In this document: positions 1 to 64,000 of the stretch, one piece after another
How the letters are laid out: each line of letters opens with the position of its first letter
Position numbering within the stretch: the first letter of the stretch is position 1
The notes under the pieces: generated by a model
What the model was told of the DNA's origin: nothing
What the model saw: the letters and a program-made list of their open reading frames with translations, nothing else
Databases searched by the model: none
Position numbers and translations under genes: made by a program
Assembly (NCBI GenBank): GCA_002269645.1
Contig: NIVC01000010.1
Coordinates: 1,178,001-1,242,000 of the forward strand
Source of the DNA: Macrostomum lignano
Lineage: Eukaryota
Direction: 5' to 3'
DNA: 64,000 bases

Positions 1-1151
1 ATGATGCAGCAGTGATGGTGAACGGAGACTGGAGCATGAAGCTGGTCGCTGAGCTATCACCGATGGAGTTCACTGGATTGAACGAGTGGGCGCTGGCGAC
101 ACGCACAACTATTGGAACGAATGCAGAACGCGGTGTGGAGGACGAGCTGGTCGCAGTCGACATGATGAAGCGTCCTCAGCTTCCAGTGTCGAGCGAAGTA
201 GCGAGATCTGCGTGCTCCGAGAGAGCTCTCACGAACCTGTCCGCTCTGCAGCACAGTCTCGAGAGTGATCCATCGAGTGTGACTGCCAAACACGTACAGT
301 TCGAGACCTACCAAGCGAGGTCGCAGTCTCTGCACTCGGCTCTTGTTCAGCAGCCAGTGTACTTGCTTGCAAAGGCGGGCTTCTTCTACTCGGAAGCCGA
401 GAGAGCGACCTGCTGCTTCAGCTGCGGAGTTCGAATGAGCGAGTGGAGCTGCGACGATGATGTGTGGGTTGAGCACGCCAGGTGGTCACCTCGGTGTCCT
501 CACGTGTTGTTGGAGCGAGGTAGCGACTTTGTGCAGACAGTGCACCGACTGTCGCCTCCCGTGCAGCACCCGACTTGTGGCGCCTCTGCTCAGCGTCCCA
601 CTGCAGTGGTACAGACGGACTCAACTGCATCAGCTGGTGCTGCGACTGTCGACGGGTCTGCAGTCCGCAGCAGTCGCGCAGATGAGGCTCTCGCAGTCAC
701 ACCTGGAGTCGAGTTCAGAGTCGAGGCCAGAGACATCAAGGCGAGAGCCGACCTGCCCGTTGTGAGACTGCTCACTCAGCTCGGATTCTCCGCTCTGCAA
801 GTGAGACTGTTCACAGAGCTGCATCTCAGACAGCGAGGCGATGACTTTGCCACATCGGAGCTGTTCCTCGACTTCATGCTCACCGAGAGCCGCCGCATGC
901 GCAAGCAGTCGCAGGATCCGGAGGCGTTCTTCGAGAGCAGGATGTCTCAGATTCGGGAGTCTCTGAACCAACAGCCGAGACCCCGAGACACAACCGACTG
1001 GAAGACGTGCAAGGTGTGCATGGACAAGGAGGTGAACATCATGCTGCTGGACTGTGGTCACGTGGCCTGCTGCTCAGTGTGCGCCAAGTCGCTGAAGACG
1101 TGCCCCATCTGCAGAGCCTTCATTCGTGGGGTGGTATTTGTGCAAATGTGA
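1..1151 (+). CDS. IAP family protein copy 1 (5'-partial): BIR1-BIR2 linker, BIR2, UBA-like region, C-terminal RING
   Basis: Frame is open from the window edge and matches the internal part of the other copies. BIR motif C-FS-C-x16-H-x6-C, UBA-like LPVVRLLTQLGFS, RING CKVC..CGH..C..C..CPIC. The start lies upstream of the window. Confidence 0.93.
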   Translation, partial: DAAVMVNGDWSMKLVAELSPMEFTGLNEWALATRTTIGTNAERGVEDELVAVDMMKRPQLPVSSEVARSACSERALTNLSALQHSLESDPSSVTAKHVQFETYQARSQSLHSALVQQPVYLLAKAGFFYSEAERATCCFSCGVRMSEWSCDDDVWVEHARWSPRCPHVLLERGSDFVQTVHRLSPPVQHPTCGASAQRPTAVVQTDSTASAGAATVDGSAVRSSRADEALAVTPGVEFRVEARDIKARADLPVVRLLTQLGFSALQVRLFTELHLRQRGDDFATSELFLDFMLTESRRMRKQSQDPEAFFESRMSQIRESLNQQPRPRDTTDWKTCKVCMDKEVNIMLLDCGHVACCSVCAKSLKTCPICRAFIRGVVFVQM

Positions 1152-2843
1152 GTTGCAGTCGACCGATTGGATACAGGTTGATTAGCAACTTCTTCTGACT
1201 CGATATGTGATTTGTATGTCGGTGGCAAATGCACCAGAGAACTTGTAAAAAAGCTGCAACGTTGCTTCAACAGAAAAAATCATTCGTAGTCGGATGAATA
1301 AATCAATATTTGGTGAAGTAGGACAAAGCTTACATGGGAATTTCAGCTACGAGTATGTTGAAAGAAAGTGAGTTCTTCGTTCGGTGAATTATTCTAAGCT
1401 GCAATATCTAGAACGAAAGTAGGTGAATGCACAATATTCTTAAGAAATAAGCAATGGACTTTCTTACGCTTTTTAAAACTAATGGAACTTGCCCTCGGGA
1501 TGCTTTCAATGTTGACTCTCTTTTGTACAGATATGGATATCAATATGAGATCAATATTTTATGAGTGCAAGAGAGTGGCCTACGCCTGAAGAAAGCGACA
1601 TAAGTTTTTATAAAAGGATTTGTTTTCGGACTTTCAATACCGGAACTCATCAATGAAACATTTGCAATGTTTTTTATATGGAATTGCGAAGCTTTGAAAG
1701 CTAAAGACTGCTGCTGAAGTATTCGAAGCCGAGAGTTATAGTGTGCTTTCATCAGTCGTCGCAACAGTTCGCTTTTCATATCAAAAGCTTTGAACGTTGA
1801 CTCCAATCAAAATGACTTACTGTTTCTGAAAAAGTTCACAGATTTCGGCATGGGACTCAAGCCAGAACGGAAGTCGGTGACGTCATGAATTGCAAAAATC
1901 TGTATAGCTTTTGCATAGATTTTGCGATGAGACGCCTTTTTGAGAACTTGGACCTCTGATCTTTGATTTTCAATCCATTTAAAGTAACAAATATTTTATT
2001 CTCACTAAGTTATCGTACAAGTAGCTTATCGCAGTAGGAATATTTGCAAATTTTAATAGAAGTAAATATTGTTTTCTTATATTATAATTTTAATTATATT
2101 ATACGCTCGTATTATTCACTGAATGGCTTGTCGGTACAATGTCATTGTAGTTTTCTTCATCTGATAATTATGTTGTGCATATGTAATGGAAGTACTTCGT
2201 GTAAGGCTTTCGATAGATTTAAAACATCTGAACGCATTTGTCCGTGAACGGAAAGAATCCACTGTACGGTACATCGAATCGCTTTACATGACACATCATC
2301 GCCAATTTGAATAGTTTTGATTCTTGCAAAAGAAAAGGCATGATAGTATGAAAGAAATGTTAACGAAGTTTAGTGGCTATGTTTGTAAATTGAATTGGAA
2401 TGGAACTTTTATTAAGGTATTTTTTAACTGTTCCAGCAGGCTCCTACCTCGTTATCCTTATCCTTCACACTCCAATCTCTTTCTTTCTTTTTTCATCAGA
2501 TCCTCTTTGATCCTAGTCTGCTTCCACCCTACTCTCCACCGTAATCTGCATCCTCTACCTCTCGCACTACCGTTATGATGTTCTATCTCATTTGCCTACA
2601 TTTTCACACTAAAAAACGTAGGCAAACAGTTAAAAAAGTCTCGTAAAGTCAAGAAGCCAGCTCATGCAGCTTCAGATGGTGCTGCGGTGCCAGTGAGCCA
2701 ACAAAGTCCGGCCGTTCCATTGAAGCCATCAGAGGCCATTACTTATACGATGCAGATGACTTCAGGCTTGGTCCCGCCCGAATTGAAGTCCTGAAGGTAC
2801 TGGGCGAAATAACCGTTAGCCCCCGCACCCTTGAATCGCGGCA

Positions 2844-3795
2844 TCATGCAGAATCGTTGCTGCCGCCAGTCTGACCGAAGATGCTCGATAAGGAGCGGAC
2901 CAGTTGGCTCAGGATGTCACCTGCGCCGCAAAAAGACATCTGCATCGCTGACGAGCTCCTGTTGGTGGCGGCTGCAGTCACCGACTGGCCGCTTATGTCG
3001 GTGACGCCTCCGCCTGCAAACTGATGAGCCACGTCAGCGGCATTCGCCGTCGAGTAGCACCGTCGGTGGCTTCGGCCGTTGCCAGCTGCAGACGACATCG
3101 CAGAGTCGCTGGCGAAGTCTTCCAGCCGCTCCCGGTTGGTGTTGCGAACATCGTCACCGATGGCTGCTTGGATGCCGCCGCTGTCGCTGACATTGCTCTG
3201 ACTGGCTGCAACCGGTGACATCGCTGGAGAACAGGGAAGGGTTGAGCTGATGCTGGAGGCACCAATTTAAAAAGTGTAATGTTCAAGTGTTTCCAGTTTC
3301 ATCAACTCATTTCACATGTTCATCGATCGATCATGTTAGATCGTTTAGCTCCTAACTTTCTAGCTACATGTATACTATTTAATGCTTTTTTAGGCCTTCA
3401 TCTTTTACGCAAAACGGTATGATTCAGTGTCTTGAAATCATGTCACGGTTGGTCGTTTGATGAGCGTGATTTTTGGCTGGAGTAGAACTGATTGATGGAT
3501 GTTATTTTAGACTTGACGGGGGGTCATTTTTAAGTTGATTAGTGAATTCTTGGAGCTCTCTACCTTCCGACTGTCCATAGCGCCCGCCTCTGTCGGGTGA
3601 AGCTGACCCGGTTTCGAAGCTGACTGCCATGGATGACTCGGATCCTGCAGTCGATTGTTGATGCAGCGACATAGCAGCCTGACTCAGATTGTGGAGTTCA
3701 TGAGCATCTGCATCTGTAGGAAGCGACAGGTCGTCTTCTGCTGACAGCCCGCTGAATTCCGAGGCCAGGTCCGGCTCGTTCGTTGTGTTTGGCAT
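2844..3795 (-). CDS. Candidate two-exon orphan gene, join(3795..3564, 3223..2844), 203-aa acidic Ser/Ala-rich protein
   Basis: TATAAATA at 3840-3833, ATG 3795, donor GAAG|GTAGAG (phase 1), pyrimidine-rich acceptor CCCTTCCCTGTTCTCCAG|CG. The join is 612 nt and in frame, and both exons are GC-rich against an AT-rich intron and flanks. No recognisable domain. Confidence 0.5.
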
Positions 3796-3830
3796 TTCCG
3801 CAGGACAGAAGAGGGAGAGGCTGGCACAAT

Positions 3831-3840
3831 ATTATTTATA
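3831..3840 (-). promoter_or_regulatory. TATA box of the candidate orphan gene
   Basis: TATAAATAAT on the minus strand ~36 nt upstream of ATG 3795. Confidence 0.4.
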
Positions 3841-5167
3841 AGCGGCCAGCTAGCTATAGCTGTTTACGGGGAGGAAAACAGCGTACGTAAAATTATACAT
3901 TGAAATGTACTACGAGCTACCTTTTATTTCGCTATACTAGTCAAGAAATTTCCGTGGCAGTTCCATGGAAAAACCGCGGCATATTTTCAAACCCGGATCC
4001 GTAAGCCTTGTGCAATCAGTGTATAGTTTAGAACTAACTGCGCAAACTCTAGGCCTGGCCTACATTATGAGAGTTGTGAGTTGTGCCTTATTGTTGAAGG
4101 TTTCCTTTTCTCTAAGGCTGTTTCGAATGACAAAAATTGTAATTACATGACTAGCAAAGATTTCTGTTTAGCTGCTTTAGTAAATGATATCTGCTAGGTG
4201 AGATGGCTTGAAAGAGAATGGATTTCCAGAAGGTGGATTCCCAGTGGCTTAGAAATAGAATTCCAGAAGAGCTGCGAGCGTACAAAGGATCGGTACTGAA
4301 TTCTCTGGGTGAGCAGTTTGTTGCAAATGTGCGCGCTATTTTTATCGCTATAAATAGAACACGAGCATGTGCATGCGTGGACTTACAGTTTTGGTAGATG
4401 TGCGTCGAAAACTGCACTAGCGAATCAGAAGTTTTAACCGACTTCTTATTTTCCTTCCAATTGTTCAATGCGTGTGTATAAATGGAAAACCCGAAATCAT
4501 AGCAACAATTCCAAGCCAAGTACGTGTGCAATCACTGCTGAAACAATCGTACGATACTGAGCACGCAAGCTTTCCGGACATCATTCAGCTATTGTGCTAA
4601 GGTAGGGAATCTGCAGTGCAATTAAGGTATTTTAGAAACCATATACATTAATACGTTCAGCTGAGTAAAGAATCAAAACCATACTCGACCTATTTTAATC
4701 ATTAGCCGCTTTACTTAGTTTTTCTTAGTTTTCTTAGTTCTTCACAATTCCTTTTTCACTTACTAGTTTTTCACTCACTTACTTGTTATACTCTCGTACA
4801 TGTATGTGTTAAAAGAGTATAAATGGGGTATATGTACAACAGACAAAGTAAAGTTTGAATTTGCATAGATCTACACGAGTACATATTATATCAATTTGAA
4901 TAGGCTGTAGATGAAGACCGAAACGAGCTAGAATATCGAATCGCATAGCGTCGAGGCGTAATGACTTGTTTTGGCCAAGCAGCCTATCTACACTTGGCAA
5001 CATTTAAAAGTTTTCACTCTTATGCGGGCGCGAAAAATCGTCAAGATCTGTTAGTACTTTTGACCATAGACAAATAGAGTAGCTGAAAATTCTTTCAGTG
5101 GGTGGAAACTGAATATTAGCGTTGTAGTTGTAGTCTAAGCTATTTCACGGCTATTTCACGAATTCAT

Positions 5168-5970
5168 GGGCGGTATGAACAAAAAAAGAGAAACTTTTTT
5201 TCTTGCAAGAAAGCGAGAATTTCTTGGCTTTTATTGAATACGAAAATTACTTTTTCTCGCGAGAATTTCTTCTGAAGATTTTCTTATGAGATTTTGAGAC
5301 AAGAAAATCTTGCTAAGAAAATCTGTAAAGAAAAAGATTTTCTTGCTCTCGTATGAATAAAATCACCCTTTTCTCAATGTCTGTGTAAAAACTAGAGTTT
5401 TTGACGAGCTCCTTCTTCTAAAGCTCAGACACTGAATTTCTATCACTGAATTTTTTTCTTGCTTTAGATTTGAAATGTTTGCATTAATAAGGAAGCGCAA
5501 GGCGTATCAGCCACGACAGGCCTCTCCCCTTGGCATACCACCAGCTGCATCGGTTTTCTGAGGAACACGTGTCCCTCCTGGCAGAGAACTTTTTGCGGGA
5601 ATCAACAGAGACCAGAGGTGGTGCTTTGTCTTCCAAGCAGAAGATAGAGGTCGCTTTGCGATACCTCAACAATCCCGGCTTCTAGTCGGGCGTTGCGAAA
5701 GAGACTGGCGTACATCAGAGCACAGTGTCAAATACTGTCTGGGATGTTTTGCAGCAGATTGCAGCACACTCAATCGACTGGATTCGCTTTCCACGAGACC
5801 TTGCAAAGGCAAATGAGGTAAAGCTCCGATTTTCCGCAGCCACTGGATTCCCATCTGGGATTGGAGCAATAGACTGCACGCATGTTCGAATCGAGAAGCC
5901 TGCAGGAGTTTTCGGGGACGAGTATATCAATCGTATGCCGAGATTTTCTCGATTTTTATTCATACCGCCC
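5168..5970 (+). mobile_element. Internally deleted PIF/Harbinger element with decayed transposase fragment
   Basis: TIRs GGGCGGTATGAAYAAAAA (5168-5185) and TTTTTATTCATACCGCCC (5953-5970). Frame reads RGGALSSKQKIEVALRYL..F*SGVAKETGVHQSTVS..WIRFP..FPSGIGAIDCTHVRI, typical of HARBI1-like transposases. In-frame TAG at 5683, truncated after YINR. Confidence 0.85.
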
Positions 5971-6977
5971 TGGGAGAGAGAAACTACTGCCTCTGTGTTA
6001 GACCCTGTTCCACTTCTCTATCCCAAGCATTCTGATTGTAGCTCGTAAATTCATCAATTGTTTTGCATAGAATACAGCATGCAGAAGAAGTAAGATCATA
6101 TCTCATTCTTGCTGCTGCAGCTTTTAATTTAAATATGAGCTCAGTCTCTCCTCATTCCTCAGTCAGCTTCCAATCCTGCGCCAAGTAACCCTACAAAAGT
6201 TGTTGGAAAATATCACAATGTATTCTGGCACTGTACGCGATAGGAAAAAAGAAAAACAATTAAGAACTCCAGAGTATGATCAGATTTTGGTTCAAATGGC
6301 ATCCTTGAGACGGCAGAACCTACATGTAACACACTATATTCACCCAATTTTCAGATAGCAGCTACTTCTACCGACTCTCTAGCGGCTCTCGTCAGCTTCG
6401 GCTGCTCCCAAGGCGTTGATCTTGAACCTGTAGGAACTCGATGTGTGCGCAGAATTATTTCGATCAACCAACTGGGTCTTGTTCAAAGTGGAGTTGTCGA
6501 GTTACAGATACGAATTTTGCCTTCCTACGGGTATTGGCATTCTCAGCCTCGGAGGTAATTCCACTAAGCATAGCAGTGCTTAAAATATCAAAAAGAATTT
6601 TTACAATAGTCTTAAGAGTTTACTGTGAAAAAACCAACAATGATAATCTAAATTTCCATCAATTTAAACCGAAGTTAATTACTAAAATCAATACCGAAAA
6701 TTTTTAGTTCCATGTTAAAGTGGCAAACCCACGGAAAGTCCAAGGAAATGCCTTCTTATCATTTGGCCAAATTTACCCACCATTAAAAATAGACTGTACG
6801 CTCGTACAGCCTGTACAACTGAATTCTAAAAATAGCTCCTCCGTATTCCCCACAGTACACACCGTGTTCTAAAAGCCCGAGACAAGAGAGTTGAGAGTTT
6901 AGTAATGGTGCAGTGCAGTGCATACAGTTCGTAAAATTGGACATCGTTGGTATGGATAATTTTTTCTCCTTGCTTTT

Positions 6978-7008
6978 TGGGCGCCCCAAAGGGGGTATAG
7001 ATTGCTAG
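6978..7008 (+). mobile_element. Helitron 3' terminus (D-type)
   Basis: GCGCCCCAAAGGGGG hairpin followed by TAGATTGCTAG|T; closely resembles the Helitron end at 44570-44601. Confidence 0.6.
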
Positions 7009-7020
7009 TCCACCTTTAAA

Positions 7021-7268
7021 AATAATAATTACACCTGCCCAATGGGCAGATGTGCAACTGACAGCTCAACTATTACGCGGGGCATCCTGAAGGCTGCGTA
7101 CGGCTGTTTACTCCAAGGACTAAGGGGACGCCACACACACACCTCAGTTACCCCAGCTAAAGCTGGCCCATTTTACAGCTGGGTGAACTGAAGCAATGCA
7201 GAGTTAAGTTAAACATTGTTCCAGGTGGGTCGAAAATCAAACCCCGACCTTTCGTGAGTCCGATGCTG
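7021..7268 (-). mobile_element. tRNA-derived SINE, 5'-truncated
   Basis: (TTA)n tail on the minus strand, central CCCATTTTACAGCTGGGTGAACTG..AGAGTTAAG domain resembling conserved SINE cores, and a partial tRNA-like head. Same tail and head as the 59244-59329 copy. Confidence 0.65.
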
Positions 7269-7479
7269 AAAACAATAAACTACAACCCCTATAAGCTTTA
7301 GAGCTTTTAGTTTTTGACAGTTGTTCCTAATAACATTTCATTATTTAAAGGTCAAATTAAAACTGTTTTAGAGAGAAACGACTTTCAACAAGAGGCTACT
7401 GAAGCATCGAGATAACAAAATAATAAATTAATAAAAACAACTGCTACACGACTTTTTTCTCCGAGGATTGGTTTGAATC

Positions 7480-9435
7480 ATGAATCATCTCAACTTTCGA
7501 AGCGTGTTTCAGTGGCAATTGGACTCATCTTATTCAACTCAAACGGTCCAAATTCAAAATCAATCCCAGCGACAAGCCGTAGACATCAGCGATGTTGAGC
7601 TCACTAGCAATGCGGTCATGGAAACAGCAGATTTTAATAGAGCTCAATCAACAGACAATACAATATCAAACCCAAGTGTTAAAAATTCATTAGCTGTTGC
7701 ACAAAAAGCCATAGCTGACACAGAAATGGCCAAGCAGCGAATGCTCATAGCAGCTCAGCATCGAGTTTCAACATACTTTGGTACACCTGACGCGCGACAA
7801 TTGGTACAAACAGGTAAGAGCAAGGTACTGCGGTACTACAACAACAGCACACCTGGTGGCAGAGCGTCCTCCGTGCCGCAGACTCTGGACTTCCGCAATC
7901 AGCGATGGGACACGAGTGGAATGCCGGCCTCGATTCCACAACACCTGTGGGACATGAGACGAGAGGAGAACAGGTGGCAGTCCTTCCACCTGCCAGATGC
8001 CAGCTTCACAGCGGCTCACCTGGTGTCAGTGACGGATCTGGCTGCTGACGGATTCTTCTACCTGCAGGAGTCGGACAGAGTAAAGTGTGCATTCTGCAAG
8101 GGTGTGCTCAAGGACTGGGAGGCGGGCGAGCAGGTCCGAGAGGCTCACAGACGCCACTTCTCCACCTGTCCGTTCGTGTTGTTCGTCGAGGTCGGCAACG
8201 TGCCTCGAGACCACAGAGAGCCGGAAGGAGTCTCGAGGTCAGCAAAGCTGGTAGAGGCAGTGCAATGCTGTGATCAGACTGCAGATGATGATGCAGCAGT
8301 GATGGTGAACGGAGACTGGAGCATGAAGCTGGTCGCTGAGCTACCACCGATGGAGTTCGCTGGACTGAACGAGTGGGCGCTGGCGACACGCGAAACTCGT
8401 GCATCGAATGCAGAATGCGTTGTGGAGGAGCTGGTCGCAGTCGACATGATAAAGCGTCCTCAGCTTCCAGTGTCGAGCGAGGTAGGGAGATCTGCGTGCT
8501 CCGAGAGAGCTCTCACGAACCTGTCCGCTCTGCAGCACAGTGTCGAGAGTGATCCATCGAGTGTGACTGCCAAACACGCACAGTTCGAGACCTACCAAGC
8601 GAGGTCGCAGTCTCTGCACTCGGCTCTCGTTCAGCAGCCAGTGTACTTGCTTGCAAAGGCGGGCTTCTTCTACTCGGAAGCCGAGAGAGCGACCTGCTGC
8701 TTCAGCTGCGGACTCTGCATGAGCGAGTGGAGCTGCGACGATGATGTGTGGGTTGAGCACGCCAGGTGGTCACCTCGGTGTCCTCACGTGTTGTTGGAGC
8801 GAGGCAGCGACTTTGTACAGACAGTGCACCGACTGTCGCCTCCCGTGCAGCACCCGACTTGTGGCGCCTCTGCTCAGCGTCACACTGCATTGGTACAGAC
8901 GGACTCAACTGCATCAGCTGGTGCTGCGACTGTCGACGGGTCCGCAGTCCGCAGCAGTCGCGCAGACGAGGCTCTCGCAGTCACACCTGGAGTCGAGTTC
9001 AGAGTCGAGGCCAGAGACATCAAGGCGAGAGCCGACCTGCCCGTTGTGAGACTGCTCACTCAGCTCGGATTCTCCGCTCTGCAAGTGAGACTGTTTACAG
9101 AGCTGCATCTCAGACAGCGAGGCGATGACTTTGCCACATCGGAGCTGTTCCTCGACTTCATGCTCACCGAGAGTCGCCGCATGCGCAAGCAGTCGCAGGA
9201 CCCGGAGGCGTTCTTCGAGAGCAGGATGTCTCAGATTCGAGAGTCTCTGAACCAACAGCCGAGACCCCGAGACACAACCGACTGGAAGACGTGCAAGGTG
9301 TGCATGGACAAGGAGGTGAACATCATGCTGCTGGACTGTGGTCACGTGGCCTGCTGCTCAGTGTGCGCCAAGTCGCTGAAGACGTGTCCCATCTGCAGAG
9401 CCTTCATTCGTGGCTCAGTGTTTATTAAGATGTAA
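7480..9435 (+). CDS. IAP family protein copy 2, 651 aa (110-aa leader + BIR1, BIR2, UBA-like, RING)
   Basis: Intact single-exon ORF with two CX2CX16HX6C BIR motifs (LAADGFFY..CAFC; LAKAGFFY..CFSC) and a C3HC4 RING. Confidence 0.95.
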   Translation: MNHLNFRSVFQWQLDSSYSTQTVQIQNQSQRQAVDISDVELTSNAVMETADFNRAQSTDNTISNPSVKNSLAVAQKAIADTEMAKQRMLIAAQHRVSTYFGTPDARQLVQTGKSKVLRYYNNSTPGGRASSVPQTLDFRNQRWDTSGMPASIPQHLWDMRREENRWQSFHLPDASFTAAHLVSVTDLAADGFFYLQESDRVKCAFCKGVLKDWEAGEQVREAHRRHFSTCPFVLFVEVGNVPRDHREPEGVSRSAKLVEAVQCCDQTADDDAAVMVNGDWSMKLVAELPPMEFAGLNEWALATRETRASNAECVVEELVAVDMIKRPQLPVSSEVGRSACSERALTNLSALQHSVESDPSSVTAKHAQFETYQARSQSLHSALVQQPVYLLAKAGFFYSEAERATCCFSCGLCMSEWSCDDDVWVEHARWSPRCPHVLLERGSDFVQTVHRLSPPVQHPTCGASAQRHTALVQTDSTASAGAATVDGSAVRSSRADEALAVTPGVEFRVEARDIKARADLPVVRLLTQLGFSALQVRLFTELHLRQRGDDFATSELFLDFMLTESRRMRKQSQDPEAFFESRMSQIRESLNQQPRPRDTTDWKTCKVCMDKEVNIMLLDCGHVACCSVCAKSLKTCPICRAFIRGSVFIKM

Positions 9436-11817
9436 TTTGCTTAAACATTAACTTAGTTTTCGTTTTAAACATAATATAATTTAGCAGTGTCTGTAATTTT
9501 TCTTTCGGGTATTGACCCAAAATTATTGACCCCACCTGTGCCTTCATGAATTTATAATCTATTTAGAAATTTTCTTCCTTTTTTATTCTTCATTCTTTAT
9601 TTTCCTCGCTTGTTGCCTTCTAAAATAAATTTAATTCGCTGTACTTATCTTTCATCAAAAAATGAATCATAGGAAATAATATTGCTGTTCTTTGCTTTAA
9701 TTCTGTTTCTACGCTGTTATTACCGCGTGCGCATGCTTCGTACCCCATATCCTTGATTTTTATCGTACTCGTACTCGTACATTTTCAATGGTTATTTGCT
9801 TGTGAACGGGAACCAAAATAAATAGATTCTCCTTAATTGTAGCTTTTAACGCGCGTGTAATGCAAGCTAAAAGCTACTGTTGTAAGAAAGAAGACCCCAA
9901 TTTCATATGTATTGCAGTCTTCTACATTTTTTGTTGAGATTAAAGATGATAGCTACGGAATAGCTATCATATAGCGAATACTCTAACTGAGAATTACAGA
10001 ATCGGGTTTAATATCCTACATGTACATAAGCATGGCTTGTTATAAATCAGATTGAGCTATAAATGTATGTGAAACTGGAAGTTTCAGGCTGTACATTAAT
10101 GGAAAAATCGAGCAGAATAGTACCTGAATAAAACCGGAATAGTAAGAGATTGTCGTCAGAAATGCTTTGTGAAAATCTTTCTGACATTGTTTTCGAGTAA
10201 CCCGGAGATAAAAACCTGGACATATACGGTGAACCTGCACTTGTCTAGATGATAATGCTTTGGAGAAGGTCGGTCGCAAGGGTTCAGAGAGAACACATGA
10301 TTGAGAAAAAAGAATCCATACCTGTATAAAAAAACTTCTCGGATTAAAAATAAAAAGGGGATAAATAACATATTATCACGAGTAAGATGAGGCGCCGCGG
10401 CCTATATATCGCATAATTGGATGGCATCAAAATTCCATGAATTTTGTTAGTAATGTAAACAAAAGTTAAATTTGTCATGCAGATTAGGCAAGACTCCAGC
10501 TGTTGAATTTTCCAGGCTCAGTGGAGCGTTCGTGTTATCAAAGCTGGGCTATTCAAGATTCTTCTGGATATACAAGTACGAGCGTAAGTAGAATGATGGA
10601 TATAAATTTTTATACACCATGTATTTTATGTACATGTAGACCTAGCGAAGGGGTAGATTGAAATTAACCGATGTTGATCCTTGACTAATAAGACAATACT
10701 CTAGATAGAAAATACTAAAACAATACTACGAGCGTAAAATGAAGCTTTTGATCGTTTTCACTAAACTTAGTCTTTGTTGAACGGTTGAGTATATAGATGT
10801 ACGACGTATTCGATATTTATTCTCGTATTTCGCAGAAGGAACCAGTTCCCTAAGCATACATGTACATGTATACCTGACCAAGTCTTACATGTAATTGGAT
10901 TTCGCAAATCTCATTCTGTAGCATCTGAAAGTGAGCCACCGCTACATTGTAAGCAGTAAATTATTTTGGAGAAAATTAAAGTTACCATCATTTCGTCACA
11001 AGCAGCTCATCGTGTAGCCGATAGCAAATGAAAATAATAATGCTTTCAAATAAATTGTTTTACTTGAGTATCAAGCGTATTTTCTTCTTCATTTAGTTCA
11101 AACTCCACGGTGGTCATCAATTGTTAGCATAGAAGCAATGATTTAGATGTAAATTGCAAGTAAATGTACATGTACATGTATATAGCCATACTGCTTATAT
11201 AAAGTGGTAGGAATTGAAGCTACGTCGACAAAAAAGTTACTCTTTGTATTTTGTGTTTCTCCCAGTAATAATGCGCGCCTGCTTCTGTTTTTTGTTTTTT
11301 TCTGCCATGGGTTCTTCCCGTACAGCAATCTGACGTCGTGCATGGTGACGTCTGGCCGTCGATGTCAGGTTGTACTTTCACATTACGCCAACGTCGGATT
11401 GCTGTACGAGCTTGTCTGTCCCACCCTGTAGTCCCGCGTTGTTAGAAATGACAAGCCAAGGCGAGCAATTGCTATGAAACGAGAATCACGACAGTTCTGA
11501 GCCAATGCTCAGTGCGAAACTATTTATTATCAACGATAAAGCACAAACCCGCGACAACCCCCCAACCCAGGACTAAAACTCACCGCACTGCACATCAGAG
11601 CACGATGACAATAATAATTTGACGCGTACACTCACACAGAACAAAAGTACAAGCACCAGTGGAATGAGCAATCAGAGTAAACAGTGCGAAGCCCCGCCCA
11701 AGCCCAACACGCGTCATCCTGCACTGGTTTCACTCGGTGGGTCCTCATTTATCACCCGGGCGTACCCCCCCCCCCTTTCGTATCCGGTGGCTCATGAAAG
11801 CCTACATCTTCTTCTAA

Positions 11818-12630
11818 TCTAAATATACTAAATCTCTAAGGTTTGTTTGTTTGTTTGTATGTTTGTCCATAACGCTCTAGAGATTGCAATTCTTCACCGA
11901 TTTTGATCGTGTTTTCGCCAAAAGATTCAAAATCTATCTAAATATACTAAATCTCTAATATTTGTATGCTTGCTTGCTTGTCCATAACGCTCTAGAGACT
12001 GCAATTCTTCACCGATTTTGATCGCGTTTTCACCAAAAGATTCAAAATTGTCTGGAAAGAAGACAGTTAAAATTTCTTGTATCTGCTTTAATGCTAAAGG
12101 GATTAAATATTCGAAAAACTGTTTTAAATGGCCTTTTTCAATGCAAATTTTATCAGCGAGAAACTTCACTGCCAATTTTAATTGATTGCGCCAGAGCGAA
12201 CTGATAAGAAAACTCACTGGGCCCCACTTAAAGGGGGGCAATAAAAAATTATTCTGGCTGCTGGCAGCCAGCTCTAATTAGCTAGTCTAAATATACTAAA
12301 TCTCTAAGGTTTGTATGTTTGAATGTCCATAACGCTCTAGAGACTGCAATTCTTCACCGATTTTGATCGCGTCTTCGCCAAAAGATTCAAAATTGTCTGG
12401 AAAGAAGACGGTTAAAATTTCTTGTATCTGCTTCAATGCTAAAGGGATTAAATATTCGAAAAACAGTTTTAAATGGCCTTTTTCAATGCAAATTTTATCA
12501 GCCAGAAACTTCACTGCCAATTTTAATTGATTGCGCCAGAGCCAACTGATAAGAAAACTCACTCGGCCCCACTTAAAGGGGGGGCAATAAAAATTATTCT
12601 GGATGCTGGCAGCCAGCTCTAATTAGCTAG
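11818..12630 (+). mobile_element. Non-autonomous Helitron type A: one 5' stub plus two ~345-bp units head to tail
   Basis: 5' A|TCTAAATATACTAAATC starts at 11818, 11937, 12286. 3' ends have hairpin GCTGGC-A-GCCAGC then CTAG|T at 12285 and 12630. Confidence 0.8.
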
Positions 12631-13164
12631 TCTATCATCACAATATACTAAATCTCTAAAAGTCTAAGATCTGTCTGTCTGTCTGACCGGTATTCCAGTC
12701 CACAGCCTGAATGCCTGAACCGATTTTTTTCAAACTTGCTTTATTCAATTGCAAATTCTTGTGAGATTGTGTAGGTGTAATTGCATTGAAAAATTCGAAT
12801 GAGAAGTTGGTTAAATATTCGAAAAACGAGTTTTTTTAATGCTTTCAATGGGAGGCTAGAAAAGGTCAAAATCTCACTGACTGAATTTCAATTCCAATTA
12901 AGATTGCGCCACAACTATTCTCTGTTCACTGTGTACGCCTCAATACTGGCTGCAATAAGGGAGAGGAAAATAATGCTCAGTGGCTGCGTGTGTACATTCT
13001 GACCCTGGCTGACTGGCGGACTGCATAGACAATTGCTATTAATAGATTTCACTCAACTGTGCATTGGATCTGCCTGCATACAACCTGTGCACACTGAGCA
13101 GCCTATCACTGCTATGTATTTGACTGCAGTGCCGAAGCATATATGGCTGATTTTTGCGCCCTCC

Positions 13165-13250
13165 GATCAGTAGGCGGAATAGCCACATTGTAGGCACTAG
13201 GACTAGGTTTAGGCTAGGCAATAAGGTCCAAGGTTCGAGTCCGCCTCCCC
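13165..13250 (+). other. tRNA-like (Pol III A/B-box) segment inside Helitron; further copies at ~17368-17452, ~20513-20600, ~38212-38300
   Basis: TAGCC(G/A)CAgTG A-box-like motif and GGTTCGAGTCC B-box; no convincing cloverleaf. Confidence 0.5.
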
Positions 13251-14486
13251 AGTGGATAATTAAAATTAAATAAATTCATTCATAAGTAGCTTCTGCCTCG
13301 ACTATTTTGAACATTTTTTGATTAATTGTAATTAAATTTTTTATTAATTAAATTTTTTATTAATTACAATAATTTATTTTTGCTACTTGCACAAGCCACT
13401 AAGCAAATTTGATTTGATTTGTAAAATCTTAAGATCCCATTAACTGTTATTATCTAGGTTTATAGAAGTAAATATTACTAAACTGCAGGGGATTAAATTA
13501 CTAAACTGCAGATGATGCTGCTAAACTGTATTGCTAAATGCTGAGTGGTGCAAAAGATTGCCGATATGTATCGAAAATCGATCAGTGAGCCATAAAATGC
13601 TGAGCTAATTTCTACATTGTTGAAAGGATCATTGCAGTAGACGATGCTGCTAAACTGCTGAGGTATTGCTAAATGCTGAGTTGCGCAAGACTGCCAATAT
13701 GTATCGAAAATTGATTAGTGCGCCGTCGTAAATGCTGAGCAAATTTTTAAATCATTAAAAAGATCATTGCAGTTTGCTGAGAATACTGAGGGGCCAGCTG
13801 AGAGAACTGCAGACTGCTGAAGGGATAAATGAGAATTATTAAGGAAACACTTGCTGACTGCAAATGAATTGACTGCAGACTACTGAGGGGAACTGCAGAT
13901 TGTTGAAGGGATCATTGCAGACTGCAAAGGGGACAAACTGCAAACTGCTGACGTTAGTTAGTTTCTCGAGACTTATGAGCGTATAAGCTGCAAACTGCCG
14001 AGGGGATAGCTGCAGACTGCTAGGATAATAATGGCAGACTTCTGAGGAGGATATCTAACTGTGAATAATTGTAGCTTGCAGAAGGGACAATTCTGGGTCC
14101 CTGAGGGATAAATGAATAATAATAATAAAAGTTGTAGAGTGCAAATGAGTTGTACGACTGCAGTCTATTTTGCGGAATTAGAAGGGATAATTTCAGGTTG
14201 TTGTGGGGATAACTGCCAATTTCTGGGGAGGGTTTAACTTTAAACTTCTGAGGCGATAATAGTAGTCACCTTTTAGCAGTTTGGGAGTGGTGCTAATCTG
14301 GGGAGCGGTGCTAATCTAAGAGAGTGGGGCTAATATAAAGGAGTAGGGAGGGGTTAATCTGGGGGATTGGGGCTAATTTAGAGGAAGTAGCGGTGCGAAT
14401 TTTTGCGGAGTGGTGCAAATCTGGAGAAGTAGTGCTAATCTGGGAAGGTGAAACTATCTGGGAAGCGGCTGTAATCTGTGGAGCGG

Positions 14487-14990
14487 TGCTAATCTAGGCT
14501 GAATGCTAATCTGGGCTGAGTGCTAATCTAGGCTGAGTGCTAATCTGGGCTGAGTGCTAATCTGGGCTGAGTGCTAATCTGGGCTGAGTGCTAATCTGGG
14601 CTGAGTGCTAATCTAGGCTGAGTGCTAATCTAGGCTGAGTGCTAATCTAGGCTGAGCGCTAATCTGGGCTGAGTGCTAATCTGGGCTGAGTGCTAATCTG
14701 GGCTGAGTGCTAATCTGGGCTGAGTGCTAATCTGGGCTGAGTGCTAATCTAGGCTGAGTGCTAATCTAGGCTGAGTGCTAATCTGGGCTGAGTGCTAATC
14801 TGGGCTGAGTGCTAATCTGGGCTGAGTGCTAATCTGGGCTGAGTGCTAATCTGGGCTGAGTGCTAATCTAGGCTGAGTGCTAATCTAGGCTGAGTGCTAA
14901 TCTGGGCGCAGTGCTAATCTGGGCGTAGTGCTAATCTGGGCGTAGTGCTAATCTGGGGGAAGTGGGGCTAATCTGGGGGTGTAGGGCTAA
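14487..14990 (+). repeat. 17-bp minisatellite (GCTAATCTGGGCTGAGT)n
   Basis: Directly visible tandem array; A/G variant at one position. Confidence 0.95.
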
Positions 14991-16059
14991 TCTGGTGAGG
15001 ATTTGAAAATAACGAATAATCATAAAAGAACTATAAATGAATTGACATTGCAAAGTTTCAAACATTAAGAAATGTAACTTTTTAGAACTTTTTAGTCTCA
15101 GTAAATTTGGTGTACAACTGCTTAGAGATTTGCTACTGCAGAACTGCGCGGAGATTAGTGAGATTTGCTCAGCGACTGTGCAAAACTGCTTACAGACAAG
15201 CGCTAAACTGCTAAGAAGCCACCCGGAGGGGGGCTAAATGGCTAGTATGTATCGAAAATTGATTAGTGCGCCGTCGTAAATGCTGAGCAAAATTTTAAAT
15301 CATTGAAAAGATCATTGCAGTTTGCTGAGAATACTGAGGGGCCAGCTGAGAGAACTGCAGACTGCTGAAGGGATAAATGAGAATTATTAAGGAAACACTT
15401 GCTGACTGCAAATGAATTGACTGCAGACTACTGAGGGGAACTGCAGATTGTTGAATGGATCATTGCAGACTGCAAAGGGGACAAACTGCAAACTGCTGAC
15501 GTTAGTTAGTTTCTCGAGACTTATGAGCGTATAAGCTGCAAACTGCCGAGGGGATAGCTGCAGACTGCTAGGATAATAATGGCAGACTTCTGAGGAGGAT
15601 ATCTAACTGTGAATAATTGTGGCTTGCAGAAGGGACAATTCTGGGTCCCTGAGGGATAAATGAATAATAATAATAAAAGTTGTAGAGTGCAAATGAGTTG
15701 TATGACTGCAGTCTGTTTTGCGGAATTAGAAGGGATAATTTCAGGGTGTTGTGGGGATAACTGCCAATTTCTGGGGAGGGTTTAACTTTAAACTTCTGAG
15801 GCGATAATAGTAGTTACCTTCTAGCAGTTTGGGAGTGGTGCTAATCTGGGGAGCGGTGCTAATCTAAGAGAGTGGGGCTAATATAAAGGAGTGGGGGGGC
15901 TAATCTAGGGGATTGGGGCTAATTTGGAGGAGGTAGCGGTGCGAATTTTTGCGGAGTGGTGCTAATTTGGAGGAGGTAGCGGTGCGAATTTTTGCGGAGT
16001 GGTGCTAATCTGGGAAGGGGTGAAACTATCTGGGAAGCGGCGGTAACCTGTGGAGCGGT

Positions 16060-16500
16060 GCTAATCTAGGCTGAGTGCTAATCTGGGCTGAGTACTAATC
16101 TAGGCTGAGTGCTAATCTGGGCTGAGTACTAATCTAGGCTGAGTGCTAATCTGGGCTGAGTGCTAATCTGGGCTGAGTGCTAATCTGGGCTGAGTGCTAA
16201 TCTGGGCTGAGTGCTAATCTGGGCTGAGTGCTAATCTGGGCTGAGTGCTAATCTGGGCTGAGTGCTAATCTGGGCTGAGTGCTAATCTGGGCTGAATGCT
16301 AATCTGGGCTGAGTGCTAATCTGGGCTGAGTGCTAATCTGGGCTGAGTGCTAATCTGGGCTGAGTGCTAAGCTGGGCGTAGTGCTAATCTGGGGGAAGTG
16401 GGGCTAATCTGGGGGTGTGCGGCTAATATGGGGGGAGTAGTGCTAATCTGGGGGAAGTGGGGCTAATCTGGGGGTGTAGGGCTAATGTGGGAGAATAGTG
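16060..16500 (+). repeat. 17-bp minisatellite (GCTAATCTGGGCTGAGT)n
   Basis: Directly visible tandem array. Confidence 0.95.
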
Positions 16501-16857
16501 GTAATCTGATGAGGATTTGAAAATAACGAATAATCATAAAAGAACTAAAAATGAATTGACATTGCAAAGTTTCAAACATTAAGAAATGTAACTTTTTAGA
16601 ACTTTTTAGTCTCAGTAAATTTGGTGTACAACTGCTTAGATATTTGCTACTGCAGAACTGCCCGGAGATTAGTGAGATTTGCTCAGCGACTGTGCAAAAC
16701 TGCTTATAGACAAGCGCTAAACTGCTAAGAAGCCACCCGGAGGGGGGCTAAATGGCTAGTCTAAATATACTAAATCTCTAATATTTGTATGCTTGCTTGT
16801 CCATAACGCTCTAGAGATTGCAATTCTTCACCGATTTTGATCGCGTTTTCGCCAAAA

Positions 16858-19246
16858 TCATCACAATATACTAAATCTCTAAGATCTGTCTGTCTGACCG
16901 GTATTCCAGTCCACAGCCTGAATGCCTGAACCGATTTTTTTCAAACTTGCTTTATTCAATTGCAAATTCTTGTGAGATTGTGTGCGTGTAATTGCATTGA
17001 AAAATTCGAATGAGAAGTTGGTTAAATATTCGAAAAACGAGTTTTTTTAATGCTTTCAATGGGAGGCTAGAAAAGGTCAAAATCTCACTGACTGAATTTC
17101 AATTCCAATTAAGATTGCGCCACAACTATTCTCTGTTCACTGTGTACGCCTCAATACTGGCTGCAATAAGGGAGAGGAAAATAATGCTCAGTGGCGGCGT
17201 GTGTACATTCTGACCCTGGCTGACTGCATAGACAATTGCTATTTATAGATTTCACTCAACTGTGCATTGGCTCTGCCTGCATACAACCTGTGCACACTGA
17301 GCAGCCTATCACTGCTGTGTATTTGACTGCTGGGCCGAAGCATATATGGCTGATTTTTGCGCCCCCCGATCAGTAGGCGGAATAGCCGCAGTGTAGGCAC
17401 TAGGACTAGGTTTAGGCTAGGCATAAGGTCCAAGGTTCGAGTCCGCCTCCCCAGTGGATAATTAAAATTAAATAAATTCATTCATTAGTAGCTTCTGCCT
17501 CGACTATTTTGAACATTATTTGATTAATTCTAATTGAAATTTTTTTTATTAATTACAATAATTTACTTTTGCTACTCGCACAAGCCACTAAGCAAATTTG
17601 ATTTGTAAAATCCTAAGATCCCATTAATTGTTATTATCTAGGTCTATAGAAGTAGATTTTACTAAACTGCAGGGGATTAAATTACTAAACTGCAGATGAT
17701 GCTGCTAAACTGCTGAGGTATTGCTAAATGATGAGTTGCGCAAGACTGCCAATATGTATCGAAAATTGATTAGTGCGCCGTCGTAAATGCTGAGCAAAAT
17801 TTTAAATCATTGAAAAGATCATTGCAGTTTGCTGAGAATACTGAGGGGCCAGCTGAGAGAACTGCAGACTGCTGAAGGGATAAATGAGAATTATTAAGGA
17901 AACACTTGCTGACTGCAAATGAATTGACTGCAGACTACTGAGGGGAACTGCAGATTGTTGAAGGGATCATTGCAGACTGCAAAGGGGACAAACTGCAAAC
18001 TGCTGACGTTAGTTAGTTTCTCGAGACTTATGAGCGTATAAGCTGCAAACTGCCGAGGGGATAGCTGCAGACTGCTAGGATAATAATGGCAGACTTCTGA
18101 GGAGGATATCTAACTGTGAATAATTGTGGCTTGCAGAAGGGACAATTCTGGGTCCCTGAGGGATAAATGAATAATAATAATAAAAGTTGTAGAGTGCAAA
18201 TGAGTTGTATGACTGCAGTCTGTTTTGCGGAATTAGAAGGGATAATTTCAGGGTGTTGTGGGGATAACTGCCAATTTCTGGGGAGGGTTTAACTTTAAAC
18301 TTCTGAGGCGATAATAGTAGTCACCTTTTAGCAGTTTGGGAGTGGTGCTAATCTAAGGGAGCGGGGCTAATATAAAGGAGTGGGGGCTAATCTGGGGGAT
18401 TGGGGCTAATCTGGAGGAAGTAGCGGTGCGAATTTTTGCGGAGTGGTGCGAATCTGGAGAAGTAGTGCTAATCTGGGAAGGTGAAACTATCTGGGAAGCG
18501 GCGGTAATCTGTGGAGCGGTGCTAATCTAGGCTGAGTGCTAATCTAGGCTGAGTGCTAATCTGGGCTGAGTGCTAATCTGGGCTGAGTGCTAATCTAGGC
18601 TGAGTGCTTATCTAGGCTGAGTGCTTATCTGGACTGAGTGCTAATCTAGGTTGATTGCTAATCTGGGCTGAGTGCTAATCTAGGCTGATTGCTAATCTGG
18701 GCTGAGTGCTAATCTAGGCTGAGTGCTAATCTGGGCTGTGTGCTAATCTGGGCTGAGTGCTAATCTAGGCTGAGTGCTAATCTGGGCTGAGTGCTAATCT
18801 AGGCTGAGTGCTAATCTGGGCTGAGTGCTAATCTGGGCTGAGTGCTAATCTGGGCTGAGTGCTAATCTGGGCTGAGTGCTAATCTGGGCTGAGTGCTAAT
18901 CTGGGCTGAGTGCTAATCTGGGCGTAGTGCTAATCTGGGGGAAGTGGGGCTAATCTGGGGGTGTAGGGCTAATGTGGGAGAATAGTGCTAATCTGGTGAG
19001 GATTTGAAAATAACGAATAATCATAAACGAACTATAAATGAATTGACATTGCAAAGTTTCAAACATTAGGAAATGTAACTTTTTAGAACTTTTTAGTCTC
19101 AGTAAATTTGGTGTACAACTGCTTAGAGATTTGCTACTGCAGAACTGCCCGGAGATTAGTGAGATTTGCTCAGCGACTGTGCAAAACTGCTTATAGACAA
19201 GCGCTAAACTGCTAAGAAGCCACCCGGAGGGGGGCTAAATGGCTAG
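16858..19246 (+). mobile_element. Non-autonomous Helitron type B copy 2, inserted at an A|T site after a type A 5' stub (16760-16857)
   Basis: A|TCATCACAATATAC start, GGCTAG|T end; near-identical to 12631-15245. Confidence 0.8.
18520..18995 (+). repeat. 17-bp minisatellite (GCTAATCTGGGCTGAGT)n
   Basis: Directly visible tandem array. Confidence 0.95.
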
Positions 19247-19997
19247 TCTAATCTAAATATACTAAATCTCTAATATTTGTATGCTTGCTTGTCCATAACG
19301 CTCTAGAGATCGCAATTCTCGACCGATTTTGATCGCGTTTTCGCCAAAAGATTTGTAATCAGCCTGGGATTGTATGGTTAAAATTTCTTGTATCTGCTTC
19401 AATGCTTAAGGGATTAAATATTCGAAAAACTGTTTTAAATGGCCTTTTTCAATGCAAATTTTATCAGCCAGAAACTTCACAGTCAATTTTAATTGATTGC
19501 GCCAGAGCCAACTGATAAGAAAACTCACTGGGCCCCACCTAAAGGGGGGGGCAATAAAAATTATTCTGGATGCTGGCAGCCAGCTCTAATTAGCTAGTCT
19601 AAATCTATCTAAATATACTAAATCTCTAATATCTTCTATCTATCTTCTAAATCTAAATATACTAAATCTCTAAGGTTTGTTTGTATGTTTGTCCATAACG
19701 CTCTAGAGACTGCAATTCTTTACCGATTTTGATCGCGTTTTCGCCAAAAGATTCGTAATCAGCCTGGGATTGTATGGTTAAAATTTCTTGTATCTGCTTC
19801 AATGCTAAAGGGATTAAATATTCGAAAAACAGTTTTAAATGGGCGAATTCAATGCAAATTTTATCAGCGAGAAACTTCACAGTCAATCTTAATTGATTGC
19901 GCCAGAGCCAACTGATAAGAAAACTCACTGGACCCACTTAAAGGGTGGGGGCAATAAAAATTATTCTGGATGCTGGCAGCCAGCTCTAATTAGCTAG
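19247..19997 (+). mobile_element. Two Helitron type A units separated by 5'-end stubs
   Basis: CTAG|T ends at 19597 and 19997, each preceded by the GCTGGCAGCCAGC hairpin. Confidence 0.8.
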
Positions 19998-21799
19998 TCT
20001 AAATATACTAAATCTCTAAGGTTTGTTTGTATGTTTGTCCATAACGCTCTAGAGATTGCAATTCTTCACCGATTTTCATCGCGTTTTCGCCAAAAGATTT
20101 AAAATTATCTGGAAAGAGGACAGCTAAAATTTCTTTAATCTGCTTCAATGCTAAAGGTATTAAATATTCGAAAAACAAGTTTATCTAAATGCTTTTAATA
20201 GAAGGCCAAGCAGCGTTGAATTCTTGACTGGCTAAATTCCAATTCTAAATGATTGCGCCACAACTGCGTACTGCATATTCTCGCTATAAACTGACTCTGA
20301 GCTTTTTAGCAGGAGGCAGTGTGCCAAGCATTGCGCAGGCACTCTGGAGGGAGAGAGAAATCAGCCAGTGCATTTTAAAAGTATTGAAATTGAGAGATCT
20401 ACTTAACTGTGCAATGGCTCTGCCAGCACCAAAACTGTGCACACTGAGCAGGCTATCACTGCTATGTATTTGACTGCAGTGCCGAAGCATATATGTCTGA
20501 TTTTTGCGCCCTTCCATCAGTAGGCGGAATAGCCGCAGTGTAGGCACTAGGACTAGGTTTAGGCTAGGCGTAAGGTCCAAGGTTCGAGTCCGCCTCCCTG
20601 GTGGATAATTTAAATAAGTAAATTCATTCAATTGTAGCTTGTGACTTGACTAAATATAACATATTTTTTATTAATTTTAATTGCAACATTTTTATTAATT
20701 AGCAAATAATTTTTGCTACTTGGCTCAAGCCACTTATCAAATTTGATTTTTAAAAACTGCTTCGTGTATTACTGATCCCATCAACGAGTACTGCCTCGCA
20801 CCATGAAAGTATGAAATTGCTATTAAACTGCAGACCATGCTGTTAAAATTGCTTAAAGGTATTGCTAAATTTTGAGCTTTTTAAGAATGCCGATATGCAC
20901 TGAAAATTGTTTAGTGAGCCGTAAAATGCTGAGCAAATTTTTAGCTTATTGGAAGATTGGAAGATTATTGGAAAGGAGAACAGAAGATGCTGAGGGGAAC
21001 TGCAGATTGTCAAAGGGATCATTCATGCAGACTGCAAAGGGAAAAATGGAACAAACTGCTGAGGTAGTTCCTCCACACTTATGAGTGCATAGCAGCAAAC
21101 TGCTGAGGGGATAACTATCTACAGAGTTTAAAGTGAATAATAGCTGTGAAGAATTAAGTGCAAATTGTTGAGTAAATAACTGCGGACTGCTGAGTGAAGT
21201 ATTGTAGTTTGCTGATGTTAATGAAAGTTGTAGACGGCACAGTGGATATCTGCAGGCTGCTAAGAGTATGACTGCAGTCTGTTTGTGGGATTAGAAGTGA
21301 TAGCTAATTTCAGGATGTTGTGGAGATAACTGCCGATTTCTGGGGGGGGGGGTTAACTTCAAACTGCCGAAGTTACTAAACTTCTTGAATTTAGTTTGAA
21401 TCTTGAATCTTGAATTAGAAGTTTTAGTAACTGCCGAAGTTACTAAACTTCTTGAATAGTATAAGGCTTTTAGCAGAAGGTCGGCAGTTCGAGTCTGTAT
21501 TGAAGCAGCGAATTTATCTTTGTGACAATAATCATTGTTTCCTATGAGGATTGATGCAAATTTTTAGCATTTTCATTTCGTAGATAATTTTGCTGGGGCT
21601 ACGCTAAGCTTTAAGAGCAGCGCTAATCAGGGAGAGCAGTGCTAATCTGATGTATAAAATAAAATAATAAATATGTAAGGGGATTACAAATCAACTTTAA
21701 CCTGCAAGTTGACAAAGCATTTCATATGGTTTCGATTATCCAGAAGCAATATGGCAATAAGCAAAGATTAGTGGCCATCTGCTCACTGATTGTGCAAAA

Positions 21800-22255
21800 C
21801 AGTGCTGGTGAATCATTGCTAAACTGCTGGTGAAGCATTGCTAAAATGCTGGTGAATCATAGCTAATGCAAACTGCTGGTGAAGCATTGCAATACTGCTG
21901 GTGAACCATTGCTGAAATGCTGGTGAACCATTGCTGAAATGCTGGTGAACCATTGCTGAAATGCTGGTGAACCATTGCTGAAATGCTGGTGAATCATAGC
22001 TAATGCAAACTGCTGGTGAAGCATTGTTGAAATGCTGGTAAAGCATTGCTGAACGCTGGTAAACCATTGCTGAAATGCTGGTGAAGCATTGCTAAACTGC
22101 TGGAGAACAATTGCTGAAATGCTGGTGAACCATTGCTGAATGCTGGTGAAGCATTGCTAAACTGCTGGTGAAGCATTGCTAAACTGCTGGTGAAGCATTG
22201 CTAAACTGCTGGTGAACCATTGCTGAAATGCTGGTGAACCATTGCTAAACTGCAG
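21800..22255 (+). repeat. ~21-bp minisatellite (TGCTGGTGAACCATTGCTGAAA-like); shorter copy at 40640-40760
   Basis: Visible tandem array. Confidence 0.9.
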
Positions 22256-23179
22256 AAAGCTATGGTAAAATATTGTAATTTTTTTAATAAAAACTTTTAA
22301 AGAGAAGAAAGCGCAACGCAAGAAAAAGCGAACAAGAATCATCATATCAATCATAAATGAAGCGCCCTGTCGAACGTAAAAGTCTCATCGGGAATTGCTT
22401 AGACTGTTAAGACTGCTAAGACTATTGCTACGAGCATAATGCTGGTATGGGAAATTGCTGTGATATCAAGACTCACGGTAGAATTTATAAGATCTCAAGG
22501 CTCAGGGGAAATTGCTATAAATATGTCATTCTTTTGAGAATTGCTTTGATTTCAAGGTTCATTTGTGAAATTGCTGAAATTAATTGTTGAAATGCAGGTG
22601 CCAAGATATCAAAAGGTTAGTCACTCAATTTTCAGGCTCATGGGGAATTGCTAACATTTCCAAAGCTCATTGGGGAATTGCTGAAATTCTACTACAAGGG
22701 TTATGGTTTTGGTTCAATTATAGAGCGATCGTCGTGACAATCATTAATGATTCATCGAGGAGTTGCTAAGATTAAATGCTCTTGGGGGGGAACTTAAATG
22801 CTTTGGCTCTACTACGGGGAATTGCTGACAGGTAAAGGCTTTCGGTGAAATTCAGATTACAAAGCTTATTTATGAGGAAGTTACTTTAATGCTGAGGCTC
22901 AAGGCTTATGGTGGAAATTGCCAACACGCAAACACTCACTTATGGGTTAGGGTGACCATTAATTAATGACTTGCTTAGATATAATCAAAGTTCATTGTGG
23001 AATCGCTCTGTTGACAAAGCTCATAAAGAAATTGCTGAGTTATCAAGGCTTATAAGGGTATTGCTGAATTTTTGGGAAAAGGGAGTTGGGTTGTTGGTAT
23101 GTCAAGGCTTACTGCGCTGGGAGAATTACGTGATTTCAAGGCTCGAGTTTAATTGCTGTGATGTCGAGGCTTAATGGGA

Positions 23180-23470
23180 TAACTGCTGAGATGTCAAGGC
23201 TTACCGGGGGCAATTGCTGAGATCTCAGAGCTTATGGGGGGAATTTCTGAGATCTCAAGGCTTACTAAGGGAATTGCTAATATGTCAAGTTATACTGGGA
23301 ATTGCTAAGATTTCAATTCTTACTGGGGGAAAGCTGAGATTTCAATGCTTACTGGGGCAATTGCTGAGATCCCAAGGCTTACTGGGGGAATTGCTGATAT
23401 GTCAAGGCTTACTGGGGGAATTGCTGAGATGTCAAGGCTTACAGGGGAATTGCTGATATGTCAAGGCTCA
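23180..23470 (+). repeat. 29-30-bp minisatellite (GAATTGCTGAGATGTCAAGGCTTACTGGGG); also ~26960-27470 and ~41800-42095
   Basis: Visible tandem arrays at the same position in three type C elements. Confidence 0.9.
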
Positions 23471-23992
23471 TGGACGATGGCTTAATTTTGGGAGGGGGGT
23501 TACTAGGTTATTGGGCGATTGTAAGATAGCCAGGTAGTGCGGCTCAAGTAGGTCATGTAATTCAGATAATGAAAAAGTACACAGAAGTGATGCTGATTTC
23601 TGCTAATAGGAAATACCAGCAGCGCAAGGTTTGATTCTTTGATTTAGGCTAATAAACAGAGAGGGTCTAAGGCCGTCAGGGATTTGAATTTTGAGCTCCT
23701 GCTGCGGATCAGAATATGCCCCGGCCAGTGACGATATTCACTAAGAGTTTGTGCTTGAACGGATAAGCACTATTTGCTGATTGAGAAAGGGTTTTGGGCT
23801 GATGAAGGAAACTTTTTGGCTAATGAAAGTTCTGATTCATAGCAACTTATTTTTTCAAACGTGAGAAAAGGTAATTTTTTGATTAATGGAAATCAACATT
23901 TTGGATAATTATAGTAAGGTTGCTGTTGTGCCAAAATAAAAACCAATTGGTGTCATTTTCAAGGCTCCCCAAAGGGGGGGCTAAATGGCTAG

Positions 23993-24347
23993 TCTAAATA
24001 TACTAAATCTCTAAGGTTTGTATGCTTGAATGAATGAATGTCCATAACGCTCTAGAGATTGCAATTCTTCACCGATTTTGATCGTGTTTTCGCCAAAAGA
24101 TTCAAAATTGTCTGGAAAGAAGACGGTTAAAATTTCTTTAATCTGCTCCAATGCTAAAGGGATTAAATTTTCGAAAAACTGTTTTAAATGGCCTTTTTCA
24201 ATGCAAATTTTATCAGCCAGAAACTTCACAGTCAATTTTAATTGATTGCGCCAGAGCCAACTGATAAGAAAACTCACTGGGCCCCACTTAAAGGGGGGGG
24301 GCAATAAAAATTATTCTGGATGCTGGCAGCCAGCTCTAATTAGCTAG
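23993..24347 (+). mobile_element. Helitron type A unit
   Basis: TCTAAATATAC start; hairpin + CTAG|T end. Confidence 0.8.
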
Positions 24348-24434
24348 TCTAAATCTAAATATACTAAATCTCTAAGGTTTGTTTCTAAATATACTAAATC
24401 TCTAATATCTTCTATCTTCTAAATCTATCTTCTA

Positions 24435-27400
24435 TCTAAATATACTAAATCTCTAAGGTTTGTTTGTATGTTTGTCCATAACGCTCTAGAGATTGCAATT
24501 CTTCACCGATTTTCATCGCGTTTTCGCCAAAAGATTTAAAATTGTCTGGAAAGAAGACGGTTAAAATTTCGTTAATCTGCTTCAATGCTAAAGGGATTAA
24601 ATATTCGAAAAACTGTTTTAAATGGGCGAATTCAATGTATTTTTTATCAACCTGCACGCAGCGAGAGAATTTCACAGCCAATTTTAATGATTGCGCCAGA
24701 GCGAACTGATCAGAAAACTTATGGGCCCCACTGCCCAGATAATTACTCTATTTAAATTGCGCAACCATACCAGGGTCAAAAATAAAATTATTCTGAAGGC
24801 TAGCAGTGAGCTCTTTAAGCGTCAAAGATCTGTTTTTCGTAACGCTCTACAGACTGCAATTCTTGACCAATTATGATCGCGTTTTCGCCAAAAGTTTTAA
24901 AATTGTCTGGAAAGAAGACGGTTAAAATTTCGTTAATCTGCTTCAATGCTAAAGGGATTAAATAATCGAAAAACTGTTTTAAATGGGCGAATTCAATGTA
25001 TTTTTTATCAACCTGCACGCAGCGAGAGAATTTCACAGCCAATTTTAATGATTGCGCCAGAGCGAACTGATCAGAAAACTCATGGGCCCCACTGCCCAGA
25101 TAATTACTCTATTTAAATTGCGCAACCATACCAGGGTCAAAAATAAAATTATTCTGAAGGCTAGCAGTGAGCTCTTTAAGCGTTAAAGATCTGTTTTTCG
25201 TAACGCTCTACAGACTGCAATTCTTGACCAATTATGATCGCGTTTTCGCCAAAAGTTTTGTAATTATCTGGAAAGAGGACAGCTAAAATTTCTTTAATCT
25301 GCTTCAATGCTAAAGGTATTAAATATTCGAAAAACAAGTTTATCTAAATGCTTTTAATAGAAGGCCAAGCAGCGTTGAATTCTTGACTGGCTAAATTCCA
25401 ATTCTAAATGATTGCGCCACAACTGCGTACTGCATATTCTCGCTATAAACTGACTCTGAGCTTTTCAGCAGCTTTTCATGGGAGAATTTCTAAGATCTCA
25501 AGGCTCAGCGGTAATTGCTATAATGATGTGATTCTGGGGAGAATTGCTTTGATTTCAAAGCTTAAGTTCAATTGCTGCGATGTCGATCTTAATGAGGGAA
25601 TTTCTGAGATGTCAAGGCTTACTGGGAAATTATTGAGATTTCAAGGCTTACTGGGCCATGGGCCAGATCAAGGCCCATCAGAGAAATTCTGAGATGTCTT
25701 GTCAAGTCTCAGAGGGAAATTCCTATACTGATGTGATTCTGGGCAGAATTGCTTTCAAGGCTCATGGAAAAAATTTCTGGAATGCTGTGGCTCTTGAGGG
25801 AATTGCCGACATTGTTAGGGTAAGAGTAAGACGTAAACCATATAAATGAATAGGCCTGTCTAGCATTAAATACTCATTGGGGAATTCCTAAGTTGTAAAG
25901 GCTCGTGGGGGGATATCCGAATTATAATGTGGCTCAATGCTCAGGGGGATTGTTGTGATTGCAGTACCTGCTCATAATGCCGAAATTTTGTGGCTCAAAT
26001 AGGAGTTGCTGAGATATCAAGGCTCATTGGGGAATAGCTGAGATTTCAAAGCTTACGGGGGATCCCTGTAATGCTGTAGGCTGTGACTCTTGGGTATTGC
26101 TGAGATGCTAAGGTTCACGGGGGAATGACTGAGATTTCAAAGGCTCCTAAAGCGAATAGCTGAAATTCACGAAATGTCAAGGTTCATTGGGTATTTGTTG
26201 AAATGCTGTGGTTTACGGTGGGAATTGCTGAAATGCTGTGACTTGGCAGGGTTAGTTTTCAACCATAAGACTCATGTGAAAGTGCCAAGATATCAAAAGG
26301 TTAGTCGCTAAAGTTTCATGCTCATGGGAAAATTGCTAAGATTTCAAAAGCTCATTGGGGAATTGCTGAAATTCTTGGGCTGAGAGGGGGAGTTGCTGAA
26401 ATGCTGTGACTCGGCTGCAGGTTAAGGGTTAGGATTTGAGTTTAATTATAGAGCGATCGTCGTGTCAATCATAAAAATGATTTATCAAGGAATTTCAAAG
26501 ATTAAAGGGGCGAATTAGTTATATGCTTTGGCTCTTAGGGAATTGCTGACAGTTCAAGGCTTTCGGTGAAATTTAGATTTCAAAGCTTATGAGGAAGTTA
26601 CTTAAATGCTCAGGCTCAAGGCTCACGGGGGAGATTGCTAACATGCCAAGACTCACTTATGGGTTAGGGTTAGGGGCTTAGGGTCAGTTTTGGTTCAATC
26701 ATAGAATAACCACTCTGTTAACCATCAACTAAAGACTTGCTAAGATGGGAGTTGCTAAGATATCAAAGCTCATGAATGGAATCACTGAGTTGACAAGGCT
26801 TATGAAGAAATTGCAGAGATATCAAGGCTCATAAGGGGATTGCTGAATTCTTGGGGAGGGGAGTTGGGTTGTTGGGATGTCAAGGCTTACTCAGCTGAGA
26901 GAACTGCGTAGATTTCAAGGCTCGAGTTTAATTGCTGCGATGTCGATGCTTAATGGGGGAACTGCTGAGATGTCAAGTCTTACTGGGAATTGCTAAGATG
27001 TCAAGTCTTACTGGGAATTGCTAAAATGTGAAGGCTTTCTGGGGAATGCTGAGATTTCAAGGCTTACTGGGGAAATGCTTAGATTTCAAGGCTTACTGGG
27101 GGAATTCCTCAGATGTCAAGGCTTATTGGGGGAATTGCTGAGATGTTAAGGCTTACTGGGGGAATTGCAGCGATTTCAAGGCTTACTGCGGCAATTGCTA
27201 AGATGTGAATTCTTTCTGGGGGAATTGCTAAGATTTCAAGGCTTACTGGGAGAATCGCTGAGATGTCAATGCTTACTGGGGGAATTTCTGAGATCTCGAG
27301 GCTTCTCAGCAATTCTTAGCAAGTATTAGCAATTGTTAGCTAAGTATTCTTAGCAATTCTTAGCAATTCTTGTCAAGGCTTACTTGGGGAATTGCTGAGA

Positions 27401-27988
27401 TTTCAAGGCTTACTGGGGGGAATTGCTAAGATGACAAGGCTTACTGGGGGGAATTGCTAAGATGACAAGGCTCATGGACGATGGCTGAATTGTTAGGGGT
27501 GTTAGGTTGTTGGGCGATTGTCAGATAGTCAGGTAGTACGGCTGAAGTAGCTCATGTAGTTCAGATATTGAAATAGTACACACAAGTGATGCTGATTTCT
27601 GCTAATAGGAAATACCAGCGCATTTATTAAAGGTTTCATTCTTTGATTTAGGCTAATTAAAAGAGAGGGTCTAAGGCCGTCAATGATTTGCATATTTGCT
27701 GCGGATAAGAATATGCCCCGGCCAGCGACGATATGCACTAAGAGTTTGTGCTTGAAAGGATCAGCACTATTTGCTGATTGAGAAAGGGTTTTGGGCTGAT
27801 GAAGGAAACTTTTTTTGGCTGATGAAAGTTCTGATTCATGGCAATTTATTTTTGCCAAAATGAGAAAAGGTCATTTTTGATTAATGGAAATCAAAATTTT
27901 GGATAAATATAGTAAGGTTACTCTTGTGTCAAAATAAAAACCAATTGGTGTCATTTTAGGGCTCCCCAGCGGGGGGCTAAATGGCTAG
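24435..27988 (+). mobile_element. Helitron type C variant with ~375-bp internal tandem duplication and deleted middle
   Basis: Head duplicated (GCG/TTAAAGATCTGTTTTTCGTAACG at ~24820 and ~25180); jumps from head into the GAATTGCTGAG region at ~25470; CCCCAGCGGGGGG hairpin + GGCTAG|T end. Confidence 0.7.
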
Positions 27989-28569
27989 TCCTATATACTA
28001 AAAATGAGTTTTCTGTGGGTATGCGATAGATTTCAGAAAAATTGGCTCAACCGATTTTCTTCAAACTTGCACCATTCGATCAGAAATTTTCCTGGGACGG
28101 TACATGCATCTTGGCTAAGAAATTGCTCAATGTTAAAGGGATTAAATATTCGAAAAACATGCTTTTTTTGCAAAGGTCAAGCAGCTCTTTCGACCTGAAA
28201 TGCATTGTAAGAATGCTAGAGAAAAAACTGATTGACTGAATTCCGATTGTGATAAAGATTGCATCACAACAAGTTGAAAACAGTGTCGAAGAAATGCACA
28301 CACGATTTAAATTGCGTAACCATATTGCTAACTTAAATTGAGACTGATACTGGCTGACTGAGAAATTGATTATGTCATAACTTTTTACTCCAATTGACTT
28401 GCTGTAAGAATTGGATTATAAGGGCCACAATTCATGTTCTCCAATTGAAAAGAGATAGCCCTGATGCGAACAGACTGGAATGCTAATGTAGCGACCTGGG
28501 TTCGAATCTTAGTAGTGCAAAAAGATTTTTTTATTAAAACACCTTAAAAACACAACAAAACTGCTAAAC

Positions 28570-30260
28570 ATCAAAGAAGCGCAATGTCAAACATAGAAGA
28601 GCCAACATATCGAACATAAAAGAGTTACCATGTCAAACATAAAAGAGCCACCATGTCAAACATAAAAGAGCCAACATATCGAACATAAGAGCTACCATGT
28701 CGAACATTAAAGAGCCACCATGTCAAACATTTAAGAGCCACCATGTCAAACATAAAAGAGCCACCATTTCGAACATTAAAGAGCCACCATTTCGAACATT
28801 AAAGAGCCACCATGTCAAACATTTAGGAGCCACCATGTCAAACATATATGTGACTTTATGTCAAATATTAAAGAGCCACCATGTGAAACATTAAAGAGCC
28901 ACCATATCAAACATTTAGGAGCCACCATTTCAAACATTGAAGAGCCACCATATCAAACCTAAAAGAGCCACCATTTCAAACATTGAAGAGCCACCATTTC
29001 GAACATTGAAGAGCCACCATTTCGAACATTAAAGAGCCACCATGTCAAACAATTAAAAGCCAGCATGTCAAACATAAAAGAGCCACTTTGTCGAACACTA
29101 AAGAGCCACCATGTCAAACATAAAAGAGACAACATGTCAGACATTAAAAAGCCACCGTATCAAACATTAAAGAGCCACCATGTCGAAATTTAAAGAGCCA
29201 CCATGTAGAATATTAAAGAGCCACCATGTAGAATATTAAAGAGCCACCATGAAGAACATTAAAGAGCCACCATGTCAAACATTTAGAAGCCACCATATCA
29301 AAGATTTAAGAGCCACCATGTCAAACATTTAAGAGCCACCATGTCAAACATAAAAGAGCCACCATTTCAAACATTGAAGAGCCACCATTTCGAACATATA
29401 TGTGACTTTATGTCAAACATTAAAGAGCCACCATTTCGAACATTAAAGAGCCACCATGTCGAACATTAAAGAGCCACCATGTCAAACATTAAAGAGCCAC
29501 CATGTAAAACATTAAAGAGCCACCATGTTTAACAGTAAAGAGCCACCATGTCGTACATTAAAGAGCCACCATATCGAACATTAAAGAGCCACAATGTCAA
29601 ACATTAAAGAGCCGCCATGTCAAAACATAAAAGTGCCATCATGTCAAACCTAAAAGAGCCACCATGTTTAACATAAAAGAGCCACCATATCGAACATTAA
29701 AGAGCCACCATGTCGAACATTAAAGAGCCACCATGTCAAACATTAAAGAGCCACCATGTAAAACATTAAAGAGCCACCATGTTTAACAGTAAAGAGCCAC
29801 CATGTCGTACATTAAAGAGCCACCATATCGAACATTAAAGAGCCACCATGTCAAACATTATAGAGCCATTATGTCAAACCTAAAAGAGCCACCATGTCTA
29901 ACAGTAAAGAGCCACCATGTCGAACATTAAAGGGCCACCATGTAGAACATTAAAGAGCCACCATGTCGAACATTAAAGAGCCACTATGCCGAACATTAAA
30001 GAGCCACCATGTCGAACATTAAAGAGCCACCATGTCAAAAATAGAAGAGCCACCATGTCAAACATAGAAGAGCCACCATGTCTAACATTAAAGAGCCACT
30101 ATGTCGAACATTAAAGAGCCACCATGTCGAACATTAAAGAGCCACCATGTCAAAAATAGAAGAGCCACCATGTCAAACATAGAAGAGCCACCATGTCTAA
30201 CAGTAAAAAGCCAGCATGTCGAACATTAAAGAGCCACCAAGTCAAACATAGGAGACGCAA
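28570..30260 (+). repeat. ~22-bp minisatellite (AAAGAGCCACCATGTCAAACATT)n, ~1.7 kb
   Basis: Visible tandem array with diverged units. Confidence 0.95.
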
Positions 30261-30344
30261 TTTCAAACGTAAAAAGAAGCGTCATGCCAATCACAAAGGA
30301 GCCATTATAAAGCTAAGGAAATTGTTGCACTTGCTACTTATTGT

Positions 30345-30560
30345 CCAGTGGATGCTTGCTATTTAGTATAGGATCAATACTTGCTATCAATTGGTTGCTT
30401 GCTATCTGGGGTGCTTGCTATCTGGGGGTGCTTGCTATCTGGGGTGCTCGCTATCTGGGGGTGCTTGCTATCTGGGGGTGCTTGCTATCTGGGGGTGCTT
30501 GCTATCTGGTGGTGCTTGCTATCTGGTGGTGCTTGCTATCTGGGGGGATGCTTGCTGTCT
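30345..30560 (+). repeat. 17-18-bp minisatellite (GCTTGCTATCTGGGGGT)n
   Basis: Visible tandem array; related to 43510-44310. Confidence 0.9.
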
Positions 30561-30906
30561 TAGGATGTTTTCTTTTTGCATTGCACTTCATCTGAGCAGT
30601 TTTTCTATTGACTATGTGAAGGCTTTGTTTGGCCATCTTATTGATACTTGTAGAGAACAGAGATTCTATCTAGATGTCCCCCATCGGGGGGCGAAGATTG
30701 CTAGTAACAGCCTAAAGTGTACATGTGTATGCTGCCCGTCCATGGCCAGACTAGAATGTAGCCAGCTCCCTTTTCTTAAATTCCAATACCTGATGCCCCT
30801 ACTGATACCTATAAGCCCAAGCCACCGGCACTGACCAGCTCATGCCCATAAGCTAATTTTTGTTAATTTATCAATTCTGTCTGCTAATTAGCTGCTCTGC
30901 AGAATA

Positions 30907-31358
30907 TACTCAGCAACAGCTAACCCCCCCCCCAACTCACGCTGTCACATGGCCCAAAAGTTTTGTATGCCATCGGTGACTCAGAAATGTGTGAAGGCTG
31001 CCGCCGCCAGACGCGAGCGCAAAGTGCGGCATGGGGGATTTGGGGAGGGGGTGGTGCAACTCAAAGTCTCCAGACATGAACCCCATCGAGCATGTCTGGG
31101 ACTTTGTAAAGCGAAGAGTTCAGCAGGATGCCCCACAGAATGCTGAACAGTTGCGACTGGCGGTGCTGAATGCCTGGCAGCAGCTGCCCCAAGAGTTCAT
31201 CAACCGGCTGGTGATCAGGATGCCACGACGAGTCACGGCACTTTTGCATGCTCGTGGTTCCTACACACGATACTGAGACTAGAATTAAAGACATTGCTTA
31301 ACTTTAGTGCCCGTGTGACAGCGTGAGTTGGGGGGGGGGGTTTAGCTGTTGCTGAGTA
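30907..31358 (+). mobile_element. Tc1/mariner deletion derivative retaining the transposase C-terminus
   Basis: ~42-bp TIRs (TACTCAGCAACAGCTAA..AACTCACGCTGTCAC), TA target duplication; SPDMNPIEHVWD..LLHARGSYTRY* matches the Tc1 SPDLNPIE motif and C-terminus. Confidence 0.9.
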
Positions 31359-32135
31359 TATAGCTCGTACCGTATATTCTGTGGCTAAGCTCTGCTAATA
31401 AGCTGGAAATAAGCTCTGCTAATTTCACTACAGTACGCTGATACTTGTGGACGTCTCACTAAATTGTAAATAAAGCCAGTTTTTTGTCACCAATCTTTGG
31501 TAAAGCGCGAGCATCGAGGGAACGCTCACTTGGATTAAATTGTTCCTTCGACTTTCTAGAGCCCTCATTGGTCTCTGGCTTCGTTCTTTCTTCGGTTTTG
31601 ATGAATTGCTCGAATCTCCCAGCCGTGTCTCAGAGAGCTTACAGTAGAGATCGCGCTTTAAGTAAAGTCCTTCCGTGCCTTTAGCACAAATGATCGTAAA
31701 GAAACTCCACGTGTTTTCGATTGTTCGACGGCCGACGCGCTTGTGTCTATTTTATAGATGCCATGAGACGGAGACGCTATCGGCAGCCGCTGGAGGGGGT
31801 GGATTCTCTCTTGGTTAGCAACGGCCTCAGCTGGCACTGCAGGTAAACAGACGCAAGCAATTATAGATTTTTACATTGAACTAGCAGGTTGCTACAGGCG
31901 AGATAAATTACTTGATATTATAGTTACTTATAGCGAGGTTGAGTCGTCAGAGCGATTAGGGGAGCTCAATCAGGAGACGTCTCTTTTTCTTTTGCGCACA
32001 TCAGACCCCCACTGATCCATGCAGCCTTCGGTTTTCAGCGCGATCGGGTGAGCCGTATGCTTCTCGTTCTTCAGTCGGCCAAATTCCACACTGGCGTCAG
32101 CACTGATCTCGCCTGTCAACCGTTAATTGCTTGTC

Positions 32136-32780
32136 TGTTGTTGTTGTTGTTGTTATGTCCGGCCGGTCAGTCCGGGGGGCGGGTCTGAGCCCCGACCTCC
32201 TTCAAGAAGTCTATCACCTGCCTGCTGATGTTGCTGAGCGTCTGGAGGCTCGGGTTTTCGCCGAGGTGCCGGTCTCTGGCCTGTTGGTGAGAGCGGCAAA
32301 CCTTGATCAGGTGCTCCAGGTCCTCATTGGCTTCGCCGCAGTGTGGGCACGTAGGGCTGTTGGCTTGGCCAATGCGGTGACGGTACTGCTGGAGCAAGGG
32401 GGAGTGACCAGTTCGGAGTTGGGCGAGGGAGATCGTCATGTCTAGGGAGAGATCTCTTGATTTTGGCGCCGTCCCCGGTGGTTAGGCGGTGAGTGATGCA
32501 GTGCGGGTCCGCTCGGTAGACGGCGGTGAATTGGGACTTGGCTGATCGGTCGATCGCCGCTTTTGGCCGCGGCCAAGCTGATTTTTGCGTGAGTCTGGTC
32601 AAGAGCCGATCCAGCTTTGGCGGTGGCGTCCGCCAGGTCGTTGAGGCCGACTGAGCCCGGTTAGCGATCAGTCGGTAGAGCATGAGACTCTTAATTGCTT
32701 GTCTCGCCCGCCATGTCGGGGGTATCTCGTCGTCTTGATTTGCCTGACAATGCAACGGCGCGACTGCTGGCTCTGCTGCC
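32136..32780 (-). mobile_element. 3' fragment of a non-LTR retrotransposon (I/Nimb/Ingi-like C-terminal zinc knuckle)
   Basis: LAQLRTGH..CPHCGEANEDLEHLIKVC followed by an (AAC)n tail; frameshift with the upstream frame. Confidence 0.75.
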
Positions 32781-34578
32781 TGACTGCAGAAAAGCTCTGC
32801 CTTGGCTGACATTGATGTCAACTCGCTTGGCCTGCAGTGCAGGTATCTGGAATGAAGGGTGATTTTTAAATTCTTATGAATCACACAATCGTGTCCCCCT
32901 ACGGACTCTAGCCATAGTCGTTCCATTTATGAGCCTTAGATAGATCTTTTCACTCCCTTTACACGTAAATTGTTCTTGCAACTAGCCTAGGTTATCCAGC
33001 TTTGGTGGTTATTTTACAGGTACTTTGTCTAATTTATGTGGCGTTTCTTGTGGATTTCTCAGCCCTACAGACTTTTGTGACCCTCGAATTATAGCATTCC
33101 AATCTCAGAGGTCAATACGAGTATTGCGGACTATACTCGTATTCGCGTCAACTCAGTCACGGAAGTATCGCAGCGGGGATGATGGTATAGCGACAGTATT
33201 AAGTATTTAACCCCCTAGCAAGCTTTACTAATTAAGTGGTTTTTAGAATGATTGGATATTGAAGGCAAAAGTAGGCAATACGCGTATATAGCGATGAAAT
33301 ATACTAGTTATCGCAAGACCTTTAGACAAAGACGGTAACGGAGATGTAACAAAGACAGCTTAAATGAGCACGCTTAGTTCGCCCAGAGGCTGCATGAGTA
33401 TCTATACAAATTTCGTTAAATTTTTCACCTTGGCTAACCTAAATCCTGTCTGCCCAGCATTCTAAAGACGGTATCAACTCATACAACTCAGCCACGAACA
33501 CAGCTACCCTCCCCCTGAGCTTGACGAACTCAGCAGCGGAGCAGCCGAAGACTCCTCGTTGCACCCCAGTTTGTTCAAATCTACCCAGACTCTCGGAAAT
33601 TCCGGCACCGATTTAAACTCACATCAACATGGAACTCATCATCATGGCAATATAATATACAACTAGTATAGTACGCCTGGTAGCATTTGAGGTTGAGGTA
33701 GGTAGGCAAAGACAGGTACGTTGTGCTTGATCACCACTAGCTAGCTAACAGCACTCGACTCACCCTTCGGCACCCAGCCAGAGCCAAGACCAAAATAAGC
33801 CCCCGTCTTAAAAAAGTAATTCATCTAACTTTGGTAATTGGTAATCTAAATGTTGGCCTACTACCGGTGCGGGGTGCCTACCTGTCTTTGCGGGGGGGAC
33901 TTTGCCTACCTACCTCAACTCAACCTCAATTGCATCGCTCAATGCTACCAGTGGAACCAGCTGTACTGTACTAGTTGTATATATAGCATAGCTAAATTAT
34001 TTATTACTACGTTAGGCCTAATTCAAACTTTAGTTATTTTTAACATCTTTCGATCCAATGCTTGTGTTCAGTATTTGCAGTGTTGTGTGTGAAATGAAAT
34101 GTCATTATCGCCTTATCGGGTTTTTTTATCCAATTTCAATTATATTTAGGCCTAGCCATAATTTTTAGGGCCTAGTCTAAGTTTTAACTTAAAAATAAAA
34201 TAGACCACTCATAAATTAATGAATTAAGTTATTGTAGCCCAGCTCACAGCGAAATAAGTCCTAGTCCATGACATTATATAGGCTAGCTTTTCCAAAAAGC
34301 TGCTTAGGATATATTCTAAAAATAGGCTATAGTTTTTGTCTGTCTTTCAATCTAAAAATAGATAGAGTTTAGCATAGCCTAGGTTAAAAATAGGTCTATG
34401 AACTATGGTGTAGTCTAAACCTAGTAAACCTAATTGAATGATTATTATATTGTCATTGTACTTTTACTTGTATTGGAAGGGTCTTACTTAAGCAGGCTAG
34501 GCCTGTAGGCTGTGACTGATAGGCTATGTTAGGGCCTAGGTAAAGCCTATAGGCCCTAGGCCTAGAGCAAGACAGGAG

Positions 34579-34985
34579 CAGGGGGTCAGCAAACTTAGGC
34601 CCATAGGCTACATGTAGCCTGCAAATTCTTTCTAGGGCCTATTCAGCCCTTGGGTCTTTAAAACTTTACAATAGCAATCTGGTAGATTTTGGTCTAGTTA
34701 AGGTTTGTATCTTATTTAGTTATTATTTTCTCTTGTCTTTTTTTTCTTTCCTCTCCTCTCTTCTTTTCTTTCCTTTTATTTCAGTTTCTTTCTCCTTTTT
34801 CCTTTCCTTTCTCCTCACGTTTCCTTCTTCTCTTCTTTTTCTTTCTTTTTTCCTTTTATTTCTTTTCTTCTTTTTTATTCCATTTCTTTTTTTCTTCTTT
34901 ATTCCCTTTTTTCTTCCCCTCTAGCTTGTAGTCATGTGCTAGGTTCTTTATTTGACCCTTTAGGTAAAAAGTTTGCCAACCCCTA
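34579..34985. mobile_element. Decayed hAT/Charlie-type MITE with pyrimidine-rich interior
   Basis: Ends CAGGGGGTCAGCAAACTT / AAGTTTGCCAACCCCT resemble the common CAGGGGTCGGCAAAC hAT terminus with CpG>CpA changes; TSD not evident. Confidence 0.55.
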
Positions 34986-35340
34986 CCTTAGTGGCTTAGA
35001 AGCTATAATTTACTATTTGAAATTTCCAAAAATTAGAAATTAGGCCTAGGATTAGCCTCAGTTACTAGGGATAGAGATTTTGCTAACTCTAAAGTCTAAT
35101 TCTAGCTAGATATCAAAAGAATAAAAAATTTAAATTTTAGGACTGAACCCAGTATAATTAGTACAAGGATAAATTTAAAGGAGGCTAGGTTTTAACACTT
35201 GCTATAGACTCTTCATTTGGTTCATTATTAGGCCTAGGCATTTTATCCAATCTAAGCTTAAAAAGCAAATTTTTACTTGAGACAAAGTGCAAAATTGCAC
35301 CTTGTGCCCAATTTTAAAGTGCAATTTTAAGATTCAAAGT

Positions 35341-35643
35341 CAGTGGCATAGCCAGGAATTTCAATTGGGGGGGAGGAGGGGGGGTTGGCTTGGCTGGCCA
35401 TGCCTTATGCCATTGCCATTTTTGGCACTGCAAGCTCTCATTTTTGGTGCTACAGGCACTCATTTTGGCACTGTAAGCACTTTTTGGCACTGTAGGCACC
35501 CATTTTAGTGTCACAGGCACTCTGTATAGCACCATAAGCACTCATTTTGGTGCCGCAGGCACTCATTTTGGCACTGTAAGCACTCATTTTGGTGCCACAA
35601 GCATTCATTTTGGCATTGCATTGCCCCCCTGGCTATGCCACTG
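35341..35643. mobile_element. hAT-type MITE with internal ~21-bp repeats
   Basis: TIRs CAGTGGCATAGCCAGG / CCTGGCTATGCCACTG; 8-bp TSD TTCAAAGT/CTCAAAGT; internal GGCACTCATTTTGGCACTGTAA repeats. Confidence 0.8.
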
Positions 35644-37678
35644 CTCAAAGTATTTTTTTTCTTTTCTCTTAAAAATTTTCCCTTTTTCTTATTTTAAGAT
35701 TGCAAATGAGCTTAAAAATATAAAAAAGTTTATAAGACTATATATAGACTGCATTTTCTTTTCAATTTTAAAGTGCAATTCAAAAATTTAGGGTGCATAT
35801 GCATACTGCATACAAAAAACATAGGAGAGGGGCAAGGAGGTGGCTGCCTCCCCTAGCCCCCTCTATAGCTAGCAATGATAACACCCATTTTTTAGGCTAA
35901 AAGGGTCATTATAGCCCTTGGTTAATTTAGTACAGTGCCCATAGGCCTGCCCCTACCTATTCTTATAGTTAATATTTACCTATTTATTGTATATTTATAA
36001 ATCTAATTTTGATAATTGGGTTAGGCCCTATTAATTTTTCTTTAAAATCCCATAGTTTTATGATTATAGAATTAAGATAGGCCCAAGGGTCACAATTCTA
36101 GAATCTAAAAATGCTAAAATCCTAGACCTAGGATTCAATTTTTTAGGATAAGCCTAATTTTGGCATCAGGCCTATCTTTAAAATCTTGTCCTTGGAAAAT
36201 CCAAGATTTACTACTAGATTTTAGAAAATTTTAAGTGTATTAAAATCTTAGGATTGTTAAATACCAAGATTTTGGCATCTAGATCAATAGTTAAAATCAT
36301 AGTATACATCCCTCAAAATACATTCTACAACCAAAAAACTTTGTCTTGATGCATTGATTCCCTAAAACTCAAACTCAGAATCCTTGATGCCCTTAAATAA
36401 TCTTAATTTCTATCTCAAGGTCAAATTTAGTGTTTTAGTCATTTTTATCTAGATCCACATTTGTAGTGTTAGCCAACAAACAAATGGGAAATATGTCTTG
36501 GCTCTAGCATATTAGTAAAAAATTTGCTATTCAATATACTACCTTGCCCTTGCCTTGCCCCAATCTTACTTGATCTTTTGCAATTTTTTCAATGTACTTT
36601 AGGATTTGAATTGGAATCCTATCTAACCTCTAATTTACTAGACTATATAGTTTTGTTTTAAGAAATGCTTTAAAAAAGTTTTCATTAGTCTAGTTGCAAC
36701 TCTGCTTTTGTTTTTTCTCTTTCTCTTTTCTTTTTTTTCTTGGTAACTTTTTTATTTTTTGTTTATAGGGAAATCAAATAATATTGCAACTTATCTAGGC
36801 TAATAGTATCCTTATCTAGCTAGATTGGACAGGTTGCCTAGGTATTATATATATAATAATATCAAGAACTAATACTATAAAAAGCCTATATCTAATCATC
36901 CAACTTTTTAAAGTTATAGTCATTGCCTATTATTTAATATTTAAGCCTAAAATTATATCATTATTCTTAAAGCATTCTATTAATAGGTAAAACCAATCAA
37001 ATAGTAAAAGCTCAACATAATATAGACTATTGTTGAAATTAAAATTTATATTAAAACTTGACTTACAAAAATGACTTTTTCCTAGAATTTTTCGTTATAC
37101 TGGAATAGAAAGAACAATAGAAGCGCATAAAATTTGAGAATAGGCTAACTTTTTATATTGCACCTTTTCAAAAAAATAATCTATTTGCTAGCCTTTTGTG
37201 TCATATAGATATTTAACAATTCTAAGGTTAGCTTTTTCTTATAAATATTAGTGTTTTAAATATAGCCCCCTTTAACTTTCATCAGCATCCTAACCACATT
37301 TGTCTGTATTAGCTCTGACTTTGTTGGTCTTTCATTGGCCTTCACCCAAGTAGAGCTTCTAGATGTTTAGTTAAAGGTGAATGATAGTGTTTATAGACAC
37401 CCTGTTACAAATATATACTCAGAAACATTGAAAGGTCGCCACCCTGCACCTAGCCAACCATTTTGTTATTAAAAATGCTTTAAAAAACAATGAAAACCAG
37501 GCAGAAGCTTCAATCCATCCAGTTTTCGCCCTCTGCTCTTCCCAATCCCTCCTCACCCAGCTCAACTCTGTGTCATGTGGTGCAAGTTGCGTCACTCAAA
37601 AGTCAATAATGAGCTGGAATTTACTGCACACTCTCAATTGGTGAAGCAGATCTAAACCTCTAGTTAAAATTGCAGCAA

Positions 37679-40600
37679 TCCACCTATACTAAATCTCTAA
37701 GATTTGTATGCTTGCTTGCTTGCTTGTCCATCCATCCACCCCACCCCACCTATACTAAATCTCTAAGATCTGTTTGTTTTTCTGTTTGTAACGCTCTAGA
37801 AATTGCAGTTCTTGACCAATTTTGATCACATTTTCGCCAAAAGATTCAAAGTTGTTTGGAAAGAAGACAGTTAAAATTTCTTTAATCTGTTTCAATGCTA
37901 AAGGTATTAAATATTCGAAAAACGAGTTTTCCTAATGCTTTAATGGGACTCCAAACCAGGTTGAATTCTTGACTGGCTGAGTTCCAATTTCAAAAATGAT
38001 TGTGCCACAACTTTTCTCTCTTCACTGTGTAGGCCGCAATACTGGCTGCAGTGTGCAGGGGAGAGGAAAATACTCAGGGGATGCGTGTGTACATTCTGAC
38101 CCTGGCTGACTGGCGGACTGCATAGACAATTGCTATTTATAGATTTCACTCAACTGTGCATTGGCTCGGCCGAAGTGCCGTAGCATATATGGCTGATTTT
38201 GTCTCCCTCCGATCAATAGGCGGAGTAGCCGCGCTGTAGGCAGTAGGACTAGGTTTAGGCTAGGCGTAAGGTCCCAGGTTCGAGTCCTGGCCCCGGCTGA
38301 CAATTTAAGTTGAGATAATTCATTTATTGGTAGCCTGTGCATCGACTTTTTGCAAAGTTTTTTCATGAATAGCAATTAAAACTACACTCAGCAACAGTCA
38401 AAACCGCCACCCTACCGAGAGAGGCGACTTCTCTCTCACCTCAACTGCAACTGACATAACTTGCGCCACGGCGTGGCTAAAGCTGGGTGTGAGTGAATTC
38501 CAGGGTGAGAGTACAAAAGGGACTGGGGTTGGGGTGCAACAGTACACGTGACAATGGTCAGGCATATGACAGACGCTGAACGATGGCGCGCTGTTGGCAT
38601 GCTAGAAGCTGGTGCATCCATCAGCGCAGTTGCTCGCCAATTTGGCCGATCACGTTCAACAATTCGAGCGCTGTTAACGAAGTCCCAATATTCTGGTAGT
38701 GTTCAGCACGCAGCCATAGGCAGCCAGCGCCATGATCTCCGCGGCTCAACAGCCAGGGCAAATCGACGTCTGCTGTGGATTGTCAGGCAAACTCCGACCG
38801 CGCCAGCTACCCTGCTCCGTCTAATGTGGAGTGAAAGAAGCAGATAGGGCATCCCCTGCATCCCCTGATTGCCCTCTCCTGCATTCACTCTCACCCAGCT
38901 TTAGCCACGCCGTGGCACAAGTTACGTCACTTGCAGTTGAGGTGAAAGAGAAGTTGCCTCTCTCGGTAGGGTGGCGGTTTTGACTGTTGCTGAGTGTATT
39001 TTTATTAATTAGCAATTAATTATTTTTGCTACTCGGCACAAGCCAGTAAACAAATTTGATTTCTAAAAACGGCTTCGAGTATTACTGATCCCATCAATGG
39101 GTATTGCCTAGCTCAATGAAAGTATGAAATTGCTAAACTGCAGACGATGATAAGAGACTGCTGAAGGTATTGCTAAATGCTGAGTTGTGCAAAAGACTGC
39201 CGATATGCATCGAAAATGGATAAGTGAGCCATACAATGCTGGGCAAATTTCTAGATTGTTGAAAGAATCATTCATGCAGACCTTCCAGACTTATGAGTGT
39301 ATAGCTGCAAACTGCTGAGGGAATAACTATCTACATAGTTTTGTGTGGGTAATAACTGTGAAGGATTAAGTGCAAGTTGTGGGAATTACTGTGGACTGTT
39401 AAGTGAATTATTGTAGTTTGCTGAGAGGACAATTCTAGGCCGCTGAGGGTATAAATGCTTAATGTAACGTAGGCGTAAGGTCTCAGGTTCGAGTCCTAGC
39501 CGTGGCGGACAATTAAAATTGAATTTATTCACCTCGAGCCTAGACTAATTGCAACATATTTGCTTAATTAGCAAAACACACTTAATCAATTATTTTTGCT
39601 ATTCGGCGCGATTCGCTAAGCAAATTTGATTTGTAGAAAACTGCTTTGAGTACATGTATTACTGATCCCATCAATTTGTATATCGCCTAGCTCCATGAAA
39701 GTATGAAATTGCTAAACTGCAGACAAATCTGCAAAACTGCTGAATGTATTTCTAAATGCTGAGTTTTGCAAGACTGCCGATATGTATCGAAAATGGATTA
39801 GTGAACCGTACAAATTGTAGTCTTCTAAGGATACTGAGGAGCCGGCTGAGAGGAGAACTGCAGACTGCTGAGTGGATAAATGAGAATCAATTTTTTTTCG
39901 ATTGGAGGGGTAGTTCCTCCAGACTTATGAGCGTATAGCTGCAAACTGCTGAGGGGACAACTATCTACAGAGTTTTGAGTGGATTAAGTGCAACTTTGCT
40001 GAGGGGACAGTTCTAGGCCGCTAAGGGTATAAGTGTTTAATGTTCATGAAAGTTGTAGACTGCAAAGTGGATAAATGCAGACTGCTAAGAGATGACTGCA
40101 GTCTGTTTTGCGGCATTAGATGAAGGGATAATTTCAGGTTGTTCTGGGGATAACTGCCGATTTTTGGGGGGTTAACTTCAAACTGCTGAAGTTACTAAAC
40201 TTCTTGAATAGTAGAAGGTTTATTTCGACCATCTGTCAATAGGCACAATAGCCGCAGTAGGCAGGCAGTAACAGGCATAGACTGAAGGTCGGCAGTTCGA
40301 GCCTGAATTGAAGCAGCGAATTTATTTCTGTGACCTGTGACAATATTTACTGTCGCCTATGCAGATTCCTGCAGATTTTTAACATTTAATTTTAAAGGTA
40401 CTTTTGCTGGGTCTGTGTTAATCTTCTAGAACAGTGCTACTCTAATGTAAGTGCTAATTTACAGGAGGTATTAATAATCTGGGTGAGCAGCGCTAATCGG
40501 GGAGAGCAGTGCTAATCTGACGTACAATAAAGTAATAAATACGAGCTATGTAAGAGGATTGCAAATCAATTTCAAATAGTTTCGATTATTGAGAAACATG

Positions 40601-42464
40601 TAGATTAGTGGCCATCTACCCACTGATTGTGCGAAACAGTACTGGTGAACCATTGCTAAACTGCTGTTGAACCATTGTTAAACTGCTGGTGAACCATTGC
40701 TAAACTGCTGGTGAACCATTGCTAAACTGCTGGTGAACCATTGCTAAAGTGATGGTGAACCACTTTAATTTTTTTAATAAAAACTTCTTTTAAAGAGAAG
40801 AAAACTCAACGCAAGAAAAAGCGAAAATCACCCTGTCAACCATAAACGAAGCAGCCTGTCGAGCATAAAGGACTCATTGGGAATAGCTAAGATGTCAGGG
40901 CTGGTATGGTAAATTTCATTGATGTCAAGACTCATGGGAGAATTTCTGAGATGTCAAGGCTCAGGGGGAATTGTTATAATGATGTGCTTCTGGGAGAATT
41001 GCTGTGATTTCACGTTTCATTTGTGAAATTGCTGAGTTATAAAGGCTCATTGAAAAATTGCTTTGCTGTCAAAGCTCATGGGGATAATTACTGGAATGCT
41101 GTGGCTGTTGGGGGAATTGCCGAGATTTTTAGAGTAAGGTAAGGGTTAAACCATAAATGAATTGGCCTGTCAAACATAAAATACTCATTGGGGAATGTCA
41201 AGGCTCATGGGGGGTATCTGAAATATACTGTGGCTCAAGGCTCAGGGGGAATTGCTGTGATTGCAAAACATGGGGATATTGCCGAAATTCTGTGCCTCAA
41301 ATAGGAGTTGCTGAGATATCAAGACTCATTGGGGAATTGCTGAGCTGTCAAAGCTCATGGGGTATCCGTGTAATGCTGTACGCTGTGGCTCTTGGGGTAT
41401 TGCTGAGATGCTAAGGTTCACAAGGGAACGGCTAGGATGTCAAAGGCTCATATGGGAATTAATAAAATTCACGAAATGTCAAGGTTCATTGGGAAATTGT
41501 TGAAATGCTGTGACTCGACAGGGTTAGGGTCAGTTTTGGTTCAACCATAGAATAACCGCTCTGTCAACCATAAAAGACTTGCTAAGATAGAAATGCTAAG
41601 ATATCAAGGCTCATGGGGGGAATCGCTGAGTTACCAAGGCTCATGAAGAAATTGCTGAGATATCAAGGCTCATAAGGGATTTCTGAATTGTAGGGGAGAG
41701 GGGAGTTGGGTTGCTGGGATGTCAAGGCTTACTGGGCTGGGAGAATTGCCTAGATGTCAAGGCTCAAGTATAATTGCTGCGATGTCGAGACTTACTGAGG
41801 AAATTTTTGAGATGTCAAGGCTTACTGGGGAAATTGCTGAGATGTCAAGGCTTACTGGGGAAATTGCTGAGATGTCAAGGCTTACTGGGGAATAGCTGAG
41901 ATGTCAAGGCTTACTGGGGGAATAGCTGAGATGTCAAGGCTTACTAAGGGAATTGCTGAGATGTCAAGGCTTACTGGGAGAATTGCTGAGATGTCAAGGC
42001 TTACTGGGGGAATTACTGAGATGTCAAGGCTTACTGGGAGAATTGCTGAGATGTCAAGGCTTACTGGGGGAATTACTGAGATGTCAAGGCTCATGGGGGA
42101 TGGCTGAATTGTTGGGGGGAGGGAGTAGGTTTCTGGGCGATTGTCAAATAGTCAAGTAGTACGGCTAAAGTAGCTCATTTAGTTCAGATAATGAAAATGT
42201 ACACGTAAGTGATGCTAATTTCTGCTAATAGGAAATACCAGCGTATTTATTAAAGGTTTGATTCTCTGAGTTAGGCTAATAAAGAGGGGTCTAAGGCCGT
42301 CAGGGATTGGCATGTTAAGCTCCTGCGGACCAGAGTATAACTAGGCCAATGACGATACGCACTAAGAGTTTTGCTTGAAAAGATGAGCACTATTTGCTAA
42401 TTTAAAAAGGGAAAGACAAGCGCTAAACTGCTAAAAAGCCACCCGGAGGGGGCTAAATGGCTAG
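37679..42464 (+). mobile_element. Helitron type C copy (with 5' stub) ending in a type B 3' terminus
   Basis: A|TCCACC..TATACTAAATCTCTAAG starts at 37679 and ~37735; body parallels 19998-23992; ends GACAAGCGCTAAACTGCTAAAAAGCCACCCGGAGGGGGCTAAATGGCTAG|T. Confidence 0.7.
38385..38996 (+). mobile_element. Tc1/mariner deletion derivative with ~114-bp TIRs and N-terminal HTH ORF, nested in a Helitron
   Basis: TA|CACTCAGCAACAG..CTGTTGCTGAGTG|TA; ORF 38554-38847 MVRHMTDAERWRAVGMLEAGASISAVARQFGRSRSTI resembles the Tc1 paired-like DNA-binding domain. Confidence 0.9.
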
Positions 42465-43149
42465 TCCATCCATTTTTCCATTAAACTAAAAATGGTCTAT
42501 CGGTAGGTATGTGTGTAATCAATTCTAGAAAAAATGGCTCATCTTTTTTTGCGAACTTGCACTGTTCGATCAGAAATTTTTCCGTGACGGTACATGTGTC
42601 TTGGCTAAGAAATTGCTCAATGCTAAAGGGATTAAATATTCGAAAAATATGCTTTTCTGCAAAGGTCAAGCAGCTCTTTCGACTTGAAATGCATTGTAAG
42701 AATGCTAGAGAAAAAACTGACTGGTTGAATTCTGATTCTGAAATAGATTGCATCACAATAGGCTTTTTTATTTATTCAGTCTGTGTACTGGCTGAATTTT
42801 GACACTCAATTGAATTGCGTCACAGCGTTGAAAACGCAGTGTGAAAGCATAGCACAATACTTGATTTATATTGCGTAACCATATTGGTAACTTTATTAGA
42901 GACGGGTACTGACTTGCCTAAGAAATTGATTGTCATAACTGCTTCGTGTGACTTTTACTCTAACTAACTTGGTGTGATTGTTGAATTTATAAGTGCTACA
43001 AATTCACTTAATAAATTCGATGAGAGCTAGCCTAGAGGGGAACAGACTGGACTGCTAATGCAGCGACCTGGGATCGAATCTTAGTACTGTAATAAAAGTA
43101 GTGTAATTTTGTTATTGAAAGCTTTTATTAAAATATTAATTAAAAAAGG

Positions 43150-43370
43150 TCCTGGATTACTGCACTTGATAAACCAAGGATTACTGCACTTGATAAGCCA
43201 AGGATTATTGCACTTGATAAACCAATGGTTATTGCACTTGATAAACCAAGGGTTATTGCACTTGATAAACCAAGGACTACTGCACTTGATAAACCAAGGA
43301 CTACTGCACTTGATAAGCTAAGGATTACTGCACTTGATAGAGCAAGGATCATTGCACTAGATAATAAAAT
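43150..43370 (+). repeat. 24-bp minisatellite (AAACCAAGGATTACTGCACTTGAT)n
   Basis: Visible tandem array. Confidence 0.9.
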
Positions 43371-43509
43371 GATTCTTGCACTATCTTAGAAGCGGATAAT
43401 TGCGCTGGAAAAAAAGAGATTATTGCGCTAACTGAGACATGGATTATTGCACAACCTGAGAAAGCGATTATTTCATTAGCGGAGGAAATATTTGCACTAG
43501 CTACTTGCT

Positions 43510-44310
43510 GTCTAATGGATGCTTGCTATCTGGGGTATGCTTTGCTATTGTATCTGGGGGGTGCTTACTATTGGGGGATGCTTGCTCTCGAGGGGGAGGG
43601 GGTACTTACTATTTGGGAAAGGGGGTACTAGGATTCTTCGTATACAGGGATGCTTGCTATTTAGGGATTCTTGTTATCTGCAGGATGCTTGCTATCTGGA
43701 TGATGCTTGCTATCTGCAGGATGCTTGCTATCTGCAGGATGCTTGCTATCTGGATGATGCTTGCTATCTGCAGGATGCTTGCTATCTGCAGGATGCTTGC
43801 TATATGGGTGGATGCTTGCTATCTGCAGGATGCTTGCTATCTGCAGGATGCTTGCTATCTGCAAGATGCTTGCTATCTGCAGGATGCTTGCTATCTGCAG
43901 GATGCTTGCTATCTGGATGATGCTTGCTATCTGCAGGATGCTTGCTATCTGCAGGATGCTTGCTATATGGGTGGATGCTTGCTATCTGCAGGATGCTTGC
44001 TATCTGCAAGATGCTTGTTATCTGCAGGATGCTTGCTATCTGCAGGATGCTTGCTATCTGCAAGATGCTTGTTATCTGCAGGATGCTTGCTATCTGCAGG
44101 ATGCTTGCTATCTGCAGGATGCTTGCTATCTGCAGGATGCTTGCTATCTGCAGGATGCTTGCTATCTGCAGGATGCTTGTTATCTGCAGGATGCTTGCTA
44201 TCTGCAGGATGCTTGCTATTTGGAGGGATGCTTACTATTTTGGAGGATGCTTGCTATCTGGGTGGAGGCTTGCTATCTTGGGGATATTTGCTATCTGGGG
44301 AATGCTTGCT
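43510..44310 (+). repeat. 18-bp minisatellite (GCTTGCTATCTGCAGGAT)n
   Basis: Visible tandem array; explains the repetitive ORFs at 43505-44443. Confidence 0.95.
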
Positions 44311-44967
44311 GTCTTGGGGATGTTTTCTATTTAGGGGGAATGTCTGTATCTTTGTAAAATTCAGGTGGAATTTAGGGGGAATCTTTGTGAAAACTATATT
44401 TTGTTGTCTTTCTGTTAATTTAAAAAAAGTAAGAGATTCATAGCAAACATCTTTGTTCATGACAATTTTACTCGAATAAGGTGGTTTATAAAACTGAAGA
44501 AGGAATTGGTTCTTAAGAAAATGTGCTTTTTTAATTGTTTTATATAAATATTTTTGCTCCTTGCTTATTGCGCGCCCCGAAGGGGGGCACTAGATTGCTA
44601 GTAGCAATAGCTAAATTTAGATAGTTACAAGTGTAGACAATGATACAATCAAGTGTAGCCTAAATAAATGAACTTTAACATTGATAATAGCTTAGAAAAA
44701 GAGCTAATTGTCTTTAATTCTTTAGTATAGCATATTGGTGAATATCTAGATATCTAGATATATCATACTTGTTTCATGTCCATGTTGCGCTCCTATTGGC
44801 TGAAAGGCTTATCTGTTTGATAGTTCTGAATTAATGTACTGACCCATTTCAGTGTAAACTTGCTAACCAAGTAAATATCAAAAAAATTCAGAGACACCTG
44901 CAGCCACAAACTACGCTGTCAAATCATTTTGCTGCATACCGCTTTGTAGCAGTTCAATTTGTGAAAA

Positions 44968-46926
44968 ATGACGAACTTAATGTCAGTTAGTAATTGGCTA
45001 ACAGACTCCGCCGTCAATCAACCGCAAAATGTAGTACTAAATAACACATTCGCCACATCAGAGAGGGATTCCGATATATTAGACTATGAGATTACGAGCA
45101 ATGCTGTCATACCAACTGAGGCATTGATACCAATATTACCTACTCCATGCAACTTAGCAAACAATAGTACGAAAGACTCCTTAGCTGTTGCACTGAAAGC
45201 CATAGCTGACACTGAAATGCCTAAGCAGCGAATGCTCATAGCAGCTCAGCTTCGAGCTTCAACATACTTTGGTACATCTGACGCGCGACAATTGGTACAA
45301 ACAGGTAAGAGCAAGGTACTGCGGTACTACAACAACAGCACACCTGGTGGCAGAGCGTCATCCGTGCCGCAGACTCTGGACTTCCGCAATCAGCGATGGG
45401 ACACGAGTGGAATGCCGGCCTCGATTCCACAACACCTGTGGGACATGAGACGAGAGGAGAACAGGTGGCAGTCCTTCCACCTGCCGGATGCCAGCTTCAC
45501 AGCGGCTCACCTGGTGTCAGTGACGGATCTGGCTGCTGACGGATTCTTCTACCTGCAGGAGTCGGACAGAGTAAAGTGTGCATTCTGCAAGGGTGTGCTC
45601 AAGGACTGGGAGGCGGGCGAGCAGGTCCGAGAGGCTCACAGACGCCACTTCTCCACCTGTCCGTTCGTGCTGTTCGTCGAGGTCGGCAACGTGCCTCGAG
45701 AACACAGAGAGCCAGAAAGAGTCTTGATTTCAGCAAAGATAGTAGAGGCAGTGCAATGCTGTGATCAGACTGCAGATGATGCAGCAGTGATGGTGAACGG
45801 AGACTGGAGCATGAAGCTGGTCGCTGAGCTATCACCGATGGAGTTCGCTGGACTGAACGAGTGGGCACTGGCGACACGCGAAACTCGTGGACCGAATGCA
45901 CGACGCGTTGTGGACGACGAGCTGGTCGCAGTCGACATGATGAAGCGTCCTCAGCTTCCAGTGTCGAGCGAAGTAGCGAGATCTGCGTGCTCCGAGAGAG
46001 CTCTCACGAACCTGTCCGCTCTGCAGCACAGTCTGGAGAGTGATCCATCGAGTGTGACTGCCAAACACGCACAGTTCGAGACCTACCAAGCGAGGTCGCA
46101 GTCTCTGCACTCGGCTCTCGTTCAGCAGCCAGTGTACTTGCTTGCAAAGGCGGGCTTCTTCTACTCGGAAGCCGAGAGAGCGACCTGCTGCTTCAGCTGC
46201 GGACTTTGCATGAGCGAGTGGAGCTGCGACGATGATGTGTGGGTTGAGCACGCCAGGTGGTCACCTCGGTGTCCTCACGTGTTGTTGGAGCGAGGTAGCG
46301 ACTTTGTGCAGACAGTGCACCGACTGTCGCCTCCCGTGCAGCACCCGACTTGTGGCGCCTCTGCTCAGCGTCACGCTGCAGTGGTACAGACGGACTCAAC
46401 TGCATCAGCAGGTGCTGCGACTGTCGACGGGTCTGCAGTCCGCAGCAGTCGCGCAGACGAGGCTCTCGCAGTCACACCTGGAGTCGAGTTCAGAGTCGAG
46501 GCCAGAGACATCAAGGCGAGAGCCGACCTGCCCGTTGTGAGACTGCTCACTCAGCTCGGATTCTCCGCTCTGCAAGTGAGACTGTTCACAGAGCTGCATC
46601 TCAGACAGCGAGGCGATGACTTTGCCTCATCGGAGCTGTTCCTCGACTTCATGCTCACCGAGAGCCGCCGCATGCGCAAGCAGTCGCAGGACCCGGAGGC
46701 GTTCTTCGAGAGCAGGATGTCTCAGATTCGGGAGTCTCTGAACCAACAGCCGAGACCCCGAGACACAACCGACTGGAAGACGTGCAAGGTGTGCATGGAC
46801 AAGGAGGTGAACATCATGCTGCTGGACTGTGGTCACGTGGCCTGCTGCTCAGTGTGCGCCAAGTCGCTGAAGACGTGCCCCATCTGCAGGGCCTTCATTC
46901 GCGGCTCCCTATTTTTTCGTGAGTGA
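44968..46926 (+). CDS. IAP family protein copy 3, 652 aa (111-aa leader + BIR1, BIR2, UBA-like, RING)
   Basis: Intact single-exon ORF with the same domain motifs; leader homologous to that of copy 2. Confidence 0.95.
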   Translation: MTNLMSVSNWLTDSAVNQPQNVVLNNTFATSERDSDILDYEITSNAVIPTEALIPILPTPCNLANNSTKDSLAVALKAIADTEMPKQRMLIAAQLRASTYFGTSDARQLVQTGKSKVLRYYNNSTPGGRASSVPQTLDFRNQRWDTSGMPASIPQHLWDMRREENRWQSFHLPDASFTAAHLVSVTDLAADGFFYLQESDRVKCAFCKGVLKDWEAGEQVREAHRRHFSTCPFVLFVEVGNVPREHREPERVLISAKIVEAVQCCDQTADDAAVMVNGDWSMKLVAELSPMEFAGLNEWALATRETRGPNARRVVDDELVAVDMMKRPQLPVSSEVARSACSERALTNLSALQHSLESDPSSVTAKHAQFETYQARSQSLHSALVQQPVYLLAKAGFFYSEAERATCCFSCGLCMSEWSCDDDVWVEHARWSPRCPHVLLERGSDFVQTVHRLSPPVQHPTCGASAQRHAAVVQTDSTASAGAATVDGSAVRSSRADEALAVTPGVEFRVEARDIKARADLPVVRLLTQLGFSALQVRLFTELHLRQRGDDFASSELFLDFMLTESRRMRKQSQDPEAFFESRMSQIRESLNQQPRPRDTTDWKTCKVCMDKEVNIMLLDCGHVACCSVCAKSLKTCPICRAFIRGSLFFRE

Positions 46927-48469
46927 AGGCTGTTTTGTTTTTTAGCACTAGGTAAAACGTTGCACGAATTGTTTTCCATAGAAACAATAACTGTTGGATT
47001 TTTAGCGCATAATGGGGCGGAATCAAAGAGAAGAATAATTAGTGAGTTTTTTGGATCCTTACTTGCAGTTTTTTGCAGGCAAGTCATCTTCAAGTTGAGA
47101 CCTTGTCACAATTTATTATAACAAGTGTTTGATTTCATAGTCGCTTGGTCGCTTAATGACAATTATACTACTTTTTCAGTTTGGTTTTTTTCTATTCGTA
47201 TTCGTCGATCTATTCGTCACTTCAGATAGCAACAACACCATATTATTAATTTATCGCATCTATTTATAGCATTTGTAACATTAATACTTACATGAGTTGG
47301 TTTTCACCTTTCTGTGCAATAATATTTCTGCGTAATGTATAATACTATAATGCACTTGTAGTTTACTATTATTTAGAGTTTGTCATATGTACGTAGGATA
47401 AGCTTTTAACGAGTATTTAGACGTCACTGTGTGCACTAATTTAGTAGCATATTCAGTGCCTCATCTGTCGATGCAGCACCCGCACTTAATCAGTAACTTC
47501 TACACCATTTTACCTTTAATTTCATTCAAGCTCCAATTTACGTTGCACAATTGGAAGCTCGACTTTGACACTTCGAGAGCAGGAAAATTACATGAAAATC
47601 TACATTAATTTTAGACAAACTCCTTTTAATATCGACAGCAAGCACAACTTTGTATGGGGAAGAAAGTCTATATGTTGTTGGCACTGCCAAAACTCCTTTT
47701 CAATTTTGTCAAACTCCAATTCATATCGAAAAAAATTTGACGCAACTTCTATAAACTGATCAAAGTTCGTCAAAGTACGTCCAACATCGTTAATCTACAC
47801 CCACTTTCGTCGGGTTCCATTCCATGTCTTTAAAGCCGTTTATTTTCGGAGCAAAAAGGTAGCATGGCTAGAAGTGTCGAAGTTAAACTATGGCAACAAT
47901 ACGTGCCATTGTACGTGTGCATTCATACCCATGCGTAATCTGATGTGTTCATACTGAATATTGCCCTTTTTACAGTGTACTGCAACGCAAGCATTGAAAA
48001 ATGAACGTCATTATATGTTTCAGCCTAATACATCATTTTTAACCTGTTGCATATGCAGATTATTTTGCTGGCCTTGCTGGCCTTGCATCAAACGTTGCAG
48101 AGCGATATTGTTTATTTTTTGTATCTGCTATTGCTTTAAAGTTCTTACTGGCTTTTGTTACCAAATTGGTGTTTCTTATTTAAACTAAATGATTTCCTTT
48201 ACAGTAGTGTGAATTTCTGCTCACACGAACTGCTTTAAAGTCGATTTCATTCCTAAATTTATTGAAAATTGAGAAGCGTTTTGAGCAAATGAGGCCTAAT
48301 ACTCAATTTACCACTTAATCAAGGACTTGACCAAGTGACTGTCGATATAGCACAAATAAGGCTGGTTTACTTCACCCTTTTGTCAGAATATTCGCTGGTC
48401 AAATATTGCTCAAATCAATTTAAAATCAGTGTGAACCAACTTTATGTTGGCCTTTAGTCAAATCACAAG

Positions 48470-48960
48470 TACAAGTATAACTGTAGCCCAATTAGTCAGC
48501 CATAAAATCACGGGTACAATTGTTGCTGTACCCCAATTAGTCAGTCATCAAATCACAGGTACAATTGTTGCTGTACCCCAATTAGTCAGTCATCAAATCA
48601 CAGGTACAATTGTTGCTGTACCCCAATTAGTCAGCCGTCAAATCACAGGTACAATTGTTGCTGTACCCCAATTAGTCAGCCGTCAAATCACAGGTACAAT
48701 TGTTGCTGTACCCTAATTAGTCAGCCATCAAATCACAGGTACAATTGTTGCCGTACCCCAATTAGTCAGCCGTCAAATCACAGGTACAATTGTTGCTGTA
48801 CCCTAAATAGTCAGCCGTCAAATCACACGTACAAGTAACTGTACCCCAATTAGTAGGCCATAAAATCACAAATACAAGTAACTATACCCCAATTAGTCAG
48901 CCATAAAATCGCAGGTAAAATTGACAGTCTAGACCCAAGTATTCAGCCATTATATCACAG
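48470..48960 (+). repeat. 45-bp tandem repeat (CCAATTAGTCAGCCATCAAATCACAGGTACAATTGTTGCTGTACC-like), ~10 units
   Basis: Visible array, degenerate at the edges. Confidence 0.9.
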
Positions 48961-50639
48961 GTACAAGTGGTATTGGAATTTCATTCCATTGGAATTGGAA
49001 GACAATTGAAGGCATATACTAAAGATTTTTTCTGCTGCAAAATCAGCTGCTTTTGTGGTTTATCCTGCAAAATCCAATGTAAATCAAATCACTGTACATG
49101 TAGATCTCTGTGATTACGCAGTAACGCCTGTTCTGTAATTTTATAAATCGTGGATGAGAAGTCCAGTTTTTACGGTTTGATTGGCTGGGTTGATGGGTAG
49201 TATCCGATTTCGAACTGACTTGCCTATATTGATTAGGAAATTTTTACAGTATATCAAATACATGTAGCAGTATTTGCTCTATATTTATTGCAATATAAGA
49301 GTTCACTCCCTTCTCTAATCTCTCCTCTTTTCTCACTTCTCTCTCATCTCTCCTCTCTGCTCTCTCTGTGCGACCCCATATTCACAAGCTTCTTAATGTC
49401 TTCGCGTGCTAATAACTTATTTAACAAGCTGTTGAAACCCGCGGATTTTGAACCCGCTGAATTCCAATCCTTGGAACTGTTTTTGCATATATTTTAAATC
49501 TGAAGTCATATTTAAACAAACTTGTTAGGATAGAGGTAAAATGAAGCAAATTAAGGATAATTGAGGCGGGCATTGATCTTATCAGCTGGGGTGTTTCAAA
49601 CTCTGGCCTCTGGCTTCTGGCTTCTGCCTCTCCATCCCCGCCGGGGAATAGAGTCGTTTTTTTAGACGATTCCGCTGGGAAACGCATTCGTTTCTCCTTA
49701 AAAAACGGCCAAACAAAAAAACGTCTTTGGAAGTCGATTCTTTGGATAAGAATCGCCACTCAGAGCAGTATTTCTTGGCATTGTTTGGAAACGGCCAGGA
49801 AACAGCCGAAGCGATGGAATCGAATAAAGAATCGAAAAAATCGTCGTTCGATTCCTGGGTTGATTCCAAAATTTCTTTCGATTCTGTTCTCGCACAGAAA
49901 CGAAGCAAGATTTTACTTCGATTCCTGGGTCGATTCCAACCATTCCTTTGATTCTGTTCTGTACATTAAATATACAGGTTAATTATTTTCCTGCCCTTTT
50001 GGCTTGATTCTTTTGCTAGTTTGGCATGCTATTGCGTGCATCGATACCATAATTGGAATGTTCTAATCGTTGTCGCTGGTGTCGTTTCAATTTTCTGTTC
50101 TGAAAATGAGTGTTTGTGTTGTGTATTTGTCTGTACTGAGTGTATGAACTGTATAGAGCCTGGCATGCAGTAAGGGTGATCCTGTGTGTACCGTTGTTAT
50201 AGTGTCGTTAGATAGAAATACGTGTATAATCCCACCTGTTTAAATTCTGTCGCTCAGAAGCTCGTCAAATCGAACAGTGCGTGAGAAATCGTCGACTCAG
50301 TCCGTTTCCCTCCACTTACTCATGCATATACATGTAAATACTACGCACGAAACGAAGCAATGGGCCAATCCGGCCCAAAGTCCTGCGTAGGAAGCGGAGA
50401 AACTGAATCGCCATAAAAAGCAGTTTCCTGTGGTTGGAAACTGCGTAGGAAACGACTCAATATTTTAATTCGTTTCTTTCTTCGTTTCCGCACATTTAGC
50501 GTGACGAAACTGCCGAATTAAGCAGTTTCCTCTAGCACTGCGGAGACCACAGAATTTTGGTCTGCTTTAGTCCGTTTCCAGCAAAAAATGCTGCCGAAGA
50601 AACGTCCCAATTATCCACAGGGTCACTAAGGTCCCTTAA

Positions 50640-51370
50640 AACTTCTCTGTTTTCTTCTCTCTCTTCTCTCCTCCTCTCGTGTCTCATCTCTTCTCTCCTC
50701 CTCTCGTGTCTCATCTTTTCTCTCCTCGTTCTTCTCTCCTTTCTTTTCTCATCTATCATCTACATGTATTATTTCGTCCTCCTCCTTCGTCTCTTCCTTC
50801 CTCTCTCCTCCGCTCTCTCATCTCTCCTCTGCTCTCTCATCTCTCCTCTGCTCTCTCATCTCCTCTCTGCTCTCATCTATTTTCTCTGCTCTCTTATCTC
50901 TTATCTCTCCTCCTTCCTCTCTCAGCTCTTATCTCTTCTCCTCTCTCAGTGGCGCAGCCAGGGGGCGGGGGCCTGCCTCCTCTTGAGATTACCCCCCCCC
51001 GAACTTCTGGAGAAAACCCCCCCCCTCCCCGAATTTTTCGGCTTATCAGAACACTCCCTCTTGGTGCTGAATGGGCCCACCGAAATAAATTCCTGGCTTC
51101 GCCACTGTCCTCTATTCTCTCTCTCCCCTCTCCTCTCTCTTATTCTCTTCTCTCATTCCTCTCTCTTCCTATTTTCTTCCCTCTTCTCTCCCCCGATCTC
51201 TCTTCTCTACTCTCTCCCTTCTTCTTTTTTCTCTTGTCTCTTCTCTCTCCTCTCTTTTCTCTTCGTCTCTGCTCTCTCATCTCTCATCTCTACTCTCTCC
51301 TCTCTTCTCTTCTCTCTACTCTCTCTAGTCTCTAGTCTCTCTCTTCTCTCCCCTCTCTCCCCTTTTCTTT
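50640..51370 (+). repeat. Pyrimidine-rich (TC) low-complexity tract
   Basis: CTCT-rich sequence; the source of the spurious L/S-rich ORFs. Confidence 0.9.
50947..51107. mobile_element. hAT-type MITE with termini related to the 35341-35643 element, CpG intact
   Basis: TIRs CAGTGGCGCAGCCAGG / CCTGGCTTCGCCACTG; 8-bp TSD TCCTCTCT/TCCTCTAT. Confidence 0.75.
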
Positions 51371-52249
51371 CCTATCGACTATCCGGCCTGGTGGAGGAAG
51401 CTAACAAGATCGGCAGAGCCTGCGTGCCAGCTAGCATTAGCAAGTGCTTCAGATTTCTCATGGCTGCAGACTTTCTGCTCTTGGTTTCAATTTTTAATCT
51501 CAAGCTTCAAAACTCAATACAGAGTCTCTCCTTTGCCTCATAATGCAGACCATAATTTATACTCGCGCTTATCAATGGGTCCATAATCTTCGAGCGAATA
51601 ATAGTTGAGTCCAGTGTGACGGCTTTACCCGACCACACTCTCTGCCGAACGCAGCCCCACCATTGGCCGCATTGGTCTTCAGTGCAGAACTTCACAACTA
51701 TTACCAATATCTCACCAGTGTAGCAAAATTTTACTATTGTTTAATTACATCACCGCTTACTATTCCTGTTGAGATTATCTCTCCTATAATATGATAATTT
51801 TACATTTATACTCCATCACAAAATGTCTAACCTCAATAAAAAATGGTGAACGATATAGGGTCTAGAAGTCCGCAAGTAGGGTTTAGCAATCCGCTAATAT
51901 AGGTCACATATAATAAAAGGAACGCCAAAGCGAGGTGAGGTTAAGGAGTGCCATAAGTGAAAGTGAAAAGCTAAGGCGCATAAGTGAAACGATTAGAGAT
52001 CAGTCAGTGCGAGGACATAACTCTGATAATAATTTAACAGCCACCCTCCAATCCAGATACCAGGCCAAGCGAGTTGATATCAACGTCAGCCGAGTTACCG
52101 AGCAAAGCCAGTTACTGTTGACAAACTCGCCTCACAAAAATTGCACTCTTTTAAAATTTAAATGAAGGCTAGGTAAACATGCAAGCTCGATGAATAAAGG
52201 AAGCTTGATTTTCCCGACCTGTGGGATTCACCGGCCTAAAGGATAGGGC

Positions 52250-52770
52250 TGGGGGCGCCGACAAGGAGACAGAGTTGTCGACAAGGAGACGGGGGCTCCG
52301 ACAAGGAGACAGTGGCGCCGACCAAGACACAGGAGCGCCGACCAAGAGACAGTGGCGCCGAACAAAGACAGGGGCGCCGACAAGGAGACAGGGGCGCCGA
52401 GAAGGAGACAGGGGCGCCGACAAGGAGACAGGGGCGCCGACAAGGAGACAGGGGCGCCGACAAGGAGACAGGGGCGCCGACAAGGAGACAGGGGCGCCGA
52501 CAAGGAGACAGGGGCGCCGACAAGGAGACAGGGGCGCCGACAAGGAGACAGGGGCGCCGACAAGGAGAAAGAGGCGCCGAACAAAGACAGGGGCGCCGAC
52601 AAGGAGACAGGGGCGCCGACAAGGAGAAAGGGGCGCCGACAAGGAGACAGGGCTGTCGACAAGGAGACAGGGGAGATAGGGCCGCCGGCCAAGAGACAGG
52701 GGCGCCGGCCAAGAGACAGGGGCACCGGCCAAGAGACAGGGGCGTCGACCAGAGACAGGGGCGCCCGTCA
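52250..52770 (+). repeat. GC-rich 21-bp minisatellite (GGCGCCGACAAGGAGACAGGG)n
   Basis: Visible array; all frames open because the unit is a multiple of 3 with no stops. Confidence 0.95.
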
Positions 52771-53734
52771 AGACACTAAAGAGGGCTGCTGTAGCCGGTC
52801 CAATTAAAATTCCCGCGTACGCCATCGGCATTAAACAACATGAATCATCAAGTGTCGCATTTTAAGCTCCGTTGCAAAAATTGTATATTAAAATACAGTT
52901 ATCGGTGTAATAAAATATCAGAAGGTAATCTTCATTTAAAGTGTAGAAATAAATTACATAATATTACTGTAAGGCGTCAAAATGGAAACATGCAATGCAA
53001 TATAATATCAACACAATACGAGTATCCGAGAGAAAGATCTTTTAAAGTTTTAAGGTTTGCATATGATTTATTTTATACGACGCATTATCTAGCTGTCTTG
53101 TTTTAGTTTTCAATTTTCCATCCCCAGCCAATCACAGGGAACTCCGCCTGCAGCTGTCCTGATCGATTCATCCTATATGAAAAAGATAGAATTAAAAAAA
53201 CATGCTGTAAGAAAGTTCAATTCTGAAGTACATCAAGATTTCATTACATTATGCTCGTAGACTGCGGGGTACTTCATTTTCAGTTAGAAGCAGAGATTAC
53301 ACGTACATGTAGAGTTCCCTACATGAATTGCTTTCACCAATAAATTCATTTGAATCTTCAAATAAAAATACGGGTATTCAAGACCGAAAATGCCATTTAA
53401 CACGCAGCTTCGACTCTCAATAAACATAGACTGCATCTTTAGTGCGTAACGCGTGAGAAGAACTGCATATACAAGCATTTCCATCGATAGCATTTGAAAC
53501 TTAATACTGTTTAAAAGCAAAACGTAAAAATTATTTCTAGAAGCTAACTGCCGTGCACAGTAACGTACAATACACATGTATATCTACTAATCGACTCCTT
53601 CAGAAAAGTACAATTTTATAAAGAATCCAGCAAGCACTTGTGCTGTCATTACTGAAAAAACAAAAGGCGTTATGACGGAGCCATTGCGACCCATCAAAAA
53701 GTAGAATTCACAGTCCACCTCCTGTATGAGTTTA

Positions 53735-55861
53735 TCAGTCCCGCAGAAAAAGTACACCCCGAATGAAGGCTCTGCAGATGGGGCACGTCTTCAACGACTT
53801 GGCGCACACGGAGCAGCAGGCCACATGACCACAGTCCAGCAGCATGATGTTCACCTCCTTATCCATGCACACCTTGCACGTCTTCCAGTCGGTTGTGTCT
53901 CGGGGTCTTGGCTGTTGGTTCAAAGACTCTCGAATCTGAGGCATCCTGCTCTCGAAGAACGTCTCCGGATCCTGCGACTGTTTGCGCATGCGGCGGCTCT
54001 CGTTGAGCATGAAGTCGAGGAACAGCTCCGATGTGGCAAAGTCATCGCCTCGCAGTCTGAGATGCAGCTCTGTGAACAATCTCACTTGTAGAGCGGAGAA
54101 TCCGAGTTGAGTGAGCAGTCTCACAACGGGCAGGTCGGCTCTCGCCTTGATGTCTCTGGCCTCGACTCTGAACTCGACTCCAGGAGTGACTGCGAGAGCC
54201 TCGTCTGCGCGACTGCTGCGCAATACGGACCCGTCGACAGTCGCAGCACCTGCTGATGCAGTTGATTCCGTCTGTACCAATGCAGTGTGACGCTGAGCAG
54301 AGGCGCCACAAGTCGGGTGCTGCACGGGAGGCGACAGTCGATGCACTGTCTGCACAAAGTCGCTACCTCGCTCCAACAACACGTGAGGACACCGAGGTGA
54401 CCACCTGGCGTGCTCAACCCACACATCATCGTCGCAGCTCCACTCGCTCATGCGAAGTCCGCAGCTGAAGCAGCAGGTCGCTCTCTCGGCTTCCGAGTAG
54501 AAGAAGCCCGCCTTTGCAAGCAAGTACACTGGCTGCTGAACGAGAGCCGAGTGCAGAGACTGCGACCTCGCTTGGTAGGTCTCGAACTGTGCGTGTTTGG
54601 CAGTCACACTCGATGGATCACTCTCGAGACTGTGCTGCAGAGCGGACAGGTTCGTGAGAGCTCTCTCGGAGCACGCAGATCTCGCTACTTCGCTCGACAC
54701 TGGAAGCTGAGGACGCTTCATCATGTCGACTACGACCAGCTCGTCGTCCACAACGCGTCGTGCATTCGGTCCACGAGTTTCGCGTGTCGCCAGTGCCCAC
54801 TCGTTCAGTCCAGCGAACTCCATCGGTGGTAGCTCAGCGACCAGCTTCATTCTCCAGTCTCCGTTCACCATCACTGCTGCATCATCTGCAGTCTGATCAC
54901 TGCACTGCACTGCCTCTACCAGCTTTGCTGACCTCGAGTCTCCTTCCGGCTCTCTGTGTTCTCGAGGCACGTTGCCGACCTCGACGAACAGCACGAACGG
55001 ACAGGTGGAGAAGTGGCGTCTGTGAGCCTCTCGGACCTGCTCGCCCGCCTCCCAGTCCTTGAGCACACCCTTGCAGAATGCACACTTTACTCTGTCCGAC
55101 TCCTGCAGGTAGAAGAATCCGTCAGCAGCCAGATCCGTCACTGACACCAGGTGAGCCGCTGTGAAGCTGGCATCTGGCAGGTGGAAGGACTGCCACCTGT
55201 TCTCCTCTCGTCTCATGTCCCACAGGTGTTGTGGAATCGAGGCCGGCATTCCACTCGTGTCCCATCGCTGATTGCGGAAGTCCAGAGTCTGCGGCACGGA
55301 GGACGCTCTGCCACCAGGTGTGCTGTTGTTATAGTACCGCAGTACCTTGCTCTTGCCTGTTTGATTTCGAATCGCTGCATTGAGGTGTTCATGCAATCTT
55401 CTGCTACCTTTTAGTGCGTAATCAGCTGCAATTTTTTGAAGCTCAAGTAAGACATCCGGATTTTTGTTTTTTTCAACAGCTTGTTTGGCGATGGTGTACG
55501 TTATTGTCTGCCTGAGTTCGTCAACCACTTGCAGGCTGGTTATTTCTTGGAAGAACTGAAAAATGGTTTCTCGTCTGCTCTCTGATGCGGCGTTTCTTTG
55601 ATTTGAAGTCAGATTTTGAAGCCAGCGCTCGGTGTTCAGAATGGAATTCCGTGTTCTCCATTGAGCCAGTGTAGTTGATGGCCTTCGAAAGTGTTCTGCT
55701 GCAAGAGAGGTTTATTTTGTGAGAATAATTTAATTTAAAAGCTGATCGGCAGTGGCAAAAGTTTTTTAAACGTTTCAACGAAGTAAAAATTGAATGAAAT
55801 TACCTGCGTTTCGGCGTCGATGCCTTTGCTGTCCGACGTTAGCAATTATAACAAGTGACAT
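53735..55861 (-). CDS. IAP family protein copy 4, predicted join(55861..55804, 55698..53735), 673 aa (132-aa leader)
   Basis: The track ORF starts at a GTG. An upstream ATG exon (MSLVIIANVGQQRHRRRNA G|GTAATT) splices in frame (phase 1, 105-nt intron) to acceptor CCTCTCTTGCAG|CAGAACAC. The core is intact. Confidence 0.85.
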
Positions 55862-55906
55862 ACTGTTAGATCTTTCTGTGATATGAATAATTGCGCTTGT
55901 TTTGTC

Positions 55907-55914
55907 TATTTATA
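55907..55914 (-). promoter_or_regulatory. TATA box of IAP copy 4
   Basis: TATAAATA on the minus strand ~46 nt upstream of ATG 55861. Confidence 0.5.
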
Positions 55915-57588
55915 CTGAATGTGCAACCTGGAGCTTACGCTACTGCGTACACAAGGCTAAAAATAGCTTTGAGTTTTCTCAAACTGGGTTTTTCCGGTTT
56001 ACGAATTATCAAATATAGCATCTGTTGCAATGAGGAGTGACGGTTAGTTAATTATTATGTACATGCATACATAGAAATGTTTAAGATTTAGTATATTTGG
56101 ATGGTACGTATTTATTAGTGACGCATGCATACAGTTTTAGTTTCATTCTTTTAACTCTTACATTTTTGGCAAATTATAATTTTTGGCAAATTTATATTGA
56201 GTACTGAAATATTTACTCAAAAAAATAGTCACCCACAGCTGTAACTGCCTGTCAACGAGTTACAAGCCGCTCCCAGCCACCCCTGTAAGATTGACTATTT
56301 TAAAGAAAAAAATTCACGATGCCTTTTTCAGCTTGTCTTATAGTTGGAGAACTTTTTGTTTTATGATTAGGGATAAAAATGAAAGATAATCGCAAGGGGA
56401 TGCCTAGGCTATAAGCTGGATGTGACAACACCTCCCATACCAGCTGCTAAGCCCAATTTCTCCAATTTTAAGTTACCTCACGTACAAATTTCATCACTTG
56501 CTGTTTTCTCACATTTAGCGTAAAATAGATGCGAGAGAATGAAAGGTAATCACTGGTAATGAAAGATTAGTGGAGTGTGCTTTGCTGTGCAAGTAAAAAG
56601 TGGATGAAGTGAAAATTAATATGTTTTATTTCGTATCATAATTTTCTAATTCGTTCAATAGATGCGCAAATACGTGGCTCATTGCTATTTAAAATAGAGG
56701 AAAAAATAGTAAGGGCTTGTCAAGTGTCAGCTTCGAGCGTATTAATTTTGGTTTGTTTCACTTGTTTTCCGTTCTGAGAAACCAACCCTGGACCGGCCGT
56801 TTCCGTTTCCGCCGAGACAGGTGCGCATTGCGTCCTAATGTGAATCATAATACCAAAATATATTACCTAATGTCTCTTGCATCTTGCGTTAAACCCACCG
56901 GTGTAGATGCCAATGAGGCTGGCGACGTTGATAGAAAAACAGTATTTTGTTTATCCACGTGTTTGGTTTATTTGCATATTTTTGTACCACCCGCAGGCTT
57001 CTAATCAAACCAGAATGCAGACACAGCAGAGCAGAAGCCAAGCGAATAAATAAGGTCACCAACCCTCCCCAACCCCCTCCAGCAAGACAGGTCTGGTAGA
57101 TGCCCTCGTCAGATAAAACAGGTTAACAGAACCGGTAATAACCGGCCCCGAAATTAAAGTCACTTGTATTTTGTTTAGCATATTTTATTATATCTTTAGC
57201 AGGTTAAATTTCTGCAGAATGAGTTAAAAAGCAATATACACCCCAAAACTAGTGGTCAACTTTCCTCAGATCTCAGCCCCAAATGATGCAATTCACACCA
57301 CGTCCGCAGGCTCGTATGGGCTGATTTCGCAATCAAGCTGATATGAATAAAAATAAACTGATATTAGTGTATTATCAATGATAATATTAAGAATTCATTC
57401 AATCCAATTCATTAATTCATTCAATATTCAACTGATGAAAAATTCAGTCCACCACTGAATGACCACTGGCTTCGGGGTGGAAACTTTAACATGTTGCTGA
57501 TTGTACATGTACTCTCGTAGGGGGCTTGACTGGGTGACTGCGGATCGCTCTTCCGATGTCAACCGGCGTCGCGTGGGCGACGTCAACC

Positions 57589-57976
57589 GGAAAGGCAGCC
57601 ATCAGGAAGGAGCCGGCGCCCCCGCCCTCTGATGAGCGTCTCCGTAGGGTCTACAAGCACAAAATTAACAAATGCGCTGAAAATCGTAGCACGGAGACCA
57701 CACTCGCCCAACTCAGATGTGGTCAATGCAAGAAGACGGCCTACTGGCGACAAAAAATCGGTGCTGAGGCAAAGGCGAGTTGTCAGGACTGCGGTGAGGA
57801 AGAGGATAAGGACCACTGGGTGTGGTGCGACAGGTGGCATAAGGAGAGGGCGCGTTTTGGTATTCATGGTCTGGAGGATCTGGGAGATGAAGCGAAGGTG
57901 CTAGGGTTCCTGAAGTGCACGCACCCTGAGTGGGTGCAATGAGGGAACCCGCCCAGCCGAAGACGCACACGCACAC
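57589..57976 (+). mobile_element. 5'-truncated LINE 3' end (zinc knuckle) inserted into the RTE
   Basis: LAQLRCG..CQDCGEEEDKDHWVWC; (AC)-rich tail; 9-bp TSD ACGTCAACC at 57580-57588 and 57977-57985. Confidence 0.75.
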
Positions 57977-58610
57977 ACGTCAACCAGAGAGGCGGCTCAG
58001 CGTGCTTGGCTACGCCGACAACTTCGCCCTGCTGTTCTCAAGTGTCGAGGGCGCCCAGCGACAACTGAACAAGCTAGTTGCTGTTGTGGCGAGTGTCAGC
58101 CACTTGATCAACACGCAGAAAACCGTCGTGCTCTCGTGCTCTGCGTGCCGGATGACATCGAGGCTGCGATTTTGTGCCGAAGCACTGTTGGACAGGCGGC
58201 AGAGCTTCCGCGTTGTCAGCAGTTCGTCTACCTCGGCGGTCTGGTTTCCGTCGTCCGCGAAGATTTGCCGCGTCGCCGCGGGCTTGCCTGGGCTGCCTTT
58301 CGTTCTGTGAGGGCAGTCCTGCAGTACCTGACCGCCAGAGGGCGGCGTTGTTTTAGGCGGTGATCGAGACCGTCCTGTTATACAACGCCGAGACCTGGAC
58401 GCTGACGGAGTCGATCGAGCCGCAAGTTGACGCGGCGCACGCTGGCCTGCTGCGCGCCGCCTTCAAGATCGGCTACGAGCGAGTGACCAACGCGGCTTTG
58501 TATCGCCGCGCCAGTTTATTCCGTCCAAGCGACCTGTTGCGCCGTCGGCGACTCCAGCTGGCAGGCCACATCATCCGCGCCGAGTCGCACTGCCCACAGC
58601 CGGTGCAGGA

Positions 58611-58775
58611 AATGAGAAACACCGTGCTGATGGGCGAGGACAGCCCCCCGAGACGGCCGGTAGGACGGGCCATGGGTGACTGTAATCTGCTACTCGGGTG
58701 AGTGTGGCCGGAACAATTGGCCCGAGGGTTGACCTCGAGACACAGCCCCCGCGTGAAGGGTGTATCGTTGGCATG
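58611..58775. mobile_element. 165-bp GC-rich insertion with a 14-bp target duplication
   Basis: CAGCCGGTGCAGGA at 58597-58610 and 58776-58789; the RT frame resumes (..QPVQELLL) after the second copy. Confidence 0.7.
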
Positions 58776-58964
58776 CAGCCGGTGCAGGAGCTGCTGCTGA
58801 TAACGCTGCAGGCACCCTACCGATGGGGACAGGCGCGCGCTCTGCCTGCTTGCTGACGCCGGCGCCCCGACGTTTGTGGTGTTCGTTCGCGACCTGGCCT
58901 TGAGACGCGCCTTGAGACGCTAACAGAGTATTTTGTGGTCTTTGTTGTCATTCAAATAGACATA

Positions 58965-59229
58965 TAATAATAATGGAGGGCGGTTATTGGCCCGAACGCA
59001 ACGACACCGTCTCACAACCAGCGCTAAAGCAATTCAGCCCATTCCACTGACTCCTGAGCATACAAGTGCGCTAATGCTGTACGCAGACACACGCACTCAT
59101 AGACACGCTCACACAGGGTGTACAGCCGCTCTGACTTTCTAATCGCCAGACATGTACACTCACTGTGCCTCGGAGTTGAGCCTCGTGGCGCGAGAGTCAG
59201 ATGCATTTACCACTGAGCTGATCTGCACC
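58965..59229 (-). mobile_element. tRNA-derived SINE-like element
   Basis: Minus-strand head GATCAGCTCAGTGGTAAA (A-box-like) with degenerate B-box, ending in an (ATT)n tail. Confidence 0.45.
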
Positions 59230-59243
59230 AAAACCGATAATAT

Positions 59244-59329
59244 ATAATAATAATTGATTACACCTGCCCCGAAATCGAACCACCGACCTTCAAGTCGTGA
59301 GTCCGACGCTAACCACTGGGCCCCCATCC
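59244..59329 (-). mobile_element. Internally deleted SINE (tRNA head joined directly to tail), same family as 7021-7268
   Basis: GGCCCAGTGGTTAGCG A-box and GGTTCGATTTC B-box, then GGGCAGGTGTAAT..TATTATT tail. Confidence 0.6.
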
Positions 59330-59461
59330 AGAGAGGTATACTAAGAAAAAAATACTTCAAAAAAAGAAAACAACTTTAGCAGACAAACAAACCATTTCTA
59401 ATAACTTGTTCCGGTTTTCCGGTTGTACCAAGTAAACCTGCTCGTAAAGATGAAATAATGA

Positions 59462-60000
59462 CAGATAACGCTGATTTGTCCGAATCCAATGCTGTTCTGT
59501 CCGAATCCAATGCTGTTCTGTCCGAATCCAGTGCAGATCTGTCCGAATCCAATGCTGTTCTGTCCGAATCCAATGCAGATCTGTCCGAATCCAGAGCTGA
59601 TCTGTCCGAATCCAATGCTGTTCTGTCCGAATCCAGTGCAGATCTGTCCGAATCCAGTGCAGATCTGTCCGAATCCAATGCAGATCTGTCCGAATCCAAT
59701 GCAGATCGGCGGCAATCGAGTAACCGAGTGCCAGCTCGAAGCCTTCCTGCGCCCCTGTATCGTCAACGGAGTCCGCTGCCCGCCGGATTGCTCGATGAGC
59801 TATGAAAATATAGCGAATTACGAGCTACATGGAGAGCACCAAGATGTTCTCCAGAGCACTCGCTGGCGCGCTGCCCATGCAGGGAATGCGACTGCGAAGA
59901 CACCTGCAAGACTTGCAACCGTCGCTGCATGTACGCCATGATGAAGGTGCTCGTTCTCGAGTACAACGTCCCGGTCAGAATTCATGTTTACGAGTCTTAA
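59462..60000 (+). pseudogene. Degenerate Cys-rich coding sequence, possibly a SINA/SIAH-like zinc-finger remnant
   Basis: GC3-rich codons in IGGNRVTECQLEAFLRPCIVNGVRCPPDC..YELHGEH, then after a -1 shift RCPCRECDCEDTCKTCNRRC..YES*. Family resemblance judged by eye only. Confidence 0.3.
59465..59705 (+). repeat. 21-bp tandem repeat (CTGTCCGAATCCAATGCAGAT / ..GCTGTT), ~11 units
   Basis: Visible array. Confidence 0.9.
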
Positions 60001-61053
60001 ATGTGTTCACAAATAACTCACAGCTTGTTAGTTCATCGATCATTGAGTTCAACCGCTGAAGCGGTTTGTGGTACTTGCTTGGTAGTTGCCATAAAGAGAT
60101 GATCGAGGATCGAGAAAAGCGGGAAAACGCGGTACACCGTCTAAAAAAGAAATACTTTCATTGCCTAAAATAGCCTATGTGAAAGCAGTACTCCGAGAAA
60201 TAATCATGTGACAAGCGTCAAGCCAAGATTATTTATAGCTTTACAGCCCTAGCTTTAATTCAGGTTTTTATAGTTCATGCAAACAGCGAGTGTCGATCTT
60301 CCAGCGCACACTGTTTATCTTGTGCAGAGCTCCCCCGGCTTTTCCATGACTAGTGTACTGTACTGCATTGTACTCACGTGATAAAAATAACTGGCGGCTT
60401 TCCAATGAGTAAGTGTACGTTAATACGGCAGTGTAATTCAAGAGATAAAAATAGCGCTGACACTCAGGAAATTTCTAGAAGGTTCCATCAGATTGCTCCG
60501 ATTTAAACATATATAGATAACGAGCAAAAACTGGACTGTATTAAAGAATTACAATTCTAGCAGAATTACTAGAATTACAATCCGCTGGATTTAACGGAAA
60601 ATCGCCAACTCTATTTTATCTCATCGACTGAATCGTTACCTTGTAGTGGTGAGTGCTTAAAGCGTGTCTTATTCTTTGCTGAGATCATTTATCCGCTGTG
60701 AGGTCCCTAGATAGGCCACTCATTCAATGCTTTAGATACCATAAACTCTGATGAGAACTGGATCTATGGTCGAGACTAACTGAAATTTGTTATTTTTTTC
60801 AGTTTTAGAGCCGCGGAATGTGTCCAGAACCGTTTGAAGGACCACAGCGGTTCAACCAAGTAATTTTTGTCAAAGCATTGTGAACCATACTGTTTTTAAG
60901 CTATACTTGGAACTGCGTAAATTAGAGTAAAAATTTATTTTTACAGGCTGGCATTTATTGAGCCACTACCTTCCAAAACGTGCAGTTTTACAACGTCGTA
61001 ACATCATCATACCACTGAAATTTCAAAACGAAAACCCAAATTGTTAGTACACT

Positions 61054-61126
61054 TCATATACCCAAATTTTCACATACCCGAAATTTCACATACCCGAATT
61101 TTCACATACCCGAAATTTCACATAGC
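61054..61126 (+). repeat. 16-bp tandem repeat (CACATACCCGAAATTT) x~4
   Basis: Visible array. Confidence 0.8.
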
Positions 61127-62143
61127 AAAAGTTCACATATTTAAAAGTTTACGTCGAATTGCACAATGTCGAAATATAGCCTTTAGAGATATGACTATAA
61201 ACTAGAATTTTAAAATAGGCAATTAATATTTTCGAATCTTCTTTTTCCCTAATTTCACACTTTGCTCTTTCCGTAATTTCTATAGCTACTCACTTATCTG
61301 GATACGAAGGTCCTGTGTGATAACCTGATATTGATAGGATAGTCTCCAAATTTGCTGTAAATGTTATTTTTCAGCTGATATTATGGGAATTATAAAACTT
61401 CTGCCCAACCTTAATTAAATATTGAATACTAGGTCCGGGAGCTCAGCTAGGATGTGCAATTTTCTGTTTAAGAAATGAAACAAAATGGATGACTGCTGGT
61501 ACTAAGTGTCCTAAGTGTAAGTGTGGTCTTCTAAGTGTAAATTCGACGTTGTGAAATTTTAGAGTTGTGAAACCAACTGTCGCTGTATTATAACAAAACG
61601 TAAAAATCAAAGATGGAGTAATTTTTAGAAAGCCAATTTCCAGGAGAAATACACTGCGGAGATTGGAAAAATTTATTTTTTCCATAAAAAAATCAATAAA
61701 TGCATTTGATATGGGTCAGTGAAGATTACCCCTTCTTCAATTGCACAGCAACAATATAAAACACAATATTCACCTGTTTCCATGCTAAATTAAAGGAATG
61801 GTAATCTCAACTGGCCTGAATCAAATGCAAATATTGATATTGTAACGAAAAAATGATTTTTCGTGGAAATCGGCCTCCTAAAAACCTACCAGATTTATGA
61901 GTTTTACGTCCTGGTATACTACAGTGTTCGTTTTGTAAAACTTCGGAGTTGAAAGTAAAGTTCACATTTCGCTGATATAAGATACTTTCCTTAGATTTAT
62001 AACAGTCTAGCACTCTCTAATGGCAAATATTTAGGCCTCTAGTTATCTTTTGCCATAAAGAACGCCCATTACGAGCGTAAATAAGGATCTGTAGATAAAC
62101 AAAGTTACATGAATTTCTAATCTACTAATGTTTTAGCCAAAAA

Positions 62144-64000
62144 ATGCACTCGACAAGACAACAAAGTTACTTCCCTCAAGCATCCGCCGGTGTGGCAAAG
62201 AAGTTTCGAGCGGCCAACGGAACAGGCAGCTCTGTGGAAAATATTATGCATTTAATTTCCAGTCTCACACAACCTGCAAGCGGCTGCAACTTCTATGTAA
62301 CTTTAGACGACAAAACACTTCAGCGGTTGAACTCAATGGTCGATGAGGTCACAAGCTGCACTCGAGACCGACTTCCGCTAGACAACATGGAACTAATTCA
62401 GGAACACCAAAAAATGAGCTTCACAGGTGAAATGTTTCAAAAGTTGCTTCAACATGCAGCCACAGAAATTTCAAAGTTCCTGATGATGAATGTTAGACAG
62501 AATACTCAGGCTTCAGAAATGAATTTACGGGCAGCGCAACAAGGAAATAAGGCTCAAACAGGTAAGAGCAAGGTGCTGCGGTACTACAACAACAGCACAC
62601 CTGGTGGCAGAGCGTCATCCGTGCCGCAGACTCTGGACTTCCGCAATCAGCGATGGGACACGAGTGGAATGCCGGCCTCGATTCCACAACACCTGTGGGA
62701 CATGAGACGAGAGGAGAACAGGTGGCAGTACTTCCACCTGCCAGATGCCAGCTTCACAGCGGCTCACCTGGTGTCAGTGACGGATCTGGCTGCTGACGGA
62801 TTCTTCTACCTGCAGGAGTCGGACAGAGTAAAGTGTGCATTCTGCAAGGGTGTGCTCAAGGACTGGGAGGCGGGCGAGCAGGTCCGAGAGGCTCACAGAC
62901 GCCACTTCTCCACCTGTCCGTTCGTGCTGTTCGTCGAGGTCGGCAACGTGCCTCGAGAACACAGAGAGCCGGAAGGAGACTCGAGGTCAGCAAAGCTGGT
63001 AGAGGCAGTGCAGTGCAGTGATCAGACTGCAGATGATGCAGCAGTGATGGTGAACGGAGACTGGAGAATGAAGCTGGTCGCTGAGCTACCACCGATGGAG
63101 TTCGCTGGACTGAACGAGTGGGCACTGGCGACACGCGAAACTCGTGGACCGAATGCACGACGCGTTGTGGACGACGAGCTGGTCGTAGTCGACATGATGA
63201 AGCGTCCTCAGCTTCCAGTGTCGAGCGAAGTAGCGAGATCTGCGTGCTCCGAGAGAGCTCTCACGAACCTGTCTGCTCTGCAGCACAGTGTCGAGAGTGA
63301 TCCATCGAGTGTGACTGCCAAACACACACAGTTCGAGACCTACCAAGCGAGGTCGCAGTCTCTGCACTCGGCTCTCGTTCAGCAGCCAGTGTACTTGCTT
63401 GCAAAGGCGGGCTTCTTCTACTCGGAAGCAGAGAGAGCGACCTGCTGCTTCAGCTGCGGACTTTGCATGAGCGAGTGGAGCTGCGACGATGATGTGTGGG
63501 TTGAGCACGCCAGGTGGTCACCTCGGTGTCCTCACGTGTTGTTGGAGCGAGGTAGCGACTTTGTACAGGCGGTGCATCGACTGTCGCCTCCCGTGCAGCA
63601 CCCGACTTGTGGCGCCTCAGCTCAGCGTCACACTGCATTGGTACAGACGGACTCAACTGCATCAGCTGGTGTTGCGACTGTCGACGGGTCCGCAGTCCAC
63701 AGCAGTCGCGCAGACGAGGCTCTCGCAGTCACTCCTGGAGTCGAGTTCAGAGTTGAGGCCAGAGACATCAAGGCGAGAGCCGACCTGCCCGTTGTGAGAC
63801 TGCTCACTCAACTCGGATTCTCCGCTCTGCAAGTGAGACTGTTCACAGAGCTGCATCTCAGACAGCGAGGCGATGACTTTGCCACATCGGAGCTGTTCCT
63901 CGACTTCATGCTCACCGAGAGCCGCCGCATGCGCAAGCAGTCGCAGGACCCGGAGGCGTTCTTCGAGAGCAGGATGTCTCAGATTCGAGAGTCTCTGAAC
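62144..64000 (+). CDS. IAP family protein copy 5 (3'-partial; 138-aa unique leader + BIR1, BIR2, UBA-like)
   Basis: Manually translated frame is open from ATG 62144 (MHSTRQQSYFPQ..GNKAQ) into TGKSKVLRYY and on to the window end; absent from the ORF track because it has no stop in the window. Confidence 0.9.
   Translation, partial: MHSTRQQSYFPQASAGVAKKFRAANGTGSSVENIMHLISSLTQPASGCNFYVTLDDKTLQRLNSMVDEVTSCTRDRLPLDNMELIQEHQKMSFTGEMFQKLLQHAATEISKFLMMNVRQNTQASEMNLRAAQQGNKAQTGKSKVLRYYNNSTPGGRASSVPQTLDFRNQRWDTSGMPASIPQHLWDMRREENRWQYFHLPDASFTAAHLVSVTDLAADGFFYLQESDRVKCAFCKGVLKDWEAGEQVREAHRRHFSTCPFVLFVEVGNVPREHREPEGDSRSAKLVEAVQCSDQTADDAAVMVNGDWRMKLVAELPPMEFAGLNEWALATRETRGPNARRVVDDELVVVDMMKRPQLPVSSEVARSACSERALTNLSALQHSVESDPSSVTAKHTQFETYQARSQSLHSALVQQPVYLLAKAGFFYSEAERATCCFSCGLCMSEWSCDDDVWVEHARWSPRCPHVLLERGSDFVQAVHRLSPPVQHPTCGASAQRHTALVQTDSTASAGVATVDGSAVHSSRADEALAVTPGVEFRVEARDIKARADLPVVRLLTQLGFSALQVRLFTELHLRQRGDDFATSELFLDFMLTESRRMRKQSQDPEAFFESRMSQIRESLN

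Follow-up and report, generated by a model that had tools for sequence, protein, structure and literature searches.

Introduction

Regional gene conversion has been described for the clustered protocadherins of teleosts. At the fugu Pcdh2 locus the paralogues lie in tandem, and their 5′ coding regions have diverged whereas their 3′ coding regions have been homogenised, with an abrupt switch that falls within the reading frame. GC3 is higher in the homogenised part (54–69% versus about 38–45%), and separate clusters have been homogenised to separate consensus sequences (PMC1852091). We analysed a 64-kb stretch of Macrostomum lignano DNA from NIVC01000010.1 (hereafter the window) that contains five neighbouring genes for inhibitors of apoptosis (IAPs) of the BIR-BIR-RING type. 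These genes share all of the features listed above, with GC3 values of 0.29–0.45 in their 5′ leaders and 0.63–0.68 in their cores. They differ from Pcdh2 in that the cores are 96–98% rather than >99% identical, and mosaic tracts are therefore visible. In addition, the 5′ parts are far more diverged and mostly unalignable as DNA, a second edge lies six codons ahead of the stop codon, the copies are 7–37 kb apart in both orientations, and three homoeologous arrays permit a positional test.

Lineage-specific expansions of IAP genes, known from bivalves and further metazoan groups, likewise consist of tandem, largely intronless copies (PMC13159474; see also PMC8917759 and PMC7831173). The first of these, from 2026, reported loss of RING-IAPs in platyhelminthes from four parasitic species; its main text contains no occurrence of the words "conversion", "concerted" or "Macrostomum". 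No paper on the genes described below was found in the open-access literature.

The five IAP genes and their domains

Each of the five copies encodes two Pfam BIR domains with the CX2CX16HX6C pattern and a C-terminal RING in which all zinc ligands are intact (for copy 5, via locus L004). The closest solved RING chains were those of cIAP1 (6hpr, E 1e-16) and cIAP2 (3eb5, E 4e-16). These domains predict a cIAP/DIAP-like E3 ubiquitin ligase activity for the proteins. Although two BIRs and a C-terminal RING are common to the cIAP1/cIAP2/DIAP type, the flatworm copies differ from it in having a paralogue-specific leader of 110–140 residues without a Pfam family and an LRYY..PQ motif ahead of BIR1 that is common to nemertean IAPs, and a Pfam domain search gave no CARD or UBA match in the five copies. 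A protein relative search returned no full-length relative outside M. lignano above 30% identity. The genome itself carries more than 20 BIR-BIR-RING cores of this family.

Copies 1 and 5 are clipped by the ends of the window. The 5′ part and leader of copy 1 are seen in locus L003 and the RING and tail of copy 5 in locus L004, and the two cores were completed from these loci. All tails consist of six codons plus a stop codon, and these last six codons have diverged strongly among copies. The AG upstream of copy 3, where a contig carries a loose end matching the spliced leader, is likely the trans-splice site of this gene. Contigs from both presumed-RNA runs joined out the intron in the copy 4 leader; contigs from the two presumed-DNA runs did not.

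Table 1. Positions of the IAP genes and of shared sequence blocks within the window.
Feature	Position	Strand	Remarks
Copy 1 IAP, 3′ part (BIR2, RING)	1..1151	+	Core ends at 1129; stop codon at 1149-1151 after private tail VVFVQM
Copy 2 IAP ORF, BIR-BIR-RING	7480..9435	+	Leader 7480-7806; core 7807-9413; tail SVFIKM
Leader block common to copies 2 and 3, 126 bp	7681..7806	+	91% identity; dS 0.17
AG acceptor upstream of copy 3	44851..44852	+	Loose end of run X9 contig matches the published spliced-leader sequence
Copy 3 IAP ORF	44968..46926	+	Leader 44968-45297; core 45298-46904; tail SLFFRE
Copy 3 portion of the 126-bp leader block	45172-45297	+	
Variant block common to copies 1 and 3	45714..45832	+	Run not globally significant (p=0.44)
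Variant block common to copies 3, 4 and 5 (ETRGPNARR)	45833..45928	+	Copy 3/copy 4 global p=0.0078
Counterpart of the 3,4,5 block, copy 4	54733-54828		
Counterpart of the 3,4,5 block, copy 5	63090-63185		
Copy 4 IAP, inverted	53735..55861	-	ATG 55861; exon 1 55861-55804; core 55363-53757; tail VLFLRD
Intron in copy 4 leader, 105 nt	55699..55803	-	GT..AG; frame-preserving
543-bp tract, copy 4 side	54645..55187	-	Identical to copy 5; likely donor side
Copy 5 IAP	62144..64000	+	Leader 62144-62554; core from 62555
543-bp tract, copy 5 side	62731..63273	+	No differences from copy 4; probable recipient

Old leaders adjoin young-looking cores

The 1.6-kb cores of the five copies differ by only 2.0–3.9%, whereas the leaders are highly diverged. 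Leaders in all slots are open in frame for 100+ codons, and core codons 1–50, which lie mostly 5′ of the first core Met, have a pN/pS of 0.02. With the spliced in-frame intron, these results establish that the leaders are coding. Leader dS is saturated, falling to 0.17–0.22 in the last 42 leader codons of slots 2/3, while core dS is 0.05–0.08 there and 0.05–0.09 overall. Third-position identity between copies 2 and 3 rises across the 5′ edge from 20/60 to 38/45 and then 59/60. When leader pairs were compared with shuffled sequences, 12 of 55 aligned better (p<0.01); the copy 4 leader had no significant match to any other leader in this alignment. Homology among leaders other than those of slots 2/3 is accordingly weaker. 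Because the leaders are coding, partly homologous and synonymous-saturated, we conclude that the genes are old and that their cores have been homogenised.

The core edges are staggered, by +126 bp in slots 2/3, by +131 bp in L022/L023 with slot 8, and by +22 to +140 bp at the 3′ side in slots 4–8. The initial annotation had grouped the leader of copy 2 with that of copy 3, and the two do have 126 extra bp in common. Further 5′ the dS between these two leaders is saturated, and the block probably records an earlier tract that overran the edge at which exchange normally ends.

No meaningful Pfam family was found for the leader (best Atlas score 0.84), and its AlphaFold model has one long helix and a mean pLDDT of 55. 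An intron at the core start was also considered on account of its likeness to the splice-donor consensus, but no joint is listed there and contigs join the leader directly to the core; on this weak evidence the intron was rejected.

The cores are mosaics

The initial annotation held that variants are shared among the cores in a patchwork that fits no single duplication tree. Its groupings are borne out: L(S/P)PMEF has S in copies 1 and 3 and P in copies 2, 4 and 5, ETRGPNARRVVDD is confined to copies 3, 4 and 5, HS(L/V)ES has V in copies 2 and 5 only, and GDW(S/R) has R in copies 4 and 5 only. This amino-acid incongruence alone is insufficient, as one tree with mutational hotspots could produce it; what rejects a single tree is the decay of compatibility with distance. 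The 30 informative sites of the five full cores comprised seven different two-versus-three splits, setting apart copies 1 and 3 (11 sites), 4 and 5 (8), 1 and 4 (3), 1 and 2 (3), 2 and 5 (2), 2 and 4 (1) or 3 and 4 (1), and one three-state site. Among the site pairs 166/435 were incompatible, requiring a minimum of 9 breakpoints. This overall level was borderline, being reached by 15/300 simulations under a fitted single tree with rate heterogeneity. The fraction of incompatible pairs increased from 0.03 at 0–20 bp to 0.15 at 21–50 bp, 0.20 at 51–100 bp and 0.43–0.47 beyond 100 bp (permutation p=0.0008), and the contrast between far and near pairs was reached by 0/300 and 0/100 single-tree simulations. 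The same distance dependence was found in each of the three arrays (p=0.0005), in 15 cores after removal of copies 4 and 5 (p=0.0002) and in copies 1–4 (p=0.0038).

A GENECONV-like analysis identified significant runs in 2 of the 10 pairs of copies, 4/5 (p=0.0002) and 3/4 (p=0.0078), and the check that the initial annotation had proposed, GENECONV or a four-gamete test on the aligned cores, revealed spatially clustered incompatibility. With 17 cores, a set that leaves out slots 0, 6 and 7 (truncated or more diverged), runs were globally significant in only 2/136 pairs, one of which was a positional pair. L018, identical to L016, was left out of most tests. The nearest relative of each core switches every 200–400 bp while the gene retains its own leader and tail. 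Most of the copy 1 counterpart of the block common to copies 1 and 3 lies upstream of the window. Inside the 543-bp tract, copy 5 leaves its positional twins L009/L011 and moves toward copy 4.

Three positional arrays as a control

The genome carries three positional versions of the array, with slot order and orientation kept in all three. Core distance between positional pairs was mostly 2–4% whether the flanks differed by 0.4% or 14%. The core was more diverged than the flanks in 3/14 pairs (for example, 26/1607 versus 0/750 and 46/1607 versus 3/744) and far less diverged in another 3/14 (for example, 3.4% versus 14%). In 19/22 positional pairs, 53–90% of the core differences were states also present in other slots, compared with only 4/44 differences in an unlinked outgroup pair used as control. 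Core trees grouped by slot were rejected (AU p=0.011), as were trees grouped by array (p=1e-76). Leaders of positional twins evolved no faster than the flanks.

From these data we consider it very probable that these IAP genes are old paralogues whose mosaic cores are kept alike by recurrent short-tract non-allelic gene conversion while leaders and tails have diverged. The earlier proposal that ectopic conversion homogenises the core as the flanks diverge is thus upheld, on stronger grounds than the groupings that it cited. The process is likely the already known kind of regional gene conversion that acts on the clustered protocadherins.

Alternative explanations

An assembler or polisher that mixed reads from 97%-identical copies and three homoeologous arrays could also generate a mosaic. 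Array affinities do switch along the cluster, and subgenome chimerism is on record for this species, with 36% of the length of a published assembly in subgenome-chimeric scaffolds (PMC10733133). Moreover, the linker type of copies 3/4/5 was absent from 7/7 UniRef-only models examined. Against this, separate contigs repeat whole mosaic haplotypes (L016/L018 with 0 substitutions in 1618 nt, L009/L011 with 5, L001/L002 with 10), and five UniRef-only models, apparently independent of this assembly, match single copies at 85/86, 85/87, 86/90, 83/89 and 85/92 variable residues. Of the copies in the window, copy 3 is reproduced in this way outside the contig, and so are six that belong to the other arrays; for copies 1, 2, 4 and 5 the comparison is with contigs of short words and covers short range. 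The six or seven haplotypes attested doubly, by a second contig or a UniRef-only model, were still mosaic (p=0.0002–0.0004); when the set was restricted to the five copies with a UniRef-only match, p was 0.035 at 50 bp and 0.12–0.13 at 100 bp, and the 10 amino-acid sites of these models gave p=0.078. Contigs of run X11 cover 45684-45790 (1,3 block) and 54733-54824 (3,4,5 block, copy 4) with 0 differences. The run evidence consists of assembled contigs, and their summed depth, far higher in core than in flank, was not taken as copy number. Among shorter second-annotation models, 0/360 candidates matched the copy 4 linker. Finally, read mixing gives no account of 97%-identical cores beside saturated leaders in old genes. 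We therefore regard an artefact as a very unlikely source of the mosaic.

Assembly chimerism, akin to the polishing errors that the initial annotation had named as a possible origin of the pattern, cannot explain the mosaic as a whole in view of the doubly attested haplotypes, yet it may lie behind the tract common to copies 4 and 5. The flanks of copy 5 look homogenised with another array, being identical to it for ~1050 bp upstream and 315 bp downstream and then 2–3% apart, so an assembly chimera is a real if rather unlikely cause of this 543-bp tract alone. The two alleles unique to copies 4/5 (54851, 54732) appeared in 0/4 runs. Nothing follows from this, since those runs also merged a pair of copy 4 leader alleles that are 18 differences apart.

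As a replacement for non-crossover conversion, unequal crossing-over that recurs within the core, with birth and death of copies and swapping of leaders and tails, is very unlikely. It would fit L013, which has the tail and 3′ flank of slot 2 but whose leader and upstream region, though homologous, are not the same, and slots 4, 5 and 6, whose leaders are unrelated while the tail and the 3′ UTR are common to all three; slot 0 is absent from C10, where its flanks are present, and broken copies occur. The conserved slot order and orientation of the three arrays speak against it, as do the inverted copies, which take part although a crossover there would invert the interval, and the frequent switches of nearest relative behind unchanged leaders and tails. 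As another outcome of the same repair pathway, unequal crossing-over probably contributes, and a number of events resemble crossovers, or tracts that extend an end, more than they resemble conversions confined to the core.

The idea of a recently mobile IAP cassette, a retrocopy or captured fragment that landed in unrelated sites and recruited new leaders, is largely refuted and highly improbable. The cores are intronless and sharp-edged, and most flanks are unalignable as DNA. Nevertheless, both edges lie within the reading frame, the leaders are homologous as protein and equally placed, the tails are uniform in length and the edges staggered, and such a cassette would not yield distance-dependent incompatibility. 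There was no trace of poly(A) (longest A run 4–6), target duplications amounted to chance-size matches of 5–6 nt off the junctions in 10 copies, and a leader search gave 6 matches, all with cores, and hence no empty site.

Recent duplication on one tree with mutational hotspots and very fast leader evolution, to which only the borderline overall incompatibility lends itself, is refuted by the distance decay, the outgroup control, the saturated leaders adjoining cores with a dS of 0.05, and the unhurried evolution of twin leaders.

Proposed mechanism and implications

Under recurrent conversion, double-strand-break repair would copy from a neighbouring paralogue in direct or inverted orientation. 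Surviving tracts would mostly be ~100–200 bp, where incompatibility plateaus, and occasionally >500 bp. Exchange would halt where homology has decayed, allowing the leader and tail to escape, and rare tracts or crossovers may shift the core edge. Purifying selection would hold the pre-BIR motif, BIR1 and RING constant, leaving the BIR1-BIR2 linker, with the most amino-acid variety, as the part that is reshuffled. Linker pN/pS was 0.83–0.98 with an interval that includes 1; positive selection was rejected, as relaxed constraint is enough.

The GC3 step between leaders and cores would fit GC-biased conversion, as would the higher frequency of weak-to-strong variants (0.43 versus 0.16, p=8e-5), a comparison in which the single outgroup lineage allows mispolarisation. 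By a rough estimate ~15 sites may be mispolarised, compared with 12 high-frequency ones, so this raw significance was not trusted as a sign of such a bias. In addition, L056, a BIR gene that looks non-arrayed, has a GC3 of 0.70–0.94.

RING-bearing IAPs are thus present and expanded in a free-living flatworm, which contradicts the loss reported in 2026 (PMC13159474); that loss likely applies to the parasitic lineages sampled. Conversion between paralogues is a known process, and here it likely acts on genes of a type whose loss from flatworms was recently reported. The three homoeologous arrays serve as positional controls and both tract edges lie inside the gene. Few natural systems are as clean for the study of conversion between paralogues, and this one allows loss of homology to be weighed against selection as the factor that sets the edges. 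When built on these cores, trees of the genes, dates for their duplication and probes for RNAi or qPCR are not copy-specific.

A more speculative and doubtful reading is that conversion drives diversification of cell-death or immune E3 ligases, with slot-specific leaders and tails under selection and BIR-BIR-RING cores pooled across the subgenomes of a young polyploid. The fast-evolving helical leader and the RING tail would then set the choice of partner, location or dimer, and the variable inter-BIR linker would be reshuffled across subgenomes, independently repeated in other BIR clusters of the genome. In a third BIR cluster, incompatibility across 10 sites did not reach significance (p=0.26). 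A second BIR-BIR-RING cluster in the genome looks like the one described here.

Five RING-IAP genes in the window

We found five long open reading frames in the window, each encoding a BIR-BIR-RING protein and each having nearest database relatives that carry the label Macrostomum lignano. The five genes are true RING-IAPs, and the abundance of RING-containing IAPs here is at odds with the RING-IAP loss reported for platyhelminthes in a 2026 survey of four parasitic species (PMC13159474). Common to the copies is a core of roughly 1.61 kb, which extends from Q-T-G-K-S-K to six codons short of the stop and is 2.0–3.9% divergent among them.

Positions of the five window genes and of two further BIR clusters in the genome
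Feature	Window position or loci	Strand or contigs	Remarks
Copy 1	1–1151		5′ end outside window
Copy 2	7480–9435
Copy 3	44968–46926
Copy 4	55861–53735	minus
Copy 5	62144 to past 64000		runs beyond window end
Second BIR-BIR-RING cluster	L051–L055	C366, C2087, C59	low-GC3 variable leaders; cores 2.4–5.8% apart
Third cluster, single-BIR genes	L058–L063	C103, C1340, C2791	BIR region 0.3–4.8% apart

Minisatellites and degraded repeats occupy the spacers. Nested tandem duplications and minisatellites, with units of 17, 18, 20, 21, 22, 23, 30 and 45 bp, take up the interval from copy 2 to copy 3 and continue beyond it (11800–30600, 37700–44350, 48450–52800 and 59470–59710). A weak reverse-transcriptase trace lies near 57930–58307, and a 52-bp minus-strand remnant between copies 4 and 5 (~60020–60071) is 87% like part of the copy 5 leader. 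Assembled contigs from two sequencing runs, X9 and X11, lack 109 nt at 46343–46453, which we read as genomic DNA of a family member that bears a deletion.

Mosaic structure of the cores

The initial annotation had claimed that incongruent variant sharing among the cores reflects recurrent gene conversion, with the core homogenised and the flanks diverging. All of the variant groupings that it listed were found in the sequence. Across the whole cores, 30 informative sites form 7 splits, and 166 of 435 site pairs are incompatible. Because simulation under the fitted single tree reached this total in 15 of 300 cases, the total alone does not reject a single tree. However, incompatibility among the five cores increased from 0.03 at ≤20 bp to about 0.45 past 100 bp (p = 0.0008), and a near-to-far contrast of that size occurred in 0 of 300 single-tree simulations. 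Thus, the spatial signal, unlike the raw count, rejects a single tree. In a GENECONV-like scan, as the initial annotation had proposed, 2 of 10 copy pairs were significant. The strongest run, between copies 4 and 5, spans 35 of 95 polymorphic sites and 543 bp without a difference. Copy 5 differs from genome locus L009 at 26 sites, 21 of which have the copy 4 state and 18 of those lie within the tract, suggesting that copy 5 as assembled is the likely recipient.

Three arrays and their positional twins

A genome search returned 36 matches, including 27 long cores and three 3′ fragments. They fall into three arrays, alike in order and orientation, on contigs C10, C199, and C3532 plus C4273; four unlinked copies are about 11% away. 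This layout agrees with the published description of three subgenomes in the species, for which a coding SNP rate of 1.1% is given (PMC10733133). Leader and flanks define nine slots across the arrays, and genes in the same slot of different arrays are positional twins. In 14 positional pairs, core divergence was significantly higher than flank divergence in three (26/1607 vs 0/750, 46/1607 vs 3/744 and 39/1607 vs 6/750), significantly lower in three (3.4% vs 14%, 3.8% vs 12.7% and 0.6% vs 2.0%) and no different in eight. In 19 of 22 positional pairs, 53–90% of core differences were states occurring in other slots; the remaining three pairs had 0, 5 and 6 core differences, of which 0, 1 and 1 were shared with other slots. 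In the unlinked control pair only 4 of 44 differences were shared. Positional twins therefore behave as conversion predicts. Trees constrained to group the cores by slot or by array were both rejected. The mosaic, homogenised cores are real, and conversion as their probable cause is well supported by spatial incompatibility, positional twins and constrained-tree tests.

The flanks of two twin pairs (L006 vs L008 and L003 vs L017) are 13–14% apart, far over the reported genome-wide SNP rate of 2.2% (PMC10733133), and possibly represent old balanced haplotypes. The slot-0 gene is missing from C10 although both flanks are present, with no N and no remnant (L031:1500–7700). Locus L013 on C199 combines the slot-2 tail and 3′ flank with a third, homologous leader type and is likely a crossover chimera; in the contigs of runs X9 and X14 its leader junction shows up as a loose end.

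We considered the possibility that the mosaic is an assembly artefact. In one published genome assembly for this species, 36% of the length lies in scaffolds chimeric between subgenomes (PMC10733133), affinities switch along the arrays, and the surroundings of the copy 4/5 tract look homogenised with another array. However, the same haplotypes turn up in separate contigs and are repeated by five UniRef-only models, presumably independent, and run contigs carry exactly the blocks shared by copies 1 and 3 and by copies 3, 4 and 5. Moreover, the mosaic signal persists without copies 4 and 5 and in six or seven recurring haplotypes (p = 0.0002–0.0004); the five UniRef-matched haplotypes alone gave p = 0.035 or 0.125. 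This evidence counts against artefact as the general cause, although the copy 4/5 tract taken singly may be an assembly chimera.

Leaders and core edges

The genes carrying the homogenised cores are old paralogues. Homology is clear among the leaders of slots 2, 2b and 3, with 24–26 identical of 63–64 residues, and their dS is saturated, then 0.17–0.22 in the last 42 codons and 0.05–0.08 in the core. Third-position identity between copies 2 and 3 rises along the 5′ edge from 20/60 to 38/45 to 59/60. Weaker leader homology joins slots 0, 1, 3 and 5. Of 55 leader pairs compared, 12 reached p < 0.01, with no significant match for the copy 4 or outgroup leader. Both edges are staggered: the 3′-terminal 131 bp of the slot-8 leader are found in L022 and L023 but absent from their twin L020, and slots 4–8 have 22–140 bp in common beyond the usual 3′ edge.

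The leader in every slot is in-frame and open for at least 100 codons. An in-frame intron in the copy 4 leader was joined out in 2 of 2 runs presumed to be RNA and 0 of 2 presumed to be DNA. For copy 3, one contig starts with the published spliced-leader sequence (PMC8629364) at an AG acceptor 116 nt upstream of the ATG. The terminal ATG of the spliced leader, if used, opens an out-of-frame upstream ORF (44852–44990) overlapping the copy 3 start.

Purifying selection on core codons 1–50 is strong (pN/pS 0.02), and this stretch includes an LRYY..PQ motif that recurs in other BIR clusters of the genome and in nemertean IAPs. As LRYY..PQxL (45316–45375 and homologues), it precedes BIR1, is kept in distant BIR genes of the genome, is present in Tubulanus and Lineus IAPs and corresponds to no Pfam family.

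Related clusters and proposed mechanism

The IAP cores behave like the fugu protocadherins, in which conversion is regional; a GC3 step is common to both, although here it is suggestive only (PMC1852091). The third cluster contains eight near-identical BIR cores with differing N- and C-termini, one type having a terminal RING-like motif, and its incompatibility test was not significant. The second cluster has the same layout as the window genes, and its four cores showed a near/far incompatibility contrast (p = 0.0085).

Old paralogues hold mosaic, homogenised cores, which probably arise by homology-directed repair using a neighbouring copy as template. Since the slots have kept their order and orientation, most such repair would leave no crossover; surviving tracts would be short, and leader and tail would escape homogenisation passively or by selection. 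Since mean core pS (0.07) is deeper than the reported subgenome split, much of what the cores share may be older than the polyploidy, and no exchange between subgenomes need be invoked, although the twin pairs whose flanks are almost identical call for recent events. Most amino-acid variety falls in the BIR1-BIR2 linker, where pN/pS is 0.83–0.98, compared with 0.02–0.05 in BIR1 and RING. Birth and death operates beside conversion, as the family also includes products resembling crossovers, a slot that has been lost and several broken copies.

Follow-up and report, generated by a model that had tools for sequence, protein, structure and literature searches.

Background

Concerted evolution can be limited to part of a gene, as in the coding regions of Drosophila hsp70, the primate globin and opsin genes, and the mouse Naip cluster. 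The IAP genes of Macrostomum lignano described here share with these cases a sharply bounded near-identical block, old diverged flanks and mosaic conversion tracts, but both limits of the M. lignano block lie inside the CDS, which gives a constant protein body with divergent N-termini and extreme C-termini. In DIAP1, N-terminal caspase cleavage exposes an N-degron, and such regulation by sequence ahead of BIR1 is a precedent for a function of the N-terminal leaders of the M. lignano proteins, although no DxxD or other cleavage motif is conserved across these leaders (a caspase-type DxxD is present in four of nine).

The IAP expansions of bivalves (hard clam, oysters) form tandem arrays that include some intronless copies and are enriched in surrounding transposable elements; their diversity is attributed to domain shuffling, with gene conversion unmentioned (PMC7831173, PMC8917759). 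The M. lignano genes are likewise lineage-specific paralogs in tandem arrays, with intronless copies and an enrichment of transposable elements around them, but their architecture is constant and their core homogenised, and variation is confined to the leader at the N-terminus and to the final six codons. A literature search found no paper on M. lignano IAPs, and the gene IDs of the family were not found in the supplements of the M. lignano papers searched.

The array and its copies

The window, that is, the whole stretch of DNA that was analysed, comprises 64,000 nt of M. lignano DNA (NIVC01000010.1) and contains five IAP genes, numbered c1 to c5, each encoding a leader followed by BIR1, BIR2, a UBA-like bundle and a RING. 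The named best matches in the protein search are M. lignano BOX15_Mlig proteins. In Mlig_3_7, an independent assembly, the array has unchanged order and orientation (L005 plus L002); there, the counterpart of c1 (B1, on L005) has leader type 8. The features of the window are the following.

1..1151, plus strand: c1, truncated by the window start; core fragment 1-1129, tail GVVFVQM and stop 1130-1151
7480..7806, plus strand: leader 2, 109 codons; predicted disorder at residues 1-65 and helix at 66-97
7807..9413, plus strand: c2 homogenised core; 38-aa pre-Met segment, BIR1, linker, BIR2, UBA-like bundle, RING to ..CPICRAFIRG
9414..9435, plus strand: c2 diverged tail SVFIKM and stop, akin to that of paralog D, which is 88% identical
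44968..45297, plus strand: leader 3, 110 codons, homologue of leader 2
45298..46904, plus strand: c3 homogenised core
46905..46926, plus strand: c3 diverged tail SLFFRE and stop
55804..55861, minus strand: c4 exon 1; ATG and 19 codons (MSLVIIANVGQQRHRRRNA), then base 1 of a codon that the intron splits
55699..55803, minus strand: c4 putative intron, 105 nt, GTAATT...TTGCAG; its removal would preserve the frame
55364..55698, minus strand: leader 4, exon-2 portion; a 131-aa leader when joined to exon 1
53757..55363, minus strand: c4 homogenised core
53735..53756, minus strand: c4 tail VLFLRD and stop, a tail type common to B4, A1 and A2 through the stop codon
54659..55175, minus strand: c4 recent conversion tract, identical to c5 62743-63259; B4 differs there
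62144..62554, plus strand: leader 5, an orphan of 137 codons; a long helix is predicted at residues 95-133, adjoining the junction
62555..64000, plus strand: c5 homogenised core, truncated by the window end
62743..63259, plus strand: c5 partner of the c4 conversion tract

Domain content

Two BIR domains per protein are recognised by Pfam (E about 1e-26), with invariant Cys and His columns, and their folds, predicted at pLDDT 88-97, match BIR3 of XIAP and cIAP1 with TM 0.8-0.9. The RING is a zf-C3HC4_3 domain in Pfam (E 4e-13) and aligns to the cIAP1 RING with 54.5 bits, and the closest solved structure, being the best match in both sequence and fold, is the BIR3-UBA-CARD-RING of cIAP1 (3t6p). 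The two BIR domains and the RING of a BIR-BIR-UBA-RING architecture, as first read from the sequence, are therefore given by Pfam, but its UBA has no Pfam match in these proteins and no sequence match in the PDB. A UBA identity is suggested by a three-helix bundle predicted by AF2 at residues 511-547 (pLDDT 85-92), by the alignment of this region, with a GDDF motif in common, to the PF21290 UBA_BIRC2-3 region of P0021 and P0017, and by a match to the cIAP1 UBA that is collinear but non-significant.

The copies are BIR-containing proteins and RING-type IAP E3 ligases (C3HC4, with an IAP-type tail). They resemble cIAP1/cIAP2, XIAP and DIAP2-type IAPs in the type-2 BIR zinc folds, in a predicted three-helix, UBA-like bundle that separates the RING from the last BIR, and in a RING with a CPICR..I.G.V/F tail. 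They differ from them in having only two BIR domains, no CARD match in Pfam, and a UBA that the Pfam HMM does not recognise, as well as in placing an orphan leader of 100-140 aa and a disordered segment of 38 aa before BIR1; with two BIR domains and no CARD they do not qualify as cIAP1/2 orthologs.

Extent and boundaries of the homogenised core

The core measures about 1607 bp, is 95-98% identical among copies, and has one and the same starting nucleotide (CAAACAGG) in all of them. The boundary motif CAAACAGG(T/C)AAGAGCAAGG, at which near-identity had been said to start abruptly, has exactly four matches, at the four positions claimed for it, 7807(+), 45298(+), 55363(-) and 62555(+), and the chance expectation is 0. 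BLAST of the c2 region shows 7807-9413 to be 96.5-97.1% identical to c3, c4, c5 and the truncated c1 (1-1129), with the c2/c3 identity extending 126 nt farther upstream, to 7681. Nucleotide diversity (pi) is 0.026 in the first 100 nt of the core, and its 5′ edge shows no erosion. The 3′ limit lies about 20 nt before the stop, inside the CDS, in c1, c2 and c3, and in c4-type copies the near-identity reaches the stop codon. The tails fit G[SV][VL]F[VIFL][QKR][MED] across copies; the last six codons switch from conserved to diverged as the leaders do, yet are clearly homologous as protein.

The description of the core as intronless and GC3-rich holds: it is a single exon with a GC3 of 0.67, as against 0.32-0.45 in the leaders, and the switch is located at the boundary. 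The distant paralog P0008, which is single-copy-like, keeps an 819-nt intron within BIR1. GC-biased gene conversion was considered as the source of the GC3 step and was not adopted, because exon 2 of P0008 is even GC-richer and the GC3 step of that gene sits at its intron.

Mosaic tracts and divergence of the cores

The cores compared were those of M. lignano copies, from the window assembly and Mlig_3_7. Divergence differs strongly between core and leader within the same gene pair, with a core dS of 0.051 and a leader dS of about 1.0 for c2/c3, and of 0.136 and 0.73, respectively, for A1/A2. The c4 core is 97.9% identical to its neighbour c5 and only 96.2% to its own counterpart B4, and c4 and c5 are identical at 47 consecutive polymorphic sites, a tract of about 540 bp (p<0.0005); c3 and A1 also have blocks in common. 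A four-gamete test finds 52% of informative site pairs in the cores to be incompatible, and a PHI-like statistic gives p<0.0005. Moreover, the same locus differs more in its core than in its surroundings when the two assemblies are compared, as seen for locus 2 (flank 0.7%, leader 1.2%, core 2.3%) and locus 5 (flank 0.8%, leader 0%, core 1.6%), and P0001 and P0045 have one leader difference and many core differences. Both the divergence of block versus flank and the mosaic tracts that characterise concerted evolution are found in the array, which gives strong support to the earlier view of a homogenised core, although mosaic patterns in near-identical paralogs could come in part from assembly polishing.

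The leaders

Counting the Mlig_3_7 loci there are nine leaders, which fall into seven mutually unalignable classes. Those of c2 to c5 had been given as 110, 111, 132 and 138 aa, each one too high; the correct lengths are 109, 110, 131 and 137 aa, that of c4 reaching an ATG only through the putative GT..AG intron. As had been noted, the leaders are in frame, stop-free and AT-richer than the core: in the window they have no in-frame stop and 1-12 stops in each of the other five frames, and all nine together have none, whereas the other frames average 5.5 per 100 codons. The dN/dS comparison that the sequence-only reading had proposed gives 0.4-0.6, and leader indels are in frame (for example, 15 nt in B3). 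Given the absence of in-frame stops, this dN/dS, the in-frame indels and the in-frame putative c4 intron, the leaders are very probably translated. A 36% paralog conserves the protein sequence of the 38-aa pre-Met segment and has its own open upstream frame of 223 codons, which P0048 annotates as a 195-aa leader. In Mlig_3_7 two leaders are disabled: B2 has a nonsense codon, and in B4 the exon-1 ATG has become CTG. This speaks for weak constraint.

Leaders 2 and 3 are homologous, with identity fading away from the core as described before: at the nucleotide level it falls stepwise from 96% at the junction to 91%, 76% and about 40%, and the identity of A1/A2 likewise decays outward. Leaders 4 and 5 cannot be aligned to these two, as had been stated, but the faint resemblance seen between them did not hold, since pairwise Smith-Waterman comparison finds no significant similarity of either to the other or to leaders 2 and 3; scores between leader types are generally at chance level. 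An anchored motif-window test on the leaders, devised after the motif had been noticed, gives a z of 6.3, a hold-out HMM trained on leader types 2 and 8 is not significant for any single leader, and the distant-paralog leader (P0048) has no motif signal (z -0.07). Together these results are at most suggestive of a helix motif common to the leaders about 20 aa from the junction, and all leader types may share a common descent.

The leaders are orphan sequences under weak constraint. The domain searches and structure predictions suggested for them return no Pfam domain and a picture of mostly disordered sequence with one predicted helix adjoining the junction. For leader 5, an exhaustive HMMER search of 1.84 billion (1.84e9) representative proteins gave no true relative, the single match, P0044, being a repetitive bacterial protein and spurious, which marks this leader as an orphan sequence and not a borrowed domain. 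A query of concatenated leaders retrieved only P0001, with poor sensitivity, as P0006 was missed. Neither search found a leader module elsewhere without its partner, as would be seen under shuffling.

Origin of the pattern

The pattern was probably made by ongoing gene conversion among old paralogs and not by a cassette fused to unrelated modules. The array would be a lineage-specific set of M. lignano IAP E3-ligase genes that are old duplicates, in which interlocus gene conversion or unequal recombination, still under way, would hold a block of about 1.6 kb at 95-98% identity, with exchange among tandem and inverted neighbours and also between loci. This block begins 38 codons ahead of the conventional BIR1 start and ends about 7 codons short of the stop. 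The first 100-140 codons, the final 6 and the UTRs would lie outside the conversion tracts, so that the true old divergence is visible there and the DNA is no longer alignable. Such partial-gene concerted evolution would yield different leaders on one cassette without fusion events, and because conversion tracts vary, the outward decay of identity in the c2/c3 and A1/A2 leaders is expected. Against conversion stand a 5′ limit that is identical in all copies and uneroded, where pure homology-limited conversion predicts ragged, eroding edges, the fact that the leader types are not demonstrably homologous, and the GC3 step at the boundary, which could instead come from a chimeric origin. The sequence-only reading had proposed such an origin, in which a possibly retro-derived core was pasted downstream of unrelated N-terminal modules setting localisation, stability or partner. 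This is unlikely, even though the leader types have no significant pairwise similarity and no Pfam domain, GC3 rises abruptly at the junction, from about 0.4 to about 0.67, and the BIR1 intron retained in P0008 is missing from the core. It is implausible that seven or more fusions arose independently, all in frame and all at the very same nucleotide; this junction base is found in nine leaders and is kept even in a copy with an 11-12% diverged core, and the 3′ end has an equal switch inside clearly homologous codons. The nested, graded steps of the c2/c3 and A1/A2 decay, the orphan nature of the leaders, which are not domains occurring elsewhere, the helix motif that they may have in common, and the disabling of two of them in the other assembly also speak against fusion. 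What stands of the proposal is that diversified, in-frame and very probably coding leaders are joined to a homogenised core, and not that these are fused unrelated modules. As to a retro-derived core, the BIR intron position of P0008 is the usual one in bivalve IAPs, in which intronless genes are read as retrocopies (PMC7831173), and the BIR1 intron is indeed lost here; but the similarity does not extend past the stop codon, the copies have no 3′ UTR in common, and neither an A-run nor a remnant of poly(A) was found, so that an old retro-derived origin and simple intron loss fit the intronless core equally well.

It is quite improbable that the leader is an outron, an intron or a 5′ UTR, with the boundary CAAACAG/GTAAGAG as a cis- or SL trans-splice acceptor and a 508-aa IAP starting at an internal Met (MPASIPQ...). 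The junction does resemble a splice site, about 30% of M. lignano genes undergo SL trans-splicing (PMC8629364), the leaders have a base composition like that of non-coding DNA, and B2 carries a nonsense codon and B4 has lost its ATG. Gene models are found on both sides: the older UniRef cluster representatives P0002, P0003 and P0005 begin exactly at KSKV, just after CAG/GT, and the NCBI models P0004 and P0042 begin at MPASIPQ, but the NCBI models P0001, P0043 and P0048 include leaders, and the KSKV starts are explicable by a gene predictor taking the AT-rich leader for an intron. The preserved frame of nine leaders (each with a chance of about 2e-3 of having no stop), their dN/dS below 1 and in-frame indels, and the conservation of the pre-Met segment as protein weigh against untranslated leaders. 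SL trans-splicing at the boundary was rejected, because CAAACAG does not match the trans-acceptor motif [TC]TNCAG, a spliced-leader AUG would open an out-of-frame uORF of 48 codons across the internal Met, and the window has no SL-like sequence. No Logan transcript contigs of this family were among the matches, and there were none for P0002. Finally, it is extremely improbable that the copies are collapsed or duplicated haplotypes or another assembly artefact. The M. lignano genome is hard to assemble, and the species is a neopolyploid with three subgenomes differing by 1.4-2.4% (PMC10733133), but the five copies lie on one contig and on both strands, each with unique flanks, leader and tail, and their order and orientation are repeated independently in Mlig_3_7, so that the array is not an artefact of assembly.

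Significance and use of the array

The array clearly exemplifies a known process, partial-gene concerted evolution, and not a new kind of system; it is a clean case, with both tract limits in the CDS and one body carrying wholly different N-termini. It is doubtful that selection keeps the sharp boundary as part of a system that joins a constant effector, the homogenised BIR-BIR-UBA-RING body, to a variable head, in which the heads would tune the stability, partner or tissue use of each copy. The heads would then be a fast-evolving disordered region with a junction-proximal helix, and possible settings would be stem-cell survival, regeneration, or conflict with IAP antagonists or parasites. In a variant of the same idea, the splice-like CAG/GTAAG would permit both leader-bearing and leaderless isoforms. 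Should the leaders turn out to be functional, they would open a way into the question of how control of apoptosis inhibitors is diversified in a flatworm that regenerates.

In flatworm practice, dsRNA or probes directed to the core should hit every copy, and the leaders are locus-specific handles. Errors in the M. lignano annotation also arise here: P0038 is chimeric, P0005 and P0046 read through into other sequence, and gene-model starts disagree, being placed at KSKV, at MPASIPQ or at the leader ATG.

IAP copies and their shared core

The five IAP genes of the window, recognized by ORF listing and BLAST, form a real and neatly bounded pattern; the best reading is that they belong to a lineage-specific IAP array in which part of each gene evolves in concert (partial-gene concerted evolution). 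The copies are located as follows:

1-1151: c1, cut by the window start
7480-9435: c2
44968-46926: c3
ending at 53735, minus strand: c4
from 62144: c5, cut by the window end

Each copy encodes two BIR domains and a C3HC4 RING (Pfam), and the closest solved relative in both sequence and fold is cIAP1 BIR3-UBA-CARD-RING. A UBA domain was not matched by Pfam or by PDB sequence search; nevertheless, AF2 models residues 511-547 with confidence as a three-helix bundle, and this stretch can be aligned with the UBA_BIRC2-3 region in IAPs of other invertebrates, with a GDDF motif common to both, so the region is called UBA-like here. The nearest named proteins are the BOX15_Mlig models of Macrostomum lignano, and c2 is already recorded in NCBI as a 651-aa protein.

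The sequence-only reading had described a near-identical core preceded by differing in-frame leaders, and this description is borne out, with corrections. The shared block spans 7807-9413 in c2 coordinates and is 95.4-98.3% identical from copy to copy. Its 5’ limit falls on the same base everywhere, at an edge without erosion (pi 0.026 over the first 100 nt), and the junction nucleotide is identical in every copy (C[AT][AG]AC[AT]GG). Exactly four instances of the boundary motif are present in the window, at 7807(+), 45298(+), 55363(-) and 62555(+), against a chance expectation of 0. At the other end, the block of c1, c2 and c3 stops about 20 nt before the stop codon; in c4 and its relatives similarity continues through it. 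The last six codons differ in DNA yet conform to a common protein pattern, G[SV][VL]F[VIFL][QKR][MED]; the tails are homologous, only far more diverged than the core. The leaders are indeed in frame, with lengths corrected to 109, 110, 131 and 137 codons, leader 4 gaining its ATG via a putative 105-nt GT..AG intron whose removal leaves the frame intact. Leader GC3 lies at 0.32-0.45, compared with 0.67 for the core, and the switch sits at the boundary.

Copies in an independent assembly

That the copies could be assembly artefacts was checked in the independent Mlig_3_7 assembly, in which two contigs (L005 and L002) are collinear with the window and supply counterparts of all five copies (B1-B5) plus an extra one, B0; since the array is found in two independent assemblies, it is not an artefact of assembly. 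B1, the counterpart of c1, bears another leader (type 8), and B0 yet another (type 9). Two further copies on L001, A1 and A2, have the related leaders 6 and 7, and copy D on L003 has its own leader, while its core matches those of the recent copies at 87.9-90.0% identity. Altogether the copies carry nine leaders, which fall into seven classes not alignable to one another.

B0 (L005 7718, minus strand) lies just left of the window start and is probably a pseudogene or disrupted by an insertion, given that its core ORF does not reach the RING. P0047, the counterpart of D, carries the main-family residues LRYY and MPASIPQHLW in place of the LHYC and IPASIPQQLC of D, so patchy conversion seems to reach the D lineage too.

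Probable gene conversion in the core

Homogenization of the core, already proposed from the sequence, is best explained by gene conversion and is supported by synonymous divergence and by the mosaic structure of the cores. The c2 and c3 cores have a dS of 0.051, their leaders one of about 1.0; for A1 and A2, the values are 0.136 and 0.73. Selection alone cannot give a 5- to 20-fold gap in synonymous rate, and therefore the coalescence times of core and leader differ. Core similarity ignores locus relationships, the c4 core being 97.9% identical to its inverted neighbour c5 versus 96.2% to its own counterpart B4. The four-gamete test is failed by 52% of informative core site pairs, with clustered incompatibility (p<0.0005), and c4 and c5 agree at every one of 47 polymorphic sites in a row, a run of about 540 bp (p<0.0005), with the tract placed at 54659-55175 in c4 and 62743-63259 in c5. 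In alignment columns 401-800 of that identical stretch, c4 and B4 differ at 28 positions. A block is also held in common by c3 and A1, which are on different contigs.

Comparison of the two assemblies gives differences of 0.7% in the flank, 1.2% in the leader and 2.3% in the core at locus 2, and of 0.8%, 0% and 1.6% at locus 5; the homeologous proteins P0001 and P0045 follow the same pattern, differing more in the core than outside it. The divergence between cores is of the same order as that published for the subgenomes of the neopolyploid M. lignano, 1.4-2.4% (PMC10733133), and polishing artefacts may play a part in such near-identical paralogs.

Origin of the leaders and alternative readings

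Outside the core, c2/c3 leader identity falls from 96% to 91%, 76% and about 40% moving away from the junction, while A1/A2 identity drops sharply about 135 nt upstream of it. Conversion tracts would sometimes extend into leader sequence that is still similar, and graded decay fits tracts of varying reach. The proposal that the core was fused independently to unrelated leaders, on the other hand, is unsupported: an identical junction in all copies, homologous tails and this graded decay argue against independent fusions. MAFFT and visual comparison align a motif across the leaders, some 20 residues from the junction (TEMAKQRMLI, SEMQKQRLLV, VEIPRLRLLI, GFSKKRIEI and GLSRQRVLH), and an anchored window test, devised after the motif had been seen, gave z 6.3, with the observed score reached in 0 of 2000 shuffles. 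A hold-out HMM was significant for no single leader, its best matches having the expected offset in three leaders out of five, and the distant paralog's leader gives no such signal. Shared ancestry of the junction-proximal part of the leaders is somewhat more likely than not; the best explanation, concerted evolution of the core, is independent of it.

A different reading takes the boundary as a splice acceptor and the upstream sequence as an outron. The junction is splice-like (CAG/GTAAGAG), and older gene models begin at KSKV or MPASIPQ, but gene prediction trained with GC-rich codons would likewise take an AT-rich leader for intron, which accounts for these models. Moreover, leader reading frames are preserved, the segment before the internal Met is conserved as protein, CAAACAG misfits the trans-acceptor motif published for M. 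lignano, [TC]TNCAG (PMC8629364), and the start codon of the SL would initiate an out-of-frame uORF running over the internal Met. As for the suggested retro-derivation of the core, an old retro origin or simple intron loss is possible: the core is without the BIR1 intron retained, at its usual position (PMC7831173), by P0008, a distant 36%-identical IAP paralog; a poly(A) remnant and a shared 3’ UTR were looked for and not found.

The P0008 locus (L004 5332-8292) has an 819-nt intron inside BIR1, at which GC3 rises from 0.17-0.37 to 0.57-0.97 (upstream ORF and exon 1 about 0.3, exon 2 about 0.8). A neighbouring gene is GC3-rich throughout, and the 5’ coding parts of the IAP group are AT-rich, P0008 included.

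Probable translation of the leaders

The leaders are probably translated. No in-frame stop is present in the nine leaders, against 5.5 stops per 100 codons when the other five frames are read, so that the chance of a stop-free frame is about 2e-3 per leader. Leader dN/dS is 0.4-0.6, and indels between counterpart leaders keep the frame. The first 38 core residues, before the internal Met, are kept as protein at a collinear position in P0008 (p 0.0065), whose upstream frame is open for 223 codons though the protein is annotated from the internal Met, and its homeolog P0048 has an annotated 195-aa leader, differing by in-frame indels. Long N-terminal extensions are therefore an ancient trait of these IAPs.

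The leaders are nevertheless weakly constrained. B2 (L005 18741) has a nonsense codon in leader 2 (TCA-to-TAA), and in B4 (L002 9887) the exon 1 ATG of leader 4 is CTG; the remaining frame is kept in both. In AF2 predictions the leaders are mostly disordered, apart from a single long helix immediately ahead of the junction, at residues 66-97 in c2 (leader of 109) and 95-133 in c5 (leader of 137). Pfam recognizes no domain in any leader, a search of 1.84 billion representative proteins gave no true relative of leader 5, and a functional role for the leaders is unsupported.

Repeats, transposon fragments and gene models

Satellite and higher-order repeats with strong positive GC skew occupy about 20 kb of the window (11500-31350), including 17-mer GTGCTAATCTGGGCTGA arrays, 22-, 23/46- and 30-mer arrays, and units of 345-400 bp; the corresponding stretch of the collinear Mlig_3_7 contig is only about 1.7 kb long (L005 22483-24141). 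Short-unit tandem arrays of 18-, 45-, 20- and 21/63-mers, at 43648-44314, 48458-48966, 52252-52765 and 59473-59707, produce long spurious ORFs in the ORF list, and the 45-mer array is far longer in L002 and L005. Some ORF fragments resemble, by eye, Tc1/mariner transposase and non-LTR retrotransposon reverse transcriptase or C-terminal zinc-knuckle pieces:

31031-31276, plus strand: transposon-like ORF fragment
32167-32439, minus strand: transposon-like ORF fragment
38548-38847, plus strand: transposon-like ORF fragment
57556-58701, plus strand: transposon-like ORF fragment, between the head-to-head c4 and c5

Because the paralogs are near-identical, some public gene models are chimeric: P0038 (L005 10001-40404) fuses copy B1 to the B3 tail across 30 kb, and P0005 and P0046 continue past the 3’ end of the core (..CPICRAFIR) into sequence that is either reverse transcriptase or unrelated.
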